From: Candidatus Moranbacteria bacterium GW2011_GWC2_40_12
GTDB lineage: Bacteria; Patescibacteriota; Minisyncoccia; Moranbacterales; UBA11712
Reading direction: 5' to 3'
Assembly (NCBI GenBank): GCA_000995965.1
Contig: LBYD01000002.1
Coordinates: 199,889 to 263,888 of the forward strand
Length of the DNA stretch: 64,000 nt
Part shown: in pieces, positions 1 through 64,000 of the stretch
Numbering within the stretch: the stretch's first letter is position 1
Layout of the letters: each line of letters starts with the position of its first letter
Notes under the pieces: generated by a model
Told to the model about the DNA's origin: nothing
What the model saw: the letters and a program-made list of their open reading frames with translations, nothing else
Database searches by the model: none
Program-made: the position numbers and the translations under genes

Positions 1-1347
1 GCAGAATTTTTTGATATGCAGGTTTTGCATTTCCGAATTGGTAATGATTCCATCAATATTTTGAAATCTTTCGCGCTGTTTTTTGCGGGCCGTTGTCACC
101 CGTTTGCGAACGGAAGCGCTCTCTTCGCCTACTTTCGTCTCGGCCAGTTTTTCAAATCTCATCCGCGGGACCTCGGCGTGGATATCAATCCGATCGAGAA
201 TAGGGCCGGAAATTTTGCGCTGATATTTCACTATTCCCGCCGGTGTGCAAGAGCAAAGTTTTTCCGGGTCAGTCGCATTGCCGCAGGGGCACGGGTTCAT
301 AGCGGCTATTAGCGTGAAGCGGGCTGGGAAAGAAAGCGTCGCCTGGGCGCGTGAGACGGAAATCATCCCGTCTTCGAGAGGTTGGCGCAAATTCTCGAGA
401 ACGTTTCGGGAAAATTCGGGAAACTCGTCGAGAAAAAGAACACCCCGATGAGACAAGCTGATCTCCCCGGGACGCGGAAATGTGCCTCCGCCGACAAGAG
501 AGACCGCCGAGGCGCTGTGATGAGGCGCGCGATAGGGCCGCTCGGAAATGAGCGATATCCCCCGAGAAAGTTTTCCGGCAATGGAGAATATTTTTGTGAT
601 TTCCAGAGCTTCAGGGAATGTAAGCGGCGGCATGATGGAAGGGAAGGTCCGGGCGAGAAGTGTCTTCCCTGATCCTGGCGGGCCGGAAAGAAGCACATTG
701 TGTCCGCCGGCCGCCGCCACCTCAAGGGCGCGTTTTGCGTATTCCTGGCCCTTGATATAAGCCATATCGGCGACATATTTTTGGGGTTCGAAAACTTTGG
801 AAAGGTCTTGGGGCGGTTCCGGGTCTATTTTTTTCTCTCCGGTGAGATGAAAGATCAGCTCTTTCAAATTGCTGGCCGGAATCACAGCAAGTCCCTCGAC
901 AATCGCCGCCTCCTTCGCATTTTTTTCCGGAACAATTATTTCGGTGACATTTTTTTCTTTGGCCATAATGGCGATTGGAAGGACTCCGTTTACTGGGCGA
1001 ATGGCGCCATTCAAAGAAAGTTCGCCGATAAAGAGCCGGTTTCCGATTTCAGCCCGAAGCTGTTTGGTGGCAAGAATAAATCCAAGGGCAATTGGAAGAT
1101 CATAGAGCGGACCCTCCTTTTTTATGTCGGCGGGAGCGAGATTCACAGTGATATGGCCGCAGCGGTGCGGCGGCCGGAAGCCGGAATTTTTGACAGCCGA
1201 ATCAACCCGGTCGCGTGATTCTTTCACGGCCGCATCAGGAAGCCCGACAATGGAAAAAATATGCGCTCCGGAATGAGTGTCAGCTTCAACCTCGACCAAG
1301 TGGCTCGTGAGTCCGAGAGTGGCGGCAGAGAGGACTTTGGAAGACAT
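1..1347 (-). CDS. comM: YifB/ComM family Mg-chelatase-like AAA+ ATPase (3' end runs off the window)
   Basis: Missing from the ORF track (no stop inside the window). Manual translation from ATG 1347: MSSKVLSAATLGLTSHLVEVEAD...FSIVGLPDAAVKESRDRV...ITVNLAPADIKKEGPLYDLPIALG, the typical ComM N-terminus. Confidence 0.93.
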   Translation of the reverse strand, partial: MSSKVLSAATLGLTSHLVEVEADTHSGAHIFSIVGLPDAAVKESRDRVDSAVKNSGFRPPHRCGHITVNLAPADIKKEGPLYDLPIALGFILATKQLRAEIGNRLFIGELSLNGAIRPVNGVLPIAIMAKEKNVTEIIVPEKNAKEAAIVEGLAVIPASNLKELIFHLTGEKKIDPEPPQDLSKVFEPQKYVADMAYIKGQEYAKRALEVAAAGGHNVLLSGPPGSGKTLLARTFPSIMPPLTFPEALEITKIFSIAGKLSRGISLISERPYRAPHHSASAVSLVGGGTFPRPGEISLSHRGVLFLDEFPEFSRNVLENLRQPLEDGMISVSRAQATLSFPARFTLIAAMNPCPCGNATDPEKLCSCTPAGIVKYQRKISGPILDRIDIHAEVPRMRFEKLAETKVGEESASVRKRVTTARKKQRERFQNIDGIITNSEMQNLHIKKFC

Positions 1348-1383
1348 AAAAATAATTCAAAATTCAAAAATAAAAATGCAAAG

Positions 1384-1785
1384 TTATGGATTCGCTTCGC
1401 GACATTTACTTTTTATTGTATTTAATATCAGCATTGCCACTCCAATTGTAATATATATGTCAGCAAGATTGAATACGGGCCAGAAGTTTATATCTATAAA
1501 ATCGACCACACAGCCGCGAGCTATGCGGTCAATCATGTTTGAAATTGCGCCGGCAAGGATCAGAATGAAGGCTGTTTTATCAAAATATTTTCTACTTTTA
1601 AAAAATAAGAATGCCAGACAAACGATAATAATTATCCAGAAAAAATAAAAAAAACCCGGAGCAAGCGGGATGCTCCAGGCAAGGTTTTTGTTGCAGACTG
1701 AATTTTCTGAAAATAAAAATTTGAGAAATTGGTCCGACGCGATAAGCAGGATAAAAATAAAAAAAAGCTGAATACGATTTTTCAT
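1384..1785 (-). CDS. lspA: Lipoprotein signal peptidase II
   Basis: DQFLK, GAISNMIDR, VVDFI and FNLAD motifs. Confidence 0.92.
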   Translation of the reverse strand: MKNRIQLFFIFILLIASDQFLKFLFSENSVCNKNLAWSIPLAPGFFYFFWIIIIVCLAFLFFKSRKYFDKTAFILILAGAISNMIDRIARGCVVDFIDINFWPVFNLADIYITIGVAMLILNTIKSKCREANP

Positions 1786-1797
1786 TTTACTTTTTTC

Positions 1798-2154
1798 TTA
1801 TTTCTGACAGCCAAGGCAAGTATCAGCCTGGGGATAAGCCCGCAGTCTTTCAACCGGAATTTCCTGTTGGCAGTTTGAACATTTTCCATAAGTTCCTTTT
1901 TCCATTCGCAAAAGAGCCGCGTCTATTTTTTCAAGCTCTTTTTTCATTGATTCATCAACGGCCAGGTTGCTTTCATACATTTCCATCTCATCGGCGTTCT
2001 CTTCCTGGTCCCTTTCAATTTCAGGAAAAGATGTTTCATATTCGCGGTCAGTCCCTTTTTTGCCTGTTTCAGTTTTGGAAATATTTTCTTCGATTCGCTT
2101 TTTTTCTTCGAGAAGTTTTTGCTTGAGTTCTTCCTGTGTCTTTGAGTCGAGCAT
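1798..2154 (-). CDS. TraR/DksA C4-type zinc finger protein
   Basis: Coiled coil followed by ALLRMEKGTYGKCSNC...ERLRAYPQADTCLGC. Confidence 0.9.
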   Translation of the reverse strand: MLDSKTQEELKQKLLEEKKRIEENISKTETGKKGTDREYETSFPEIERDQEENADEMEMYESNLAVDESMKKELEKIDAALLRMEKGTYGKCSNCQQEIPVERLRAYPQADTCLGCQK

Positions 2155-2279
2155 ATGATTTCTTTACGAATTACGAATCTGCTTCGCTCTACGAATATAC
2201 GGATTACGAATATTTTTTGAATTATTATATTCGTAGGAGATCCGTAATCCGCAAAAGTTAGCTGCATTGAAAGTATAAC

Positions 2280-2669
2280 CTAGTAATATATATATTTCAA
2301 ATGCCGCAGTTTTGCTTTTCTTGAGCCCATATCCATTTCAATCGCTATTGCGTCAAGACGGTGCGGAGCATCATCGAGGTTATTTTGCCGCAAATACCGC
2401 CCGATAATGCGCGTGAGTTTTTTGTATTTCGCCCGAGTAATGGCGAGCTCGGGATTTTCCGCTCCCCAGCTTCCCTTTTTGCGCGCCTTCACTTCAACGA
2501 AAGCAAGCTCGCCCGTTTCATTTTCCCGGGCAATGATATCAATCTCGCCAACCCGATAGCCGAGGTTGTTTTGGAAATTCGTTTCCAGAATTTCGTATCC
2601 GTTTTTTTCGAGATAATCGGCGGCGATTGTTTCGCCCTGTTTGCCAATTGTCTTGATGTTCAGATCCAT
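2280..2669 (-). CDS. yraN: YraN family (UPF0102) PD-(D/E)XK nuclease
   Basis: GKQGETIAADYL, GEIDIIA, AFVEVKAR and RLDAIAI motifs; lies near comM. Confidence 0.92.
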   Translation of the reverse strand: MDLNIKTIGKQGETIAADYLEKNGYEILETNFQNNLGYRVGEIDIIARENETGELAFVEVKARKKGSWGAENPELAITRAKYKKLTRIIGRYLRQNNLDDAPHRLDAIAIEMDMGSRKAKLRHLKYIYY

Positions 2670-3146
2670 GCATCAAGTATAACTTTTTTGGCTCGGCGAT
2701 CCAAGCGGATACTGATTGTCCCGGTTAATCAATAATTTTTAGCGTGGAACAAGGCAACAAAAAAACCGCCTATCAAAAGCCGATCTCTTCGCTACCCGTA
2801 TTTTCTAAATTGGTCAATCCGGCGGGCTCAAGCGCCCGCAAAAAATTATTTCAAGGCGGAGCCCGCCGGCGTTAGACATGTAACAACATGCCATAAGTAT
2901 CATTAGCCCGGGTGAAAGGCATTGTGATAACATTTTCAGCATGTAGTTTGACTACATGTCGTCTGTTATCATCAACTTTCCTACGGTTTTATAAGGAACC
3001 TATATTTTTATATTTATTTTATTCAACCCCGCACCGTTTTTCCGCAATGATTTTTTTGAGCAGGATATTTGCGAAGAAATGGCGCGGGGCAAGAATTTTT
3101 ATTTTTGTTTTTTACCCCTTCCGCGTTGGGAAGAAGAAATAGGAAA

Positions 3147-3199
3147 GCCAATGAGTTCCAATCGCAAATAGGGGGAAATTGCGATTGGAACTCATTGGC
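3147..3199. repeat. Perfect 21-bp inverted repeat with 11-nt loop
   Basis: gccaatgagttccaatcgcaa (3147-3167) / ttgcgattggaactcattggc (3179-3199). Confidence 0.9.
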
Positions 3200-3231
3200 C
3201 AAGAAATATTGTGTTTTCAAGCTACATATAC

Positions 3232-3260
3232 AGTATAGCAGATTTTTCGGAAAAGGTCAA
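3232..3260 (-). promoter_or_regulatory. Sigma70-type promoter, leftward
   Basis: Minus strand TTGACC-N17-TATACT with extended TGn. Confidence 0.6.
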
Positions 3261-3271
3261 ATATATAATTT

Positions 3272-3402
3272 AAAATGAAAAAATCAAAAGTCAAAATGAC
3301 AGTGCAAAATGTAAAATTAGTTGAAAGCCAAAATGATTTTAATATTTGCCCAGTTTAAACTTTACATTGTCATTTCTCATTTTGATTTTTGAACTTTGCA
3401 TT
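3272..3402. repeat. Inverted heptamer-array element, family A (about 130 bp)
   Basis: CAAAAT-type arm (aaatgacagtgcaaaatgtaaaatt) facing its approximate reverse complement; homologous to 25636-25769 and 53737-53863. Confidence 0.75.
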
Positions 3403-3406
3403 CCTG

Positions 3407-4585
3407 CTATTTTTCCGACATATAGTCCAGGATTGCCCGAATGGAATCCTTGGAAGTGGAAAAAATGAAGTAACTGTTTTCCTTGCTGGAAAGGACCGTG
3501 TAGTCCAGGGAGGTATTGGCGGGGCTCGGAAAATTATAATATCGGATATCGGCATTCAAATATTTGCTGGAGTTGAAGTTTATCTGGGTGTCAGCTGGCA
3601 GCCTGTCAAGATAGAAAGAGTTCAAAATCGAGAAAAGGTCCCCCTCCTCGCTTTTCAGAGACTCAGCCAAATTTTCCGATTGCGCCAGTTTGAAAGCGGC
3701 ACCCAGTCGCGGCTCGCCGTTTTCATTAGAAACAAACAGGCTGTAGTCGCCTGTCAATTTTTCAGAAACGCTTGCCGGGAAAACGAAATCAAAAAATCCG
3801 GAAAAAACCTGGGGAGTGACCGGCTGGTCATCCTTTGAAACTAATTTCACCTCTGTTGCTTTTCCCTGAGAAACCGATCCGGCGAGGCTCTTTGCATATC
3901 TTTCGATGGCCAACTTATTGGCGATTTTGTCAGCTTCCAAGTCAAGAGCCCATTGTTTCAGATTGTTTTGGGCGGTATTTGTTGCTGATGCAGATGTTTT
4001 TTCGCTTTGGGAAGTTGTCGCGGGAGCTGTTGGTGCGGCCAATGGGCTGTCTGTTGCGGCGGATCTCATGAAAAACCACCAATAGCAAGCTCCGCCTCCT
4101 AAAATAACAAGGATTAGTAAGGATGAAAGGATTATACCAAGCTTGCTTGAAGATTTCGCAGGTGATTTTGCGGATTCTTTTTTCGGAACTCCCGCTTTTT
4201 CATCGAACGGCGAACGGGTTTGAAAAAAAGTATCTGAACCGAACGGATTGGGCATATCGCTTTTTTTTTCGCTCCTCGCCGCTGTTTCGGCCGATTCTTC
4301 CTTCTTCGCAGGGTTAGAATTGGGAAGAGGAACCATTTTTTCAGGTACCGGCGATTGGACCTCAAATTGCGGCCGGCCGGCCGGTTGGATTTCATCGGAA
4401 TGTGCCGGCATCGTCGGTTGGGAAAGCGGCTCCATTGGTGATTCTTTTTTCGCTGATTTTAGGTTCGCAAGGTCATCCTTGAGAGTGCGGATTTTGCCGT
4501 AGTTGTTCGGAAGAACTGTGCTTGTGAGATTGGCCGGGTTAGTCTCATTTAGGGGATGTTTCATTTGGAACATTTGTTTTTGCAA
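3407..4585 (-). CDS. Hypothetical single-pass membrane protein (start uncertain)
   Basis: 392-aa ORF with IRTLKDDL motif, Pro-rich linker, TM helix (LGIILSSLLILVILGGGACYWWFF) and an extracellular domain. Confidence 0.8.
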   Translation of the reverse strand: MQKQMFQMKHPLNETNPANLTSTVLPNNYGKIRTLKDDLANLKSAKKESPMEPLSQPTMPAHSDEIQPAGRPQFEVQSPVPEKMVPLPNSNPAKKEESAETAARSEKKSDMPNPFGSDTFFQTRSPFDEKAGVPKKESAKSPAKSSSKLGIILSSLLILVILGGGACYWWFFMRSAATDSPLAAPTAPATTSQSEKTSASATNTAQNNLKQWALDLEADKIANKLAIERYAKSLAGSVSQGKATEVKLVSKDDQPVTPQVFSGFFDFVFPASVSEKLTGDYSLFVSNENGEPRLGAAFKLAQSENLAESLKSEEGDLFSILNSFYLDRLPADTQINFNSSKYLNADIRYYNFPSPANTSLDYTVLSSKENSYFIFSTSKDSIRAILDYMSEK

Positions 4586-4704
4586 ACGGGCTATGGCTCA
4601 TTTTGATTATACGAATTGCGAATGATGTTTTCCGCGCATTCGAATAAGCGCCTAATTCGTAAAGAGTTTTTAGCCCGTATTTTTTTGTTTTAAATAATGC
4701 AATA

Positions 4705-6813
4705 TTATTTTACACTATTTTCCAAACCTCGCATAGTAAGGTTGATTCTTCCGAGATTGTCTATTTCTTTTACTTTTACCGTGACCATTTGTCCGATCTT
4801 CAGCGCATCTTCGACTCGTTCGGTTCTTTTTTCGGAAATTTCAGAAATATGAACCATGCCTTCTTGTCCGGGGAGAATTTCGGCAAAAGCCCCAAAATTC
4901 ATTATACGCGTGATGCGACCCTGGAAAACTTCTCCGGGAACAACTTCATGCGTGAGATTTTTCACCCATTCGAGAGCTTTCGCGCCTGCCTCAGGATTAT
5001 CGGCAGTGATGAAAACCAAGCCATCGTCCTCAATATCAATTTCCACTCCGGTTTCATCAATAATCTGGTTGATGATTTTTCCTCCGGGGCCGATAACATC
5101 GCGAATTTTTTCCGGATTGATTTTAAGGGTGATAATGCGGGGTGCGTAGGCGGAAAGATCGGAACGAGGCGCGCCCAAAGTTTGGCTCATCACGTCGATG
5201 ATTTCAATCCGATTTTTCCTTGATTGTTCAAGAGTATCGCGGATCATTTCGGCTGTGAGTCCGTCGGTTTTCACATCAAGCTGGATCGCGGTGATTCCCT
5301 TTGTTGATCCTGCAATCTTGAAATCCATTCCGCCAAAATGATCTTCGGGTCCTTGAATATCTGTAAGGAGTTTGTATTTCCCGTCTTCGCCGATAACAAT
5401 TCCGACCGAAACGCCGCCGACCACTGATTTTATTGGAACGCCGGCATCAAGCAGAGCAAGGTTTGACCCGCAAGTGCTGGCCATTGAAGAAGAACCGTTT
5501 GAGGACAGTATTTCGCTTACCAGACGAATTGTATAAGGAAATGATTCTTTGTCCGGTATGACTGGCAGAAGGGCTTTTTCAGCCAAGGCTCCGTGTCCGA
5601 TTTCGCGCCGCCCCGGTCCGCGCATGGGACGGACTTCTCCGACTGAAAAGGGCGGGAAATTATAATGGTGCATAAAGCGTTTTTTTTCATCAAGCTCCAT
5701 GGTGTCGATAATTTGTTCCATGCCCGGAGCGCCGAGGGTCACGGTTGTGAGGGCTTGTGTTTCGCCCCGGGTGAAAAGGGCGCTTCCATGGGTGCGGGGC
5801 AAGATTCCAACTTGGCAGGAAATAGGACGAACTTCATCCAGCTTCCTTCCATCCGGCCGTTCGTCTTTCCCTAAAATCGCTTCATTGAAAAGCCTTTGTG
5901 TTTCGATGTCAACCGCAACGAGTGCCAGCTCTTTCTTTTGCGCACAGTCTTCCGGATATTTTTCCTTCACATAATCTCCGATCTCGGAGAAAAGCTCATT
6001 TTGGAGTTTCGTTTGGATGAAATAATCTTTTTGGAAAAGAGCCGGCCTGATACGCGCGGAAAATTTCTCCACGATTTCGCGTGCGAAATTTTCTTCCGGC
6101 AAAAACAAAATAGCCTCGGCTTTTGGTTTTCCAATTTCCTTTTGGATATTTTTTATGAAGCTGACGATTTGGTTGATAGTTTTTTGTCCTTCGGACAAAG
6201 CTTCAAAAATTTTCGCTTCCTCGGCTTCTTTGGCGCCTGTTTCAATCATGTTTATTTTTCCTTCAATTCCGCAGGCGAAAATATCATAAAGGCTTTTTTC
6301 TTTTTCTCCATTCACAGGGTTGACGACGGGCTGGCCGTTTTTTTCTCCGATTCGGACCGCAGCAATGGGGCCGTCCCAGGGGATGTCGGAGACAGTAAGC
6401 GCTGTGGAAGCGGCAATGGCGCCAACAAGCGCCGGATCATTTTCCTGGTCAATGGAAAGAACGGTGATGATCACCTGGACTTCATTTCGCATCTGCTGGT
6501 TGAAAAGCGGCCGGAGCGTCCGGTCGATAAGGCGGCCGTTTAGCACCGCTTCATCTGTTGGGCGGCCTTCGCGCTTGATAAAGCGGCTGCCTTTGATTTT
6601 TCCCGAAGCGTAGAATTTTTCTTCGTAGTCAACCATAAGAGGAAAATAATTCATTCCCTCTCTTGCTCCCGGGCTCATTACGGCAGTGGCGAGAACCATA
6701 GTATCGCCATAACGGACAGTGACAGAAGCGTTCGCTTGCTGCGCAAAAAGACCGGATTCAACGATTAGTTTTCGTCCGGCAATTTCCGTCTCGAATTTTT
6801 TTACTTTCTCCAT
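4705..6813 (-). CDS. pnp: Polyribonucleotide nucleotidyltransferase (PNPase)
   Basis: RNase PH domains (FPLMVDYEE, RREIGHGALAE, SNGSSSMAS), KH and S1 domains; ATG 6813 preferred. Confidence 0.98.
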   Translation of the reverse strand: MEKVKKFETEIAGRKLIVESGLFAQQANASVTVRYGDTMVLATAVMSPGAREGMNYFPLMVDYEEKFYASGKIKGSRFIKREGRPTDEAVLNGRLIDRTLRPLFNQQMRNEVQVIITVLSIDQENDPALVGAIAASTALTVSDIPWDGPIAAVRIGEKNGQPVVNPVNGEKEKSLYDIFACGIEGKINMIETGAKEAEEAKIFEALSEGQKTINQIVSFIKNIQKEIGKPKAEAILFLPEENFAREIVEKFSARIRPALFQKDYFIQTKLQNELFSEIGDYVKEKYPEDCAQKKELALVAVDIETQRLFNEAILGKDERPDGRKLDEVRPISCQVGILPRTHGSALFTRGETQALTTVTLGAPGMEQIIDTMELDEKKRFMHHYNFPPFSVGEVRPMRGPGRREIGHGALAEKALLPVIPDKESFPYTIRLVSEILSSNGSSSMASTCGSNLALLDAGVPIKSVVGGVSVGIVIGEDGKYKLLTDIQGPEDHFGGMDFKIAGSTKGITAIQLDVKTDGLTAEMIRDTLEQSRKNRIEIIDVMSQTLGAPRSDLSAYAPRIITLKINPEKIRDVIGPGGKIINQIIDETGVEIDIEDDGLVFITADNPEAGAKALEWVKNLTHEVVPGEVFQGRITRIMNFGAFAEILPGQEGMVHISEISEKRTERVEDALKIGQMVTVKVKEIDNLGRINLTMRGLENSVK

Positions 6814-6923
6814 TTTGAAGATTCTTTCCAAACAGCGCTAATAGACGAATAACACACAGCTGACACCAAAATTCAGTATCAATTGTGTGCGATTGGTTAT
6901 TAGGGCTGATAGAAATTAATTAT

Positions 6924-7036
6924 TAGAATTGTGAATTCGGAATTTTGAATTGTGAATGGGAATCAAGAATAAAAATGCAGGATTCCATATTCAATATTCC
7001 TAATTCTATATTCTCAATTCTCAATTCCAAATTCTT
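6924..7036. repeat. Inverted heptamer-array element, family B (GAAT/ATTC)
   Basis: agaattgtgaattcggaattttgaattgtgaat ... attcctaattctatattctcaattctcaattccaaattc; similar to 38251-38372. Confidence 0.7.
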
Positions 7037-7041
7037 TGAGT

Positions 7042-7545
7042 TTATATCAGGAACTTTCTCTTGTTTTCGCTTAAATTGATGAAATCGTCCGCGACTTCGA
7101 TCAGTTTTCCTGAAGCCGATTCCTGAAAAGCGATCACTTCCACGCGGCAACCCATGGTATTTTGGAGATAATGAACCAGGGGAATATAATCCCCGTCGCC
7201 TGTCACCAAAACGATAACATCGAGATGCCCGGCAAGCTTGACAGCGTCAACTGTGATGCCCACATCCCAATCCCCTTTTTTGGCGCCACCGGGGAAAATT
7301 TGAAGATCTTTTGTGCGGACTTCATAGCCGGACTTTTGGAGGGCGTCAAAAAAATTCTTCTCGAGGCCCTCAATCGTCTTGATGCCGTAGGCGATGGCGC
7401 GGATAAGCTTTCTCCCGGAAGTGGCCGTTTTGAGCACTTCTTTGAAATCAACCTTTTTTTTATAAAGAACCTTGGCGGAATAATACATATTCTGAATGTC
7501 CACCAAAACTCCAACCCGTTGTTCTGAAAATTTTCCAGTTGCCAT
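7042..7545 (-). CDS. NYN domain (LabA/DUF88) protein
   Basis: VDIQN, KGDWDVGITVD and VTGDGDY motifs. Confidence 0.92.
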   Translation of the reverse strand: MATGKFSEQRVGVLVDIQNMYYSAKVLYKKKVDFKEVLKTATSGRKLIRAIAYGIKTIEGLEKNFFDALQKSGYEVRTKDLQIFPGGAKKGDWDVGITVDAVKLAGHLDVIVLVTGDGDYIPLVHYLQNTMGCRVEVIAFQESASGKLIEVADDFINLSENKRKFLI

Positions 7546-7578
7546 GATAATCTGTTTTAAATAAAAATAAACTTGTTG

Positions 7579-7848
7579 CTACTCCTTTAATCCCAAGGAG
7601 GCCACAATCTTTTTGAGTCTCTTCGGATCTTTTCCCTTCAGATAAGCTAGAAGCTTTTTTCGCTTGGAGACCATCTTCAAAAGACCCCTGCGGGAGTGGT
7701 TGTCCTTCTTATTTTTTTTGAGATGAGAGGTCAGGCTCTTTATTTTTTCCGTGAAAAGGGAAATCTGGACTTCCGGTGAGCCAGTATCTTTCTCATGTGT
7801 TTTCGAGGTTGCGATAACTTTCGTCTTTTTCTGCTTGGTCAAAGCCAT
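7579..7848 (-). CDS. rpsO: 30S ribosomal protein S15
   Basis: [28 protein letters not shown]. Confidence 0.98.
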
Positions 7849-7979
7849 AAGTTTTCCAATTTAGATTATTATTTCTGAAAAAAATGCCTGAGTTAATAAT
7901 ACCACCAATAGTGTAATTTGACAACTTTTTGGGGCGATATTTATTAATTTCGGCAGATGTTCTATTATACACAAGGTAT

Positions 7980-8058
7980 CCCGGTAGTATAATAGTTTAC
8001 TTTCGGGTTTAGTCGTCTATCTGACAGAAACAAGCCAGTTAATCATTATACTACCGGG
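7980..8058. promoter_or_regulatory. 14-bp inverted repeat carrying TATAAT on each strand between divergent rpsO and pcrA
   Basis: cccggtagtataat (7980-7993) / attatactaccggg (8045-8058). Confidence 0.55.
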
Positions 8059-8059
8059 T

Positions 8060-10207
8060 ATGGAAATAATCAAGGGCCTCAACGAACAGCAAAGGGAAGC
8101 GGTGCTCTCGACGGAAGGGCCGGTTTTGGTCGTGGCGGGTGCGGGAAGCGGAAAAACGCGGCTGCTTGTCCACCGAATCGCCTATCTGATCAAGGAGAAA
8201 AAAGTCAGTCCGCGTCAAATACTCGCGGTTACTTTCACGAACAAAGCGGCCGAAGAAATGAAAGAACGGATAAAGAAATTGCTGGTCGGCGATTTCCGTT
8301 TTCAGCCCTGGATGGGAACTTTTCATCATATTTGCGTGCGGATTTTGAGGTCCGAAATCGACAAAATCGGATATAAAAAAAATTTTGTGATTTATGACGA
8401 CTCGGACCAGCGGGCGCTGGTGAAGAAAATAATGAAAGAAAACGAGATCAGCGCCGAGCAATTCAATCCCCGGGCGATGCTGGCGGTGATTTCGAAAGCC
8501 AAAGGAGAGCTTATGAAAGTCGAGGACTACATTTCCGGCGAGAGCTACTTTGAAAGGATTGTCGCTCGGGTTTATGGCGCTTACCAAAAAAATCTTCTCG
8601 AGAACAACGCCCTTGATTTTGACGATATTTTGCAAAAAACAGTCGAACTCTTTCAAAAATTCCCTGATATTCTTGAAAAATACCAGAATGTTTTCCGCTA
8701 TATTCTGGTTGACGAATACCAGGACACAAACCAGGCCCAGTATGTTTTGGTGAATCTTTTAGCCCAGCGCCACCGCAATCTTTGCGTCGTGGGGGATGAT
8801 TGGCAGTCCATATACGCTTTCCGGGGAGCGGATGTGCGCAATATTCTTGATTTTGAAAAAGACTATCCGGAAGCAAAAGTCGTGAAACTGGAGCGGAATT
8901 ATCGCTCCACGCAGAAAATTCTTGATGCCGCCTACGGCGTCATTTCGAAAAATATCCGCCGCAAAGACAAGAAACTGTGGACGGATAACATCGAAGGGCA
9001 CGACGTGGTTTTGTACAAAGCCTCCGATGAGCAGGATGAGGCTGGTTTCATCATTCGCGAAATTCAAAGAATCGTTGAAGAAGAAGGTTTGAGTCTCGAT
9101 GATTTTGTGGTTCTATACCGTACCAATGCCCAGTCGCGGGCTATCGAGGAAGCTTTTCTCGAGTCGGCCGTTCCGTATCGAGTGGTTGGCGGCGTGCGTT
9201 TTTATGAGCGGCGGGAGATCAAAGACTTTTTGGCGTATTTGCGGTTTATAAGCAATCCTACTGACGAAATCAGCCTTGGAAGAATCGTCAATCTTCCGCC
9301 GCGGGGGATTGGGAATATTACGCTGGGGAAGTGGATAAGATTCACTCGGGAAAACAATCTTGATTTTGTGGCTTCAGCAAAAAAAACGGGTGACATTTGC
9401 GGTCTCAATGGGGCGAAAATGGACGCAATTGCAAAATTCGGAGCACAAATTGAGCGGCTGAGGAGTGAAGCCGGACGCGCAACGATCATTGATCTTATGG
9501 ATTCGATTCTGACAGAAACGGGATATCAAAAATTGCTGCTCTCTGAGGGTGAAGTGGGGCAAATCCGGTTTGAAAACGTCCGGGAACTGTTCACGGTGGC
9601 GGAAAAATACAAAAAAGAGGAAGGCCTTGAGGGACTCAATATGTTTTTGGAGGAAGTGGCGCTGATGGCCTCGACGGATAATATTGATTCAAAATCAGGC
9701 CTGGTGCATCTGATGACGCTTCACAGCGCAAAGGGACTCGAATTCAACACGGTTTTTATTGCTGGCATGGAAGAGGGCTTGTTTCCGCACTCAAGAGCGC
9801 TTCTCGATGAAAGAGAGCTCGAAGAGGAAAGAAGGCTCGCTTATGTCGGCATCACGAGGGCCAAAAAAAGAATTTATCTTCTTTGGGCGACAACGAGGAA
9901 CATTTTCGGGTCAACAAGGGTGAATGTCGCCTCGCGTTTTTTGGATGATATCCCAGCTGAGCTAAAGGCCGACTTTGAGGAATTTCGCGCTTTCCCAAAA
10001 GTGCGAAAGGGAAAAGCCGGACTTTTTGAAGAAAAAAAGGAAAAAAGCTTAGCTTTGGAAAAATTCAAAGACGGAGAAAGAGTCAGGCACTCTATATTCG
10101 GAGAAGGCATTGTGATTTCCACAAAGGATGACATTGTCACAGTCGCTTTCATGAAAGAGGGACTCAAAAAAATTTCTGCCAAGTTCGGGAAATTGAAGAA
10201 AATATAA
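8060..10207 (+). CDS. pcrA: ATP-dependent DNA helicase PcrA/UvrD
   Basis: AGAGSGKT, VDEYQDTN, NYRST, TLHSAKGLEF, EEERRLAYVGITRA motifs and C-terminal Tudor-like domain. Confidence 0.97.
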   Translation: MEIIKGLNEQQREAVLSTEGPVLVVAGAGSGKTRLLVHRIAYLIKEKKVSPRQILAVTFTNKAAEEMKERIKKLLVGDFRFQPWMGTFHHICVRILRSEIDKIGYKKNFVIYDDSDQRALVKKIMKENEISAEQFNPRAMLAVISKAKGELMKVEDYISGESYFERIVARVYGAYQKNLLENNALDFDDILQKTVELFQKFPDILEKYQNVFRYILVDEYQDTNQAQYVLVNLLAQRHRNLCVVGDDWQSIYAFRGADVRNILDFEKDYPEAKVVKLERNYRSTQKILDAAYGVISKNIRRKDKKLWTDNIEGHDVVLYKASDEQDEAGFIIREIQRIVEEEGLSLDDFVVLYRTNAQSRAIEEAFLESAVPYRVVGGVRFYERREIKDFLAYLRFISNPTDEISLGRIVNLPPRGIGNITLGKWIRFTRENNLDFVASAKKTGDICGLNGAKMDAIAKFGAQIERLRSEAGRATIIDLMDSILTETGYQKLLLSEGEVGQIRFENVRELFTVAEKYKKEEGLEGLNMFLEEVALMASTDNIDSKSGLVHLMTLHSAKGLEFNTVFIAGMEEGLFPHSRALLDERELEEERRLAYVGITRAKKRIYLLWATTRNIFGSTRVNVASRFLDDIPAELKADFEEFRAFPKVRKGKAGLFEEKKEKSLALEKFKDGERVRHSIFGEGIVISTKDDIVTVAFMKEGLKKISAKFGKLKKI

Positions 10208-10453
10208 ACTATTTTTACTTTAAATAAGGCAAATTATTGGATTCGGAGATTCAAAAACTGGACAAAATTATAGAAATATGCTAACATAATCCGTTGGTTC
10301 TTTGTCATCCATGTTTGTGATAAGACGGGCATTTTGCGCGTTATTTTGGCTCTTAAAACGCTTGCCTCATAGAAGGGGCAAGTCTGTATCTGGCGGAACC
10401 AGAAGAATGGCGAACCCCATTAGGGAGAGCCTAAAAACCAAAGGAGGTCCGAT

Positions 10454-11227
10454 ATGGAAAGCCTGGTAAGAATTCCGCAGTCTGAGCTTAACGCAACACT
10501 GGAAAGGCTTAGCAAACTTGGTGTCACGCAAGAGCATTTCAAGCGTGTCCGCTCAAGCAGAAAATATGCTAAAGCCGTGGCGTCGGCATTTCTCGGCGAT
10601 GATGGTGTGGTGATGAGTTATAATGATGTTCGCACCATTCTCGGTCAGGATTTCATCACGCCCGAGGAAATCGCCATTGCTCGCAAGCTCACCTATGGCG
10701 ACGATGTGCTTCAGTATTTCACTGAAACGCTTCCGTCCGAGGAAGTGTTGCAGTGGCTCCGTGACAACGGCTTCGTGCTGATTGCGGGACCGCCCAGTCC
10801 GATGTCGCTCTTGGAAGTCCGCGACCTCAACGCCCAGCTCCTTTACACCAAGTCTGGCGGTTGGTATGCGGAAGCGAAGCAGAAATTCTCACGGGACGAT
10901 AAGGTGGTTTCTGAATGGCTTATGCTCCGCAAGGGCGTCGTGCCCAAATCCACGAGCAAAACGTGGGACGAACAGCAGAAGCTTCTTTCCGAGGCGGAAT
11001 GCGTTCCCAACGCTCCCGAAACGACGTGGGGCGAAACCACTTACAAGGAAGTCCGTAATGCGTGGCTGTTTCCCAGCATCTACGCCAGAACTTCTTCCGT
11101 GGACTCAGACGACAATCGCGTCTGCGTCGGCGATTCGGCGGGTGGCGGTGTCTACGTCGGCAGCGGCTGGGGCGACGACCGCCACGACGGCCTTGGTCTG
11201 GCGTCCGCTCAGAAACGAAACTCGTAA
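10454..11227 (+). CDS. DGR target protein with C-terminal variable region (probable CLec-like fold)
   Basis: SD aaggagg at 10441; 257 aa; last about 42 codons are the VR; ends in GLASAQK. Confidence 0.92.
   Translation: MESLVRIPQSELNATLERLSKLGVTQEHFKRVRSSRKYAKAVASAFLGDDGVVMSYNDVRTILGQDFITPEEIAIARKLTYGDDVLQYFTETLPSEEVLQWLRDNGFVLIAGPPSPMSLLEVRDLNAQLLYTKSGGWYAEAKQKFSRDDKVVSEWLMLRKGVVPKSTSKTWDEQQKLLSEAECVPNAPETTWGETTYKEVRNAWLFPSIYARTSSVDSDDNRVCVGDSAGGGVYVGSGWGDDRHDGLGLASAQKRNS
11090..11215 (+). repeat. DGR variable repeat (VR)
   Basis: Gapless alignment to 11582-11707; 20 mismatches, 18 opposite TR adenines. Confidence 0.97.
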
Positions 11228-11256
11228 CCTTGAAATCTTGTTCCTTTTGTATTCTT

Positions 11257-11300
11257 GAGCCTTCGGCGATTTTTTTTCTCGCTGGAGGCTCTTTTCTTTT
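11257..11300 (+). terminator. Hairpin downstream of VR (terminator and/or DGR target-recognition hairpin)
   Basis: gagccttcggcga / tcgctggaggctc 13-bp stem (two G-U pairs) followed by ttttctttt. Confidence 0.6.
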
Positions 11301-11581
11301 GTCAAAAACACTGATAAGATAAAATCAATCTTGCTAATGCAAGTTAGGTTACGGCTTAACTTCGCGAGATGTCTTTTCTTTAGACCTTACCAGAATATCG
11401 TCGGCTACGGCTTGCGATAGCGTGCGAGCAAAGATGAGAGTTAATTTCTTGTTTGCTCTTAGTGGAGGTGTTCTGATTTTGTCATCGGAACTGCTCTCGA
11501 ATAAAATACAGGAAAGAGAGAATATAGTCCGCTTTTAGCGGAAGTAAATCTCAATTTCCAGTGGCTTTCAGACGGGAACAA

Positions 11582-11707
11582 ACAAATTCCGTGGACTCAG
11601 ACGACAATCACGTCAACGTCGGCAATTCGGCGAGTGGCGGTGTCAACGTCAACAACAACTGGGACGACAACCGCAACGACTACCTTGGTCTGGCGTCCGC
11701 TCGGAAA
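11582..11707 (+). ncRNA. DGR template repeat (TR)
   Basis: AAC-rich copy of the VR (gtcaacgtcaacaacaactgggacgacaaccgcaac). Confidence 0.96.
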
Positions 11708-11720
11708 TTATCTCAAGTCG

Positions 11721-11759
11721 AAAGTAAACGCTCTCCTTTTTTGGGAGAGCGTTTACTTT
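11721..11759. terminator. Perfect 16-bp hairpin between TR and the convergent avd stop
   Basis: aaagtaaacgctctcc / ggagagcgtttacttt. Confidence 0.7.
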
Positions 11760-12108
11760 AGCAGTCCTTTACGGATTTTATCCAGCCGCCGAGCATTCTT
11801 CCTATTTCATCCGTTTTTTCCTGAAGCAGGACATACTTTTTGCTGTCAATCGCTTTCACTTCTTTGGCAAGGCGGACAAAAATTCTGAAAAGGTTCAACT
11901 TCAAGCTGGCTTTTTCAAGGACTGGCAATTTTTCCACTTTGGACATTTGGCTGGCCAGCAGGATACTTTCCAGTGTTTCCAGCAAAATGTTTTCGCATTT
12001 CTGCCAGAGCGTATAGCGGTCTTGTTTGGGGACTGAATTTCTGAAGCTATAAAAGTTCCGATACAACTCGTAGATTTTTTTAAAGATCGGTATGTCAAAT
12101 TCTTCCAT
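11758..12108 (-). CDS. avd: DGR accessory variability determinant (Avd-like four-helix bundle)
   Basis: 116 aa from MEEFDIPIFKK; PKQDRYTL and EIGRMLGGW motifs; the longer ORF-track start overlaps the RT gene. Confidence 0.92.
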   Translation of the reverse strand: MEEFDIPIFKKIYELYRNFYSFRNSVPKQDRYTLWQKCENILLETLESILLASQMSKVEKLPVLEKASLKLNLFRIFVRLAKEVKAIDSKKYVLLQEKTDEIGRMLGGWIKSVKDC

Positions 12109-12120
12109 AGGTTTATTGTT

Positions 12121-13170
12121 ATGAAGATTTATAAAGATGTTTTTGAGAAAATAATTTCGCCTGAAAATCTTTTTTCGGCTTGGGACAATTTCAAAGTCGG
12201 AAAGATAAAAAAGAAAGATGTCCAGGCGTTTGAATCGAAGCTGGAACAAAACATTTTCCAGCTTCATCGGGAATTGAGGGGACGCTCGTATAGGCACGGC
12301 AGTTATGCCTCATTTTATATACGTGATCCGAAACAAAGACATATTCACAAAGCCGAAGTCAGAGACAGAATTTTGCATCATGCCGTTTTTTCTATCCTCA
12401 ACCCCATTTTTGAGGCAACCTTTATTTCCCATTCTTTTTCTTGCCGAATTGGAAAGGGAACGCATAAAGGCGTTATCGCTTTGGAAAAAATGATAAGAAA
12501 AGAGACGCAAAATTATTCCAGACGTTGCTTTATTTTGAAGTGCGACGTGAGGAAGTTTTTTGATACGGTTGACCACGGAATTTTGATGAGGATTTTGAAA
12601 AAGCGGATTAAGGACGAAAATGCACTCTGTCTGTTAAGAGAAATTATTAGCAGTTTTTCCTCCGAGCATTCGGACATTTTCACAGTCCGAGGTTTGCCGA
12701 TTGGCAATCTCACCTCCCAGCTTTTTGCCAATATCTTCCTCAACGAGCTTGACCAGTTTGTCAAAAACAAAATGCGTTTGAAATTCTATGCTCGCTATAC
12801 CGATGATTTCGTCATTGTCGGGAAAGACGAAAGAGAATTGAAAAATATGCTTTCGGAAATACGCTCATTCTTGAAAGATAGATTGTCCCTGGAACTCCAC
12901 CCGAAAAAAATCGTGATTAGAAAATATAGCCAAGGAATTGATTATCTTGGCTATATCGTTTTGCCTCACTATCAGCTACTCCGAACAAAAACGAAAAAGC
13001 GAGTGTTCAAAAAGTTGAAAATGCGGATTGGGCAATACAGGGCGGGGGAAATTAGCGAAAAATCTTTGAACCAATCCCTGCAATCCTATCTCGGCGTTTT
13101 TTCCCACGCCGACACGCACGAATTGGAGCAGGAACTTCTTAATCAATTTTGGTTTTGGTTGAATGAATAA
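12121..13170 (+). CDS. DGR reverse transcriptase
   Basis: DPKQRHI, RDRILHHA, KGTHKG, KCDVRKFF, GLPIGNLTSQ, RYTDD motifs; 349 aa. Confidence 0.97.
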   Translation: MKIYKDVFEKIISPENLFSAWDNFKVGKIKKKDVQAFESKLEQNIFQLHRELRGRSYRHGSYASFYIRDPKQRHIHKAEVRDRILHHAVFSILNPIFEATFISHSFSCRIGKGTHKGVIALEKMIRKETQNYSRRCFILKCDVRKFFDTVDHGILMRILKKRIKDENALCLLREIISSFSSEHSDIFTVRGLPIGNLTSQLFANIFLNELDQFVKNKMRLKFYARYTDDFVIVGKDERELKNMLSEIRSFLKDRLSLELHPKKIVIRKYSQGIDYLGYIVLPHYQLLRTKTKKRVFKKLKMRIGQYRAGEISEKSLNQSLQSYLGVFSHADTHELEQELLNQFWFWLNE

Positions 13171-13207
13171 TATTTGCGCAAAATAACTCGCCTAAAATTT
13201 TTCATAA

Positions 13208-13245
13208 ACAAAAAACGGGGCTCTTTCAGAGGCATCCCGTTTTGT
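13208..13245. terminator. Probable bidirectional terminator between RT and LysM gene
   Basis: acaaaaaacgggg...cccgttttgt. Confidence 0.55.
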
Positions 13246-13259
13246 ATTTAGAAAATATT

Positions 13260-14489
13260 TTAATATATGAAACCCTTTACAGTCCGGCTGTTGGCATTGA
13301 TAGTCCGGGTTGATTTTTTTCCGAATCCGGCGTAGTTCATTTCGGAAATAGTTACGGAATTCCCGTTTACTTTCTCGACAATCCCGACATGGCCCCAGCG
13401 CGATTCTCCGGTTACGATAATCGCTCCTGCCTTTGGCGTCCGGCCGGTGGCCTTTCCGGAAGCGCGGGCGTTTGTCAGCCAGGCTCCGGCGTTTCCGCCC
13501 CAGGGAACGTATTTTCTTTGGGCTACGTACCATGTGCAATATCCGTATGGAAAGCGATGGCCGCCTCCAGCTCTTGCATCCATCCGATAAGAGCTTGACG
13601 CGGTTGCGTATTGCGCTCCATAAGCCCCTGTTCTGTAAGCAGGCGCTGTCGGAGCGGCAGATGGCGTCGGAGCTGAAATGTATCCGTCAGGAAGGATTAT
13701 TTCCTGGCCGACAGCTAGCTTTTCATCGGCTGGAAGCTCATTGTAAGCCAGAACCTTTTGCTTGTCAGAATTATATTTTGCCACAATAGCATCAAGAGTG
13801 TCACTTTTTTGGATTTTGTATCTAACGCCTGTAACTGGAAGAACAGAAAGCTTATCTCCCGGCTTGAGGAGCGAAGTATCAGAAAGATTGTTAGCCCAGA
13901 GTATCGTGCTTACGGAAATTCCATGTCGGGCGGCAATTGATCCGGCGGTATCCCCCTCCTTTACGATATAAGTCTTAGCCTCTCTTCCGTTTCCTCCCAT
14001 CACGGTTGGATTATAGGAAGCCAAAGTCACCTGGCTTTGAATGGTTGGAGCCCTGAAGTATGAAGCCGTATCATCATAACCTTCTTCTTGAATTTCCTCT
14101 AAAATAAAATACGCCGGATCAGCAAGTGGCGCAGTAGCAAGATTATTTTTGCTTTCGTTCTGAAGAGCGATTTTTTGCTTGAGCGTATTGTTTTCTTTTG
14201 AATTAATTCCAAAGGCGTCGAACAGCGAACCCGGAGCTCCCTTTGCAGAAGAAAAGTTTATGAGAGCCACGGTGGCAACACAGACCGCGACGACGATAGT
14301 TGCCGAATATTCCCTGAAAAATGAAAGAAGTTTTCGAGCGGCAAATCTTTTTTTGAGGAAAAAAACCAACCTTCTCTGAAGAGAGCGGTCGGTTCCATAA
14401 TGAATCACCTGATCCGCGCTGCGGATGGCGAGCGGATCTCCCAAAGTATTTTTTCCTCTTAGCACTATTCGCAATCTCTTCCAGGTCAT
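13260..14489 (-). CDS. LysM + CHAP domain peptidoglycan hydrolase
   Basis: TM segment, two LysM repeats (YIVKEGDT, YKIQKSDT), CHAP domain (FPYGYCTWY, WGHVGIVE, SEMNY). Confidence 0.92.
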   Translation of the reverse strand: MTWKRLRIVLRGKNTLGDPLAIRSADQVIHYGTDRSLQRRLVFFLKKRFAARKLLSFFREYSATIVVAVCVATVALINFSSAKGAPGSLFDAFGINSKENNTLKQKIALQNESKNNLATAPLADPAYFILEEIQEEGYDDTASYFRAPTIQSQVTLASYNPTVMGGNGREAKTYIVKEGDTAGSIAARHGISVSTILWANNLSDTSLLKPGDKLSVLPVTGVRYKIQKSDTLDAIVAKYNSDKQKVLAYNELPADEKLAVGQEIILPDGYISAPTPSAAPTAPAYRTGAYGAQYATASSSYRMDARAGGGHRFPYGYCTWYVAQRKYVPWGGNAGAWLTNARASGKATGRTPKAGAIIVTGESRWGHVGIVEKVNGNSVTISEMNYAGFGKKSTRTINANSRTVKGFIY

Positions 14490-14775
14490 TCGGAAAAAGC
14501 TTTTGAAAAAGTTGCTAATCGATTTTACCTTTCTCTTGGATCAGGGGCTCGTAGCCAGCTCGGCGTTTTTTGAATGTTCCGGTGCGATTTCCGCCTGATC
14601 CCTAATTTTTATGACGGGTAATAGGTTATCACAATCAGATATAATGTCAAGTCTCATTTTTTTGGAAAATATTGGGATAAACGGATATTTTGGCTTGTAT
14701 AAGCCATTATTGTAAATAGCACTCCACTCTGTATGTTTTTTCTGTTAATATAAATGTGCTACTAAGCATTTCGCG

Positions 14776-15696
14776 ATGAATTTGAGCCAGCTTAAAAATC
14801 AATATCTAGAGCATCTTGAAATTGAGAAGGATCGCTCGCAAAAAACAATCGAAAATTATGACCATTATCTTGAGCGTTTTTTGAAATGGGCAAAAATAAG
14901 TTCGGCAAGTGATATTACAGATGAATTGGTTCGCCGATATCGTCTCCAGCTCAACCGCTTTGCGGATGAGAAAGGTTCGTCACTCAAAAAAATTACTCAA
15001 AACTATCATGTTATCGCCCTTCGCAATTTTTTGAAGTATCTCGCGAGACATGACGTAAAGACTTTGCCGGCGGAAAAGGTGGAGCTTGGAAAAACAAGCG
15101 AGAGACAGATTGATTTTTTGGAAATGGAGGAAGTGGAGCGGATTTTTGAAGCGGCCGGCGGTTTAGATCAGAAATCTTTGAGGGACAGGGCCATACTTGA
15201 ATTGCTTTTTAGCTCCGGACTTCGAGTCTCAGAGCTTGTCGGCCTGAATCGCGATCAGGTGAACCTCAAAACGGGAGAATTCAGCGTTCGGGGGAAAGGA
15301 AGCAAAGTGAGGGTGGTGTTTGTGTCCGACCGAGCGAAAGCGACGCTTCAAAGATACATGGAAAAAAGACTCGATATTGATCCGGCGCTGTTTGTGAGAG
15401 TTGGAATAAAGCATCTTGAAAAAAAGAGCAAGGCCGACAATCTGCGGATTACTCCGCGGACGGTTCAGCGCATTGTGAAACACTGCGCGCTGAAAGCCGG
15501 GATCGTGAAAGACGTCCATCCGCATACTCTTCGCCACTCATTTGCCACTGATCTCATCCAAAACGGCGCCGATATCCGCTCGGTGCAGGAAATGCTCGGG
15601 CACTCCTCCGTCACCACGACGCAAATATATACGCACGTCACTAATAAGCAATTAAAAGAAGTTCATAAAGCTTTCCATGGGAAAAGACGCAAATAG
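14776..15696 (+). CDS. XerC/XerD family tyrosine recombinase
   Basis: RDRAILELLFSSGLRVSE, HPHTLRHSFAT, LGHSSVTTTQIY. Confidence 0.95.
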   Translation: MNLSQLKNQYLEHLEIEKDRSQKTIENYDHYLERFLKWAKISSASDITDELVRRYRLQLNRFADEKGSSLKKITQNYHVIALRNFLKYLARHDVKTLPAEKVELGKTSERQIDFLEMEEVERIFEAAGGLDQKSLRDRAILELLFSSGLRVSELVGLNRDQVNLKTGEFSVRGKGSKVRVVFVSDRAKATLQRYMEKRLDIDPALFVRVGIKHLEKKSKADNLRITPRTVQRIVKHCALKAGIVKDVHPHTLRHSFATDLIQNGADIRSVQEMLGHSSVTTTQIYTHVTNKQLKEVHKAFHGKRRK

Positions 15697-15707
15697 TTTG
15701 TCTTTTC

Positions 15708-15766
15708 CAAAGCTCGGCTTTTCCCTTCCCCGACTAAACGCCCGGGAATTCCTCAAAGCCAAGCTT
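15708..15766. repeat. 59-bp palindromic element; second copy lies inside cca
   Basis: caaagctcggcttt...attcctcaaagccaagctt; same ends and same length at 52399-52457. Confidence 0.8.
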
Positions 15767-15946
15767 ATAAGAAGTCCGCAAAGCGTTTCACGAAAAAAGG
15801 CGGAAATAACCGAGAGCTTAGATCTTGGGTGAAGAACCCCGTGGCGGCGGGTATTTTTTCTTTTTCTCAATGAAACATCAAATTTCAAGGGAGTCAAATA
15901 TATTCACGTGGATTTAATTGACTACCTTGAAGAATAGCCAAGATAA

Positions 15947-15986
15947 AAAAGAGAACCCGGGAGGTCAAACCGCCCCGGGTTCTTTT
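15947..15986. terminator. Bidirectional terminator between xer and the purD-like gene
   Basis: agaacccggg / cccgggttct stem flanked by A and T tracts. Confidence 0.7.
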
Positions 15987-16012
15987 GATAATGCTGAAAA
16001 TGAAAGTTTCCC

Positions 16013-17530
16013 CTACTTCGTTTTCAGTGCTTCGGCTTTGCTGAAGTGTGCCCCGATGTCCCTCCGGCAATCGAGGCGGTTGCCGGCGTCGTCTTCCCGG
16101 GGGATCACCCGGATTTTGCCGTTGTCGAAGGCCGCGAGCAGTCGCTGGCGCAGAATCTCGGCTGTCTGGCCCCGGGTTTGTCCGGACTTGACTGTGGTAT
16201 TGGCCAGAAGATAGGCCACGCGGGAGCCGTCGGATTTGAAGACGCCGTCTTCGTAGTCCATGGCGGACGGGATGACGGTGATCTTCTTCTTGTCGAAATA
16301 ATCGAAGTCGATCTCCATGACCTCGCCTTTGGTGAGCGACCAGGGGTAGCCTTTTTGCTGTTTAGGACCGCCTGGACCGGTAACCAGGGCAAAGCAAATC
16401 GAAATCTGATCCGTCCGTATTTCGGGCTCCACCTTGTGCAAGTTGCCCTGAACCGCAGCCTTAAGCAGAGCGCCCAAGTTCCGTATCCTCTTCACGACCG
16501 GCTGGAATTCCGGCTCGCCCGGGCGAACGTTGATCTCGCAGACCCGGATCGCTTTCGGCTTTCCGTCAGGCAGGAAAGATACGAAACATCCGGGGTATAT
16601 AACACATGGACGAAGGACATTCTTCAGCCACATAGCCTGGGTAAGAGGATAGATAATAGATTCGTCGACAAGTTTTAAAAGTTCTGGGGATTCCCAGGGA
16701 TGCGGGGAGATGGCACCCATTCCTCCGGTAATCGGGTTCCAAATTCCAGAGGGGCCGGGGAACCTTTCCGGGTAGTCCATCGCCGTGGGAAGAATTTGAT
16801 AATGCGCGTGTTCGTCGGCTAGAACTGTGAAGCTGATTTCAACTCCAGACATTCTGGCTTCGATAAGAAGCGGCCAAGGAGCCTTTTCACCGCAGACATT
16901 GGTGTAAGAATCCTTGAAGTCCTTGATCAGGAGGTCGTAGGTATCCCTGATGCCCCAGCTGTCGAGGATGACGCGGGATCCCTTGCCGCCGGCGCTGTAA
17001 GGATATTTCAGAACGGCGCCGCCATGTTCATGCAAATAGTCCAGACAGATACCGGCCACTGCCCGGAAATCACGGGCATCAACCTCGGCCGCGGGGGCGA
17101 CGGGAATATTTGCTTCGCGGCAAAAGCGTTTACATGCGATCTTATCGCCCTCAAGGGTGTTAGCGCCCACCTTTCCAAGACCTATGATGCGGTTGCCGAA
17201 ACCGGCTTCCGTCACCAGATCCACCAAGCCGTTGAAGAGCAGACCTTCGGGTCCGACCATTGCTATGTCCAATTGCCCGTTTCCGAAGGCTTCGATCAGG
17301 GCAGCAGCGTAATCTGCTGCTGAATTGCTCCTGGTTGGGATAAAGTCAATTGGCCATTGGTGGTTTGGCAGCCGTGCCCAAGGCTCCATCGCTGGGGTTC
17401 CCCGCACGACGACACCCCGATAGTTTCCGGGATGGAGTTCACTTTTAGCTCGGCTTGTTTCCAGCGCGGCCTCGAGCATTCTCCCGTCTGTTCCCGAAAA
17501 TGCAATTTTGCAAGGTTCTGATTCTGGCAT
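16013..17530 (-). CDS. purD: Divergent phosphoribosylamine--glycine ligase-like ATP-grasp protein
   Basis: VGPEGLLFNGLVD, LEGDKIACK, AGGKG, DYPERF, TGGMGA, EINVRPGEPE and DGSRV motifs; SD aaggag. Confidence 0.75.
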   Translation of the reverse strand: MPESEPCKIAFSGTDGRMLEAALETSRAKSELHPGNYRGVVVRGTPAMEPWARLPNHQWPIDFIPTRSNSAADYAAALIEAFGNGQLDIAMVGPEGLLFNGLVDLVTEAGFGNRIIGLGKVGANTLEGDKIACKRFCREANIPVAPAAEVDARDFRAVAGICLDYLHEHGGAVLKYPYSAGGKGSRVILDSWGIRDTYDLLIKDFKDSYTNVCGEKAPWPLLIEARMSGVEISFTVLADEHAHYQILPTAMDYPERFPGPSGIWNPITGGMGAISPHPWESPELLKLVDESIIYPLTQAMWLKNVLRPCVIYPGCFVSFLPDGKPKAIRVCEINVRPGEPEFQPVVKRIRNLGALLKAAVQGNLHKVEPEIRTDQISICFALVTGPGGPKQQKGYPWSLTKGEVMEIDFDYFDKKKITVIPSAMDYEDGVFKSDGSRVAYLLANTTVKSGQTRGQTAEILRQRLLAAFDNGKIRVIPREDDAGNRLDCRRDIGAHFSKAEALKTK

Positions 17531-17692
17531 AAGCTTCTCCTTTAAGCTTTATTTTCTTTGATTTCAGCCTATCTTAGGAAGAGGAGTGATGTCAATAATT
17601 ATTCAACTGTTGCCGAAACAAAAAAGCGCTCAAATTTATCCAAGCGGATAGAGTTGAGCGCTATGCTTCAATGTCGCAAAAAGTCCATATTT

Positions 17693-17992
17693 TCAAATTT
17701 TTTTATCCTTTTTCTTCTTCATCTTCTCGACAATTCTTGTGAGGCGGTAAGTGACGATGACCACGGCCGCGGTAACGACGCCGGCATAGATAAACATGGC
17801 GGTGATGTCGCCTGCCCCCTGTGTTCCGAAGACGCGCTCGAAAAGTTTGCGGATGGCATCATTCCAGGCAAGAGCGGCCACGAGTCCCATCGCTCCTGTC
17901 ATGAGCGTCACCACTTTTTCAACAAAAAAGACATGAAGAGTTTCCTCTTCTTTCTTCGTAAGCTCTTTTTCCTTTGATTTTTCTTCGGACAT
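17693..17992 (-). CDS. Small membrane protein (DUF5654-like)
   Basis: GLVAALAWNDAI motif; start MSEEK at 17992. Confidence 0.8.
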   Translation of the reverse strand: MSEEKSKEKELTKKEEETLHVFFVEKVVTLMTGAMGLVAALAWNDAIRKLFERVFGTQGAGDITAMFIYAGVVTAAVVIVTYRLTRIVEKMKKKKDKKI

Positions 17993-18183
17993 AATCGTTG
18001 GGTTGAAATGAAAGACGGAATATTGGCTTCTTGGATTATAATATATCAAAAATTATCATTGACGCAACCCAATTATTACATTACGCTTTATATGAGAATT
18101 TAATTCCTCAGGAAAGGGGTCGAAAACAGGATTTTTTCCGGGTCGAAATTATTCAAGCCGGAGGTTTGAAAGAGCGTAACGAC

Positions 18184-18256
18184 GGGACTGTAGCTCAGCG
18201 GTTAGAGCGGCCGACTCATAATCGGTTGGTCGTAGGTTCGAATCCTACCAGTCCCA
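18184..18256 (+). tRNA. tRNA with CAT anticodon, probably tRNA-Ile2
   Basis: Acceptor GGGACTG/CAGTCCC; anticodon arm gccga-ctCATaa-tcggt resembles Ile2. Confidence 0.9.
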
Positions 18257-18270
18257 CGTTGAAATATTGA

Positions 18271-18344
18271 GGGCGTATAGCTCAGTTGGTTAGAGCGTCT
18301 GCTCGACACGCAGAAGGTCTCCCGTTCGAGTCGGGATACGCCCA
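18271..18344 (+). tRNA. tRNA-Val(GAC)
   Basis: Acceptor GGGCGTA/TACGCCC; tctgc-tcGACac-gcaga (C at position 33). Confidence 0.9.
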
Positions 18345-18473
18345 CAGCACAAGAGATTAAAAAGGAGCGCCCCGACGTCACGTCGGGGAGGTCAGTGGTC
18401 CGATCCCACTATTGCCCACGAAAAATCCGTCCCGCTATGCGGGACGGATTTGCTATGAGAAAATGCTTCAAGC

Positions 18474-19442
18474 CTACGCCTTTTCCGGTGCCGCGGCAAT
18501 TTCTTTTTCCGGCTCTTCTTCGGAAACTTTTTCAGCTTCAGGAATTTCGGCTTTGGCGATTTCACGGAAAAACAAAGTCCAGGCGGTAGTTTTGTAGGTG
18601 AGAAAGATGGAAGAGACGAAAAGCAAAACAGCAAGAGCGAGGAGAATTGCGAAAGCCAGGAAAATTCCAAAAATGATTTTGCTCAAGCTATAAAAGAGAA
18701 TACCGCTGGGGACAAGAATGAGAAGAGCGATTCCAAAAACAGGGAGAAGGGCAACGCCGGCAGCCATATTCACAGCGAGAATAAGGAGAGAAAACAAGAG
18801 AGAACTTTTTATGTTTTTGAGGAGCAAGTTATAGCCGGCTTCGACGGCACTCCAGACTTGAAGATCGGAGAGAATGATATAGAATTCAGCGAATAAATTT
18901 GTAAGCGCCAAAATAAACACGAGAGGAATAAAAATGGCAACCGCTAAAAGCCCTACCAGAACAGCACTCACCCACGATCCCTTGACGGCCAAAAATATTG
19001 TTGGAATGGCCAGAACCAAAACGATGACAATTGTCGCAAAAAAGAAAAGAAGAAAAAGTTTGAACAAATTTCGCATGTATTTCTTTCCCGATTTCCAACC
19101 TTCGCGGAAGTTCGCCTTTTTGTTTTGGGTTATGAGGCTAACTGACTGGATGAGCCCCGCTTTTCCAATAAGGGAGATCAAAAAAAGAACGATTCCAATC
19201 GCAAAGAGAATAAGCGTGACAATCAATACTATTTGCCAGTGAGTTTCAACGAAGTTTTGAACCATACTGCCTTTCTCTTCCCAACTTTCACTGCCTCCGA
19301 CGTTGAAACTTCCCGGAGATCCCAGAGCCAAAAGGACTCCAAACCAAAGAAGAAATTTGTTTTGCCAGACAATTCGGGCGGATTCTTTCAGAATCTCAAT
19401 ATATGGGATTTCTTTTTTCACGGGCTTATTTATTTCACTCAT
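18474..19442 (-). CDS. Hypothetical multi-pass membrane protein
   Basis: 322 aa with several hydrophobic helices; overlaps the ftsH stop. Confidence 0.85.
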   Translation of the reverse strand: MSEINKPVKKEIPYIEILKESARIVWQNKFLLWFGVLLALGSPGSFNVGGSESWEEKGSMVQNFVETHWQIVLIVTLILFAIGIVLFLISLIGKAGLIQSVSLITQNKKANFREGWKSGKKYMRNLFKLFLLFFFATIVIVLVLAIPTIFLAVKGSWVSAVLVGLLAVAIFIPLVFILALTNLFAEFYIILSDLQVWSAVEAGYNLLLKNIKSSLLFSLLILAVNMAAGVALLPVFGIALLILVPSGILFYSLSKIIFGIFLAFAILLALAVLLFVSSIFLTYKTTAWTLFFREIAKAEIPEAEKVSEEEPEKEIAAAPEKA

Positions 19443-21355
19443 TTTTTTTCATTAGTAGTCGCGTCCGTGATATTTTCGCCTGCTTCGCTAAGCACGCCTG
19501 CCTTGTCAGGCGAATCCTTTTGGGCAGGTTCGTCTGCGTTTTTTCCAATCAATTCATTGAATTCATCTTGTTCAATTGTTTCTTTTTCAAGAAGTGTTTT
19601 GGCAATCTTCTCAAGTATCTCTTTTTTCTCGCTGATAATCTTACTGGCGGTCCGGAAAGCGCCTTCAATGAATTTTGAAACCTCCTGGTCAATTTTCGTG
19701 GCAGTCGATTCGGAATAATTTTTTTCTTCGCTGATTTCTTTTCCCAGGAAGACGAGTTCTTCTTTGTGCCCGAAGGTTCGCGGTCCAAGGGCGCTCATGC
19801 CGTATCTTGTGACGAGCTTTCGGGCTATGTTAGTCGCACGCTCAAGGTCATTTGAAGCGCCGGTGGTGACATCTCCAAAAGTTATTTTCTCGCTTACATA
19901 TCCGCCGAGAAGAACAGCCAGTTCATCAATGAAATAGGCGCGTGAATAGAGCCTTTTATCTTCCTGAGGAGCGGCAAGGGTATAACCGGCGGCTTGTCCC
20001 CGGGAAATGACGGAAACTTTCTGGACCGGGTCAGCATTCGGGAGACTGGCTCCGACAAGCGCGTGCCCGGCTTCATGAAAGGCAGTGATTTCCTTTTCTT
20101 TCAAGTTCAAGACTTTACTTTTTCGCTCAGGACCGAGGATCACTTTTTCGATTGAAATTCGCAGTTCATCCGGACCAATTTGTTTTTTTCCTTTGCGGGC
20201 GGCCAGAATCGCCGCTTCATTAACTAAATTGGATATATCTGCTCCGGAAAAACCAGGAGTGCGGGATGCGATTTGTTTCATATCAACGTTTTTTTCAAGA
20301 GGCTTGTTTTTGGCGTGAATTTTGAGAATGGCCTCACGCTCTTTTATATCGGGTAAATCCATAACGACGCGCCGGTCAAATCTTCCCGGCCGCAGAAGCG
20401 CCGGATCAAGAACATCCGGGCGGTTGGTAGCAGCAACAACGATGACGTTGGTATTGGTTTCAAAACCGTCCATTTCAACCAGAATCTGATTGAGAGTTTG
20501 CTCACGTTCATCGTGTCCTCCGCCAAGACCAGCGCCTCGGTGGCGCCCGACAGCGTCAATTTCATCAATAAAAACAATGGCCGGCGCGTTCTTCTTGGCT
20601 GTTTTAAAAAGGTCGCGTACGCGGCTGGCGCCCACGCCGACAAACATTTCCACAAATTCCGAACCAGAGATACTAAAGAAGGGGACATTGGCCTCTCCGG
20701 CGACGGCTTTGGCAATAAGGGTCTTTCCGGTTCCGGGAGAGCCGAGAAGAAGGACACCTTTGGGGATTCGTGCGCCGAGATCCAGAAATTTTTTCGGATG
20801 TTTCAAAAATTCAACGATTTCTTTGAGCTCTTCCTTTGCCTCCTCCGCTCCAGCCACGTCGGCGAAGGTTATTTTTTTCTTGCCGTTTTTTTGCGGCTGC
20901 GTGAGGCGCGCCCGGGACATGCCGAAAGACATGGCCTGGTTGTTTCCGCGCTGGGCCGAACGCATCATAAACCAGAGGAATACCCCGATGATTATAAAAG
21001 GGAGAAGAAAAGGGATGATCGTGTTTACCCAAAAAGCGGCAGTTGTCGTGTCCTTTATATCAACGCTGACCCCGCGCAGCTTTTCCGGGTCGACGCCATA
21101 GTTTTTGAGTGATTCAGAAAGCGAAGATTCGGCTTCTTTGCGGGAGCTTTCTTTGGTGTCGTCCATGAGCGTGATGTTCAATTTTTCGCCCTCAACCTGA
21201 ATATCTTTCACTTTTTGGTCGTTGATCTGGTTAGCCAGTTCGTTCAGCGTGATACTTTGCACCTTTTGGACAGGCGTGTTGTAAACCATCACGATTCCGG
21301 AGATGACGAAAAAGACCAGAAGGACGATTATTATATTCTTTGCGAAATTTTTCAT
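19439..21355 (-). CDS. ftsH: ATP-dependent zinc metalloprotease FtsH
   Basis: Two TM segments, [27 protein letters not shown]. Confidence 0.98.
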
Positions 21356-22335
21356 AATTTTTCTATATTTAACTTATCACCTTTTCTCTGAATTTTCAAT
21401 TTTTTAAATTTAATAACGTGTTTCTTGCTTTTCCTGCTCTTTATAATTTTCAAAATTTCATCAATGTGTCCCGATTCAATTTCCCGCAAATGAGGATTAT
21501 ATCTTTCAATCGCCAGGCGAAGAATTTCTCTTTGAATAGCCGGATGCAGACTGCCAAGCCTCGAAGCACGCAAATTTTTTTCCGACTCAAGCCATTCTTT
21601 CGAAAATCGGGTGATGAAATCATGATCTTCGGCGGCTGATTGCGAAAGCCTACACAAAACCTCTTCTATGTTGGGGTTATATTCTTTTACAATATATGGA
21701 AGAAGTTTGTTGCGGATTTTGTTTCGCGTGAAATCTGCCCCGAGGTTGGTTTTGTCAGTACGGAAAGGCAACTTATTCTTACGCAAATAGGCCAAAATCT
21801 CTTTTCGGGGAATGCTGAGCAGCGGCCGGATAATATTTCCATTTTTGAATTTAATCGCGCCTAGTCCCCGAAGTCCCGTGCCCCGCAAAATTCGCATCAA
21901 AACGGTTTCGGCCTGGTCGTTGAGGTTATGCCCGACAGCGATGGCGTCGGCGCCGTATTTTTCGCGGATTTTTTCGAAGAAATTGTAGCGAATGTTGCGA
22001 AGATAATCCTCAGAACGCTGAATGCTGAACGCTGAACGCTGAACATTTTTGATTTCGACTGGCAGAGAATATTTTTCAGCTATTTTTTTGACCAGTGCCT
22101 CGTCTTTTTCCGAATCTTTTCCCCGCAGGCTGTAATTCACGTGCGCGACGATGATTTCAAGGTCGTATTTATTTTTCAATTTATATAGCGCGTCCAAAAG
22201 GCAAACCGAATCCGGCCCGCCGGAAACGCCGACCACAATTTTTCCGCCGGAGGCGGATCCGCCTTTGGCGGATGCTCCTCTCCCAAACAACTCGTGGCGA
22301 AAAACATTTTCCTGGATTTTTTTGATGAGGTTCAT
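21352..22335 (-). CDS. tilS: tRNA(Ile)-lysidine synthetase
   Basis: SGGPDS, HNLNDQAET, RPLL, TRNKIR; carries two in-frame repeat insertions. Confidence 0.96.
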   Translation of the reverse strand: MNLIKKIQENVFRHELFGRGASAKGGSASGGKIVVGVSGGPDSVCLLDALYKLKNKYDLEIIVAHVNYSLRGKDSEKDEALVKKIAEKYSLPVEIKNVQRSAFSIQRSEDYLRNIRYNFFEKIREKYGADAIAVGHNLNDQAETVLMRILRGTGLRGLGAIKFKNGNIIRPLLSIPRKEILAYLRKNKLPFRTDKTNLGADFTRNKIRNKLLPYIVKEYNPNIEEVLCRLSQSAAEDHDFITRFSKEWLESEKNLRASRLGSLHPAIQREILRLAIERYNPHLREIESGHIDEILKIIKSRKSKKHVIKFKKLKIQRKGDKLNIEKL

Positions 22336-22356
22336 TACTGTAAAGAAGTTAAACCT

Positions 22357-22914
22357 CTATGATTTATGCTTTTTGATATAAGTAATCACTTGCTTGAAAA
22401 CTTCTTCGCGAGTCAATTTGGTCGTATCCAAAAAGAAATCGTAATTTTTCGAATTGCGGATATCTATTCCGTAATATTTTTTATACCGTAAATCGTCGGT
22501 TTCTTTTCGTTTGCGATTACTGGCGAGCACGTCTTCGAGAGAATCTATTTTTCTATCTTCGTTTCTTGAATTATTTTTCTGCAATTGCTTAAATATCCTT
22601 TTTGCGCCTTCTTTCTCGTCAACTTTCAGATATATTTTTAAAGATTGCGGAATGAGATGCCAAGCAGTCCGGCTTTCGATGATAAAGTCATTGCTTTCCT
22701 CTGCCAATTGAAGAAGATGATCATCTACTTCCTTATCTATATTCGGATCGACTTCTCCGAGTTTGAGATATTCTACAAGCGTCATCCCTCTTTTTTTCGC
22801 CATATCGCGAAAAATTTGACCCATATAATATCTAGGGTATCCAAGAACTTTTGCAACTTTTTCGGCAATAGTGCTTTTCCCTGAACCCTCATCGCCATTG
22901 AAAGAGATAATCAT
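22357..22914 (-). CDS. cmk: Cytidylate kinase family protein (archaeal-type)
   Basis: GDEGSGKST P-loop, IDKEVD, ESR, RYKKYYGID. Confidence 0.8.
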   Translation of the reverse strand: MIISFNGDEGSGKSTIAEKVAKVLGYPRYYMGQIFRDMAKKRGMTLVEYLKLGEVDPNIDKEVDDHLLQLAEESNDFIIESRTAWHLIPQSLKIYLKVDEKEGAKRIFKQLQKNNSRNEDRKIDSLEDVLASNRKRKETDDLRYKKYYGIDIRNSKNYDFFLDTTKLTREEVFKQVITYIKKHKS

Positions 22915-22994
22915 TGAAAGCTATTTAATAATAACATAAAAGATATTTTTACATTTTGAAATGTAATTTTGATTTTTAATATTTGAATTTTGCA

Positions 22995-24263
22995 TTATTT
23001 CACAAGCCCCAATCCCATCCGGTGCTCTTTGGGCTCGATGGAAAGTATTTTCCATTTGTAGGTTTTTCCGGTCTCAAGGATGTCCTCGATGTTTTTTCCC
23101 GGATTTTGCTCAAGGAGCTCCGAGATATGGGCGAGGCCGTGAATATCATCGTCAAGATATACAAAAGCTCCGAAGTGGTTTATTTTTCGAACTTGTCCCT
23201 CGTAGGTTTCCCCGGCTTTGTATTTTTTCTCCACAATGGACCAGGGATCTTTCTGGAGGGCTTTGATGGAAAGCGAAACGCGGGTGTCGTCAATGCCGAT
23301 GATTTGGCACTTCACCCTGTCGCCGGTTTTCACCACTTCGCGAGGGTTGTCAATGAGTTGCCAGGCCAGTTCTGAAATATGGACCAGTCCTTCGAGCTTG
23401 TCTTCTTCGCGGGTTGAATCCAGCCTGCTCGGCGGAAGGAATTTCACAAAAGCGCCGAAGTCGACCACGCCGCTGACTTCGCCTTCAATGACGTCCCCCG
23501 CTTTAAGCTCGGAAATAGCCTTTTTTTCCTCATCGGAATAGGCTGCTTTTTCGCTCACAATCAGTTTCTCGCCCTCGCGGTCCGTATCAAGCACTTTCAC
23601 TTTCATTTCCGTCCCGATAAAAGAGCGTAATTTTTCAAGAATTTTGCTTTTTTCTCCCTCTTCGACACGCGGGTAATGCTCGTTGGTGAGCTGGGAAACA
23701 GGAAGAAAACCGTTGATGCCGTTTACTTCCACGATGAGTCCGCCCTTGTTGGCATCGAGAATTTTGGTTGAAAAAGATTCTCCATTTACCTGTTTTTCCT
23801 CAAGATCCTGCCAGGCACGATCAATGGAGGCTTCTCGGATAGAGAGTTCGATATATCCATCTTCATTTTCAAGGTCAGTCACGGTAGCGGAAACTTTGTC
23901 GCCGATCTTGATTTTGTCGGTCGCGCCGAGCCCGTCTTTGATTTCGCGCCCCATTACGATGCCTGTTCCGAAAACTCCCAGATCAAGATAGATGGCGTTT
24001 GAATCAAGGGCGATCACGCTGCCTTCGATTACGTCTCCCTCTTTAGGAAAAGCTATTTTTTGTTGGTTTAAAAAATCAGCCATCACGGAAGTTTGACTGA
24101 TTGGATCTTCGCGCAAGGCGGATCCGCTGCTGGTGGAATCTTCTGCTTTTTTCGCTTCAATTGTTTCTCTTGCTTCTTCCCTTTTTTCCAATCCGACTTC
24201 TTTCTTTTCATCGGAAATTTTGTCGACCTCTTGAGCCAGAGTGTCGAGAATGTCGTTTGCCAT
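22995..24263 (-). CDS. rpsA: 30S ribosomal protein S1 / S1 domain protein
   Basis: Four S1 repeats (NKGGL, DFGAFV, GLVHISEL, HFGAFV). Confidence 0.9.
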   Translation of the reverse strand: MANDILDTLAQEVDKISDEKKEVGLEKREEARETIEAKKAEDSTSSGSALREDPISQTSVMADFLNQQKIAFPKEGDVIEGSVIALDSNAIYLDLGVFGTGIVMGREIKDGLGATDKIKIGDKVSATVTDLENEDGYIELSIREASIDRAWQDLEEKQVNGESFSTKILDANKGGLIVEVNGINGFLPVSQLTNEHYPRVEEGEKSKILEKLRSFIGTEMKVKVLDTDREGEKLIVSEKAAYSDEEKKAISELKAGDVIEGEVSGVVDFGAFVKFLPPSRLDSTREEDKLEGLVHISELAWQLIDNPREVVKTGDRVKCQIIGIDDTRVSLSIKALQKDPWSIVEKKYKAGETYEGQVRKINHFGAFVYLDDDIHGLAHISELLEQNPGKNIEDILETGKTYKWKILSIEPKEHRMGLGLVK

Positions 24264-24491
24264 TTGGTTTAATGGTTAGGTTAATAATTAGACTTCTCTA
24301 CGAATTACGAATCTGTACGAATATACGTAATAGCGCAACTCGTTATTACTGGTGGAGTATATAATAGAATGATTAATTTGGCAAGGAGTGGGGTTGATAT
24401 GCGGATTATGATATGCTATCATTTCTATATCACCCCGGAAAGGTGATCACCCGCGAGGGTGATTAATTTTGGTTAATTTATTTTATAAAAT

Positions 24492-25160
24492 ATGACCATT
24501 CAATGGTACGGACACGCGTGTTTCAAGATTTCGACCAAGCCCGAGGGGCGCGGTTCGGGCGAGGACGTGGTGATTTTCACCGATCCCTTTGGCAAGGAAG
24601 TGGGGCTTCGTCCGCCGCAGGGACGGGCTGATATCGTCACTGTTAGCCATGATCATTTTGACCACAATAATTCCGCCGCGCTTCGAGGCGAACCGGCCGT
24701 TCTGGATCTGCCAGGAGAATATTCGATAAAAGGCGTTTCTATCAAAGGGGTGAATTCTTTCCATGACAAAAAAGAGGGCGCTGAACGCGGACTTAATACT
24801 ATTTTCGTTTTCGAAAGTGAGGGAATCCGGTTTTGCCATCTTGGGGACCTTGCAACAATGCTCGACAAAAAACAGCTCGAAGAAATAAACGGAGTGGATA
24901 TTCTGGCCGTTCCAGTCGGCGGGCCATTTTCGCTTATGTCGAAAGATGCCAAAGCGGTAGTTGACCAGGTTGAGCCGAAAATTGTCCTCCCGATGCATTA
25001 TCACACTCCGGGCAACAAATTGAAGCTCGAAGATGAGAAAAAATTCTGCAAAGAAATCGGAATCTGCCCGCGGGAAAAAATGCCAAAAATCATTCTCAAG
25101 AAAAAGGATTTGGAAAGCGAGAAAATTCAGGTTATTTTGATGGAAGCGGTGAATAGTTAG
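24492..25160 (+). CDS. MBL-fold metallo-hydrolase
   Basis: WYGHACF, SHDHFDH, HLGD, PMHY motifs. Confidence 0.92.
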   Translation: MTIQWYGHACFKISTKPEGRGSGEDVVIFTDPFGKEVGLRPPQGRADIVTVSHDHFDHNNSAALRGEPAVLDLPGEYSIKGVSIKGVNSFHDKKEGAERGLNTIFVFESEGIRFCHLGDLATMLDKKQLEEINGVDILAVPVGGPFSLMSKDAKAVVDQVEPKIVLPMHYHTPGNKLKLEDEKKFCKEIGICPREKMPKIILKKKDLESEKIQVILMEAVNS

Positions 25161-25256
25161 ATCAAAAATCAAATATCGAAAATCGAAAATGCGGTATGCG
25201 CCCGCCTGCAACAATATTGCATTTCGGGCGGGCTTCGCGCATGATTTTATAAATAT

Positions 25257-25631
25257 ATGAGTTTGCAGAGTTACATTGACAAGTTGAGAGAGAAACCAAT
25301 TCGTGAGCGGGAAAGAATCGCCGTGATTGCTACAGGCGTTGCTTTTTCTGTCGTTTTTGTGATTTGGCTGCTATCTTTTTCAGAAATGAACAAAAATGAA
25401 AGCCCGGAATCGGCAACTTCTCCGGTAACAAACCAGCTGGAGGATCTCAAAAAAAATATTGACAGCGACAAGCAATCAGTCCAGGAGATGCTTCAGAGCC
25501 TGCCGAAAAATTTTGATGAGGATGAGGAGGATATCAATGACGAAAGTTTTCCGAATAACGAGCCTGAAAACCAGAATCAAAATGCAAACGAGAGCCAGAA
25601 CAACTTGCCGGAGATACCGAGCCTGCCGTAG
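25257..25631 (+). CDS. Hypothetical membrane-anchored protein
   Basis: 124 aa, N-terminal TM, acidic tail. Confidence 0.75.
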   Translation: MSLQSYIDKLREKPIRERERIAVIATGVAFSVVFVIWLLSFSEMNKNESPESATSPVTNQLEDLKKNIDSDKQSVQEMLQSLPKNFDEDEEDINDESFPNNEPENQNQNANESQNNLPEIPSLP

Positions 25632-25635
25632 TAAA

Positions 25636-25769
25636 CGCAAAGTGCAAAAATCAAAATGCAAAATGACAGTTCAAAATGTAAAATTATCAGATATCAAAAT
25701 AGATTTCGATGTTTGCCCATTTTTAATTTTACATTGTAATTTTGAGCTTTGATTTTTAAATTTTGAATT
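25636..25769. repeat. Inverted heptamer-array element, family A
   Basis: aaatgacagttcaaaatgtaaaatt ... tttacattgtaattttgagctttgatttttaaattttgaa. Confidence 0.75.
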
Positions 25770-25775
25770 ATTATC

Positions 25776-28208
25776 GTGGAGATTGGCTACATAAAACCTC
25801 GTGAAATTACGTCCGAGATGAAAGAGTCTTATCTTGCCTATGCGATGAGCGTCATCGTGTCGCGGGCGCTTCCGGATGTCAGGGACGGGATGAAGCCGGT
25901 TCATCGCCGGATACTTTTTGCAATGCGCGAACTCGGCCTCACGCACTCGGCTAAATACAGAAAATCGGCGACGGTAGTCGGGGAGGTGCTTGGAAAATAC
26001 CACCCGCATGGAGACACAGCCGTTTACGACTCGATGGTGCGGCTCGCCCAGGATTTCTCAATGCGCTATCCCCTTGTCGACGGGCAGGGAAATTTCGGTT
26101 CGATGGACGGCGACAATGCGGCGGCGATGAGATACACGGAAGCGAAGCTCACGTCCCTTGCCGAAGAAATGATGGCCGATATTGAAAAAGACACGGTTGA
26201 TTTTGTTCCAAACTACGACGCGTCGCGAAAAGAGCCCTCCGTTCTTCCGGCCAAAGCGCCTCAATTGCTTCTCAATGGAACGATGGGAATCGCAGTCGGA
26301 ATGGCGACGAATATTCCTCCGCACAATCTTGGTGAATTGGTTGATGGGATTGCCCATATTATCGAAAATCCGGATTGCGAAGTGAAAGATCTCGTGAAAT
26401 TTGTGAAAGGCCCCGATTTTCCGACCGGCGGGACAATATACAACCAGTCGGATATCAATCAGGCTTATCTCACCGGACGGGGAAGTATTGTCACCCGGGC
26501 CGAAGCGGAAATCGTGGAAACGAAAAACGGGCAATTTCAAATTATTGTGACGGAGATGACTTATGCCTCCAACAAGGCGACGACAATCACAAAGATTGCC
26601 GAACTCGTGAAGACGGGAAAACTGGAGGGCATCCGGGATATCCGTGACGAATCCGACAAGGACGGGGTGCGGATCGTGATAGAACTCAAAAAAGAGGCTT
26701 TCCCGAAGAAAATTCTCAACAAACTCTATACTCTCACTGACCTTCAAAAATCGTTTCACGTGAATATGCTGGCGCTGGTGGACGGAATCGAGCCCAAGAT
26801 CCTGAATCTCAAAGCCGCTTTGGAACATTTTATCGAACATAGAAAAGTTGTTGTCACCCGCCGCACGAAATTTGACCTTGAAAAAGCAAAAGACAGGGCT
26901 CATATTCTCGAAGGCCTCAAGAAAGCGCTCGACCGCATTGACGCGGTCATAAGCGTAATCAGAAAATCGGCCACGAAAGAAATTGCCCACCAGAATTTGA
27001 TGAAGCGCTTCAAATTGTCGGACAAGCAGTCAGCGGCGATTCTTGAGATGAGGCTTCAGACGCTGGCGGGCCTTGAGCGAAAAAAAATCGAAGATGAGCT
27101 CAAAGAAAAAAAGAGGCTGATTGCCGAACTCGAAGATCTCCTCAAGAGTCCCAAGAAAATATTGGGTGTAATTAAAAAAGAACTCCAGGATCTCAAAGAA
27201 AAATACGGAGATGAGCGGAAAACGAGGGTGGTGAAATCGGCAGTGGGCGAATTCAAGCAGGAAGATCTGATACCCAACGAAGAAACGATCATCGTGCTGA
27301 CAGAGGATGACTATGTCAAGCGGATGCCGCCTTCGCTCTATCGTGTCCAAAAGCGGGGCGGAAAGGGCGTGATAGGCGCGACGACTAAGGAAGGCGACAC
27401 GATTGATAAGGTCGTCTCTGCAATGACGCATGACGATCTGTTCTTCTTCACGAACAGCGGAAAAGTCTTTCAATCAAAAGCTTATGAAATTCCGGTCTCA
27501 TCGAGAACTGCCAAAGGGCAGGCCATTGTGAATTTTCTTCAGGTCGCTCCGGGCGAAAATATAACGGCTATTATTTCGACAGGAAGAGACAGTGAAGCCA
27601 AATATCTTTTTATGGCCACAAAATCCGGAACCGTCAAAAAATCGGCCATTTCTGATTTTGAAAAGGTGCGCCGAAGCGGCCTGATCGCGATAAATCTGCC
27701 CAAGGACGATGAATTGCGTTGGATTTCTCCCACGACCGGGAAAGACGAGGTGATCATCACAACTTCCGGCGGACAAGCCATTCATTTCAAAGAAACTGAC
27801 GTTCGCCCGATGGGGCGCGGCGCAGCCGGGGTGCGAGGAATCAGGCTGAAAAAGGACGACGAAGTGGTTGGAATGGACGTTGTTCTGAAAAATCAAAAGG
27901 GAAATCAGCTTTTAGTTTTTGCTCAAAACGGATTTGGAAAAAGGTCGGACCTAAAGGGATACAAGATTCAAAAACGCGGTGGCAGCGGAATCAAGACGGC
28001 CAAGGTTACATCCAAAACCGGAAAACTTGTTTCGGCGCATATCGTGAACACGGACAATCTTGAAACGGATCTGATTTGCTCGAGCGCAAAAGGACAAATT
28101 ATACGCGTGCCTTTGAAAAGTGTTCCGGCTCTTGGCCGGGCGACACAAGGAGTCAGGGTAATGCGTTTCAACGCCGACGACAAGATAGCCGCAACTGCGG
28201 TCTTATAA
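25776..28208 (+). CDS. gyrA: DNA gyrase subunit A
   Basis: [22 protein letters not shown], GyrA box QKRGGKG. Confidence 0.98.
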
Positions 28209-28238
28209 CCTGTAGTTTAAAATTGATAAAATGCGCTC

Positions 28239-28271
28239 AAAGCCCTCACCTTCCGAAAAGTGAGGGCTTTT
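28239..28271 (+). terminator. Intrinsic terminator after gyrA
   Basis: aaagccctcac / gtgagggcttt. Confidence 0.65.
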
Positions 28272-28362
28272 GGCATGTTGTTGGATTATTCTAAATAGTG
28301 TAAAATTATATCGAGGGAAAAACTTGCGGTATACGCCATTTGTTGCGAGCCGTATTCATTAT

Positions 28363-29838
28363 ATGAAAAAGAAAAACAAAAAATATCTTGAAAATAAAAT
28401 TATAATTCTTTTTTTTGCTGTGTTTATTGCGCTGACGCTTTCCGGATGCGGCGCTCCGAAGGAAACTAGCTATAAAGTTGACCTTGAAATTTGGGGGCTT
28501 TTTGACGATTCGGATGCGTTTTCAAAAGCAATCCAAGAATACAAAAAAAGAAACAGCAGGGTAGGCGCGATTACCTATAAAAAAATGCCGGTTGATTCCT
28601 ATGAAAATGACCTTCGGGACGCTTTGGCGATCGGGAAAGGGCCGGATATCTTTCTTATCCATCACACCTGGCTGGCAAAGCATCTCGACAAACTTGAGCC
28701 TGCGCCACTGGAAATGGGAACCGGCAATGGCGAAAAGGCTGTCTTCATCACGCCAAGAAAAGTCCAGGAATATTTTGCGGATGTTGTCCAGAAAGATTTC
28801 GTGAACGGCTCAAATGTTTATGCGCTGCCCCTCTCGGTCGATTCTTTGGCTCTTTATTATAATAAAGATATTCTCAATCAGGCGGGGATTTCACGTCCTC
28901 CAAAAACGTGGGAAGAATTTGACAGTGATGTCCAGAAAATCACCAAGATTGACTCATTTGGGAACATCATTCTTGCCGGAGCGGCGATGGGAGTCTCCAG
29001 CGACCGTCCCGAAAATCTCGGCGGCGGAAAAATCAACCGGGCTACCGACATCTTGACGCTTCTTATGATGCAGGCAGGAACCGAAATGTTTGATTCCGAG
29101 AGAAAAATGGCCAAGTTTTCCGAATTCTCTTCTTCTGATACCGGAAAAGACAAATTTCCCGGACAAATGGCGCTTGAATACTACACGAAATTTTCAAATC
29201 TCAATTCAAGCCAATATACTTGGAATGCGCAAATGCATAATTCGATTGATGCTTTCGTAGAAGGAAAGACAGCTATGACAATCAACTATTCTTGGCTTAT
29301 TCCGCGAATCCAAGACAAAGCTCCGAAGCTCAATTTTGGCATTGCCCCAGTTCCTCAAAATAAGGATCAAAACAATAAAGGAATCAACGCTAACTTTGCC
29401 AATTATTGGGGCTTGGCAGTTTCAAAAAGCAAGATTATGGCAACTGACGAGGGGCAACCAGCCACGGCGACAAATGAACAGAGGATCACCGAAGCCTGGA
29501 GGTTTCTTGCTTATCTCACGATGGGTTCTGAAGAAATTTCTCCTTTTATCGGAGCAGCATCCAGTGAAGTGGCTGGATACAATCCAGCGGAGGAATATGC
29601 CGAAAAACAAAGAAAGCCCGCAGCGCGGCGGGACCTTATTGAAAAGCAGAAAGAAGATTTGCTTCTCTCGCCTTTTGCCCAAGGGAACCTCATTGCCCGT
29701 TCCTGGCCGGAACCGGACAATCTGGCGGTGGAGAAAATATTTGATGAGATGATTGACGATGTGGTTCTCCGGAATGAAAAATCAGGTGAAGTCATCCGCC
29801 AAGCCCAAAATAGCGTCAATCTGCTGATAAAGAGATAA
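28363..29838 (+). CDS. Extracellular solute-binding lipoprotein (sugar-binding family 1-like)
   Basis: Lipobox LSGC; GPDIF, LYYNKD, PKTWEE motifs; ATG 28363 preferred. Confidence 0.88.
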   Translation: MKKKNKKYLENKIIILFFAVFIALTLSGCGAPKETSYKVDLEIWGLFDDSDAFSKAIQEYKKRNSRVGAITYKKMPVDSYENDLRDALAIGKGPDIFLIHHTWLAKHLDKLEPAPLEMGTGNGEKAVFITPRKVQEYFADVVQKDFVNGSNVYALPLSVDSLALYYNKDILNQAGISRPPKTWEEFDSDVQKITKIDSFGNIILAGAAMGVSSDRPENLGGGKINRATDILTLLMMQAGTEMFDSERKMAKFSEFSSSDTGKDKFPGQMALEYYTKFSNLNSSQYTWNAQMHNSIDAFVEGKTAMTINYSWLIPRIQDKAPKLNFGIAPVPQNKDQNNKGINANFANYWGLAVSKSKIMATDEGQPATATNEQRITEAWRFLAYLTMGSEEISPFIGAASSEVAGYNPAEEYAEKQRKPAARRDLIEKQKEDLLLSPFAQGNLIARSWPEPDNLAVEKIFDEMIDDVVLRNEKSGEVIRQAQNSVNLLIKR

Positions 29839-30518
29839 TGTCCCAAGTTACAAAAATTATAAAGGAAAATAAAATTTTGATGAAAACGATATATTTTACA
29901 GGAAAGAAATATATTATCGGATTATTTTTGATTGTCTTGTTTATCCTTAGTGCAAAAATATCTGAAGCGGCTTATTTAACAAACGCTCAGTGTGCTGCAC
30001 AGGGAGGAAGATGTAATTGGGTTTCAAATATTTGCTCATCTGACGAGACACTGGTGGGTCTCTGTGAAGGAGGAGCTTTTTCACAGGGAGCCTGTTGTAA
30101 ACCAAACACAACCCCATCACCTACCCCATCACCTACCCCATCACCTACCCCATCACCTACCCCATCACCTACCCCATCACCTACCCCAATATCAACAGCA
30201 GATACTAGCGGATCACTTGTCCCCTGCACCAATAATTGCACACTTTGCGACATTATCGTCGGCCTCAACAGAATTTTCAAATATCTGGGCACTCTTTTGG
30301 TCATTGTTGCGATTCTTTTCATCATAATTGCCGGAATTGCCTATATGGTTTCGGGCGGAAGCAAGAATTTGACTGAATGGGCGAAAAAAGCGCTGATGTA
30401 CGCTCTGGTCGGTTTTGTAATATATCTCGCTTCCTGGATGATTGTTGGTTCGATTCTTTCAGCTATGGGATACAACAGAACTGGCTGGTCGACATTTGAT
30501 TGCGAAAGCGGATCTTAG
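29838..30518 (+). CDS. Pilin-like protein (TrbC/VirB2-type TM pair) with Cys-rich module and TPSP linker
   Basis: LVPC...CTLCD, IIIAGIAYMVSGG...AKKALMYALVG. Confidence 0.8.
   Translation: MSQVTKIIKENKILMKTIYFTGKKYIIGLFLIVLFILSAKISEAAYLTNAQCAAQGGRCNWVSNICSSDETLVGLCEGGAFSQGACCKPNTTPSPTPSPTPSPTPSPTPSPTPSPTPISTADTSGSLVPCTNNCTLCDIIVGLNRIFKYLGTLLVIVAILFIIIAGIAYMVSGGSKNLTEWAKKALMYALVGFVIYLASWMIVGSILSAMGYNRTGWSTFDCESGS
30111..30188 (+). repeat. 12-bp tandem repeat x6.5 (TPSP linker)
   Basis: (accccatcacct)x6 plus acccca. Confidence 0.95.
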
Positions 30519-30535
30519 CCGAAAAAAAACAAAAA

Positions 30536-31621
30536 ATGAAAAAGTCATATTTTCAACCCGTTATCGTTTTCACGATTGTTCTTTTGACAATAATATTTTT
30601 TTTGCAAATCGCAATTTTATCCCCGGCCGTGCTTGCCGATGACGACAGCACCGGAGGACTGGTTCCCTGCAACAACAAATGCACCCTTTGCCATATTCTG
30701 ATCGGTCTTCAAAACATATTCAAATATCTCATTGGCCTGCTTTTTGTCGCTACGATGTTTTTTGTCACCTTAAATGGCGCGCTGATGATGGTTTCAGCCG
30801 GAAGCAAGAAGATTATCGGCCAGGTAAAAACCGCTCTTGGCTACTGCCTGAAAGGTTTCCTCCTTTTTCTTATCTGCTGGGTTATTGTCACGGGTATCAT
30901 GAAAACACTGGGCTACAGGCAACTCAACAATTGGTGGCAGTTTGAATGTGACACGACTCAAGCAGAACCACCGGTATCACCTACCCCATCACCAACCCCG
31001 TCACCGACCCCAACTCCTACAAATAAATCATGCAAAGACATTGGCGGTATCTGTCGAATTTGGCATCCTTCGATGGAGGGGCAATCGAAGTGCGAGGAAG
31101 GAGAGCAGCCCCGAGAAGATTACAAGTGCCCAAATTCGGGAGAAATTTGCTGTATCACAAAGGCAATCTGGAATTGTGCCGACGCTGCGGCCGCGGCTCG
31201 AGAAGTAATTAATAATTATATGAAACTAGTAAACAGTGGCCAGCAATATGGTGCTAAGTTACCAGGCGATATAATAAAGGAAACTGCAAACTGTGGTTCA
31301 TCGTGCAATTGGTCTTGGCAGTCTGCCGGTCTGCCGGATTTCTGGAGTCTGAAACGGAGTGAATGGGACGGAAACCCAAATTCTTTGCAGCCGGGCGACA
31401 TTTGCTTACTAGTTTCGAATGATCCTAACGCACAAGGTGACGCTAAATATCCGCATGCGTTTATGATTTTGGATCAAAATGGCATGACAACTATGGCAAG
31501 CCCTAAAATCAATATCACATATAGTAAGGATGGGTTAAACTATAATATTAATCGACTAAAACCAGAAAATTTACATATTGAAGTAGTTCGTATTTCAGAC
31601 GTGGTTTGCAAGAACAAATAG
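30536..31621 (+). CDS. Pilin-like protein fused to a Cys-rich module and a putative NlpC/P60-like domain
   Basis: GGLVPC...CTLCH pilin part, PT linker, then NCGSSC...LQPGDI...PHAFM. Confidence 0.75.
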   Translation: MKKSYFQPVIVFTIVLLTIIFFLQIAILSPAVLADDDSTGGLVPCNNKCTLCHILIGLQNIFKYLIGLLFVATMFFVTLNGALMMVSAGSKKIIGQVKTALGYCLKGFLLFLICWVIVTGIMKTLGYRQLNNWWQFECDTTQAEPPVSPTPSPTPSPTPTPTNKSCKDIGGICRIWHPSMEGQSKCEEGEQPREDYKCPNSGEICCITKAIWNCADAAAAAREVINNYMKLVNSGQQYGAKLPGDIIKETANCGSSCNWSWQSAGLPDFWSLKRSEWDGNPNSLQPGDICLLVSNDPNAQGDAKYPHAFMILDQNGMTTMASPKINITYSKDGLNYNINRLKPENLHIEVVRISDVVCKNK

Positions 31622-31641
31622 AATTAAGGTGGAATAAACTC

Positions 31642-32379
31642 ATGTCTCTCAAAAAAATTTTTATTGCTACCGGAATTGTTATAATCATCGCCGTTTCGGT
31701 GATTTGGCTCTATCTCTCGTCCCAAAAAGAGGAAAATATTTCCCCAGAGCCAACGCAAAACGAGGAGAGTGCTGTTCCGGCCGCTCTTCCCTCTGGAACA
31801 GAATCTTCTGGAAATTTGGAAAATGTCGAAAAAGCGCGAAAAATATTTGAAAATCTCATTCAGGAAAAGATTTCCGACAAAACAAAAAAAGACGGATCAA
31901 AAAAAGTTGATTTCAGGGATCAAAAAGGGAATCTGATCCCCCTTTCGGATTTCGAAAATGCGCTTGGCGTCGAAATATACCCTAAACTTAAGGAATATTT
32001 GAACAATGGATATCAAGTATTTTATTGCCCTGGAGCGGACGGGGAAAAAACATTCGGTGTTTATCTGGAGTATAATCAAGAAAAAGTTTATAAGGGGTTC
32101 ACTTATGATGTTTTGGATATGATGAAAGGTTGGGAAAATTCAATTTTCCCCAATTTTCACACAGTTTTGTTTCCCGATTTTGATTTCAATAAAGACAGCT
32201 TGAATCAAAAAATCGAGTTTCGAGATGGAAAATACAGATATGCCGAAGTAAATTTTCCCGACGGAAAAAAGAGCTCCATTCAATACGATGCTGTTGAATC
32301 TGGAATTATTATCGCCGCTTCCTCCTCTTGTCTCGACAATGTGCATCAATATTATGAACCCATATTGCCGCAGCCATAA
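31642..32379 (+). CDS. Hypothetical single-pass membrane protein
   Basis: N-terminal TM and extracellular domain; ATG 31642. Confidence 0.8.
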   Translation: MSLKKIFIATGIVIIIAVSVIWLYLSSQKEENISPEPTQNEESAVPAALPSGTESSGNLENVEKARKIFENLIQEKISDKTKKDGSKKVDFRDQKGNLIPLSDFENALGVEIYPKLKEYLNNGYQVFYCPGADGEKTFGVYLEYNQEKVYKGFTYDVLDMMKGWENSIFPNFHTVLFPDFDFNKDSLNQKIEFRDGKYRYAEVNFPDGKKSSIQYDAVESGIIIAASSSCLDNVHQYYEPILPQP

Positions 32380-32400
32380 TCATAATTTTTTTACAAAACA

Positions 32401-32985
32401 ATGAAAAAAATCATACTCCCCCTCGTTATTCTCTTGGCAATATTTTTTCTTCAAGCCAGGCCGGCATTTGCCGCCTCCATTGATTTCACAAACCCTTTGA
32501 CTGCCACCGATCTCAAGACCGTTTTGACGAATATCATGACATACCTCAGAAACATTGCCGGATCAATCGCCCTCCTTTTTATCGTTATCGGCGGGATTAT
32601 GTATATTGTCTCAACCGGCGACAAGGATAGAATGGAGCGCGCGAAAAACACTCTCATTTACGCCCTTGCCGGGTTTGCCATCGTATTAGCCGCATCTACT
32701 TTCACCTCCGAAATTCAGACGGCTCTCGGAGAGAGCGTGACATCCACCGGCGGACCCACTCTAGCGCAGATTATCCTCAATGTTTTGAGACTCCTTTTGT
32801 CAATCGTGGGATCTCTTGCTATAATAAGCATAGTGATCGGCGCCATTTGGATGTTCTCCGCCGGGGGAGATAAAGAAAGGTATGAGCTCGGGAAAAAAAC
32901 TGTGATCTATTCAATAGTCGGCGTGACGGTCGTTTTGATTTCCGTAATCGTCCTCAACCAAATCAAGACATTGATTGGCGGATAA
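32401..32985 (+). CDS. Pilin with two TrbC/VirB2-type units
   Basis: IGGIMYIVSTGD...AKNTL and IGAIWMFSAGGD...GKKTV. Confidence 0.85.
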   Translation: MKKIILPLVILLAIFFLQARPAFAASIDFTNPLTATDLKTVLTNIMTYLRNIAGSIALLFIVIGGIMYIVSTGDKDRMERAKNTLIYALAGFAIVLAASTFTSEIQTALGESVTSTGGPTLAQIILNVLRLLLSIVGSLAIISIVIGAIWMFSAGGDKERYELGKKTVIYSIVGVTVVLISVIVLNQIKTLIGG

Positions 32986-33035
32986 AAACCCGAAAAAAAA
33001 TAATTTCGATGAAATTTGTGAGAGGAGGTGAATAA

Positions 33036-33392
33036 ATGAAAAAGAAAATACAATCTGTTGTGAGAAAAGTTTGGGCGGTGGCCTTTCTGTTTCCGCTGGT
33101 GGCATCGGCTCAATTTACAAAGCCCGGGAATACTGGTTTGCCTACTGGAACAATTTTCAACATTATCAAAGGTATTATGAACTGGCTTTTGGGAATTCTG
33201 GGGTTTGTGGCCGTTATTGGTTTTGTCGTAAGCGGAATCATGTTTCTTATTGCAGCTGGTGATGAAGACCGCCAAAAAACCGCCAAAAAAGCCATGTTTT
33301 ATTCAATTACGGGTGTCATTGTGGGCTTGGTTGGTTATGTAGCCTTGTTGGCGATTGAGGCAATGTTGAACGCGTCATCCGCGACATTCTGA
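33036..33392 (+). CDS. TrbC/VirB2-type pilin
   Basis: SD gaggaggtg; SGIMFLIAAGDE...AKKAMFYSITG. Confidence 0.87.
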   Translation: MKKKIQSVVRKVWAVAFLFPLVASAQFTKPGNTGLPTGTIFNIIKGIMNWLLGILGFVAVIGFVVSGIMFLIAAGDEDRQKTAKKAMFYSITGVIVGLVGYVALLAIEAMLNASSATF

Positions 33393-33423
33393 CCAGATAA
33401 ATATTTCTGAAAAGGTTTCCTTT

Positions 33424-33453
33424 GCGGCTTCGTTTCCAATGGAGCCGCTTTTT
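33424..33453 (+). terminator. Intrinsic terminator
   Basis: gcggcttc / ggagccgc stem followed by T-tract. Confidence 0.6.
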
Positions 33454-33532
33454 ATTTGGATTGTATATTGCATAGTCTTCCTCGAAAAGCTATAATAAGC
33501 TCGGCGAGAAAAATAATTATTTTGAGACAAAA

Positions 33533-33931
33533 ATGAAAAAGACAATATGTTGCTATCTCACAACGACTAGAAATAAAAAGAAAATATTTATCGAAATATT
33601 TTTTGCTGTTTTCTTTTTAGTTATTTTTCTTCCAGGAGCGATTTTTGCTCAAGGTGTGCCCATTCCATCCGAGAGCCTGCCCGCGGGCAGTGATTTGAAA
33701 ACGGTGGTTGAGAATTTCATGAAGTGGCTTCTTGGCATCTTTGGTTTTTTGGCAATTATCGCTTTTATCGTAAGTGGAATAATGTATCTTACTTCTGGCG
33801 GTGACAAGGAGAGAGCGGAAACAGCTAAAAAAGCCATGAATTATTCCGTCATAGGGGTAATTGCAGGTTTATCGGGATATCTGATTATCCAAGCCATTGA
33901 AAGCTGGCTCGGTGGTTCTACTACTTTTTAG
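33533..33931 (+). CDS. TrbC/VirB2-type pilin
   Basis: SGIMYLTSGGD...AKKAMNYSVIG. Confidence 0.85.
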   Translation: MKKTICCYLTTTRNKKKIFIEIFFAVFFLVIFLPGAIFAQGVPIPSESLPAGSDLKTVVENFMKWLLGIFGFLAIIAFIVSGIMYLTSGGDKERAETAKKAMNYSVIGVIAGLSGYLIIQAIESWLGGSTTF

Positions 33932-34058
33932 CCACAGCGCAGGCAATGCTTGTTTTTAAATTTCTCTGCGCGAAACTTTTCGCTCCGCGCTTTTTTATGG
34001 CTTGATTATATAATGAGCAGGAGTTATTATAATAAATGCTTCTGGAATGGCAGATTCA

Positions 34059-34182
34059 CCCCGCACCATTTTGGGTGAGTGGCGAAATTGGCATACGCAC
34101 TAGCCTTAGGAGCTAGCGGGGCGACCCATGGAGGTTCGAGTCCTCTCTCACCCAAAAAATTAGATCAAAAAATGGTGCGGGG
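34059..34182. repeat. Perfect 14-bp inverted repeats bracketing tRNA-Leu(TAG)
   Basis: ccccgcaccatttt (34059-34072) / aaaatggtgcgggg (34169-34182). Confidence 0.85.
34073..34154 (+). tRNA. tRNA-Leu(TAG)
   Basis: Acceptor GGGTGAG/CTCACCC; ctagc-ctTAGga-gctag; long variable arm. Confidence 0.95.
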
Positions 34183-34229
34183 CACACCAGCCCCCGCACT
34201 AAATTGCTCCGCAATTAGTGCGGGGTAAA

Positions 34230-34279
34230 CTTAGGAGCTAGCGCCGCAAGGCATGAGGGTTCAACTCCCTCCCTGCCCA
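34230..34279 (+). pseudogene. 3' half of a second tRNA-Leu(TAG)
   Basis: cttaggagctagcgccgcaaggcatgagggttcaactccctccctgccca; begins at the anticodon loop; acceptor strand differs from the intact copy. Confidence 0.85.
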
Positions 34280-34292
34280 CAAGATATTTCAA

Positions 34293-34364
34293 ATGGAGGT
34301 TTTTACCCCGACTTTACGTCGGGGCAAGTCCCTGCCTGCCGGCAGGCAGGCTCTCCCCGGCACA
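34293..34364 (+). pseudogene. 3' fragment of a third tRNA (Leu-like) with two palindromes inserted in the T-arm
   Basis: atggaggtt[..ccccgactttacgtcgggg]caagtc[cctgcctgccggcaggcagg]ctctccccggcac. Confidence 0.7.
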
Positions 34365-35072
34365 ATGCTCAAAATTATTTTTCAAAACAAAGGTTATATT
34401 GTCGTCAACAAGCCAGCGGGGCTGGCTGTTCACTCCGGCGTGGGGATCAAAGAAAAAACTCTGGTTGATTTTTTAGTCGACAAATTTCCCGAAATCAAAA
34501 ATGTTGGCGATGAGCCGGAAATGAGGCCGGGAATTGTTCACCGCCTCGACAAAGATACTTCCGGCGTGATGGTTGTGGCGCGAAATCAGAAAACTTTTGA
34601 ATATCTCAAAAACCTTTTCAAAAAGCGCGAAGTCGAAAAAAAATATCTGGCATTGGTTTATGGGGAGCTGAAAAACAAGGAAGGAAAAATTGAAGGAGAA
34701 ATGGGCCGGTCAAAAAGGGACTTCCGGAAACAATCTTTCGTAAGAGGAAAAGTCGAAGTCAGAAAAGAAAGGTATTCCCTGACGCATTATATGGTTATTA
34801 AAGAATTTGGGAATTATTCCCTTCTTGAAGTATCCCCGAAAACTGGCCGGACGCACCAAATCCGGGTCCATCTTCATTCTATTGGCCATCCAGTCGTGGG
34901 AGATAGAAAATATTCTTTCAAAGAATATAAGCGCCAAAAATGCGCTCGGATGTTCCTCCACGCAAATGAAATAGTATTTGTTGGCCAGGAAGGGAAAAAA
35001 ATGAGATTTGTTTCTCCCGCGCCAAAAGAAATGAAAGAGCATCTAGGCGGGGTTGACTGCGGAGGAAAATAA
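34365..35072 (+). CDS. RluA family pseudouridine synthase
   Basis: NKPAGL, HRLDKDTSG, TGRTHQIRVH motifs; start at ATG 34365. Confidence 0.95.
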   Translation: MLKIIFQNKGYIVVNKPAGLAVHSGVGIKEKTLVDFLVDKFPEIKNVGDEPEMRPGIVHRLDKDTSGVMVVARNQKTFEYLKNLFKKREVEKKYLALVYGELKNKEGKIEGEMGRSKRDFRKQSFVRGKVEVRKERYSLTHYMVIKEFGNYSLLEVSPKTGRTHQIRVHLHSIGHPVVGDRKYSFKEYKRQKCARMFLHANEIVFVGQEGKKMRFVSPAPKEMKEHLGGVDCGGK

Positions 35073-35124
35073 TTATATGATATACTGGCTTGTAAGAAGC
35101 GGTTTTTTTATTTAATCTAATACT

Positions 35125-35607
35125 ATGAAGAAGGTGACGGAATACAATCAAAAAGTGCGGGCCTCAAGAAAAATGCCCCAGCTGCGGTCCGGTGATATCG
35201 TTAAGGTGCATAGGAAAGTAAAAGAGGGAGAGAAAGAAAGAACGCAGGTCTTTGAAGGGATCATTATTTCCATAAAGGGAAAACAAAGCTCTTCACCAAT
35301 GATCACAGTGAGGAAAGTTTCTTTCGGAGTGGGAGTGGAGATTATCGTGCCAGTTTTTTCTCCGCTAATTGAAAAGATCGAAGTTATCAAGAAAGCGAAA
35401 ACAAAGCAATCGAAACTCTATTATCTCCGGCGCAAAGACTTCAAACTTTCGAAGCTCAAAATGAAAGAACTGGATAAATTTATTGCAGAAGACAAGGAAG
35501 AAGAGATAGAAGAGCCGCCTGAAGAGAAAGCTGAAAAAATTGGCGAGGGAGAAAACAATGTGGCAAAAAAAGAAATTGCTGAAGAGAAAGAGATTAAAAA
35601 AGATTAG
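35125..35607 (+). CDS. rplS: 50S ribosomal protein L19
   Basis: GDIVKVH, RTQVFEG, TVRKVSFGVGVE, KLYYLR; acidic tail. Confidence 0.96.
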   Translation: MKKVTEYNQKVRASRKMPQLRSGDIVKVHRKVKEGEKERTQVFEGIIISIKGKQSSSPMITVRKVSFGVGVEIIVPVFSPLIEKIEVIKKAKTKQSKLYYLRRKDFKLSKLKMKELDKFIAEDKEEEIEEPPEEKAEKIGEGENNVAKKEIAEEKEIKKD

Positions 35608-35621
35608 ATTTTTTATATCTT

Positions 35622-35705
35622 GCCGTGGTGCCGGAACTGGTAGACGGGCCAGCTTGAGGGGCTGGTGTCCATTAGGGCGTGGGAGTTCGAGTCTCCCCCA
35701 CGGCA
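35622..35705 (+). tRNA. tRNA-Leu(GAG)
   Basis: Acceptor GCCGTGG/CCACGGC; ccagc-ttGAGgg-gctgg. Confidence 0.95.
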
Positions 35706-35775
35706 CTCGAACAGGAAAATTATTCCTGTTGGAAAGCAGATGTTCTCACAAAATATATTTAGAAAGCAAAACGAC

Positions 35776-35849
35776 GGGCGCGTAGCTCAGTTGGTTAGAG
35801 CATCTGTCTTACAAACAGAGGGTCAGAGGTTCGAGTCCTCTCGCGCCCA
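35776..35849 (+). tRNA. tRNA-Val(TAC)
   Basis: Acceptor GGGCGCG/CGCGCCC; tctgt-ctTACaa-acaga. Confidence 0.96.
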
Positions 35850-35858
35850 CGAGTATAT

Positions 35859-35909
35859 GCCGGGCTAGCTCAGTCCCGCCAGAGGCGGATAAAGTCCGAG
35901 CAGAGGACT
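35859..35909 (+). pseudogene. 5' half of a tRNA-Phe with a palindrome in the D-loop
   Basis: gccgggctagctcagt[cccgccagaggcgga..]gagcagaggact; similarity ends at U33. Confidence 0.8.
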
Positions 35910-35946
35910 TGAGGTTAGCGTCGGAATTAACAATCGAATAATTTTT

Positions 35947-36314
35947 GCCGGGCTAGCTCAGTGGTAGAGCAGAAGACTGATTTTCGGTCCATTCCGCAGC
36001 GATGCGGAAAAGAAAAATCGGGTGAATTCGAGGAAACCTAATCTCCGACGTTATGTTGGAGCAGGGCAATCTCGAGCCAATCCTTCGCCGGGAGGCTACG
36101 GATTGCAAGCAAGCTAATTTTAGAAGGCTTGCCTGCCGTAGCTTTAGCGGAGGCAGGTGTAGAGACTAGCAGGTGAGTTCCAACAATAATCCTGCGCCAG
36201 CGCCCGACCGCTCCCTTCGCGAAGGGAGGGGATGAAATAGTCCGATCCTTGGGGAAACTCAAGCAAACGACGAGGAAAATCTTTGTGTGCCCAGTTCGAT
36301 TCTGGGGCCCGGCA
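35947..36314 (+). tRNA. tRNA-Phe(GAA), exons 35947-35978 and 36275-36314
   Basis: Joined exons give gaaga-ctGAAaa-tcttt; acceptor GCCGGGC/GCCCGGC. Confidence 0.9.
35979..36274 (+). ncRNA. Group I intron (296 nt, no ORF) after U33 of tRNA-Phe
   Basis: P1 gacu/gguc with U-G wobble; P aattcgaggaa; Q aatctcgagc; R gtagagacta; S gaaatagtcc; P3 tcgggtg/cgcccga; terminal G. Confidence 0.9.
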
Positions 36315-36388
36315 CAAACAATTTATAAACTACGCCAAAGCGGGATTGCCCGCCGAAGCCTGCCTGCCAGCAGGCAGGCGTAGCGCAG

Positions 36389-36460
36389 GCGGGTATCGTA
36401 TAGCGGCTATTATGTGTCCTTGCCAAGGACAAGATACGGGTTCGACTCCCGTTACCCGCT
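36389..36460 (+). tRNA. tRNA-Gly(GCC)
   Basis: Acceptor GCGGGTA/TACCCGC, U73; tgtcc-ttGCCaa-ggaca. Confidence 0.94.
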
Positions 36461-36516
36461 CACGAAACGAAAATCTTCTTCAGGGGATTTATGTTTCGCT
36501 GAAAATCAGAATTGGA

Positions 36517-36545
36517 TTGACAAGAATATTTTTCTGCGCTATACT
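36517..36545 (+). promoter_or_regulatory. Sigma70-type promoter
   Basis: TTGACA-N17-TATACT. Confidence 0.7.
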
Positions 36546-36646
36546 GTCATAGTGCCAATTTAAAATAAGGCACCCGAAATGAATAAAAACTACTTTCCAG
36601 CGAAGTTGTTTTTTGTTTTTCAAAAATTATAAAATAACATAAAAAT

Positions 36647-36811
36647 ATGTCAAAATTCGAACTTCTGAAACAACTGGAATATCTCATCGCCTTTCAGGCA
36701 AATTGTCTTGATAGCGGAGACTGGGAGAGTTTTGACAAGACGGAAAACGAGATAAAGAAGATTGAAGAAAGAATTATAAATTGGGATAAAAATATAGCCA
36801 ATATAGCGTGA
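36647..36811 (+). CDS. Small hypothetical protein (54 aa; below the ORF-track cutoff)
   Basis: MSKFELLKQLEYLIAFQANCLDSGDWESFDKTENEIKKIEERIINWDKNIANIA, downstream of a near-consensus promoter. Confidence 0.6.
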   Translation: MSKFELLKQLEYLIAFQANCLDSGDWESFDKTENEIKKIEERIINWDKNIANIA

Positions 36812-36852
36812 AACACTTGAATTTACCGTGAAACAATAGGCACCCGGGACGC

Positions 36853-36881
36853 TTGACATTTTTGGATTAGAGTGATATAAT
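36853..36881 (+). promoter_or_regulatory. Perfect sigma70 consensus promoter
   Basis: TTGACA-N17-TATAAT. Confidence 0.8.
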
Positions 36882-36998
36882 TGTCCGTTAAGTCCTGAAA
36901 AGGGCTTTTTTGATTGGAGAGCTTGCTCGACAATCAATCCGCCTTTGGCGGATAGGCCTGAAGTAAAGATTTAACTTTAACAATTCACTCATTTTGCC

Positions 36999-37550
36999 AT
37001 GCGTATTTTGGCGACGCTGGCTCTTTTGGGGGCAGTCTTCGCAAATCCTCAATTTTCCTCGAAGGCTTTGGCCCAGGGAGCCTCTGACCAAAATATAGAG
37101 CAAAAATCAAAAAGTGAATCAAATACAATTGAAAACAAGATAATTTCAGCAAATGATAATTTTATCGCTTCAGCTTATATTCCGGAAGTGAATCCCAAGA
37201 AGCTTGCGTATTTCGAACGATTGAGAAAAAATATCAAGCTAATTGACTATTCAAAGCTTCCCAGCGGCGATTTCACCATCAATGCTTCTGCCTATACGGC
37301 GGCGGCTGATGAGTGCGGAAAGTCAGACGGGATTACCGCCAGCGGACGGAAAGTTATGGAAGGCCGGACGCTCGCTTGTCCTCCGGGATATACTTTTGGA
37401 ACCAAGATTGAGATTGACGGAATGGGAACCTATGTCTGTGAGGACCGCGGCGGAGCGATCAAAGGAAACCACTTTGACATCTATGTTGAGACAAAAAAAC
37501 AAGCTTTCGCTTTCGGACGAAGAAATCTTTTGGCGAGAGTCGTGAAATAA
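36999..37550 (+). CDS. 3D domain-containing secreted protein
   Basis: Signal peptide; ASAYT, GITASG, FGTKIEI, EDRGGAIKGNHFDIY. Confidence 0.9.
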   Translation: MRILATLALLGAVFANPQFSSKALAQGASDQNIEQKSKSESNTIENKIISANDNFIASAYIPEVNPKKLAYFERLRKNIKLIDYSKLPSGDFTINASAYTAAADECGKSDGITASGRKVMEGRTLACPPGYTFGTKIEIDGMGTYVCEDRGGAIKGNHFDIYVETKKQAFAFGRRNLLARVVK

Positions 37551-37579
37551 ACAAACGCCCCCGATCGGGGGCGTTTGTT
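37550..37579. terminator. Bidirectional terminator (perfect palindrome)
   Basis: aacaaacgcccccgatcgggggcgtttgtt. Confidence 0.75.
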
Positions 37580-37662
37580 GTAATTAGCAATCTGCAATTT
37601 GTAATGCGGATAATAAAAGGAAAATCCCGATTACCAATTACGAATTGCCGGTTGCGATAAGA

Positions 37663-38250
37663 TCATTTTATTATCTTATCCACCACTCCATAATCCCTGG
37701 CTTCCTCCGCGCTCATGAAATAATCGCGGTCGGTGTCTTTTTCGATTCTTGAAAGAGACTGTCCGGTGTGCTTGGCCAGAATTTTGTTTATCCGATCCTT
37801 GGTCTTGATGATTTGCCTCGCGTGAATAGCCACGTCAGCTGCCTGTCCGGTCGCTCCTCCCATCACCTGATGAAGAAGGACTTCGCTGTTGGGGAGGCAC
37901 AGCCTTTTTCCTTTAGCGCCGGCGGTGAGAAGTAGTGCGCCTGCTGAAGCGGCGAGGCCAACACAGATTGTGGAAACATCGCACTTCACGTATTGCATCG
38001 TATCATAGATGGCAAGTGCCGCGCTCACCGACCCGCCGGGAGAGTTGACATAAATCCGGATGTCTTCTTTTGAATTTTGGTTATAGAGGAAAAGAAGCTG
38101 GGCAATGATTGAGTTGGCGACGTGGTCGTCAATCGGCCCGCCGAGAAAAATAATCCGTTCCTTGAGAAGCCGGGAATAAATGTCATACGCCCGCTCGCCA
38201 TAGGCGGTTTTTTCAATGACAGTGGGGATGAGAAGTTGGTTTTTGATCAT
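37663..38250 (-). CDS. clpP: ATP-dependent Clp protease proteolytic subunit
   Basis: [33 protein letters not shown]. Confidence 0.97.
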
Positions 38251-38372
38251 TTGAATTGAGAATCATGAATTGTGAATTCTGAATGTGAATATTGAATATT
38301 GAATTTAGTTAATGACTTTTTATTCTAAATTCTTTATTCTCATTCTCAATTCTAAATTCCCAATTCGCAATT
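38251..38372. repeat. Inverted heptamer-array element, family B
   Basis: tgaat/agaat heptamers facing attc heptamers; fills the tig-clpP spacer. Confidence 0.7.
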
Positions 38373-38375
38373 CTT

Positions 38376-39665
38376 TTACAATTTTTCTAAAAATTCAAAT
38401 ACTTTTTGATTTGTCAACGTGCCTTTTACATAATCATATAGCCTTTCCATATCAACATTTCTTTCCATATCTCGCTGGCCTTTGAAATAAGCAAGGGTCT
38501 TGTTCATCTCCTCTTCAATTTCGGCGCTCTCGGGGCTAAGATTTTCGAGCTTGGCGATTTCACGAAGAGCAAGGGCTGATTTCACCCTTTTTTCAGCGCT
38601 TTCTTTCCAGCTGTTTCGCACCTCGCTCCGAGTCTTCTTTATATTTACGAAATAGTCGTCCACTTTCATTCCCATTCCCGCGATATTCTGCTCAAATTCG
38701 GCCATCATTTTGTCGATTTCGTTTTCAAGGAGAATCTCCGGAATTTCCGTTTTGTAATCGGAGATTATTTTTTCAATAATCTCCTGCCGCCTTTTTTCCT
38801 TATTCTTTTTTCTCTGCTCTATTTCCATTCCTTCGAAGACGCTCTTTTTCAGACTTTCGAGGTTTTCAAATTTACCGAGGCTTTTGGCGAAGTCATCGTT
38901 CATTTCCGGAAGTATTTTTTCCTGCACGAGATTCATCTTCACTTTGAACTTGGCGGGCTTTCCGGCTAATTCTTTTTTGTGGTAATCTCTTGGGAACTCG
39001 AGGTCGAATTCTTTCTCGTCATTCGCCTTCATTCCAATGAGATTTTCCTCAAAACCGGGAATAAAGTAGCTCTCGCCGATGGTGAGCGGATGATTTTGGC
39101 TTTTTCCTCCTTCAATCCGCCGGCTGGCGGACTTTTCTTCAATCAAAAAAACATCGAAATCAATTTCGACATAATCATTTTTTCTTGCTTCACGCGAAAC
39201 AGTGATGAGTTTGGCCCGGCTTTTTCTCAAGATGTCGAGCTCTTTTTTGATTTCCTCCGGTTTGATTTTTTCCAGTTCACTTTTTTTGAGACCTTTGATG
39301 CTTTTTTTGTAGTCCCCCAGGCTGATTTCTGGCATTATGGCGATAACCGCCTTAAATTCGAGGTCGTTTCCGGGAGCAATTTTTGTGATGGTGATTTTTG
39401 GCTCTCCGATCGCCTCAATTTTGTTTTTTATGATCGATTCGGTATAGGTTTTTCTGACTGCTTTTTCGGCGGCGTGCGCCAAAACTTTTTCAGAACCAAC
39501 CTGTTGCTCAACTATTTTCCGAGGAGCTTTTCCGGGGCGGAATCCGGCTATTTTAAAATCTTTCGAAAGCTCTTCGGCGGCCATATCCAAAAATTTTTCA
39601 AGCTCTTTAGCCGGAACGGTGATCTTTAGTTCAAGCTGGGATTTAGGAAGTTTGCGAATGATCAT
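38376..39665 (-). CDS. tig: Trigger factor
   Basis: GFRPGKAP, FIPGFEENL, FPRDYH; upstream of clpP. Confidence 0.96.
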   Translation of the reverse strand: MIIRKLPKSQLELKITVPAKELEKFLDMAAEELSKDFKIAGFRPGKAPRKIVEQQVGSEKVLAHAAEKAVRKTYTESIIKNKIEAIGEPKITITKIAPGNDLEFKAVIAIMPEISLGDYKKSIKGLKKSELEKIKPEEIKKELDILRKSRAKLITVSREARKNDYVEIDFDVFLIEEKSASRRIEGGKSQNHPLTIGESYFIPGFEENLIGMKANDEKEFDLEFPRDYHKKELAGKPAKFKVKMNLVQEKILPEMNDDFAKSLGKFENLESLKKSVFEGMEIEQRKKNKEKRRQEIIEKIISDYKTEIPEILLENEIDKMMAEFEQNIAGMGMKVDDYFVNIKKTRSEVRNSWKESAEKRVKSALALREIAKLENLSPESAEIEEEMNKTLAYFKGQRDMERNVDMERLYDYVKGTLTNQKVFEFLEKL

Positions 39666-41659
39666 TAGACGATGAAACCGGCGATTAGAAGCGCCACAAT
39701 ATTGATTATCTTGATCATCGGGTTGATGGCCGGGCCAGCCGTATCCTTATATGGATCACCTACCGTGTCGCCGGTGACAGCCGCTTGGTGGGCGAGAGAT
39801 CCCTTTCCCCCATAATGTCCTTCTTCAATATATTTTTTGGCATTGTCCCAGGCGCCCCCTCCAGAAGTCATGGAAATCGCCACGAAAATTCCAGTGATGA
39901 TTGAGCCAACCAAAAGACCGCCCAGCGCCGCAGGACCCAAGATAAACCCGACCAGAATCGGAGCGGCAACCGGAAGAAGAGCTGGAACAATCATTTCTTT
40001 GATGGCCGCTTTGGTCACGATGTCAACACTTGTCGCGTAGTCAGGTTTGGCTGTTCCTTCAAGGAGTCCCTTGATTTCACGGAATTGCCTTCGAACTTCC
40101 TCAACCACGGCTCCGGCCGCTTTTGAGACTGCCCGCATGCAGATTGATCCGAAAAGATAAGGAATGAGTCCGCCGATGAAAAGTCCGATCAAAACATAAA
40201 CATCATCTAGCTGAAAGGTTATGTTTTTGGCGCCTTTTTCAGAAAGCTCCTGAACGTAGGAAGCGAAAAGAACCACGGCGGCCAGTCCAGCGGAAGCAAT
40301 AGCATATCCTTTCGTGACAGCTTTGGTAGTGTTTCCAACTGCGTCGAGCGCATCAGTCACTTTTCGGACTTCTTCATTCATGCCGGACATCTCCGCGATT
40401 CCGCCGGCATTGTCGGTGATTGGCCCGAACGAATCAATTGCGACGATGATGCCGGTCATCGAAAGCATGCTCATCACCGCGACCGCCACACCATAAAGGC
40501 CGGCGAGCCAGAAAGAGCCCAAAATTCCGGCAACAATGAGAATCACCGGGCCAGCGGTTGACTCCATGCTCATGGCGAGACCCATGATGATATTGGTTCC
40601 ATGTCCGGTCTTGGACGCTTTGGCAATTTCCTTTACTGGCCGGTATTTTTTGGAGGTGTAGTATTCGGTTATGATCACCATTCCGGCAGTTACAAAAATT
40701 CCAATTGCCGAAGCGAGGTATAGATTTGTAAAACTATAAAGCCCGTTTTCTCCCATCAGGCTTTTTGTTAGCGGATAAAAAACAACAAGCGAAATTGCAG
40801 AAGAAGCAATAAGCCCTTTATAAAGAGCGCCCATAATATTTTTCCCCCGGCCCAAGCGGACGAAATAAATTCCGATGATGGATGCAATGATTGAAACCGC
40901 TCCGATCATAAGAGGAAAGAAAATCGCGTTTGGAAAACTGGCAAAAGTAAGTGAACCCAAAATCATAGCCGCGATCGCCGTGACAGCGTATGTTTCAAAA
41001 AGATCAGCCGCCATCCCTGCGCAGTCTCCCACGTTATCTCCGACGTTGTCGGCAATCACAGCCGGGTTGCGGGGATCATCCTCGGGAATTCCAGCTTCAA
41101 TTTTTCCAACGAGATCTGCTCCAACGTCGGCCGCTTTGGTGAAAATGCCTCCGCCGAGCCGGGCAAAGACACTAATAAGACTTCCTCCGAATCCCACTCC
41201 GATAAGCGCTCTTACGTCTCCGGTTAAGAGATAAAAAACAGATACAACGAGAAGTCCAAGTCCGATTACCAGAAGGCCGGTGACCGCGCCTCCCTTGAAA
41301 GCAATATCAAGAGCGTTTCGAAGGCTCTTTTTGGCTCCTTCAGCTGTCCGAACATTGGCTCTTACTGCCACATTCATTCCGATATATCCGGCTAAGGCAG
41401 AAGCAACCGCGCCGATCAAAAATCCGACGGCTGTGTTGAAGCCAAGAAAAAAATAAAGAACCAATGCGACGGCGACTGCCACATAAGCGACAGTTTTATA
41501 TTGGCGGTTTAAAAAGGCCTTGGCGCCCTCTTTTATGGCACCGGCTATTTCAACCATTTTTCCTTCTCCCTCAGGAAAACTATTTACTTTCCAGCTCAGA
41601 TAAAGGGCGAAGGCAACGGCAATAAGCGATGCAGCGATGGGATAGAGTTCGATGTTCAT
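39665..41659 (-). CDS. hppA: Membrane-bound pyrophosphatase (probably K+-independent, H+-translocating)
   Basis: [26 protein letters not shown] (Lys signature), [10 protein letters not shown]. Confidence 0.95.
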
Positions 41660-41695
41660 TTTTTATGAATTAAGAATTAGGAATTATGAAACTAA

Positions 41696-43174
41696 TTACT
41701 CATCAATTGCCTTTTCTTCTGAATCTTCTTTTATCTCTTCGGCCTTCTCTCCTTTCGAATCCCCTTTTTCTTCCCGTTTTACTTCTTTTTCAGTTTTCGC
41801 TGTCTTTTTTGCGGCTTTTTTCTTTTTTTCCGGAGATTTATTCTCCTCCGCGTTTTCTTCGTCACCTTTTTCTTCAAGCTCCCCTATTTTTTCATTTCCA
41901 GCAGTTTCTTTTTTCTCCTCGCCTGAAACAACATCAATTTTCCAGCCGGTGAGTTTGGCGGCGAGTCGGACATTTTGTCCCTGCTTTCCAATAGCGAGGG
42001 AAAGCTGATCGGAGGGAACGGAAACCCGCGCCTCTTTTTTGCTTTCAATGACTTTCACCCCCAAAACTTTGGCTGGAGAAAGCGCATTTGAAATGAATTT
42101 TGCCACATCGTCGTTCCATTCGATAATATCAATTTTCTCCCCGCCCAATTCGTCAATGACTGCCTGGACGCGAGTCCCTTTTTGCCCGACGCAGGAGCCA
42201 ATCGGATCAATTCCATCTTCATTTGAAGCTACGGCAATTTTGGTCCGTGATCCGGCTTCCCGGGCCATAGCTCGAATTTCAACAGTTCCGGCAAAAATTT
42301 CCGGAACCTCGATTTCAAAAAGTTTCTGAACCAAGGCCGAATGAGAACGTGAGAGAAGGATTCCCGGACCTTTCGGATCAGCCTCGACTTTCATAACATA
42401 GACCTTGAGGCGCTGGCCGATGCGGTATCTTTCGTTTTCAACCTGCTCTGAGGGAAAAAGGACGCCAACTGATTTTCCAAGATCAACAAAAATATTTCGT
42501 CCTTCGATTCTTTGGATAACTCCGCTCACAACCTCACCTTCTTTTTGCTTGTATTCGTCATACATTGCGTCTCGTTCCGCCTCACGGATTTTTTGGATAA
42601 TCACCTGCTTGGCGGTTTGAGCAGCCACACGGCCGTAGTCGCTCTTTTCCTCCAATTTCGTTTCAATAATATCCCCCGCCTTGGCGCCCGTTTTAAGTTC
42701 TCGGGCTTCTTCCAAAGTCAAATCTCTCTCCGGATTATAACGGGGTATTTTTATTTCTTCCCCGTCTGTTGTAATCTTAGCGGAAGCAGACTCGTCTTCC
42801 TTTTTTTCAAGTTCTTTATACTCCTTTTTTTTACTTTGTTCTTTTTGTTCGGTCACAGTCTTGGCGTTTTCTTTCTCTACCTCTGAATCTTTATCCTCCT
42901 CGGTTTCAAAAACGCGTGTAGTTTCGTCAACCACTTCTTTCACAAGAAAAAAATTGGCGCCACCGGTTACTTCATCAAATTCAGCGCGGATATGCTGGCC
43001 TCTCTTCCCGTAGTCTTTTTTATAGGCGGCGGCGAGCGCAGATTCAATTGCTTCAACCACTTTTTCTTTTGGAATCCCTTTTTCTTCGCAAATTTGGGCA
43101 ATAGCACTGCCAAATTGGCCCAGCCGGCCTGATTGCGCCTCTTCGTCCTGTGTTATTTTTTTTCGTTTAGCCAT
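41696..43174 (-). CDS. nusA: Transcription termination factor NusA
   Basis: GRVAAQTAKQ, AREAGSRTKIAV, SLAIGKQGQNVRLA. Confidence 0.97.
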   Translation of the reverse strand: MAKRKKITQDEEAQSGRLGQFGSAIAQICEEKGIPKEKVVEAIESALAAAYKKDYGKRGQHIRAEFDEVTGGANFFLVKEVVDETTRVFETEEDKDSEVEKENAKTVTEQKEQSKKKEYKELEKKEDESASAKITTDGEEIKIPRYNPERDLTLEEARELKTGAKAGDIIETKLEEKSDYGRVAAQTAKQVIIQKIREAERDAMYDEYKQKEGEVVSGVIQRIEGRNIFVDLGKSVGVLFPSEQVENERYRIGQRLKVYVMKVEADPKGPGILLSRSHSALVQKLFEIEVPEIFAGTVEIRAMAREAGSRTKIAVASNEDGIDPIGSCVGQKGTRVQAVIDELGGEKIDIIEWNDDVAKFISNALSPAKVLGVKVIESKKEARVSVPSDQLSLAIGKQGQNVRLAAKLTGWKIDVVSGEEKKETAGNEKIGELEEKGDEENAEENKSPEKKKKAAKKTAKTEKEVKREEKGDSKGEKAEEIKEDSEEKAIDE

Positions 43175-43390
43175 GGTAATTAGATAAGAAATTAGAAATA
43201 AGATAGAAGATATATTTTTGAATTATTTCTTCTATTTTATATCTTATATCTCATTTGATAATAAAATGCCCGTTCACACGGACATCGCAAACAGCTTCAG
43301 GATCAGTAATTATAATCTAATTGATAATCAATCTTCTGTCAAATAAAAACCCCCGCTTTTTGAGCGAGGGTTATTATTCAATAATCAGTT

Positions 43391-46009
43391 TTATGGATTT
43401 GGATTCGGCTGTTCTGCGGGCGGGTTCTGCTCCTGATTCTGTTCTGTGGATGGGCTCTGGATGGGTGTTTCAGGTGGAACAGGCTCCTGTTCGCGCCTGA
43501 CAGTCGGGGCATTTTGTCCACTCTGTGCTCCTTGATCTGAATCGGTCACGTCCAAACCGTCAAGAGCGTTATTGCCGGACTTGAGATTAGAAACGATTTT
43601 TTTCACGTCCTCATTGTCCGGATTGAGCTCGGCGACTTTTTCAAATTGTTCAAGAGCTTTCGCTTTATCGTTCTTTTTGTCATAAACAAGGCCCAGGAAA
43701 TATCGGGCGTTAGAATAGTTTTCCGCCAACTTCACGGTTTGCTCCAGCTCCGTCTGAGCCTGGTCATATTTTTCCGCTTTGTAGTAGAAAACCCCGAGCT
43801 GGAAGGTGATTCCCGGATCCTGCGGATTCATTTTCTTGCTTTCTTCGAGTTTGGCGATAGCCTGGTCTATTTCGCCGAGACGGTCAAGGCAAACCGCAAT
43901 CATGAATTGAGCAGGAATATAGTTTCCCTTTTGCTCAACTGATTTTTCAAAATTTTGCCGGGCTGAAGCGATATATTCCTTAGCCTTTTCTGGAAGCTGA
44001 ACACTTTTTCCGGTTTGTTGCTGACCAGCGCTCTTAGCAGTTTCGATATCAGCCATCATGAGATAAATTTGACCGATTTGATAATAGACCGAAGGATTCT
44101 TTGGATCGTATTTCAATGCTTCCATATAATTATCGCGGGCAGTTTGGTCAGCGCCGTCCTTTGAGCCTACAACGTTTTGATTTATCTGGGCCATTTGGAC
44201 CAGGTTATCGGGATTTTTTGGATTGAGATTGATAGCGGCTCGAGCTTGATCTTCAGCAGCAAAATAAAGGCTTGAAATTTGAGCCCTGTCATCGTCGCTC
44301 AAATTGGCAAGGCCTTTTTCGGAAACTTTTTGGTTGAGCATCGCGAAAAGAGCCACTGACAAATTGCGATGATAAAGATCCCTCGAGGGGTCGAGGTTGA
44401 CCACCTTCGAGAGATTATTGACTAAATCCTCGACATTTCCTCCCTGAACGTCGCTTGCAAGAGCCTTATTGTAAGCGGCGGCGGCAACGTACCTTTGGCC
44501 TTCAAGAAAGATAAGAGAGATAAAGCCGACAATAATCAGGACAAAGACGAAAGAAAGTATCAGAGACACCCGAGGCGAAGAAGTTTCACTGATGAGCTCT
44601 TCTTTTTTTCGAAAAACAATTGATGTCAGAACAACCATTGAAGCCGTAATTACCCACCAAAGAAAATCTAAAGTGATATTTGACGGATAGAAGAAGAAAG
44701 CGATAGTGAGATATATCCAAACAGCCGCAATTCCTATCAATGTATAAGCTCCCTCTTCGCTTCGGCCGAAGATTTTTACAAACGAGGAAAATATGTGAAC
44801 TAGGATTGCCCCCATAAGAAAAATAATCGCCAAAGCCCCAAGAAATCCAGTTGATGTGGCCAAAGTGAAGAATCGGCTGCTTCCCTCATTGAACTTCACC
44901 GACCAAAAATTTGTAAGATTGATTTCAGCAGGTTTGCTCTTCAAATAAGCAAGGTCATAAGCCGAAAGTCCGGATCCCAAAAGAAATTTATCTTTCCATG
45001 TTCCTTTGATAACGTCAAAAGAAGCACTTTGAGAAAGGCCGACTTCAACCGGAAGTTGGACGCTTACGATGGAACGGCTTTTTCCAATAAGAGCTGCTAA
45101 AAGAACAAGAGTGAGTATAACCATAGGAAAAACCAAGGTTCGATTTTTCTCTTCATTTCCTCCAGTTATGATTGAAAGTCCCAAGAGGACTGCCATACCG
45201 ACCAAGAAAATAACGAGTGTTGTGGAAAAATTGATCATAATCAGAGTAAAAGTAAAAAGAAGAGCCAGAATGATCAGGGCAATTTTCACAATAATAGGCT
45301 GCTTCTCAAGAAGCATAGCGACAGAGATTATCAGGATTGCTCCAATAAAAATAGAAAAGGCATAAATAGAACCAACCGAGTTAAAAGAGTTTTGGGCGAT
45401 CGCTGGATTTTTAAACATAAACTTTCCGAAAAGCTGGAAGAGGGCATAAATATTGGCAATGGCCGCGGAACCAATCAAAGTGAGAATAAGAATCTGTATT
45501 TTCTTCCTCGAGTTAAAATTATTAGTTATAACAAAAAATAGGGCAATAAGACCAATAAAACTAACAAGAGACAAACTTTCTGTTCCGAGGGCTCCCCACA
45601 TGCTTTGGTCACGGTAGGTAGAAAATATTGTACTTAAAGAATAAATTAGAAGAAGCAGCAACAAAGGCACAAGAAGAAAATTTTTCTTTATACGAATCCG
45701 GCCCTCCCAGGCAAGTTTTCCTATCCATGCAAGAAAAGCAATCCCGCCCAAACCCACAATCAGAAGCTGCTTATTGAGTTCAAGAATACTCGGTACCGTG
45801 GGAAGAAAAAATAAAGGAGTTAAAAAAGCCAGCAAATAGACAACTCCGATGATTATCCAGTCAATGACTATTGGTATTCGAGTGTCCTTTTTGAAATTAG
45901 GAGCCGGAGAGTGCGGCGTTGACGCGTTTTTTTGTTCAGGTCTGGGACCAGTAAAACTAATTTCGGGCCTTTTTGGCGCAATTCCCTCTCTTCTAAGATC
46001 GATTTTCAT
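43391..46009 (-). CDS. Multi-pass membrane protein (O-antigen-ligase-like) with C-terminal TPR repeats
   Basis: About 12 TM helices, LGSG motif, TPRs (YYQIGQIY, FQLGVFYY, YFLGLVY); ATG 46009 preferred. Confidence 0.85.
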   Translation of the reverse strand: MKIDLRREGIAPKRPEISFTGPRPEQKNASTPHSPAPNFKKDTRIPIVIDWIIIGVVYLLAFLTPLFFLPTVPSILELNKQLLIVGLGGIAFLAWIGKLAWEGRIRIKKNFLLVPLLLLLLIYSLSTIFSTYRDQSMWGALGTESLSLVSFIGLIALFFVITNNFNSRKKIQILILTLIGSAAIANIYALFQLFGKFMFKNPAIAQNSFNSVGSIYAFSIFIGAILIISVAMLLEKQPIIVKIALIILALLFTFTLIMINFSTTLVIFLVGMAVLLGLSIITGGNEEKNRTLVFPMVILTLVLLAALIGKSRSIVSVQLPVEVGLSQSASFDVIKGTWKDKFLLGSGLSAYDLAYLKSKPAEINLTNFWSVKFNEGSSRFFTLATSTGFLGALAIIFLMGAILVHIFSSFVKIFGRSEEGAYTLIGIAAVWIYLTIAFFFYPSNITLDFLWWVITASMVVLTSIVFRKKEELISETSSPRVSLILSFVFVLIIVGFISLIFLEGQRYVAAAAYNKALASDVQGGNVEDLVNNLSKVVNLDPSRDLYHRNLSVALFAMLNQKVSEKGLANLSDDDRAQISSLYFAAEDQARAAINLNPKNPDNLVQMAQINQNVVGSKDGADQTARDNYMEALKYDPKNPSVYYQIGQIYLMMADIETAKSAGQQQTGKSVQLPEKAKEYIASARQNFEKSVEQKGNYIPAQFMIAVCLDRLGEIDQAIAKLEESKKMNPQDPGITFQLGVFYYKAEKYDQAQTELEQTVKLAENYSNARYFLGLVYDKKNDKAKALEQFEKVAELNPDNEDVKKIVSNLKSGNNALDGLDVTDSDQGAQSGQNAPTVRREQEPVPPETPIQSPSTEQNQEQNPPAEQPNPNP

Positions 46010-46360
46010 TTTAGTGTCTTTGATAATTATTAAAAAATGTATTTTTAGGCATAACAATACCCCGCTTCTTCCATGGGTCAAGAAATATATCCTATTCGGT
46101 TGTTTTTTTACCCCTCACCAATTCCAACCAGCTTCTTTATTTATTCACAGCAGATAGCGGTGCGACTGCCTTCTTTCCGCGTGAATTAAGTAAAAATGTA
46201 TTCAGAATTAGTGAGAAGTGAATTTTGACCCGAGACTGCGGGGTGGTTTTGTAATTTCATTATAACAGTTCAAAATAAATACGCAAACCCATTAAATAAT
46301 CTAAACATTTTGCAGGTTTTTGTCTTTGCAATTTTCGTGCTGGAGCTAATCATAAAATAA

Positions 46361-47854
46361 CTATGCTTCATTCTTTTCTCCGTATGGGAAACTTATTTGC
46401 GACAAAATAAAAGGAATCGCGAAAATTATTATTCCCGGTTTGATATCCCAAAAGTAGTGGTCGAAAAAAGAGATGAACAGATAGCAAAGAATTATAATAC
46501 AATAAGGATAGTTTGTCAATAATACGGATTTAATACGCATAAAGCAACAATTATATAATAATGTCAATAGATATAGCAGGAAAAACATAAGCCCCGTCAT
46601 CCCCAGCTCCGAAGTTATTAATAGATAAATATTATGGACCGGTTGATATTGCCAACCAGCCCAAGAGGGTTGGGAAATTATTTCTTGATATATAAATTGA
46701 CCCAACCCAACCCCAAGCCATGGATGTTCAGAAATTGTTTCTCGTGAAACATTCAGAAATAGAACTCTTTCTTCAAGCGATTGGGTCGAGTATAAAGAAT
46801 AATTTAAATTTAGTGAGGCTAAAATATATCCAAGCAATAAAAGAATTATGAATGTTGTGAATATAAGCAAAATTCGATTCCTTATGAGTCTGATATTTAC
46901 TATCAAAAGTGCCAAACCTGCTAAAAAGATGCTTAGAAAAGCAGATCGAGAAAATGTCAGAAAAAAGCTTGATAAATTGATAACTAAAACAGAAATAAAT
47001 AACCACGTGGGAATTTTTGACAAAATTGTTTCATGTGGAACATTTTTGTCACCTCGCTTGTTCTGTATCTGACGCTTCACAAGCACAGAAATGAGCAAGA
47101 TAATCTGAAGAACAAGAAAGCCGGCAAGTATATTCGGGTGAGGAAATGTTCCATAAGCCCGGATATGTTTCATGCCTGAAACAACAATCTTAGCAACGCC
47201 CGGAATATCTGGACCCAGCAGGCTCTCGCCGAAAAACTTAAAACCCAAAGAACGGTTGAGGATAAACTGCAAAATTCCTATTAAGGATTGGATAATTCCA
47301 CCCATAAACAGACCTAGATAAATAAATTCGGCTTTTATATACCCTTTTTTAGCCTGATTTCTAATAATAATCGAAAAGTTGACAATTAAAAGTATTATAA
47401 GCAAGCGATAAGCCGCGATAAGTTGTAACGGTGCCCAAAATATAGAAATAGCCATCCAGATCATAAAAAGCTTCAAAAAAAATGTTTCACTGCGGGCTGA
47501 AAAAATCATGATCTTAAATGAACCTGTAATACGGTGTAAGAGAACCGTAATACAGTTCGTATTACTTGACAACGTACCATTATTGTTGTTTACATAATGT
47601 AATGCTTTTTCTGGCTTTGCCTCTTGACTGAAAATGTATTTTATTATATAAATAATTATGACAGATAAGATCAAGACATCTGACCAACTTAGACTCGGCG
47701 TCATATATTCATTGAACTCCCCATGGAAGTATGATAAAAACGTGGGAAAAACTTTTCGAAGATTAAACGAGAAAGTGGCAAAGAAGAGGAAAATCAGAAT
47801 TTTCTCTGCGTTGTTCCATAGCCAGCTTGTTTTTGTCGTGAAACTGTTTCTCAT
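46361..47854 (-). CDS. O-antigen ligase family protein
   Basis: RAYGTFPHPN, TFSRSA, GVGLGQF, PVHNIYL. Confidence 0.9.
   Translation of the reverse strand: MRNSFTTKTSWLWNNAEKILIFLFFATFSFNLRKVFPTFLSYFHGEFNEYMTPSLSWSDVLILSVIIIYIIKYIFSQEAKPEKALHYVNNNNGTLSSNTNCITVLLHRITGSFKIMIFSARSETFFLKLFMIWMAISIFWAPLQLIAAYRLLIILLIVNFSIIIRNQAKKGYIKAEFIYLGLFMGGIIQSLIGILQFILNRSLGFKFFGESLLGPDIPGVAKIVVSGMKHIRAYGTFPHPNILAGFLVLQIILLISVLVKRQIQNKRGDKNVPHETILSKIPTWLFISVLVINLSSFFLTFSRSAFLSIFLAGLALLIVNIRLIRNRILLIFTTFIILLLLGYILASLNLNYSLYSTQSLEERVLFLNVSRETISEHPWLGVGLGQFIYQEIISQPSWAGWQYQPVHNIYLLITSELGMTGLMFFLLYLLTLLYNCCFMRIKSVLLTNYPYCIIILCYLFISFFDHYFWDIKPGIIIFAIPFILSQISFPYGEKNEA
46736..46751. promoter_or_regulatory. parS-like site
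   Basis: tgtttctcgtgaaaca; 1 mismatch to TGTTTCACGTGAAACA. Confidence 0.75.
47027..47042. promoter_or_regulatory. parS-like site
   Basis: tgtttcatgtggaaca; 2 mismatches to consensus. Confidence 0.7.
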
Positions 47855-47921
47855 ATGACAAGTCTAACACATACTTTTCATTGACTGAAAGCGTTTTTAG
47901 AAATAGTATAGAAAAGTATAT

Positions 47922-47994
47922 GGGCCGTTGGCGCAGTTGGTAGCGCGTCTCGATGGCATCGAGAAGGTCACCGGTTCAAGTCCGGTACGGTCCA
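47922..47994 (+). tRNA. tRNA-Ala(GGC)
   Basis: G3-U70; tctcg-atGGCat-cgaga. Confidence 0.96.
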
Positions 47995-48040
47995 CTGGAT
48001 TAAGTCCTTCGTGAAACTGTTTCACAGATAACATTCAAAA

Positions 48041-48343
48041 ATGACAGATCAAAGAAAATTCCAACGTCGAATCGAGAACTTTGTTTGCGAGAACTGCGGA
48101 GCGGAAGTGAAAGGCAATGGTTTCACAGACCATTGCCCCGTTTGCCTTTGGGGGCGCCACGTGGATGTGAATCCGGGTGATCGCGCGTCGAGTTGCCGCG
48201 GTATGATGAGACCGATAAGGGTAGAAGCAAAAAGCGGAAAATATCTGCTCTATTATAAATGTAAGGAATGTAGGCATAAGTTTCGAGTAAGATCAGCACC
48301 AAATGATGAATTCGATTTGATTATTAAATTGATTAACAAATAA
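48041..48343 (+). CDS. RNHCP domain-containing zinc-binding protein
   Basis: FVCENCG, TDHCPVCLW, HVDVNPGDR, CKEC. Confidence 0.88.
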   Translation: MTDQRKFQRRIENFVCENCGAEVKGNGFTDHCPVCLWGRHVDVNPGDRASSCRGMMRPIRVEAKSGKYLLYYKCKECRHKFRVRSAPNDEFDLIIKLINK

Positions 48344-48348
48344 TATTT

Positions 48349-48389
48349 GCCCCCGTAGTTCAATGACAAGGGACTCCTAAGCCCTAGAT
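48349..48389 (+). pseudogene. Truncated tRNA-Arg(CCT) (5' part with a 6-nt D-arm deletion)
   Basis: gcccccgtagttcaatg-acaagggactcctaagccctagat; no T-arm or 3' acceptor strand. Confidence 0.85.
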
Positions 48390-48414
48390 CCATGCCCGCC
48401 CGTTCACTTTTTTA

Positions 48415-48486
48415 CTCCTCATAGTTCAATGGATAGAACAAGGGACTCCTAAGCCCTAGATGCAGGTCCGATTCCTGCTGAGGAGA
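48415..48486 (+). tRNA. tRNA-Arg(CCT)
   Basis: Acceptor CTCCTCA/TGAGGAG; loop ctCCTaa; atypical T-loop TCCGATT and A31-G39 mismatch. Confidence 0.82.
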
Positions 48487-48544
48487 CAAAAAGTGTTCGG
48501 GTGAAACTCATGACGGGGACACATAAAATTTTTAAATTATAATT

Positions 48545-49624
48545 ATGAACAAAAAAATCAATCTTGCGGTCATCTTTGGCGGGCGGTCTGGAGAGCATGA
48601 AGTTTCGCTTTCCTCGGCGCGGGGAGTGATGAAAAATCTGGACAAGGAAAAATATAATGTGATTCCGATCGCGATAACGAAGAAAGGGAACTGGCTGATC
48701 GGGGACAAAGGAAAAAAATACATCGAAATGAACGAGGATAAGATCGGAAAAGAAGGGGCGATCAGCCTTGAAGAATCGCAGAGCCTTGTAACAATAAAAG
48801 ATGACGACAGAAGTTTGGCCAATTACGCGGAAGGAAACGCGGGAGCGAAAATTGATTTGGTTTTTCCGATTCTCCACGGACCGTTTGGCGAGGATGGTAG
48901 GCTGCAAGGGATGCTTGATATGCTTGGCATGCCATATGTTTTTTCGGGAGTGCTGGCGCACGCGATCGGAATGAACAAACCGAAAGCCAAAATCATTGCC
49001 GCAAAGTTTGGAGTGCCGGTGCCAAAAGATATCGTTATAAAAAAAGAAGAGAAGCGTGATCTTGACGAAATAACTGAAAAACTGTCGCTTCCCATGATGG
49101 TGAAGCCGTCGGAGCTGGGCTCCTCGGTCGGAATATCTCTCGTGAAAACAAAAGAAGAATTGGAGAGGGGAATTGAAGACGCATTTTCGCATGGAGACGA
49201 AGTAATTTTGGAGCAGTATATAAAAGGAAGAGAGTTTACGGTGACAGTAATGGGAAATGAAAGGCCTGAAGCTTTGGCTATCACTGAAATTATTCCCGTC
49301 GTTTCCGAATTTTATGACTATAAAGCCAAATACGAAGACGGCGGATCAAAGCATGTTTGCCCGGCCGAAATTTCAAAAGAGGATGAAGAAAAACTCAAGG
49401 GCTATGCCGCAGCCACTTTCAAGGCGATTGGCTGCGCTGACCTTGCCCGAGTCGATTTTCTCTGGGATGAGAAAAAAAATGAATATTATTTCACCGACAT
49501 CAACACCATTCCCGGCATGACCCCAACGAGCCTTGCGCCTGAAGCGGCGGCTCTCGCCGGCATGAATTTCACGCAGTTTTTGGATGCGCTGATTGAAGGG
49601 GCGATGAAACGCGTGAGAAAATAA
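48545..49624 (+). CDS. ddl: D-alanine--D-alanine ligase
   Basis: FGGRSGEHEVS, LHGPFGEDG, GSSVG, FYDYKAKY, NTIPGMT. Confidence 0.96.
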   Translation: MNKKINLAVIFGGRSGEHEVSLSSARGVMKNLDKEKYNVIPIAITKKGNWLIGDKGKKYIEMNEDKIGKEGAISLEESQSLVTIKDDDRSLANYAEGNAGAKIDLVFPILHGPFGEDGRLQGMLDMLGMPYVFSGVLAHAIGMNKPKAKIIAAKFGVPVPKDIVIKKEEKRDLDEITEKLSLPMMVKPSELGSSVGISLVKTKEELERGIEDAFSHGDEVILEQYIKGREFTVTVMGNERPEALAITEIIPVVSEFYDYKAKYEDGGSKHVCPAEISKEDEEKLKGYAAATFKAIGCADLARVDFLWDEKKNEYYFTDINTIPGMTPTSLAPEAAALAGMNFTQFLDALIEGAMKRVRK

Positions 49625-49666
49625 TCAACATTTGGAATTTAGCCAATCACATGATAAACTTTTTGT

Positions 49667-49861
49667 ATGAATACGGTGACAAAAGAATCAGTAATAGCCC
49701 AGGAAGTGCAAGACAAAATTTTTCGCCGGATGCCGGTGGAGAAAAAGCTTGAAATGCTTGGCGATTTTTACTATTTAGCAAAAGATTTAAATCGGATTGG
49801 CGATAAAAATGGATCAGCTGACACTTCTAAAAAAAATCACAAAAACATTAGGCGATCTTGA
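49667..49861 (+). CDS. Small hypothetical protein preceding the nucleotidyltransferase
   Basis: 64 aa, RRMPVEKKL motif; overlaps the next gene. Confidence 0.6.
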   Translation: MNTVTKESVIAQEVQDKIFRRMPVEKKLEMLGDFYYLAKDLNRIGDKNGSADTSKKNHKNIRRS

Positions 49862-50360
49862 GGTTCCATATCTCGTCACTGGAGGGGTGGCGGTGACTGT
49901 CTGGGGCCGGCCGCGCTTCACGGCGGATATTGATATTGTCATCGAAATATCCTTGCCGCAATCAAAAAATCTGATCAAGGTTCTGCGAAAGATTAATAAG
50001 AAAATTTATCTTAGCGAAACGGCAGTCAACCAAGCCATTCATAACAGCGGGGAATTCAATCTCATTCATCCGGATGGATTGAAAGTTGATTTTTGGATTT
50101 TAGAGAACGATATTTTTGATCGATCTCGCTTAAAAAGAAAGATAACAAAAAAAGTCTGGGGGGAAAATATCTCATTTATCTCTCCAGAAGATCTAATTAT
50201 TTCTAAACTTGATTGGTATAAAAAAAGCCGTTCCACGCGGCATTTGGAAGATGTCGAATCTGTCATAGCAATCCAAAAAAAAATGGACTGGAGATATATC
50301 AGAAAATGGGTGAGGATCCAATCAACGGAAAAATACTTGAAACTGATTTTGAAAAAATAA
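49809..50360 (+). CDS. Nucleotidyltransferase-fold protein (AbiEii/DUF6036-like)
   Basis: YLVTGGVA, PRFTADIDI, SPEDLIISKL, RHLEDV. Confidence 0.8.
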   Translation: MDQLTLLKKITKTLGDLEVPYLVTGGVAVTVWGRPRFTADIDIVIEISLPQSKNLIKVLRKINKKIYLSETAVNQAIHNSGEFNLIHPDGLKVDFWILENDIFDRSRLKRKITKKVWGENISFISPEDLIISKLDWYKKSRSTRHLEDVESVIAIQKKMDWRYIRKWVRIQSTEKYLKLILKK

Positions 50361-50435
50361 GGAAAGATTTCGAAAGTGCTCAAATTTATCCATATGGATA
50401 TAAATGAGCACTTTTTTTATTTTGTAATAATGGAT

Positions 50436-50461
50436 GCACCAGTATACCAGTTTACTGGTGT
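50436..50461. repeat. 26-bp palindromic motif; second copy at 59464-59489
   Basis: gcaccagtataccagtttactggtgt versus gcaccagtataccagtttactagtgt. Confidence 0.75.
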
Positions 50462-50560
50462 GAGGATTCGCGGGCCATTGTTTCAGGTTGTGATTTTCCA
50501 AAAAGAAAAACCCCAACCGCCGCGAGGGCAAGTTGGGGATAATTTAGGGCATTCAACCCT

Positions 50561-51082
50561 TTAAGATCTCAGTTCCATTTCTTGTTTTGCAATTTTCTTT
50601 TCTAGGTTGGTTAGATCTTCCTTTTCGCAAACCAGCCTTTCCTTGAGCCGAAGAACTTCGCGGATTTTGCAAAGTTTTTCCGCTAGTCTTCCCCCATCAT
50701 CAGTTGTTAAGGTATCTTGAACCAGAGGATCGAGAATGTCCGCAAACTCTGGTCTCTCCTTTATGATGGCTTGCGCATTTTGCGCAACCACTTCGGGAAG
50801 ATTTTCTTTCTCGGTTATGAGCGCTATAGACTTAATAAGCAGAAAAAACGACAAAGTGAACAAGGGAATCAGCCAATAGATTAAGTATTGGTCCAATGAA
50901 AGGGAAGCTAACAGGCTACCAACGGCTGCCTGCTCCGAAAGCTCCTTGTTCGACAGCGTGAGCTTGTAAAGAAGCAGCATCCCACTAACATCCGCAGCCG
51001 CAACAGAAACAGCAACAATAACAACCCTGATCCAAACGGCTGACCTCAACACCCATTTTTGCCAAGGCTTTAGTGTTTTCAT
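50561..51082 (-). CDS. Hypothetical membrane protein with C-terminal coiled coil
   Basis: SD aaaggag; two TM segments. Confidence 0.75.
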   Translation of the reverse strand: MKTLKPWQKWVLRSAVWIRVVIVAVSVAAADVSGMLLLYKLTLSNKELSEQAAVGSLLASLSLDQYLIYWLIPLFTLSFFLLIKSIALITEKENLPEVVAQNAQAIIKERPEFADILDPLVQDTLTTDDGGRLAEKLCKIREVLRLKERLVCEKEDLTNLEKKIAKQEMELRS

Positions 51083-51111
51083 GGCAGTCTCCTTTCGTTA
51101 GTTTGCAGTAT

Positions 51112-51204
51112 TTATCCTGCGAGCAGGTTCAACAACCAATGTATCAAAATCCAAATACCACCCAAACTCATACCGATTATAAAATACCATCCATGCGGTC
51201 GCAT
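51112..51204 (-). CDS. Putative 30-aa membrane peptide
   Basis: SD aggag followed by MRPHGWYFIIGMSLGGIWILIHWLLNLLAG. Confidence 0.45.
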   Translation of the reverse strand: MRPHGWYFIIGMSLGGIWILIHWLLNLLAG

Positions 51205-51393
51205 ATGCGCATTCTCCTGTTATCAAAGAATTTGCCAAACTATTTTTAGCCTGACTGGCTATTATATAAGATTATTCTATAGTAGTCAATAATAATATTA
51301 GTATATATTATTTATAATGGCTTATATAAAGCATTACTAAATATATTTGTCATAATTATTGACAATATGGCTATATTTTGCTAGGCTACTGGC

Positions 51394-52134
51394 ATGGACA
51401 ATGACCTATTGAAAACAATCGAATCCATCGGTTTTCGGCCGAAAGAATCGCAGGTATATTTGGCGCTTTTGGAATTGGGCACGGGAACTGTGTCGCAGAT
51501 AGCAAAAACGGCCGAGCTTAAGCGACCAGTGACTTATATAATTCTTGAAAACTTGATTGGGCAGGGATACGCGACGCAAGTTCCCGGAGGGAAAATAAAT
51601 CGCTATCAGGCAATCGATCCGTCGGCGATTCTCATTCGCCAAAAAACAAATCTCAAAAATTTTTCCGAAATGCTTCCCCTGCTTCAGACACTGCATAACA
51701 AGGGAAAACAGCGGCCGAAGATTCATTATGTCGAAACAAAAGAAGGAATAGAAGATATTTATGAAAGTCTGAATTACGCGAAGGAAGCTTTCTATGTCTC
51801 CTCCTATAAAAAACTTCATGAGCATTTTCCAAAAAAAGTTGAAGAGTGGATGAAAGACTATGGCAAGGGAATATACAATGTGGATGCCAAGCATATCATT
51901 CCGGACGATCCCGAAGAATTGAAATTCGGAAAAACATATGCCGAAAGCGGTCAGAAAGTCAGAATTTTGCCAAAACAAAAAAATTTCGATACGGATATTG
52001 TTTTAACAGAGAATAAATTTTCGGTATCTTCGCTTGAAGAAGAACCCTTTTTGGTTTTGATAGAATCAGAAAAACTGGCAAAGTCTCTCAAGCCGCTTTT
52101 CGAAATAATTTGGGAAGCGAGCCGGGAAATTTGA
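51394..52134 (+). CDS. TrmB family transcriptional regulator
   Basis: N-terminal wHTH (ESQVYLALLELG...RPVTY) and effector domain. Confidence 0.88.
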   Translation: MDNDLLKTIESIGFRPKESQVYLALLELGTGTVSQIAKTAELKRPVTYIILENLIGQGYATQVPGGKINRYQAIDPSAILIRQKTNLKNFSEMLPLLQTLHNKGKQRPKIHYVETKEGIEDIYESLNYAKEAFYVSSYKKLHEHFPKKVEEWMKDYGKGIYNVDAKHIIPDDPEELKFGKTYAESGQKVRILPKQKNFDTDIVLTENKFSVSSLEEEPFLVLIESEKLAKSLKPLFEIIWEASREI

Positions 52135-52164
52135 AATATATCTTTGCCGTGTTAGGATAAATTT

Positions 52165-53736
52165 ATGGTCAAGAAAATTCCGAAACCCATAATCGAAATT
52201 ATCCAAAAACTCGAAGCCGCTGGTTTTGAGGCTTTTGTCGTGGGCGGGTGCGTTCGGGACTTGCTGATGGGCGTTGAGCCCAAGGATTGGGACGTGACGA
52301 CAAACGCAAAGCCGGAGGAAGTATCAAAATTATTTCCGGATAGTTTTTATGAGAACAAGTTTGGGACGGTAGGTGTAAAGATTCCGAAGCTTACGAATCA
52401 AAGCTCGGCTTTACCCTCGCGAGAGCGGAGCTCTCGCGATTCCTCAAAGCCAAGCTTTTCAGAAGTTGTTGAAGTGACAACCTATCGAATCGAAAGCAAG
52501 TATTTGGACAAGCGGCATCCGGATGAGGTGCGGTTCGCGAAGACGCTCGAAGAGGATTTATCGAGGCGGGATTTTACGATCAATGCGCTGGCACTTAAAA
52601 TCGTTAATTCTGATTTTGAAATAGTGGATCTCTTCGATGGCCAGAAAGATCAGAAGAAAAATATAATTCGGGCAGTGGGAAATGCGAACGAGCGTTTTGA
52701 TGAGGATGCGCTTCGAATGATGCGGGCAATTCGTTTTGCGACAACACTCACAAATGAAAGCGAAGTAAAGCGAAGCAGAGCGAATAGTGGCCCAAGAAAA
52801 TTAGCAAAGAAAACACCATTTGAGATTGAAGAAAAAACGAAAAAAGCAATTGCAAAGAATGCGAAAAACTTGAAACATATCGCTCTCGAAAGAATCCAGG
52901 ATGAGCTGAACAAAATCATGCTGTCTGATTTTGCGGCGGAAGGAATTGAACTTTTGCGCGAACTAAAATTATTGCAATATATCATTTCCGAGCTTGAGAA
53001 AGGCTATGGCGTCGGCCAAAACCGGCACCATATCTATACCATCTGGGAGCACTCGATTTTGTCCCTCAAAAATTGCCCGTCGGAAAAGTTGGAAGTTAGA
53101 TTAGCAACCCTTTTACATGACATTGCGAAGCCCGATACGAAAAGAGGCGAAGGCGCTTATTCGACATTCTATAATCACGACCATGTCGGAGCGCGGGTGG
53201 TCGAAAAAATTTTGAAACGCTTGAAATATTCTTCGGACATAATCAAAAAAGTTCGATTGCTTGTCGATAATCATATGTTCTACTACAACGTTGAGGAAGT
53301 GGGGGCTTCGAGTGTGCGGCGCCTCGTGAAAAAAGTGGGACTTGAAAACATCGATGACCTCATTGATCTTCGCGTGGGTGACCGGCTGGGAAGCGGCGTG
53401 CCCAAAGCCGTGCCGTACAAGCTCCGCCATTTCAAATATATGGTCGACAAGATTTCAAGCGACCCGCTCTCGGTCAAAATGCTGAAAGTCAACGGCAACG
53501 ATTTGATGCGTGAATTGAAACTCAAACCAGGCCCGATGCTCGGAGCGATTTTAGACGTGCTTCTTTCGGAAGTTATAGAAAATCCAGAGGAAAACAAAAA
53601 AGATATATTGCTGAACCGAGCGAAAGAACTCGCAAAAGAAAACTTGACGAAACTTCGTGAGATGGCGAAGGAGAAAATTGAAGAGAAAAAAGAAGAAGAA
53701 GACAAAGAGATTAAGAGCAAGTATTGGGTCAAGTGA
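52165..53736 (+). CDS. cca: tRNA nucleotidyltransferase (CCA-adding family) with HD domain
   Basis: VGGCVRD, KDWDV, RRDFTINA, EDALRMMRA, LLHDIAKP; two repeat-like insertions. Confidence 0.94.
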   Translation: MVKKIPKPIIEIIQKLEAAGFEAFVVGGCVRDLLMGVEPKDWDVTTNAKPEEVSKLFPDSFYENKFGTVGVKIPKLTNQSSALPSRERSSRDSSKPSFSEVVEVTTYRIESKYLDKRHPDEVRFAKTLEEDLSRRDFTINALALKIVNSDFEIVDLFDGQKDQKKNIIRAVGNANERFDEDALRMMRAIRFATTLTNESEVKRSRANSGPRKLAKKTPFEIEEKTKKAIAKNAKNLKHIALERIQDELNKIMLSDFAAEGIELLRELKLLQYIISELEKGYGVGQNRHHIYTIWEHSILSLKNCPSEKLEVRLATLLHDIAKPDTKRGEGAYSTFYNHDHVGARVVEKILKRLKYSSDIIKKVRLLVDNHMFYYNVEEVGASSVRRLVKKVGLENIDDLIDLRVGDRLGSGVPKAVPYKLRHFKYMVDKISSDPLSVKMLKVNGNDLMRELKLKPGPMLGAILDVLLSEVIENPEENKKDILLNRAKELAKENLTKLREMAKEKIEEKKEEEDKEIKSKYWVK

Positions 53737-53863
53737 ATGCAAATCTCAAAATGAAAAATGACAATGAAAAATGTAAAATTTTTGAATAATAAAATGATTT
53801 TGGCATTTAATCACTTTGAATTTTGAATTGTAATTTCACATTTTGATTTTTTAATTTTGCATT
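53737..53863. repeat. Inverted heptamer-array element, family A
   Basis: aaatgacaatgaaaaatgtaaaatt ... ttgtaatttcacattttgattttttaattttgca. Confidence 0.75.
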
Positions 53864-53869
53864 TTTATT

Positions 53870-54478
53870 GTGGCTTTTCAAATATCCCACGTTGTCTACG
53901 CGAAAAAATATCTTGAACAACATCCCGGAATGAATGCCGATTTATTTTTGCTGGGAACATTGCTTCCGGATGTCCGGCGGGTGACAGATGAAGTCAAAAG
54001 AAAGGACACGCATGTGCTGCATGAGGAACTCAATCTTGAGTTTCACGGAGCCACGGCATTTGAGGCCGGATGGAAATTCCATCTCTGGTGCGATATGCGG
54101 CGGGAAGATATTCTAAACAAGCACGGATTTTATTCGCTTAAATATACGACTGCGCTTGATTCAGTGAATAAATTGCTTGAGGACGAATTGGTTTATGAAA
54201 AATACCAAAATTGGGAGAAGCTGCGCTGGCTTCTCAACAATCCGCCGGAAATAAAAACCGGTCTCGATGTCGCGCAGGAAACCATCGGGCGCTGGTATGC
54301 TATTCTTGCCAAATACTTTGAAAAAAAACCGGATGAAAAAACAATGCGCGCGTTTTTGTGGAAGCAGAGAAAATTGCGCGGGCAAATAGGCGAAATCATT
54401 GACGCTTTGAAAAAGTTGAGGGAGAATAAAAAGGCAGTGGAAATACTGTCCAAGGTTTCTGAAGAGATATTGGAGTAA
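53870..54478 (+). CDS. Hypothetical protein (zinc-dependent phospholipase C/P1-like fold possible)
   Basis: SH near N-terminus, LGTLLPDV, TH, GWKFHLWCD. Confidence 0.7.
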   Translation: MAFQISHVVYAKKYLEQHPGMNADLFLLGTLLPDVRRVTDEVKRKDTHVLHEELNLEFHGATAFEAGWKFHLWCDMRREDILNKHGFYSLKYTTALDSVNKLLEDELVYEKYQNWEKLRWLLNNPPEIKTGLDVAQETIGRWYAILAKYFEKKPDEKTMRAFLWKQRKLRGQIGEIIDALKKLRENKKAVEILSKVSEEILE

Positions 54479-54492
54479 CATTTTATTTGGGA

Positions 54493-54861
54493 ATGATGAA
54501 AATTTATTTTGGACATTCAAAAGGATTTGATTATAAGAAAGAATTATATGAGCCGATTCGGGAAAGTGAGCTCAACATCCGGCACGAAATTATTTTCCCC
54601 CACGAAAAAAGCGAGATGCCGACGAATTCAAAAGAATTTTTGAAAACATGCGATTTAATGTTTGCCGAACTGTCATATCCCGCGACTGGACTAGGCATTG
54701 AACTTGGATGGGCAGACGCGCTCGGTGTTTCGATTGTCGGAATTTATAAATCCGGTTCGCACGTTTCCAATTCGGTAAAACTTCTGACCAAGAATTTCAT
54801 TGAATATTCCAATTCAGAGGATATGGTGAAAAAAATAGAAAGATTTATCAACGGGCTGTAG
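54493..54861 (+). CDS. Nucleoside 2-deoxyribosyltransferase-like protein
   Basis: KIYFGHS, CDLMFAE, TGLGIELGWA. Confidence 0.75.
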   Translation: MMKIYFGHSKGFDYKKELYEPIRESELNIRHEIIFPHEKSEMPTNSKEFLKTCDLMFAELSYPATGLGIELGWADALGVSIVGIYKSGSHVSNSVKLLTKNFIEYSNSEDMVKKIERFINGL

Positions 54862-54881
54862 TGTATCGGCAACACGCGCGA
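54852..54881 (+). pseudogene. 5' half of a tRNA-Pro-like gene
   Basis: cgggctgtagtgtatcggcaacacgcgcga; stops at the anticodon loop. Confidence 0.7.
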
Positions 54882-54898
54882 CCCGCCCTGTTAAATAT

Positions 54899-55086
54899 CG
54901 GGACATAGTATACCGGTAGTACACACGACGCGCCCCGCACCAAAAATATCGGGCTGTGGTATAGTGGCATTACGCACGATTCGGGTTCGTGTAATCCGAG
55001 TTCGATTCTCGGCAGCCCGAAAGCGGTATTTTGGTGCTAGGGTGAAGGTTCGTGTAGACTGGGTTCGATTCCCAGTGTCCCGACCA
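54899..55086 (+). pseudogene. Outer tRNA-Pro split in its anticodon loop (halves 54899-54928 and 55047-55086)
   Basis: Acceptor CGGGACA/TGTCCCG plus ACCA; D, anticodon (cacga/tcgtg) and T (ctggg/cccag) stems all intact; loop replaced by a 118-nt insert. Confidence 0.9.
54950..55020 (+). tRNA. tRNA-Pro(CGG), nested inner copy
   Basis: Acceptor CGGGCTG/CAGCCCG; cacga-ttCGGgt-tcgtg; T-arm ccgag/ctcgg. Confidence 0.93.
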
Positions 55087-55108
55087 ATCCAAATATTAAA
55101 AGAACATT

Positions 55109-55522
55109 ATGAAAATTGGAGTCATTAGCAGTATGCAAAATTCAGAGAAGATGATAGAAGTATGCAGCACTTTGAAAAAAATGGGGCACATTGCTTTTGC
55201 TTCAAAGTTCGCGCCTTCGATGGTTGGAAAATCAGACGAAGAGAAAGAAAAAATGAAACTGAACCAAAAGTATAATATGGACGCCATTCGAGAATTTTGG
55301 AAAGCAATGCAGGGAGCAGACGCCGTGTTAGTTTTGAATCTTGATAAAAATGGGATGAAGAACTACATCGGCGGAAATACTTTTTTGGAAATGGGATTCG
55401 CTCATGTATTAAACCAAAAAATATTTTTATATAATCCCATTCCCGAAAATCCATTTTACCAGACTGAAATTATTGCAATGAATCCGATTGTCATAAGCAG
55501 GGACTTATCTTTGATTAAATAA
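55109..55522 (+). CDS. Hypothetical protein, nucleoside deoxyribosyltransferase-like fold
   Basis: DAVLVLN, YIGGNTFLEMGFA. Confidence 0.75.
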   Translation: MKIGVISSMQNSEKMIEVCSTLKKMGHIAFASKFAPSMVGKSDEEKEKMKLNQKYNMDAIREFWKAMQGADAVLVLNLDKNGMKNYIGGNTFLEMGFAHVLNQKIFLYNPIPENPFYQTEIIAMNPIVISRDLSLIK

Positions 55523-55523
55523 T

Positions 55524-55727
55524 ATGGAATGCCAAAAAGAAAAAAATCTTGAATCTTGCCCTTGCACCTATCCGGGATGCGCGAAAAAAGGATTATGCTG
55601 CGAGTGCGTGAAACATCATCGGGAAAAAGGCGCGCTGCCTGCCTGCTATTTTTCACCCGAAGCCGAGAAAACATACGACCGGTCAATTGAAAATTTTGTG
55701 AGAGACTGGGAAAAATATTCAAAATAA
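55524..55727 (+). CDS. Small Cys-rich protein (DUF6485-like)
   Basis: CPCTYPGC..KGLCCEC..H...LPACYF. Confidence 0.78.
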   Translation: MECQKEKNLESCPCTYPGCAKKGLCCECVKHHREKGALPACYFSPEAEKTYDRSIENFVRDWEKYSK

Positions 55728-55766
55728 TTATTGGAAATATTTGTATTAATATATACAAAGTGTATA

Positions 55767-56108
55767 ATGAAGAAAGACAAGCATAAAAATATGACGGATA
55801 ATAAACAAAAAAGAGATTCAGAAGAACATGGAATAGACTGGAAAGAAAAGATTGAAGGGTATTTGGGGGAATTTGCCAAAAATTTAGCCGGTGGATTTGT
55901 GGAAAGGATTAAGGTTCAGCTTCACAACATATATGTTTCGGCGCAGAAGCATGTTCTTGGGATGTTTTTTATTCTAGTCGGTTTTGTTTTCTCCTTGATC
56001 GCGATTGTAATTTTCATCAACGATCTCATTAAAATCAGCAACGGAATCGGATACGCGGCGGTCGGTTTTTTTGCTTTCGCAGTCGGATTAATTATAATTA
56101 AAAAGTAA
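55767..56108 (+). CDS. Two-TM membrane protein (YqjE/holin-like; start uncertain)
   Basis: Two C-terminal TM helices; paired with the ElaB-like gene. Confidence 0.65.
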   Translation: MKKDKHKNMTDNKQKRDSEEHGIDWKEKIEGYLGEFAKNLAGGFVERIKVQLHNIYVSAQKHVLGMFFILVGFVFSLIAIVIFINDLIKISNGIGYAAVGFFAFAVGLIIIKK

Positions 56109-56115
56109 AAATAAC

Positions 56116-56340
56116 ATGAACAAAAAGGAAGCCAAGAAAAAAGTGGAAACAATGAAAAATAACGTGAAAGTTTTCGCGCAGAAGGAGCTTGCCAAAGCCA
56201 AAGCTGAAATGGCGAAAGCGGGAAAGAAAGTGGAAGAATACGTGAAAAAGAATCCGGAAAAAGCGGCCATCATCTCGGCCGGCATCGGCGCGGCACTTGG
56301 AGCGGCGATTGCAGCATTGATTGTCAGGAAGAAAAAATAA
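56116..56340 (+). CDS. ElaB/YqjD/DUF883-like tail-anchored protein
   Basis: YVKKNP followed by C-terminal TM and basic tail. Confidence 0.75.
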   Translation: MNKKEAKKKVETMKNNVKVFAQKELAKAKAEMAKAGKKVEEYVKKNPEKAAIISAGIGAALGAAIAALIVRKKK

Positions 56341-56363
56341 ATCAAAAAAAATTGAATATGGCG

Positions 56364-56391
56364 AACTCCGGCTAAAAAAAGCCGGAGTTTT
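56364..56391 (+). terminator. Intrinsic terminator
   Basis: aactccggct / agccggagtt followed by T-tract. Confidence 0.65.
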
Positions 56392-56443
56392 ACTTTTTCA
56401 ATGATATTCGTTAGTATTTTATTGTTACATTAGATGAAGCAAT

Positions 56444-56743
56444 ATGAAATTTGTCATCGAAAATCCATCAACGAGTGTCGCAACTTTTTTCCGCCGGGCA
56501 GGATACGTTTTCCAAAAGCGCGAAGGGGAGGAGATGGCGTTCGTGCGGCGCCTCACCGACCAGCCTTTTCCGCGTTTTCATCTTTTTGTGAAAATTGTGG
56601 ATTATAAATTTTATGTGAATTTTCATATTGACCACAAGGCGGCGAGTTATGAAGGGACGAGCATGCACAGCGGAGAATACGGCGAAGATAGCAAGTTGCT
56701 GCAGGATGAAGCGGAAAGATTGAAAAACTTTTCTAGTGATTAG
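56444..56743 (+). CDS. Conserved hypothetical protein
   Basis: 99 aa; FPRFH, HIDHK, HSGEY motifs. Confidence 0.75.
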   Translation: MKFVIENPSTSVATFFRRAGYVFQKREGEEMAFVRRLTDQPFPRFHLFVKIVDYKFYVNFHIDHKAASYEGTSMHSGEYGEDSKLLQDEAERLKNFSSD

Positions 56744-56753
56744 GATATGTTTT

Positions 56754-56827
56754 GGGCTTATCGTATAGTGGTAATACGCCGCATTCGCATTGCGGAAACG
56801 CGAGTTCGATTCTCGCTAAGTCCACCA
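56754..56827 (+). tRNA. tRNA-Ala(CGC), CCA encoded
   Basis: Acceptor GGGCTTA/TAAGTCC (G3-U70); ccgca-ttCGCat-tgcgg. Confidence 0.93.
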
Positions 56828-56838
56828 AACAGAAAAAT

Positions 56839-56857
56839 GGAGAGGTGCCAGAGTGGT
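56839..56857 (+). pseudogene. 5' fragment of a tRNA-Ser
   Basis: ggagaggtgccagagtggt is a typical tRNA-Ser 5' end through the D-loop GG; 11 nt after tRNA-Ala. Confidence 0.65.
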
Positions 56858-56891
56858 AGATATAATGCTTCTCGTATGGTATGATTGTTGC

Positions 56892-57887
56892 ATGAGAGTT
56901 AGATTATCAAAAAAGAGCTTAGAAATCTTGTTTAATACAGTAGAAGCCAAATATAAAAGGTGGGTGACTATTGCTAATAAGAATAAAGTTTCCGTGAGAA
57001 CATTGAGCGATTGGAGAAAAGGAGAAATATCGATGCCCCTTTTAGTTTTTCGGAAAATACTAGCGGATTGTGATTTAAAAGAAGAAAAAGTTTCCTTTAC
57101 AATTTTATCTGATTTTTGGCACACTAAGGATGCCGGCAGAAAAGGAGCCGCGGCGGCAATGAAATTATACGGAAATTTTGGAACTCCCGAGGGGAGGAAA
57201 TTAGGTGGACAGAGATCCATTGCCACTCACAAAAAGAGGCAAACAGCCTTTAAAACTTTGAAGCCCATCGCGAAGCCGAAACATTCGAAGAAATTAGCAG
57301 AATTGCTCGGAATTTTTGTTGGTGATGGACATTTATCTGATTACCAGGCTAGTGTTTGCACCAATTCAAAGACTGACAAAGAACATGCAATGTTGACCTC
57401 AAAATTGATTAAAAGTTTATTTCGAGTCCCTGTTTCTTTAAGGGAACTAAAAAATGAAAACACGATTATCGTTGTCGCATCTTCAGTGTCTGTCGTCAAA
57501 TTTCTCAATAAACAGGGCATGCCGCAAGGAAATAAATTAAAAAACAATCTGACTGTTCCAGGATGGATAATAAAAAAAAGAACTTATCAAAAAGCTTTTC
57601 TGCGAGGATTGTTTGATACGGATGGCTGTATATATTTAGATAAACATAAAATTAATAAGAAACGATACAATCACTTGGGATGGGCGGTTACAAGTTACGC
57701 AGAAAAACTGAGAAAAGATGTAATGGAAATTCTTGCAAATCTTGGATATTCTCCAACCAACAGAGATACTCAAAAATCAGTTTATTTAAGAAAGCAAAAA
57801 GAAATCGCAAAATATTTTCGAGAAATTGGCACGAATAATTCAAAACATTTGACCCGATACAGGAAATTTATAAAATTAACTCAATAA
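56892..57887 (+). CDS. Free-standing two-motif LAGLIDADG homing endonuclease with N-terminal HTH
   Basis: VSVRTLSDWRKG HTH; LAELLGIFVGDG and FLRGLFDTDG; AT-rich; ATG 56892. Confidence 0.9.
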   Translation: MRVRLSKKSLEILFNTVEAKYKRWVTIANKNKVSVRTLSDWRKGEISMPLLVFRKILADCDLKEEKVSFTILSDFWHTKDAGRKGAAAAMKLYGNFGTPEGRKLGGQRSIATHKKRQTAFKTLKPIAKPKHSKKLAELLGIFVGDGHLSDYQASVCTNSKTDKEHAMLTSKLIKSLFRVPVSLRELKNENTIIVVASSVSVVKFLNKQGMPQGNKLKNNLTVPGWIIKKRTYQKAFLRGLFDTDGCIYLDKHKINKKRYNHLGWAVTSYAEKLRKDVMEILANLGYSPTNRDTQKSVYLRKQKEIAKYFREIGTNNSKHLTRYRKFIKLTQ

Positions 57888-57966
57888 TAAATTCGACACG
57901 GAGTGTTCTGAAGGGCAAGGTACTGTGTCGTCCCGCACCAAAAATAAATATTCAAAAGATTTCAAT

Positions 57967-58054
57967 GGAGGTGTGCGAGAGTTGGCTGAATCGGGCAGTC
58001 TCGAAAACTGCTGTGCCGGAAACGGCACCGAAGGTTCGAATCCTTCCACCTCCG
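57967..58054 (+). tRNA. tRNA-Ser(CGA)
   Basis: Acceptor GGAGGTG/CACCTCC, G73; gcagt-ctCGAaa-actgc; long variable arm. Confidence 0.95.
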
Positions 58055-58157
58055 AAAAAAAATATAATCAAAATAGCATGAAAGGAAAAACAATTGAAAA
58101 TTGCTTTAAAATTCCCGAAGGAAAACCAAAATTATCCAAGGAAATATTTTTCGAGAG

Positions 58158-58637
58158 ATGGAGCAGAGAGTCGTTCCTATAAATAAAGAAGATATGGAAA
58201 AACGTATGGAGCGTTTAGCATTCTTCAGGTTTTCTTTTGGAAATACTGAAGGTGGAAAAGAAATTAAAGATGCTAGAATTTTTTTATGTGAAGAACACTT
58301 CATGCTTGGAGACGAAGATTATACTGATTGCATACCTTTTATCATAAGACATGAGATAGCTGAGATGTGGATTATTGCCAAAGCAGGATGGTCTACGTTG
58401 AATTCCAAACGGATGAGTCGGGATGAAAGAGATAAAATGGCGCATGAATTCGCTCTTCTGCAAGAATTTGAATACGCGTTTAAATTAGGTAAGGCTGCCA
58501 GATTGTTGGAGTTTATAAAAAAAATAAGCAGCAGTGAAAGTGATGAGCGCGGCCGGAATCCTTATTTGGAGAGCAAAGGAGTTTATGAAAAAATAAAAAG
58601 GAGACTACAGTCTGCCGAGACATCAAATATTGGGTAG
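58158..58637 (+). CDS. Hypothetical protein with HExxE-like motif
   Basis: RHEIAE...AHEFAL; AT-rich. Confidence 0.6.
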   Translation: MEQRVVPINKEDMEKRMERLAFFRFSFGNTEGGKEIKDARIFLCEEHFMLGDEDYTDCIPFIIRHEIAEMWIIAKAGWSTLNSKRMSRDERDKMAHEFALLQEFEYAFKLGKAARLLEFIKKISSSESDERGRNPYLESKGVYEKIKRRLQSAETSNIG

Positions 58638-58713
58638 ATCGGTCTTGTGCATTATAACAATGCAAAGCCAGATAAGTTACAGCTTTGTCCCAAACATACC
58701 AAATATAAAATAT

Positions 58714-59034
58714 ATGTCAAAAAAATATAAACTCGTCGTTTTTGTTCCGGTGGCGGATGCGGAAAAAGTGCGCGAAGCGATACACGCGGCCGGCGGAGGA
58801 AAATTGGGAAACTATTCTCATTGCTCTTTCAGCTCGCGGGGAATTGGAAGATTCCAGCCGGAAACGGGAGCTCATCCGACAATTGGCGAAATCGGTAAAG
58901 TCGAAAAAGTTGAAGAAGAAAGAATTGAAGTCTTGTGCGAGGAAAAAGTTATTCGCAATGTGGTCGCGGCAATGAAAAAAGCGCATCCATATGAAGAGGT
59001 GGCTTATGATGTTTATGAATTAGAAAATTTGTGA
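58714..59034 (+). CDS. NIF3/YqfO-like small protein (PII-like insertion domain)
   Basis: KLVVFVP, GNYSHCSF, AHPYEEVAYD. Confidence 0.88.
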   Translation: MSKKYKLVVFVPVADAEKVREAIHAAGGGKLGNYSHCSFSSRGIGRFQPETGAHPTIGEIGKVEKVEEERIEVLCEEKVIRNVVAAMKKAHPYEEVAYDVYELENL

Positions 59035-59106
59035 TACTTTACTAATTACGAATATATTTTCATTCGTATATTCGTAAGAGATTCGTAATTCGTAAAAGAT
59101 GATATC

Positions 59107-59457
59107 ATGAAAAAGAAAATTGATCTTGAGAAATATCAGAAATTCGTCAAAAAGATTGCAAAGAAGTTTGAAAAACGCAACGAAGAAATCATGACCTGGG
59201 GGCTGGGCATTTCGGGCGAAGCCGGGGATGTCGCGAGCTGTATCAAGAAAACTTTCGCGCACGGAAATGACCAAAAATCGGGAATCCGAGAAAATGTCGG
59301 CGACACTTTTTGGTATATGGCGGCTATTTGCAATTTCTTTGGCTGGGATATCGAAGAAATCATCGGCGAAAATATGGAAAAACTCAAAAAACGCTATCCC
59401 CAAGGCTTCACAACCCAAAAAGCAAAAAGAAAAATGGTCGATTGGGGAGAGAAATAA
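59107..59457 (+). CDS. MazG-like nucleotide pyrophosphohydrolase
   Basis: LGISGEAGDV, ENVGDTFWY, KLKKRYP. Confidence 0.85.
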   Translation: MKKKIDLEKYQKFVKKIAKKFEKRNEEIMTWGLGISGEAGDVASCIKKTFAHGNDQKSGIRENVGDTFWYMAAICNFFGWDIEEIIGENMEKLKKRYPQGFTTQKAKRKMVDWGEK

Positions 59458-59514
59458 GATAACGCACCAGTATACCAGTTTACTAGTGTAAGAAATATTT
59501 CGAAATGTTGACTT

Positions 59515-59889
59515 ATGAAAATATTTCCGCAGAACAACGCGAAATTTTTTGACAGTCCCGAAGGGCGGAAGGCTTGGATTTTTGGTTTTCCGGAATATGA
59601 ATTTCAATATGATGAACAGCAGCCGCACTCAATTTTGAAGTGGCACCGCCATGTGCAAATTTGGGAGACGATATATATAATTGAAGGAGAGCTCATCGCG
59701 CGGTGGAAAAAAGATGGAACGGAAAAAGAGCAGATCGTGAAAGCAGGAGATCTCATTGAACCGGGATTCGGCTCGCACACTTTCGAAAACCGCTCGGAAA
59801 GTGTTGCGAAATTCATTGCCGTGAAATTTGTGCTTTCAGGAGAAGACAAGAAAGAAATAATCAAAAAGGATAAAGTTTATGACGAATAA
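59515..59889 (+). CDS. Cupin domain protein
   Basis: WHRH...ETIYIIEG, GD...HTFEN. Confidence 0.82.
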   Translation: MKIFPQNNAKFFDSPEGRKAWIFGFPEYEFQYDEQQPHSILKWHRHVQIWETIYIIEGELIARWKKDGTEKEQIVKAGDLIEPGFGSHTFENRSESVAKFIAVKFVLSGEDKKEIIKKDKVYDE

Positions 59890-59908
59890 TATTATTAAGT
59901 AAAAACAT

Positions 59909-60349
59909 ATGGAAATCACAAGACATTTTACCACGACAACGACGATAGTTTGCAAGGACAAGGTACTGCTTCATTTTCACAAGAGTCTTAAAAAATGGCT
60001 GCCGGTCGGCGGGCATATAGATCGAGACGAGCTGCCGGAAGAGGCGGCTTTGCGGGAAGCGAAAGAAGAGGCGGGACTGGATATTGAATTGCACCAGTCG
60101 GGAGAAAACTACGAAGCGGCGGGAGCCAAAAATTTGATATTGCCTGCGCATATAATGCTTCAGGATATCAACGAACATCATCAACATATAGACTTTGTTT
60201 TCTATGCAACCGCGAAAACGTTCGACCTGAAACCAATGAAAGGCGAAACGGAAAATTTGAAATGGTTTACCGCTGAAGAAATAAATAAGCTGGATGCTCC
60301 TAAAAATGTTAAAGTTCGCGCTCTGGAAGCCCTCAAAATTTTGGCGTAG
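59909..60349 (+). CDS. NUDIX hydrolase
   Basis: Nudix box GGHIDRDELPEEAALREAKEEAG. Confidence 0.93.
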   Translation: MEITRHFTTTTTIVCKDKVLLHFHKSLKKWLPVGGHIDRDELPEEAALREAKEEAGLDIELHQSGENYEAAGAKNLILPAHIMLQDINEHHQHIDFVFYATAKTFDLKPMKGETENLKWFTAEEINKLDAPKNVKVRALEALKILA

Positions 60350-60444
60350 GGTAAAAATATAACTAAGATTAGCAGAAAAGTCTGGCTTAAATCAGGCTTT
60401 TTTCTTTACATTTAGCAAAAGAAATGCTAGTTTTATTTAGTAAT

Positions 60445-60960
60445 ATGCTGAATTCCATCATCCAGGACAATCTCGGTTTGAGTGTTGCAGGAGCGGTGAT
60501 TGTAGCGCTGGCGCTTTTGGTTTGGAATATTTTTCTTCATCTCAACGTGAGCCGCATCAAAAATAACCAGCAGCAGCTTTTTTCCGGAAAGAACGGGGTT
60601 GATCTCGAGAAGACAATTCTTGATCACGCAAAAAATCTCAAAGAGCTCGACAAAGACATCCAGGATCTCTTTGGGATTTCAAACAAGATAAACGATCTTG
60701 CCAAGAAATCAATTCACAAAATTGGCGTTGTCCGCTTCAATCCGTTCAAGGACTTGGGCGGGGACCAGAGTTTTTCCGTAGCGCTTCTTGACGGAGAGAA
60801 TTCCGGCGTGGTAATCTCTGCCCTTCACACGCGGGAGGGAAACCGGGTTTATTCCAAGCCGGTAGAAAAAGGAAAAGCGGTGAAGTATCCACTGACCAAT
60901 GAAGAGCAGGAGGCGATCAAAAGAGCGGACGCGGGGGATAATGCGGGAAAAAAGGCGTAA
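60445..60960 (+). CDS. DUF4446-like membrane-anchored protein
   Basis: N-terminal TM; VRFNPF, GGDQSFSVALLD, YSKP, LTNEE. Confidence 0.8.
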   Translation: MLNSIIQDNLGLSVAGAVIVALALLVWNIFLHLNVSRIKNNQQQLFSGKNGVDLEKTILDHAKNLKELDKDIQDLFGISNKINDLAKKSIHKIGVVRFNPFKDLGGDQSFSVALLDGENSGVVISALHTREGNRVYSKPVEKGKAVKYPLTNEEQEAIKRADAGDNAGKKA

Positions 60961-60997
60961 TATGACGCTTAAGATACTTAAGAATCTTAAGAAACTT

Positions 60998-62782
60998 ATG
61001 ACTGATACTGAAAAAGAGAAAGTAAAAGTTAAAATACCGTCGCTGGTAACTGTGAAAAAATTCGCCGAACTTTTGGGATTGGGAGTGACAGATGTCATCA
61101 AAGAGCTGATGAAAAATAAAATTCTGGCGACGATCAATGACGAAATCGATTATGACACGGCAGCGGTGATCGCGTCAGATCTCGGATTTGAAACAGAAGT
61201 TGATCTTGAGTCCACTGGGAGCGGGGTAATGACGCTTGAACAACTGGATGAAATTTTGAAAAAAGAAAAAGAATCAGGAAAGAACCTGCGGCACCGACCG
61301 CCGGTTGTGACAATTCTGGGCCATGTAGATCATGGCAAAACGACTCTTCTCGACACCATACGCAAAACTTCGGTTGTGGAAAAAGAAGCGGGAGGGATAA
61401 CCCAGCACATCAGCGCCTATCAGGTTAAAAAGAAGGGAGAAATTATCACCTTCGTCGATACACCCGGACACGAAGCATTTTCGGCGATGCGCGAGCGCGG
61501 AGTGAACTTTGCGGATATTGCCATCCTGGTTGTCGCGGCCGATGATGGAGTACGGCCGCAAACAGAGGAAGTGATAAAATACCTCAAAGAGAAAAAAATT
61601 CCGATGGTGGTGGCTATCAACAAGATTGATAAGCCCAATGCCAATATCCAAAGAGTGAAGCAAGAACTGGCGGATCGAGAGATTGTGATCGAGGAGTGGG
61701 GCGGCAACGTCGTCGCAGCGGAAATTTCAGCCAAACAAAATATCGGGATAGACGAACTTCTTGACATGGTTCTTTTGGTAGCTGAAGTCGAGGATTTGAG
61801 GGCAGACTGGAAAAGGCTGCCAATCGGAGTTGTGATAGAATCCCGTCTTGATCCTCAAAAAGGAAACATCGCAACGGTTTTGGTCCGGACAGGAACCTTG
61901 AAAGAAGGCCAGGATGTGATCGCGGGAACGGTTGTCGGTCGGGTAAGAAGACTCGAAGATTTCAAAGGCAGACAAATGAAAGAAGCCGGACCGTCGACGC
62001 CGGTGACAGTCATTGGCCTCAATCAATCACCGAACGTGAATGATGTTTTGCAGGGCATGGTGGATCTCAAGTCGGCCAAGGCCATGCAGAAAGATTTTGG
62101 AACAGACGGAAGCGGCGCAAAAAAATTTGATTCGCAGTCAATGCTGAAAAGCATTGAGGACCAAAATATAAATCGGCTGAATATTGTTCTCAAGACCGAC
62201 GTCCAAGGGTCACTCGAAGCCATTGACCAGATTTTGGCAGCGATCAAATCGGACGAGGTCGGAATAAACTACGTAAAACAGGGTGTGGGGGACATCACCG
62301 AATCGGACGTGAAGCTGGGGCAGAATTCGGGAGCGGTCGTATTTGGGTTCAACAGCCAGCCGACTACAGTCGCCAAGCGTCTCGCGGAAATGAACAATGT
62401 TGAAATAAAAACCTACAAGGTCATTTATGAATTGGTTGAGGATATCAAAAAAAGGTTGGAAGGAATGCTCGGCGAGGATATCGTCCGGACTGATCTCGGT
62501 AAACTGAAAGTTCTGGCCGTCTTCAAAACCGGAAAAGGCGATATGATCGTGGGTGGAAAAGTAATTTCCGGAAAAATGGTGAATGAAGAAAATCTGGAAG
62601 TTCTGCGGGATGACAAGCCTTTAGGGCGTGGAAAACTTTCCAATCTTCAGCAAAACAAGGTGAATGTTGATGAAGTGAATCAGGGGCTGGAGTGCGGAAT
62701 CACTTTTTTGGGAGATGTAAAAATAAAAGAAGGTGATATCCTTGCCTGTTTCCATGAAGAAATTGTCAAAAAGGCACTCTAA
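60998..62782 (+). CDS. infB: Translation initiation factor IF-2 (short form)
   Basis: GHVDHGKTT, DTPGH, NKID; start at 60998 or 60962. Confidence 0.97.
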   Translation: MTDTEKEKVKVKIPSLVTVKKFAELLGLGVTDVIKELMKNKILATINDEIDYDTAAVIASDLGFETEVDLESTGSGVMTLEQLDEILKKEKESGKNLRHRPPVVTILGHVDHGKTTLLDTIRKTSVVEKEAGGITQHISAYQVKKKGEIITFVDTPGHEAFSAMRERGVNFADIAILVVAADDGVRPQTEEVIKYLKEKKIPMVVAINKIDKPNANIQRVKQELADREIVIEEWGGNVVAAEISAKQNIGIDELLDMVLLVAEVEDLRADWKRLPIGVVIESRLDPQKGNIATVLVRTGTLKEGQDVIAGTVVGRVRRLEDFKGRQMKEAGPSTPVTVIGLNQSPNVNDVLQGMVDLKSAKAMQKDFGTDGSGAKKFDSQSMLKSIEDQNINRLNIVLKTDVQGSLEAIDQILAAIKSDEVGINYVKQGVGDITESDVKLGQNSGAVVFGFNSQPTTVAKRLAEMNNVEIKTYKVIYELVEDIKKRLEGMLGEDIVRTDLGKLKVLAVFKTGKGDMIVGGKVISGKMVNEENLEVLRDDKPLGRGKLSNLQQNKVNVDEVNQGLECGITFLGDVKIKEGDILACFHEEIVKKAL

Positions 62783-62798
62783 AAATATTCAAAAGCAT

Positions 62799-62881
62799 AA
62801 AATAGAAGGCTTCTCAGGCAGGCGAACCTGTTCAGATTGAAAATCTGAACAGGACGTGATACCTTCGAAGCCTTCTATTTT
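62799..62881. other. Nested inverted repeat between infB and rbfA
   Basis: Outer 15-bp aaaatagaaggcttc/gaagccttctatttt; inner 12-bp cctgttcagatt/aatctgaacagg. Confidence 0.75.
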
Positions 62882-62893
62882 TTATCATAAATT

Positions 62894-63226
62894 ATGTTTT
62901 CAAGAATCGACAGAATAAATGAACTAATCAAAGAAACTTTAGCGGGTATCATCCAGGAAGAAGCTGAGATTCCCCCTGGGATTTTTTTGACAGTCGTGAA
63001 AGTTGACACCTCGCGCGATCTGCGCTACGCTAGAGTGTTTGTCAGTGTTTTTCCGGAAAAAAAGTTTGGGCAGACCATTGAGCTTCTTGGCAAAAGAATA
63101 TACTTGATCCAAGGGGAGCTGAACAAAAAGCTTCACATGAAACCGCTTCCGAGAATTGAATTTGTGGCGGACAAAACGGAGGTCGAGGCTGACAAAATTG
63201 AGAAGCTGCTGAAAGAGCTTAAATAA
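62894..63226 (+). CDS. rbfA: Ribosome-binding factor A
   Basis: RINELIK, SRDLRYARVFVS, PRIEFVAD; follows infB. Confidence 0.92.
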   Translation: MFSRIDRINELIKETLAGIIQEEAEIPPGIFLTVVKVDTSRDLRYARVFVSVFPEKKFGQTIELLGKRIYLIQGELNKKLHMKPLPRIEFVADKTEVEADKIEKLLKELK

Positions 63227-63232
63227 AAAATT

Positions 63233-64000
63233 ATGGATTTTGGATTTGCAAAAGAATTCACGGAGATCAAAAAAGAATTGGAGAAATCCAAGGACGTTTT
63301 GATTGTGGCGCATTCGGCTCCCGACGGCGACACAATCGGATCTTCTTTCGCGCTCAAGGAATATCTGGTTTCCGGATTGGGAAAAAATGCAATTGTCATC
63401 TGTCCCGATTCTTTGCCGCAATATCTCAAAGATTTTTTGGGGAGCGAAAACGTTGAGATTTCGGAAAATATAAATCGCAAAAAATTTGACCTGGTTATCG
63501 GGTGCGACGCAGTCGAGCGGGGATTTGAAAAAATAGTGGCGAAAAAAGAAAATAACCAAAAAATCATACTCCTTGATCATCATACGACGCTTCGGATGAA
63601 AAAGATAAAGCCCGATATTGCCATAAGCGACGAAAGATATTCTTCCGTCTGTGAAATCCTTTTTGATTTTTTCGATTTTCACCGCATTGAAATGAGCAGG
63701 AAAATTGCGGAATATCTTCTTCTTGGCGTTTTGGGTGACACGGGAATTTTTCAACATGCCAATACGACACCCAAGGTGATGGAAATAGCGGCCAATCTCA
63801 TGCGTCGCGGAGCCTCGCTTTCAAAAATAATCCGCCTCGTTTTCAAAAACAAACGCTTGGAGACGCTCAAGCTTTGGGGTCGGGCGATGGAGCGGGCAGA
63901 AATCAATCCAAAGACGGGAGCCATCGTTTCTTATGTGACGAAACAGGATCTTGAAGATTTGCGGGGGGACGCCGAAGATATTTCAGGAGTGGCGGAAATA
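63233..64000 (+). CDS. nrnA: DHH family phosphoesterase (NrnA-like), truncated by the window end
   Basis: Manual translation MDFGFAKEF...AHSAPDGDTIGS...LDHH...GDTGIFQH; follows rbfA. Confidence 0.88.
   Translation, partial: MDFGFAKEFTEIKKELEKSKDVLIVAHSAPDGDTIGSSFALKEYLVSGLGKNAIVICPDSLPQYLKDFLGSENVEISENINRKKFDLVIGCDAVERGFEKIVAKKENNQKIILLDHHTTLRMKKIKPDIAISDERYSSVCEILFDFFDFHRIEMSRKIAEYLLLGVLGDTGIFQHANTTPKVMEIAANLMRRGASLSKIIRLVFKNKRLETLKLWGRAMERAEINPKTGAIVSYVTKQDLEDLRGDAEDISGVAEI

Follow-up and report, generated by a model that had tools for sequence, protein, structure and literature searches.

The 64,000-nt window analysed here belongs to a genome referred to as G000 and contains 12 tRNA genes, 11 of which were called by ARAGORN; the twelfth, Phe-GAA, is split by an intron and not contiguous. 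All coordinates are window positions, and features lie on the + strand unless noted. A sequence-only reading of this stretch had reported broken copies of the same tRNA type beside five of the genes (Leu-TAG, Phe-GAA, Arg-CCT, Pro-CGG and Ser-CGA). All five were found where it had placed them, and a same-type broken copy also adjoins Val-GAC at 18271, which raises the count to six of 12, so the observation is confirmed and is larger than first described. The acceptor stems of relic and intact gene differ at Leu, Pro, Arg and Ser, as had been noted, and at Phe the relic and the working gene share one acceptor stem. The breaks do not lie mostly at the anticodon loop, as had been thought, but in the D arm and then the anticodon at Leu, the T loop at Arg, the D loop at Ser and the anticodon at Pro.

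To quantify the association across the genome, we used a strict threshold set on null windows away from tRNAs. tRNA-like flank fragments above this threshold were found at 12 of the 45 tRNA loci in G000, and 14 of 17 such fragments match the amino acid of the neighbouring gene (null mean 1.4, maximum 7), consistent with the expected enrichment for the same isotype. A scan using only the tRNAs of G000 itself misses diverged relics, and the calls made by ARAGORN at low stringency with introns were mostly false. The motif CCCGCACCA precedes three intact tRNA genes, with exact copies at 34060, 54934 and 57932, in agreement with the earlier reading. Its proposed reversed copy downstream of the tRNA is exact at Leu (34173) and imperfect at Pro (55032-55046), and none was found after tRNA-Ser. 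Genome-wide, 5 of the 21 exact copies are located <150 bp from a tRNA gene, a zone that makes up 1.25% of the genome (binomial p 5e-6).

At Leu-TAG, the intact gene (34073-34154; ARAGORN, RF00005 55.8 bits) is the cargo of a 128-bp cassette on the - strand (34055-34182) with a TRAA end at 34055-34058 and inverted repeats at 34059-34068 and 34173-34182; this cassette is also present in G002 and, in part, in G001. It is preceded by an eroded 5' relic of an older tRNA-Leu(TAG) (34043-34054), which agrees in the D arm with the sole, intact gene of G008 (L006), and is followed by the remainder of a middle tRNA-Leu relic (34183-34279), the 3' part of which scores as Leu. An empty 38-bp element (34192-34229) splits the middle relic a second time, within its anticodon stem. 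Further downstream, the 3' relic of the oldest tRNA-Leu(TAG) allele (34293-34363) aligns to the 3' end of the G008 gene except for two insertions, hairpins at 34302-34324 and 34331-34350. No RNA data set was listed as containing the Leu-Phe stretch, which carries no information on expression. The Leu-GAG gene is intact in G000 and is the outer of three layers in G002.

At Pro-CGG, three alleles are layered. The 5' half of allele A, the oldest (54852-54881; over the aligned half there is no difference from the sole, intact gene of G014, L060), is followed by the 5' half of allele B (54899-54928), all 30 of whose 30 bases agree with the single intact gene of G001 (L049). A 118-bp cassette (54929-55046; ARAGORN, RF00005 search and sequence) sits in the anticodon loop of allele B and carries the intact allele C (54950-55020; ARAGORN and RF00005 search), after which comes the 3' half of allele B with its CCA (55047-55086; 37/37 compared bases as in the G001 gene). 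Each allele also occurs on its own in other genomes, A in G014 and G004, B in G001, and C in G015, G005 and G016. In G003, allele C sits inside allele A. In G000 and G002 it comes after the 5' halves of both A and B, and G000 retains the B 3' half as well; in G017 it lies between the A 5' half and the B 3' half. The cassette ends are perfect in G003 and G017, and the predicted fold of the cassette has a z of -4.0.

The working tRNA-Arg(CCT) (48415-48487; ARAGORN) is likewise the cargo of a 111-bp cassette (48395-48505) with degenerate inverted ends and a TGAA end, inserted in the T loop of an older tRNA-Arg(CCT). The 5' half of the older gene (48349-48394) has a partly deleted D arm, and its 3' end (48506-48521) pairs with 48349-48355 in the predicted fold, in which the cassette ends are paired and the inner cloverleaf is intact (z -5.1). 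The same older allele is present in G002 (L154), where it is split by a different cassette at a different position.

At Leu-TAG, Pro-CGG and Arg-CCT, the working tRNA is carried by a cassette of 111-128 bp with inverted ends and is nested within an older, split gene for the same tRNA type. The single intact genes of relatives correspond to relic alleles of G000 (Pro A in G014, Pro B in G001 and Leu in G008), which gives the order of events and indicates serial replacement rather than misassembly. The Leu relics were in addition covered without differences by contigs from four runs not marked as a possible source, no single piece of which spans the entire stretch. The same junctions occur in other genomes, and it is on these that the argument against misassembly at Arg, Pro and Ser depends.

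We surveyed 174 elements with the ends CCCCGCACCA...TGGTGCGGGG-TRAA, of which 62 carry a tRNA and 112 do not. The best flank match was of the same amino-acid type as the cargo in 48 of the 62 (shuffled mean 6.4, maximum 18), and the flanks of the other 14 resemble, by eye, halves of the matching tRNA. No cassette with tRNA cargo was seen outside a tRNA-like host among the surveyed elements. Among the cargo-less elements, tRNA-like flanks were scored in 2 of 112, both beside rather than within a tRNA, and none of the 112 interiors is a decayed tRNA. In five of five similar elements checked, the cargo is a complete 5S rRNA gene with flanks that are 5S-like by eye. Terminal inverted repeats are present and a transposase gene is absent in both tRNA-bearing and cargo-less elements. 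Together with the polarity at the loci above, the survey bears out the proposal that a selfish cassette serially replaces the host tRNA gene with a diverged copy and that the motif is the cassette end.

Insertion points differ and are found in D, anticodon and T loops. At the 25 of the 62 sites that could be aligned, the base before the break is a G in all 25, with 4 nt lost in 11 and 2 nt in 7. In 45 of 49 cargo-less elements that have TRAA at the left, this 4-mer recurs at the right and may be a target-site duplication, whereas the tRNA-bearing elements have no 4-bp direct repeat but a foreign CNYG 4-mer, with loss of host bases, and may therefore insert by another route. The cargo is closer to the host halves than is the median tRNA of the same anticodon in only 36 of 58 cases, which gives weak support for guidance by homology. 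The junctions also bear on the idea of a new type of intron, in which the paired ends would be excised and the outer halves ligated to yield two tRNAs. In the predicted precursor the outer cloverleaf does persist and the insert forms a single long stem, but insertion deletes conserved loop bases (TTCG at the T loops and at the Pro anticodon), and the outer halves have deletions or extra hairpins or are lost altogether in relatives, so we give this explanation hardly any credence.

The shared ends also frame lone GIY-YIG genes of 80-90 residues. One such frame fills the repeats in 25 of 62 distinct metagenome matches and, across 401 genomes of the class, at 8 of 12 places. In a quick tree of 85 columns, all 30 repeat-bounded proteins fall in one 49-member branch (SH-aLRT 94; label clustering reached in 0 of 500 shuffles), which also includes 10 tRNA-adjacent proteins. 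Proteins chosen by eye to stand in for the CGTC-type repeat branch apart from the repeat-bounded ones, which suggests that the latter are not members of the cd10448 clade with the NTS/SRM-type repeat. The repeat-bounded gene was found in 23S rRNA, and variants close to it lie in 16S rRNA and in RNase P RNA. The full elements encode GIY-YIG only, with no DDE or HUH transposase, and judged from these sequences the small GIY-YIG protein is likely to be the helper that moves the cassettes, although we know of no GIY-YIG protein that joins DNA.

The Y1 genes of the host were considered as movers, since the hairpin ends and the 4-base tag resemble REP and IS200/IS605 ends and G000 has six Y1 (HUH, REP-type) genes. 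By eye, each of the six has different repeats of its own on either side and none is flanked by the cassette motif, and the gene found between cassette ends is GIY-YIG. With no ends in common with the cassettes, the Y1 transposases were rejected, and we regard transposition by a host HUH enzyme as very unlikely.

The Ser-CGA locus has a different organization. A 5' tRNA-Ser fragment (56839-56857; Ser score 34 against 22 for the next type), close to the intact Ser(CGA) gene of G001, precedes a gene for a 331-aa double-motif LAGLIDADG protein (56892-57887; PF14528, E 7e-13), in which the motifs at residues 135 and 236 keep their acidic residues. It is followed by a left cassette end (57931-57944; motif match), for which no right end was found at this gene, and the intact tRNA-Ser(CGA) (57967-58054; ARAGORN and RF00005 search). 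A second relic candidate at 57900-57930 scores 24, within background. The gap from Ala-CGC to Ser-CGA is 1139 bp here versus 3-626 bp in the 10 other genomes compared, none of which has room for the gene. Homologues stand directly before tRNA-Ser or Tyr in 13 of 17 cases, but the motif is present at only 1 of these 13 loci, the one in this window, while it frames small GIY-YIG genes; the suggested partnership between LAGLIDADG gene and motif is therefore rejected. The gene is part of a separate, independent tRNA-Ser-linked cassette type, consisting of a 5' tRNA fragment, a nuclease gene and a whole tRNA, and is likely to spread by homing.

Small GIY-YIG genes have a comparable arrangement, being followed by a tRNA in 5 of 6 cases in G000 and in 34 of 91 when relatives are included, 14 of these with a same-type fragment upstream. 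The closest match for this nuclease-plus-tRNA class, including the LAGLIDADG cassette by analogy, is SegB of phage T4, a free-standing GIY-YIG homing endonuclease that recognises tRNA genes by their T arm and takes neighbouring tRNA genes along as it spreads (PMC2330249). SegB as described there differs from the cassettes in that it acts in a phage cross by a double-strand cut and involves neither inverted ends nor a gene lodged within a broken copy of itself. Such systems lend some plausibility to the model of the sequence-only reading, in which a nuclease-tRNA cassette cuts the host gene and homes, bringing a resistant copy, before the loss of its LAGLIDADG or GIY-YIG nuclease leaves a repeat-bounded tRNA. 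However, 1 of the 91 small GIY-YIG genes scored as both repeat-bounded and followed by a tRNA, and none of the 12 longer repeat-bounded places, two of them partly masked, held both nuclease and tRNA as an intermediate. Cut resistance of the incoming genes is likewise doubtful, as they have normal loops and are themselves invaded later. We consider relics left by nuclease loss unlikely, and the earlier interpretation as a whole is partly supported.

None of the six small GIY-YIG genes in G000 is repeat-bounded or within the 49-member branch, and its cassettes may therefore have been inherited or spread by plain homologous recombination. An explanation with no dedicated mover builds on this absence: empty hairpin elements hit tRNA genes, a hairpin-flanked foreign tRNA is captured by rare illegitimate recombination, selection retains cognates alone, and the locus then spreads by ordinary homologous recombination after DNA uptake. 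The identical Pro cassette C at the same junction in four related genomes, the uptake genes (ComEC and DprA are present in the genome) and the richness of the relics in other hairpin families fit this account. Yet the ends are precise and symmetrical even though the tRNA and 5S cargoes number in the dozens, are unrelated and come from many lineages. The junction signature, too, is constant, and no cassette was seen outside a tRNA-like host, which points to a repeated, specific process and makes a history without a mover rather unlikely.

On balance, we favour the view that the Leu-TAG, Pro-CGG and Arg-CCT cassettes are non-autonomous members of a family of tiny elements, the full form of which is a small GIY-YIG nuclease between the same ends. 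The nuclease, acting in trans, would cut single-stranded DNA beside the hairpin formed by the ends, likely during DNA uptake. Similarity of the cargo to the resident gene would guide the cassette to the cognate locus, and joining there would take place in a loop, 3' of a G, at the cost of a few bases. The cell would survive because the cargo, likely driven by the old promoter and then trimmed out of the transcript, substitutes for the destroyed gene. Further hairpins would then accumulate in the dead halves, and the new gene would be open to the next invasion. Only tentatively do we extend this to mobile elements of ~285 bp with the lone GIY-YIG as transposase, whose gene-less derivatives would deliver a whole tRNA or 5S rRNA gene, itself the guide, into its resident homologue.

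Integrase islands at tRNA genes also leave tRNA fragments beside an intact gene, but there the resident gene is restored from a nearly identical fragment, whereas with the cassettes, which have no integrase, its place is taken by a complete gene whose acceptor stem is different. MITEs, mobile insertion cassettes and Rickettsia palindromic elements are short and non-autonomous with inverted ends, some located in frame in genes and some with cargo, and are moved by DDE or HUH transposases; to our knowledge, they do not carry cargo that corresponds to the gene they interrupt. In tRNA-dependent lysogeny, as described for mycobacteriophage Fionnbharth, a whole prophage uses a tyrosine integrase and a fixed attB (PMC10865867). 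The cassettes resemble this in that a host tRNA is disrupted and one of the same isotype supplied, but they are ~110 bp (111-128 bp) with no protein gene, variable insertion points, stacked layers and also 5S cargo; none contains a tyrosine integrase, and the four tyrosine recombinase genes of G000 lie elsewhere.

The related Ssn family of GIY-YIG proteins cuts single-stranded DNA beside its own flanking hairpin, and gene-less copies of the NTS/SRM repeat are spread over the genome in what the authors remark is an IS-like layout (PMC11893778). The single-domain gene flanked by its own hairpin repeat is shared with our elements, although the cassette repeat differs and the proteins with CGTC-type repeats form a separate branch. 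That paper demonstrates cutting rather than mobility or cargo, and its main text mentions no tRNA, Patescibacteria or CPR. In CPR rRNA genes, GIY-YIG genes have been reported in non-intron insertions that are not homing-like (PMC11270868), comparable to the rRNA and RNase P RNA copies found here; the text of that report mentions no tRNA, inverted repeat or palindrome, and leaves ends, gene-less copies and cargo undescribed. In the literature searched, which lies outside most subscription journals, we found no description of nested replacement tRNAs or of a repeat-bounded GIY-YIG element; the supplements to the Ssn and rRNA papers may list such proteins or insertions.

tRNA genes are usually treated as stable, vertically inherited and passive landing sites, and turnover by repeated overwriting with foreign alleles at no fewer than 12 of 45 loci in one reduced genome is of interest in this respect. 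It also explains why Patescibacteria assemblies contain odd pieces of tRNA, debris of 5S genes and insertions in rRNA that are not introns. Should the ~285-bp reading be true, the element would be a minimal self-targeting gene-replacement vector that continually rewrites the tRNA set of Patescibacteria, and were the 85-residue GIY-YIG protein to be the mover, it would count both as a transposition enzyme of a new kind and as a cargo-delivery system of very small size.

The Phe-GAA locus is a different case, in which a 5' duplicate with the same acceptor stem precedes an intron-bearing gene. The gene (35947-36315) is interrupted after position 33 by a group I intron of 296 nt (about 35979-36274; ARAGORN i(34,296)), which matches RF00028 with 57 bits, above the cut-off. 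This is the sole RF00028 match in the window, and the core is absent from the cassettes. L355, tried as a candidate cassette, is instead a group I intron in 16S rRNA. The 5' duplicate of tRNA-Phe (35859-35910) has a hairpin in the D loop and was found also in G002, G003 and G008.

The genome of Candidatus Moranbacteria bacterium GW2011_GWC2_40_12 (G000) consists of 1.14 Mb in 10 contigs and is 97% complete, and ARAGORN placed 11 tRNA genes in the window. Reading the sequence at five loci, we found that the working genes for Leu-TAG, Arg-CCT and Pro-CGG each lie between the 5' and 3' parts of an older, split gene for that tRNA type. Inverted repeats with the sequences CCCCGCACCA and TGGTGCGGGG, or degenerate versions of them, separate the working gene from the outer halves, and a TGAA or TAAA tag is located at one end of the resulting cassette. 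There are three such layers at Leu-TAG and Pro-CGG and two at Arg-CCT. At Ser-CGA, a 19-base 5' fragment is followed by a LAGLIDADG gene, a left cassette end and the whole gene; no right cassette end was found at this locus. The Phe locus contains a 5' duplicate with the same stem, and its gene is interrupted by a group I intron recognized with Rfam; this intron (window 35979-36274) follows position 33 and is present in G003 and G032 and missing from most relatives shown. A sixth locus, absent from the sequence-only reading, is tRNA-Val(GAC) at window 18271, where a hairpin and then the 3' relic of a different tRNA-Val (18370-18419) come after the gene.

Two of the associations proposed earlier were upheld across G000. 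Of the 17 tRNA-like flank fragments, 14 correspond to the amino acid of the adjoining gene (null mean 1.4), and the motif is commoner at tRNA genes than elsewhere (5 of 21 copies, p 5e-6).

To order the events we compared the loci with those of relatives, designating the Pro-CGG alleles A (oldest relic), B (middle relic) and C (working gene). The sole gene of G014 is identical to A, which also stands alone in G004, and the sole gene of G001 is relic B, identical on both compared halves, such that the relic types themselves occur as single genes, as serial replacement had led the sequence-only reading to expect. The new allele C stands alone in G015, G005 and G016. Nested states were also observed: C within A in G003, a B-like gene followed by a right cassette end and then the 3' half of A in G007, C with two 5' halves ahead of it, one from A and one from B, in G002, and C between the 5' half of A and the 3' half of B in G017. 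Likewise, the outermost relic at Leu-TAG matches the sole gene of G008, the Leu-GAG gene carried intact by G000 makes up the outer layer, of three, in G002, and the Arg-CCT allele split in the T-loop in G000 is split elsewhere, by a different gene, in G002. Because these relic alleles stand whole or differently split in relatives, their sequences identify the relics as former resident genes. Misassembly is excluded as the source of the Leu relics, since the junctions are common to several genomes and contigs from four other runs cover the relics without differences, and at Arg, Pro and Ser the case against it consists of the genome comparisons.

The cassettes belong to a wider family. Within the order, 24 of 151 genomes contain the right end TGGTGCGGGGTRAA, as do 12 of 18 family relatives; a reversed-sequence control gave one match. 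A scan of the species collection returned 121 stretches with elements of 102-132 bp, out of an estimated 140 or so, and 47 of the 80 titled records named Patescibacteria lineages. One tRNA-Thr cassette was located in a record titled Ignavibacteria and cargo-less elements in six records titled Nitrospirota, where binning and titles may be wrong. The loci collected up to this point, when pooled, comprised 174 distinct elements in which both ends and sufficient flank were present; some represent orthologous sites and are hence non-independent. Among the 62 with a whole tRNA gene, the best flank score was obtained with tRNAs for the amino acid of the cargo in 48 (shuffled mean 6.4, maximum 18 in 10,000), and by eye the flanks look like matching halves in the remaining 14. 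None of the 112 cargo-less elements was inside a tRNA or had a tRNA-like interior. The cargo is oriented both ways (37 and 25).

Of these 62 sites, 25 could be aligned well across both flanks; in all 25 the break is directly 3' of a G and is located in one of three places, the D loop, the anticodon arm or the T loop. Assigning the four bases ahead of the repeat to the element, 4 host bases were lost at 11 sites, 2 at 7 and 5-12 at 7. These four bases are mostly CNYG in tRNA-bearing and mostly TRAA in cargo-less elements, and 45 of 49 elements in the TRAA group have matching 4-mers at their two sides. Five elements carry a complete 5S rRNA gene, with flanks that are 5S-like by eye, and two (L381 and L387) are cassettes within cassettes. 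The window also contains a 63-bp cargo-less member with slightly varied ends (3027-3089), and a short central GC-rich motif is common to 13 of the 112 cargo-less elements, 112-116 bp in size and otherwise unrelated in their interiors (L094, L121, L124, L125, L127, L134, L148).

Several small GIY-YIG genes of relatives are bounded by near-identical ends and encode candidate movers. Exact ends around a frame of 250-310 bp were found in 73 metagenome stretches; of the 62 distinct ones, 25 passed a simple motif test as a single GIY-YIG frame, and the rest were matches by chance, cassettes with RNA genes or copies in decay. Among 12 repeat-bounded places of 270-500 bp in 401 genomes of the class, 8 were such genes and none combined nuclease and tRNA in one element. 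We also assembled 91 small GIY-YIG frames from 90 regions of 125 listed matches plus G000. Repeats, including other repeat types, bounded 35 of them (1 of 69 random frames), a tRNA followed 34, and a single frame had both features. A rapidly built tree of 112 proteins placed all 30 with CAC-type ends in one 49-member branch (support 94) and 11 with CGTC-type repeats apart from it; this branch contained none of the six from G000. Full elements and close variants are located in 23S and 16S rRNA, RNase P RNA and gene starts; at gene starts (L321, L334, L346, L347, L383) the right end seems, by eye, to give a new in-frame start codon.

What was observed is how the cassettes are built, their polarity, the matching of cargo to host gene and the ends in common; beyond this, their movement was likely driven by a nuclease. 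The ends of the element would fold into a stem, a GIY-YIG nuclease would cut beside it, and the released piece would join at the resident gene. These steps are suggested by the loop positions of the breaks, by the ComEC and DprA genes found in G000, and by the Ssn nucleases, which cut single-stranded DNA next to a hairpin of their own and are active in transformation (PMC11893778). In the predicted precursor the inner cloverleaf is preserved, carried on a long stem, and this RNA would be a plausible substrate for normal trimming. What directs the cassettes to the cognate gene every time is the least secure part of this model. If selection alone were at work, cassettes would be expected at neutral sites, yet none were seen there; homology guidance fits the targeting, but the cargo was nearer to the host than the median in only 36 of 58 cases. 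Against nuclease-driven movement, we found neither a helper nuclease in G000 nor an intermediate carrying both nuclease and tRNA, and the junctions differ between tRNA-bearing and cargo-less elements. Nor is any joining activity known for GIY-YIG proteins. We consider the chances about evenly balanced that the GIY-YIG enzyme is linked to the cassettes.

Our literature searches retrieved no description of the nested replacement or of the element. The elements resemble MITEs, but the tRNA-bearing form lacks a duplication and the full form lacks a transposase. Ssn/NTS has a similar layout, but the cassette-family GIY-YIG is likely another clade. The cassettes work like tRNA-dependent lysogeny without phage or integrase (PMC10865867), GIY-YIG insertions in CPR rRNA have been reported without their ends (PMC11270868), and phage SegB is close in spirit to a class of loci that combine nuclease and tRNA (PMC2330249).

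In this second class, 5 of the 6 GIY-YIG genes of G000 have a 5' tRNA fragment upstream and a whole tRNA downstream, namely Tyr (C1:206560-207400), Ser-GGA (C2:85150-85900), Gln-TTG (C3:40750-41420), Gln-CTG (C1:133600-134250) and Asn (C5:31000-31700). The LAGLIDADG gene at Ser-CGA, which encodes an intact, double-motif protein, belongs with these loci and apart from the repeat-bounded cassettes. All 17 loci of its homologues adjoin a tRNA, 13 being directly 5' of tRNA-Ser or tRNA-Tyr and 4, which are weak, after tRNA-Leu(CAA). The closest homologue (58% identity) is followed by a plain tRNA-Ser(CGA), and there is no room for the gene at the Ser-CGA site in any of 10 other genomes with both neighbors. 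The link between this gene and the motif, as drawn from the sequence alone, was not sustained, as the motif occurs at only one of the 13 loci preceding tRNA-Ser or tRNA-Tyr, which is the window itself.

Some further observations concern these genes and their surroundings. The tRNA-linked GIY-YIG proteins tend to cluster by tRNA type in the tree, with eight Trp-linked ones together. The LAGLIDADG genes before tRNA-Ser(GCT) (L076, L065-L067, L077) begin with what resembles, at weak scores, a tRNA-Ser 5' end recast as a ribosome-binding site plus start codon. By eye, the 16S rRNA gene of G000 has, close to its 3' end, an insertion that contains a LAGLIDADG gene (C2:389456-390095), and a helix-turn-helix-like ORF is preceded by a degenerate 5' tRNA-Gly fragment and followed by tRNA-Gly(TCC) (C2:270640-271350), a third protein type in the fragment-gene-tRNA layout. 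A cluster at C4:66837-67045, near the tmRNA, comprises a 3' tRNA fragment and two unusual tRNA-like genes whose anticodon loops are abnormal. Finally, the Y1 transposase genes at six loci in G000 (214-225 aa) are each flanked by their own short palindromic REP-like repeat.

Follow-up and report, generated by a model that had tools for sequence, protein, structure and literature searches.

In this study, a 118-nt hairpin-ended insert with a complete tRNA-Pro(CGG) was found inside the anticodon loop of a second tRNA-Pro(CGG) gene of genome G000; the window, that is, the whole stretch of DNA analyzed, is 64,000 nt long. On balance, we believe that this insert is probably a non-autonomous, self-compensating tRNA-replacement cassette, which belongs to a family of GIY-YIG hairpin elements and would be mobilized by their nuclease. 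The cassette likely kills the outer gene and itself supplies a working tRNA. The insert is likely mobile DNA because its ends match those of tiny elements that carry a nuclease gene, and we are highly confident in the joint statement that the outer gene is dead, the inner gene works and the insert is mobile.

Structure of the nested locus and fate of the outer gene

Upstream of the nested pair lies a remnant of a third tRNA-Pro gene, and the layers at the locus follow the order 5'A, arm, 5'B, arm, C, arm, 3'B (Table 1), where A, B and C are alleles of tRNA-Pro(CGG). The allele-A 5' half overlaps the stop codon of the ORF at 54487-54861; its matching 3' half is absent, and the 3' motif of its acceptor stem was not seen downstream within the window beyond the inner gene. 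The cassette arms are CCCCGCACCA..TGGTGCGGGG, and the right arm has two bases in place of one compared with the relatives G003 and G017. An earlier sequence-only reading had described the nested pair and its pairing flanks; it had noticed neither the third layer nor that these flanks are the arm of a repeated mobile element, which recurs at further tRNA genes, within protein genes and on both sides of GIY-YIG genes.

Table 1. Features of the nested tRNA-Pro(CGG) locus, in window positions.
Feature	Position	Strand	Basis
tRNA-Pro(CGG) allele A, 5' half (positions 1-31), outermost layer	54852..54881	+	sequence
Older cassette, left end: CCCG and arm CCCTGTTAAATA	54882..54897	+	arm shared with intact GIY-YIG elements in the family genomes G016 and G017
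tRNA-Pro(CGG) allele B (outer gene), 5' half	54899..54928	+	0 differences from the intact G001 gene
118-nt cassette, left end: CGCG, arm CCCCGCACCA (54933-54942), A/T spacer	54929..54949	+	identical 21 nt in G002, G003 and G017
tRNA-Pro(CGG) allele C, intact inner gene, without encoded CCA	54950..55020	+	ARAGORN, Rfam
Cassette right end: spacer, right arm (55032-55042), terminal TGAA	55021..55046	+	alignment to G003 and G017
Allele B, 3' half from position 36, CCA encoded	55047..55086	+	0 differences from G001 over 37 positions compared

The inner gene was called by ARAGORN and scored 58.8 bits in Rfam. The outer halves pair fully, with the acceptor, D, anticodon and T stems at 7/7, 4/4 (one G-T), 5/5 and 5/5, respectively, and the inner and outer genes agree at 53 of 71 columns. 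These results bear out the sequence-only reading, which had proposed an intact tRNA nested in another tRNA-Pro, a fully paired outer cloverleaf with an encoded CCA, and two distinct alleles. The inner gene is the sole intact CGG gene called in the 1.14-Mb genome, in which CCG makes up 43% of the 9189 proline codons of long open frames. The tRNA is the only gene of the insert, which contains no ORF, and a gene for a CCA-adding-type enzyme is present within the window. A promoter and terminator scan stayed at the chance level. Folding of the precursor, which had also been suggested, gave -75.5 kcal/mol for the 188-nt unit (z -3.57; 0 of 200 shuffles equally good), and the predicted fold has a single asymmetric internal loop at the junction.

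The insert starts with CGCG at 54929 and replaces exactly TTCG, loop positions 32-35 of the intact gene in G001 and G051. In all eight joins that preserve both strands of the anticodon stem and a 7-nt loop, position 33 is G, as expected from the earlier remark that no junction restores U33. Most likely, the outer gene is dead rather than spliced, because in relatives the cassette lies in another allele or between mismatched halves, or one half is missing. Since there is no join with U33, no intron match and no splicing endonuclease, and since halves are mismatched or missing in relatives, we infer that the outer gene is left as a recent relic, with the work done by the inner gene.

We considered it very unlikely that the insert is a new type of tRNA intron, or that the outer halves are functional as a processing scaffold or decoy with both tRNAs made. 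In favor of such readings, the outer gene has perfect stems and an encoded CCA, G000 encodes RtcB, so that ligation of RNA halves would be possible, and one nest lies on a contig of an RNA run (X19), which is no proof of transcription. However, four loop bases are gone and every in-register join has G33, no Rfam intron match and no tRNA splicing endonuclease (PF01974) were found, the halves are mismatched or missing in G017, G002 and G007, and the insertion sites differ among loci (D-, anticodon and T-loops).

Known intron types were also tried and rejected. The archaeal-type (BHB) tRNA intron is defined by a bulge-helix-bulge junction and a splicing endonuclease; here the junction is one asymmetric internal loop, and PF01974 was not found in G000 (97% complete), in which RtcB is present. 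The group I tRNA intron has, according to the available text of a preprint, a U before the 5' site and a G at the intron end, and its excision restores the loop (bioRxiv 10.1101/2020.01.27.920355). At this locus, the join that would give CGG has G before the site and A at the end, all eight in-register joins have G33, and there was no match to the Intron_gpI core at E up to 10, while the genuine group I intron of the window (35969-36264) was detected. ARAGORN called 166 of 600 trial joins, with many scattered anticodons and 2 Pro(CGG); this calling is permissive and was not used, and a low-threshold ARAGORN run gave noise. Joints in sequencing runs that skip the insert had 5 other letters and, where the flanks were shown, came from other organisms; contigs cannot show splicing. 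The RNA-run shares of 0.06 and 0.04 gave no sign of expression.

The nest is probably not an assembly artefact. In run X1, which is possibly the source run, one 2998-nt contig spans the stretch with 0 differences. Runs X10 (also a possible source) and X14 contain both junctions on overlapping contigs, and the overlap between the two contigs of X14 is just 19 nt. Run X19, an RNA run of another study, contains a 380-nt contig with the same cassette between allele-A halves, by which transcription is not implied. Spanning reads had been named earlier as the confirmation of the nest; the spanning X1 contig and the junctions in X10 and X14 supply this in part, as assembled contigs and not raw reads, with X1 possibly the source. 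A chimera of strain alleles would be favored by the metagenomic derivation of the genome, by the three alleles that segregate at the locus, and by evidence that consists of contigs, with only 19 nt shared in X14. It is nevertheless extremely unlikely, given the single X1 unitig (of a possible source) across the whole stretch, the same cassette between both halves in G003, G017 and the unrelated run X19, and a layout repeated in dozens of genomes.

The cassette in relatives and the nested layout in other genomes

Among the family and order genomes examined, the intact gene at this locus is allele A in G008, G011, G013, G014 and G018, allele B in G001 and G051, and allele C in G005, G006, G015 and G016, and the three alleles mutually agree at 52-55 of 71-74 columns only. 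The uninterrupted gene of the outer type, for which the sequence-only reading had pointed to relatives, was found in G001 and G051, which represent the empty site of which G000 is the filled one. The outer halves showed 0 differences over 67 positions from the same-genus G001 gene, and this supports the recent insertion that had been put forward. A retained function of the outer gene, which had been named as the other possibility, was not borne out by the relatives. In G017, the cassette lies between an allele-A 5' half, which is broken by another hairpin, and an allele-B 3' half that cannot pair with it. In G002, the cassette is one-sided, without right arm or 3' half; in G007, the 5' half is missing, and only the right arm and 3'A are present, behind a B-like gene. 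In G003, the same left end and cargo lie inside allele A. G003 and G017 belong to other genera of the family and have the cassette with both arms. A degenerate pattern of the left junction detected no further Pro nest in 151 order genomes, and outside the family its matches were near the control rate. The genes flanking the tRNA-Pro(CGG) locus (window 53870-56743; L002-L017 and L031-L038) vary by genome, like a small-gene swap point.

GTDB contigs were scanned with the pattern arm, T-loop, arm, and 119 loci were returned (about 130 are estimated in all). An intact tRNA was called by ARAGORN between the arms at 84 of them, with 28 anticodon types, mostly inside a broken gene of the same isotype; 2 of the 84 carry the present Pro cassette and add no support. 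The other 35 loci have no tRNA, and some of them are chance matches in coding DNA. The nest-bearing records are mostly labelled Patescibacteria, several of them Moranbacteria, and unverified labels outside Patescibacteria include Elusimicrobia, Ignavibacteria and TA06. At 51 of the 84 loci, the flanks were closer to their own inner tRNA than to every inner tRNA of another isotype, and at 65 their own inner tRNA was within the top 5% of flank similarity; at the remaining 19, about a fifth, a cognate flank was not evident. With an isotype-blind search, outer hairpins were detected at 32 loci, and 10 of them have the anticodon of the inner tRNA (shuffle mean 0.6, maximum 4 in 10,000). The remaining 22 hairpins read CGA, CAA or TGA in 20 cases, which is the T-loop pattern. 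Both halves could be mapped at 41 of the 84 loci, with the insertion in the anticodon loop, T-loop or D-arm. In all 41 junctions 2-7 nt were replaced (TTCG 10 times, CA 9 times), and no target duplication was seen with the element ends set 4 nt outside the arms.

The same layout could arise in two steps, when an empty hairpin element kills a tRNA gene and an intact allele later recombines into its loop; the anticodon match would then come from selection alone, and the tRNA cassette would never move as a unit. Empty arm-type hairpins do occur in broken tRNA copies beside intact genes (window tRNA-Leu at about 34179-34220; G002, G006 and G027), and recombination alone could yield the mosaic and one-sided forms. 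We still regard this course as unlikely: two different host alleles share an identical left end, spacer and cargo at the same position, the layout is repeated over 28 anticodon types and the tRNA is centered between the arms, and it is not obvious why a rescue copy should always land in the loop.

The arm family and its GIY-YIG genes

Of the 151 order genomes, 24 contain the motif TTYA-CCCCGCACCA, in at most 20 copies each; the control gave 1 match. Among 79 distinct copies (70 loci fetched), 21 enclose a tRNA, 47 another short cargo, 11 are partnerless and 0 enclose a long stretch. Short cargos between the arms occur as in-frame insertions in proteins: of the 34 short-cargo copies tested, 18 lie in an open frame, and many are plain insertions relative to the G000 orthologue (e.g., L306, L326, L327, L330, L336, L347, L358 and L362). 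As a separate observation, L326/L362 and L336/L347 are pairs of arm-bounded in-frame inserts, unlike in length and sequence, at or adjoining the same codons of orthologues from different genomes. In G000, arms also bracket tRNA-Leu(TAG) and occur alone on C3. The tRNA-Leu(TAG) in question is followed by an empty arm-type hairpin and then by the 3' part of another Leu allele (window 34055-34270), a second, decayed nest.

The cassette has the features of MITEs and other non-autonomous elements, since it is short, ends in terminal inverted repeats, encodes no enzyme and has dispersed copies. Filled and empty sites were found in relatives, both at the Pro locus and in protein orthologues without the insert. 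A DDE-type MITE was rejected, because bases are replaced and no target site is duplicated at the 41 mappable junctions. A phage origin was also rejected: among 101 distinct right-arm matches on viral contigs, there were 0 paired-arm copies around a tRNA. Relatives of the arm-type GIY-YIG are encoded at only 4 viral loci.

Small GIY-YIG genes lay near tRNA genes in 14 of 30 cases, and in G000 6 of 7 GIY-YIG matches adjoin a tRNA gene. Inverted repeats enclose 10 of 26 small GIY-YIG genes, and several of these repeats are near-copies of the arm. A metagenome scan, in which exact arms and a YIG-like codon motif were required, gave 30 matches from 25 distinct elements, and in 16 an ORF of at least 70 aa is confined by the arms. 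The arm-bracketed genes encode 80-90 aa; 13 of 13 tested proteins of exact-arm elements match PF01541, the GIY-YIG residues Y5, Y16, G18, R26, H30 and E62 are invariant in 18 aligned ones, and the nearest solved structure is a UPF0213 protein (1zg2). Over 20 loci scanned, the exact-arm GIY-YIG sites included the 23S rRNA gene 5 times, the 16S rRNA gene 3 times (one an intron-type match without ORF) and the RNase P RNA gene once. At L390 (G002), L391 (G007) and L444, GIY-YIG elements interrupt 16S rRNA or RNase P RNA genes, and their arms would lengthen a helix of the host RNA (L444 was assigned by Rfam, L390 and L391 by eye). At L419, L421 and L439, armed GIY-YIG ORFs continue in frame across the right arm into a pilin-like N-terminus, and the arm encodes G-A-G-F, which we take to resemble the prepilin cleavage motif.

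Because the scan pattern demanded a YIG-like motif, the share of GIY-YIG among long elements cannot be derived from it, and a better test was therefore taken from the third-layer arm of this locus, without any protein motif. Intact GIY-YIG elements in G016 and G017, whose ends read TTCA and TAAA as in the cassette family, have as their left arm the 12 nt that follow 5'A here, and the G002 arm at the junction behind 5'A matches the G017 GIY-YIG element L449. This arm was matched in 14 of 401 class genomes (control 0). At the 16 loci fetched, all 8 elements of at least 250 nt encode GIY-YIG and nothing else, the 8 shorter ones have none, and no tRNA was found in any of the 16. We found no GIY-YIG remnant in 55 short elements and no arm-bracketed GIY-YIG gene in G000. 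Exact arms 200-420 nt apart were present in 1 of 401 phylum genomes, around a tRNA cluster rather than a nuclease gene.

The exact-arm GIY-YIG proteins do not form one clade (6 changes in a tree of 86 columns with weak resolution), which would allow the gene to be a passenger acquired repeatedly. The cassette would then be mobile through another enzyme, such as a HUH/RAYT transposase, a LAGLIDADG nuclease, or an IS110-type or serine recombinase. Besides the tree, this is favored by G000 itself, which has six Y1_Tnp genes and a LAGLIDADG ORF at tRNA-Ser but no armed GIY-YIG. On the other side, arms were absent from all 22 Y1_Tnp loci of four arm-rich genomes, by which a Y1/RAYT or IS200/IS605 derivative was rejected, the six genes of G000 have other palindromes, and the 8 long third-layer-arm elements encode GIY-YIG alone. 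We consider a different mover quite unlikely. The six Y1_Tnp genes on C1 and C6 of G000 (L051-L056) encode about 220 aa, and each has its own short palindrome on both sides. The LAGLIDADG ORF, of 344 aa, is part of an array at window positions 56830-57960, in which a tRNA-Ser-like 5' fragment lies before the ORF and an arm-like motif and the intact tRNA-Ser(CGA) lie after it.

Proposed mechanism and comparison with known systems

For the GIY-YIG cassette, we propose that the 80-90-aa GIY-YIG protein, acting in trans, would nick the arm hairpin at its foot and the DNA of folded tRNA genes in their loops, in both cases as single-stranded DNA. This nicking is modelled by analogy on SsnA, which cuts ssDNA beside its hairpin, and on SegB, which recognizes a tRNA T-loop motif. 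The similarity between tRNAs and the survival of complemented cells would place a tRNA cassette in a gene of the same anticodon, and its cargo would rescue the broken gene, as in tRNA-dependent lysogeny. Once formed, the nest could spread and be reshuffled by recombination through its outer halves, which would give the mosaics. The inner tRNA would be released from the transcript by ordinary 5' and 3' processing, with CCA added enzymatically. Because the cargo has the same loop and hence is again a target, re-invasion could produce A containing B containing C.

Studies have shown that Ssn nucleases are single-domain GIY-YIG proteins of about 90 aa, which occur with NTS/SRM hairpin repeats in an IS-like layout; SsnA cuts ssDNA beside its hairpin, and a mobile-element origin was suggested (Chenal et al. 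2025, PMC11893778). The available text of that paper shows no transposition and contains 0 occurrences of tRNA, CPR or Patescibacteria. As far as that text describes Ssn, the arm-type GIY-YIG is alike in size, single domain, intact motif residues and its tie to hairpin repeats abundant in some genomes, and unlike in that Ssn genes have a complete hairpin on each side, whereas here the gene or cargo lies between two half-arms. Of 16 exact-arm genes, 1 has the SRM pattern, which the nested Pro locus lacks, and in the weakly resolved tree a long branch apart from the exact-arm proteins holds two SRM-type proteins. In tRNA-dependent lysogeny of actinobacteriophages, a whole prophage is integrated by a tyrosine integrase at a core of about 10 bp (Guerrero-Bustamante and Hatfull 2024, PMC10865867). 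The likeness is that a same-isotype tRNA is carried on the element and the host gene is not rebuilt; the difference is that the present unit has 118 nt, no gene but the tRNA, no integrase and no prophage, replaces 4 nt and is stacked in layers. SegB of phage T4 is a GIY-YIG enzyme which recognizes a tRNA T-loop motif, cuts with 2-nt overhangs and promotes the spread of neighboring tRNA genes (PMC2330249); its abstract presents a free-standing homing endonuclease acting between phages and mentions no inverted-repeat arms, insertion in tRNA genes or short derivatives. The rRNA genes of CPR bacteria have GIY-YIG-encoding non-intron insertions, seemingly outside homing spread (PMC11270868). As in the available part of that report, exact-arm GIY-YIG elements sit in 23S and 16S rRNA genes, and the terms tRNA and inverted repeat occur 0 times in its text.

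Bacterial MITEs, REPINs and Rickettsia palindromic elements are short non-autonomous hairpins with patchy copy number and in-frame insertion in proteins. The arm family is likewise short, patchy in copy number and in frame in proteins; unlike them, it has no target duplication and no Y1 transposase with the arms, and it can carry as cargo an entire tRNA that matches the target. By the tests above, the cassette is not a group I or BHB intron, a DDE-type MITE, a REP/RAYT unit or a member of Ssn. By analogy, it may work like a miniature tRNA-dependent lysogeny on an Ssn-like hairpin element. In a search of the open literature (subscription papers and supplements outside its scope), no account of one tRNA gene nested within a cognate one was found; the nearest title reportedly concerns a tRNA-Sec gene nested in selB.

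If this reading is right, a 118-base element would be seen to invade a core translation gene without cost by bringing the cure, a logic that to our knowledge is otherwise found in whole prophages only. It would point to an 85-residue GIY-YIG protein, for which the DNA ends are defined, as the candidate mover, and would bear on the spread of hairpin repeats tied to small GIY-YIG genes, which the Ssn paper, in its available text, left open. It would also account for broken tRNA copies and for the very different tRNA alleles (52-55 of 71-74 columns identical) among close relatives. For annotation, such nests should be taken neither as introns nor as misassemblies. More tentatively, and as a possibility we rate below the cassette itself, the family may be a new class of transposable elements in bacteria, in which a lone single-domain GIY-YIG nuclease is the mover, the hairpin arms clamp any cargo in a way tolerable for structured host RNAs and proteins, and the tRNA miniatures find, overwrite and replace a gene of the same anticodon. 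If so, it would be a minimal self-compensating gene drive that turns over tRNA alleles in Patescibacteria and leaves stacked nests.

Other irregular tRNA genes were observed in G000. On C1-C3, hairpin-broken partial copies adjoin many tRNA genes (e.g., Thr, Tyr, Ala, Lys, Leu, Arg, Met, Asp and Gln). At G000:C4:66837-67026, there are two degenerate tRNA-like genes that ARAGORN could not assign. In the window at 35859-36315, a tRNA-Phe(GAA) carries a 296-nt group I intron, and upstream of this gene a GC hairpin interrupts a broken copy of the gene's 5' end.
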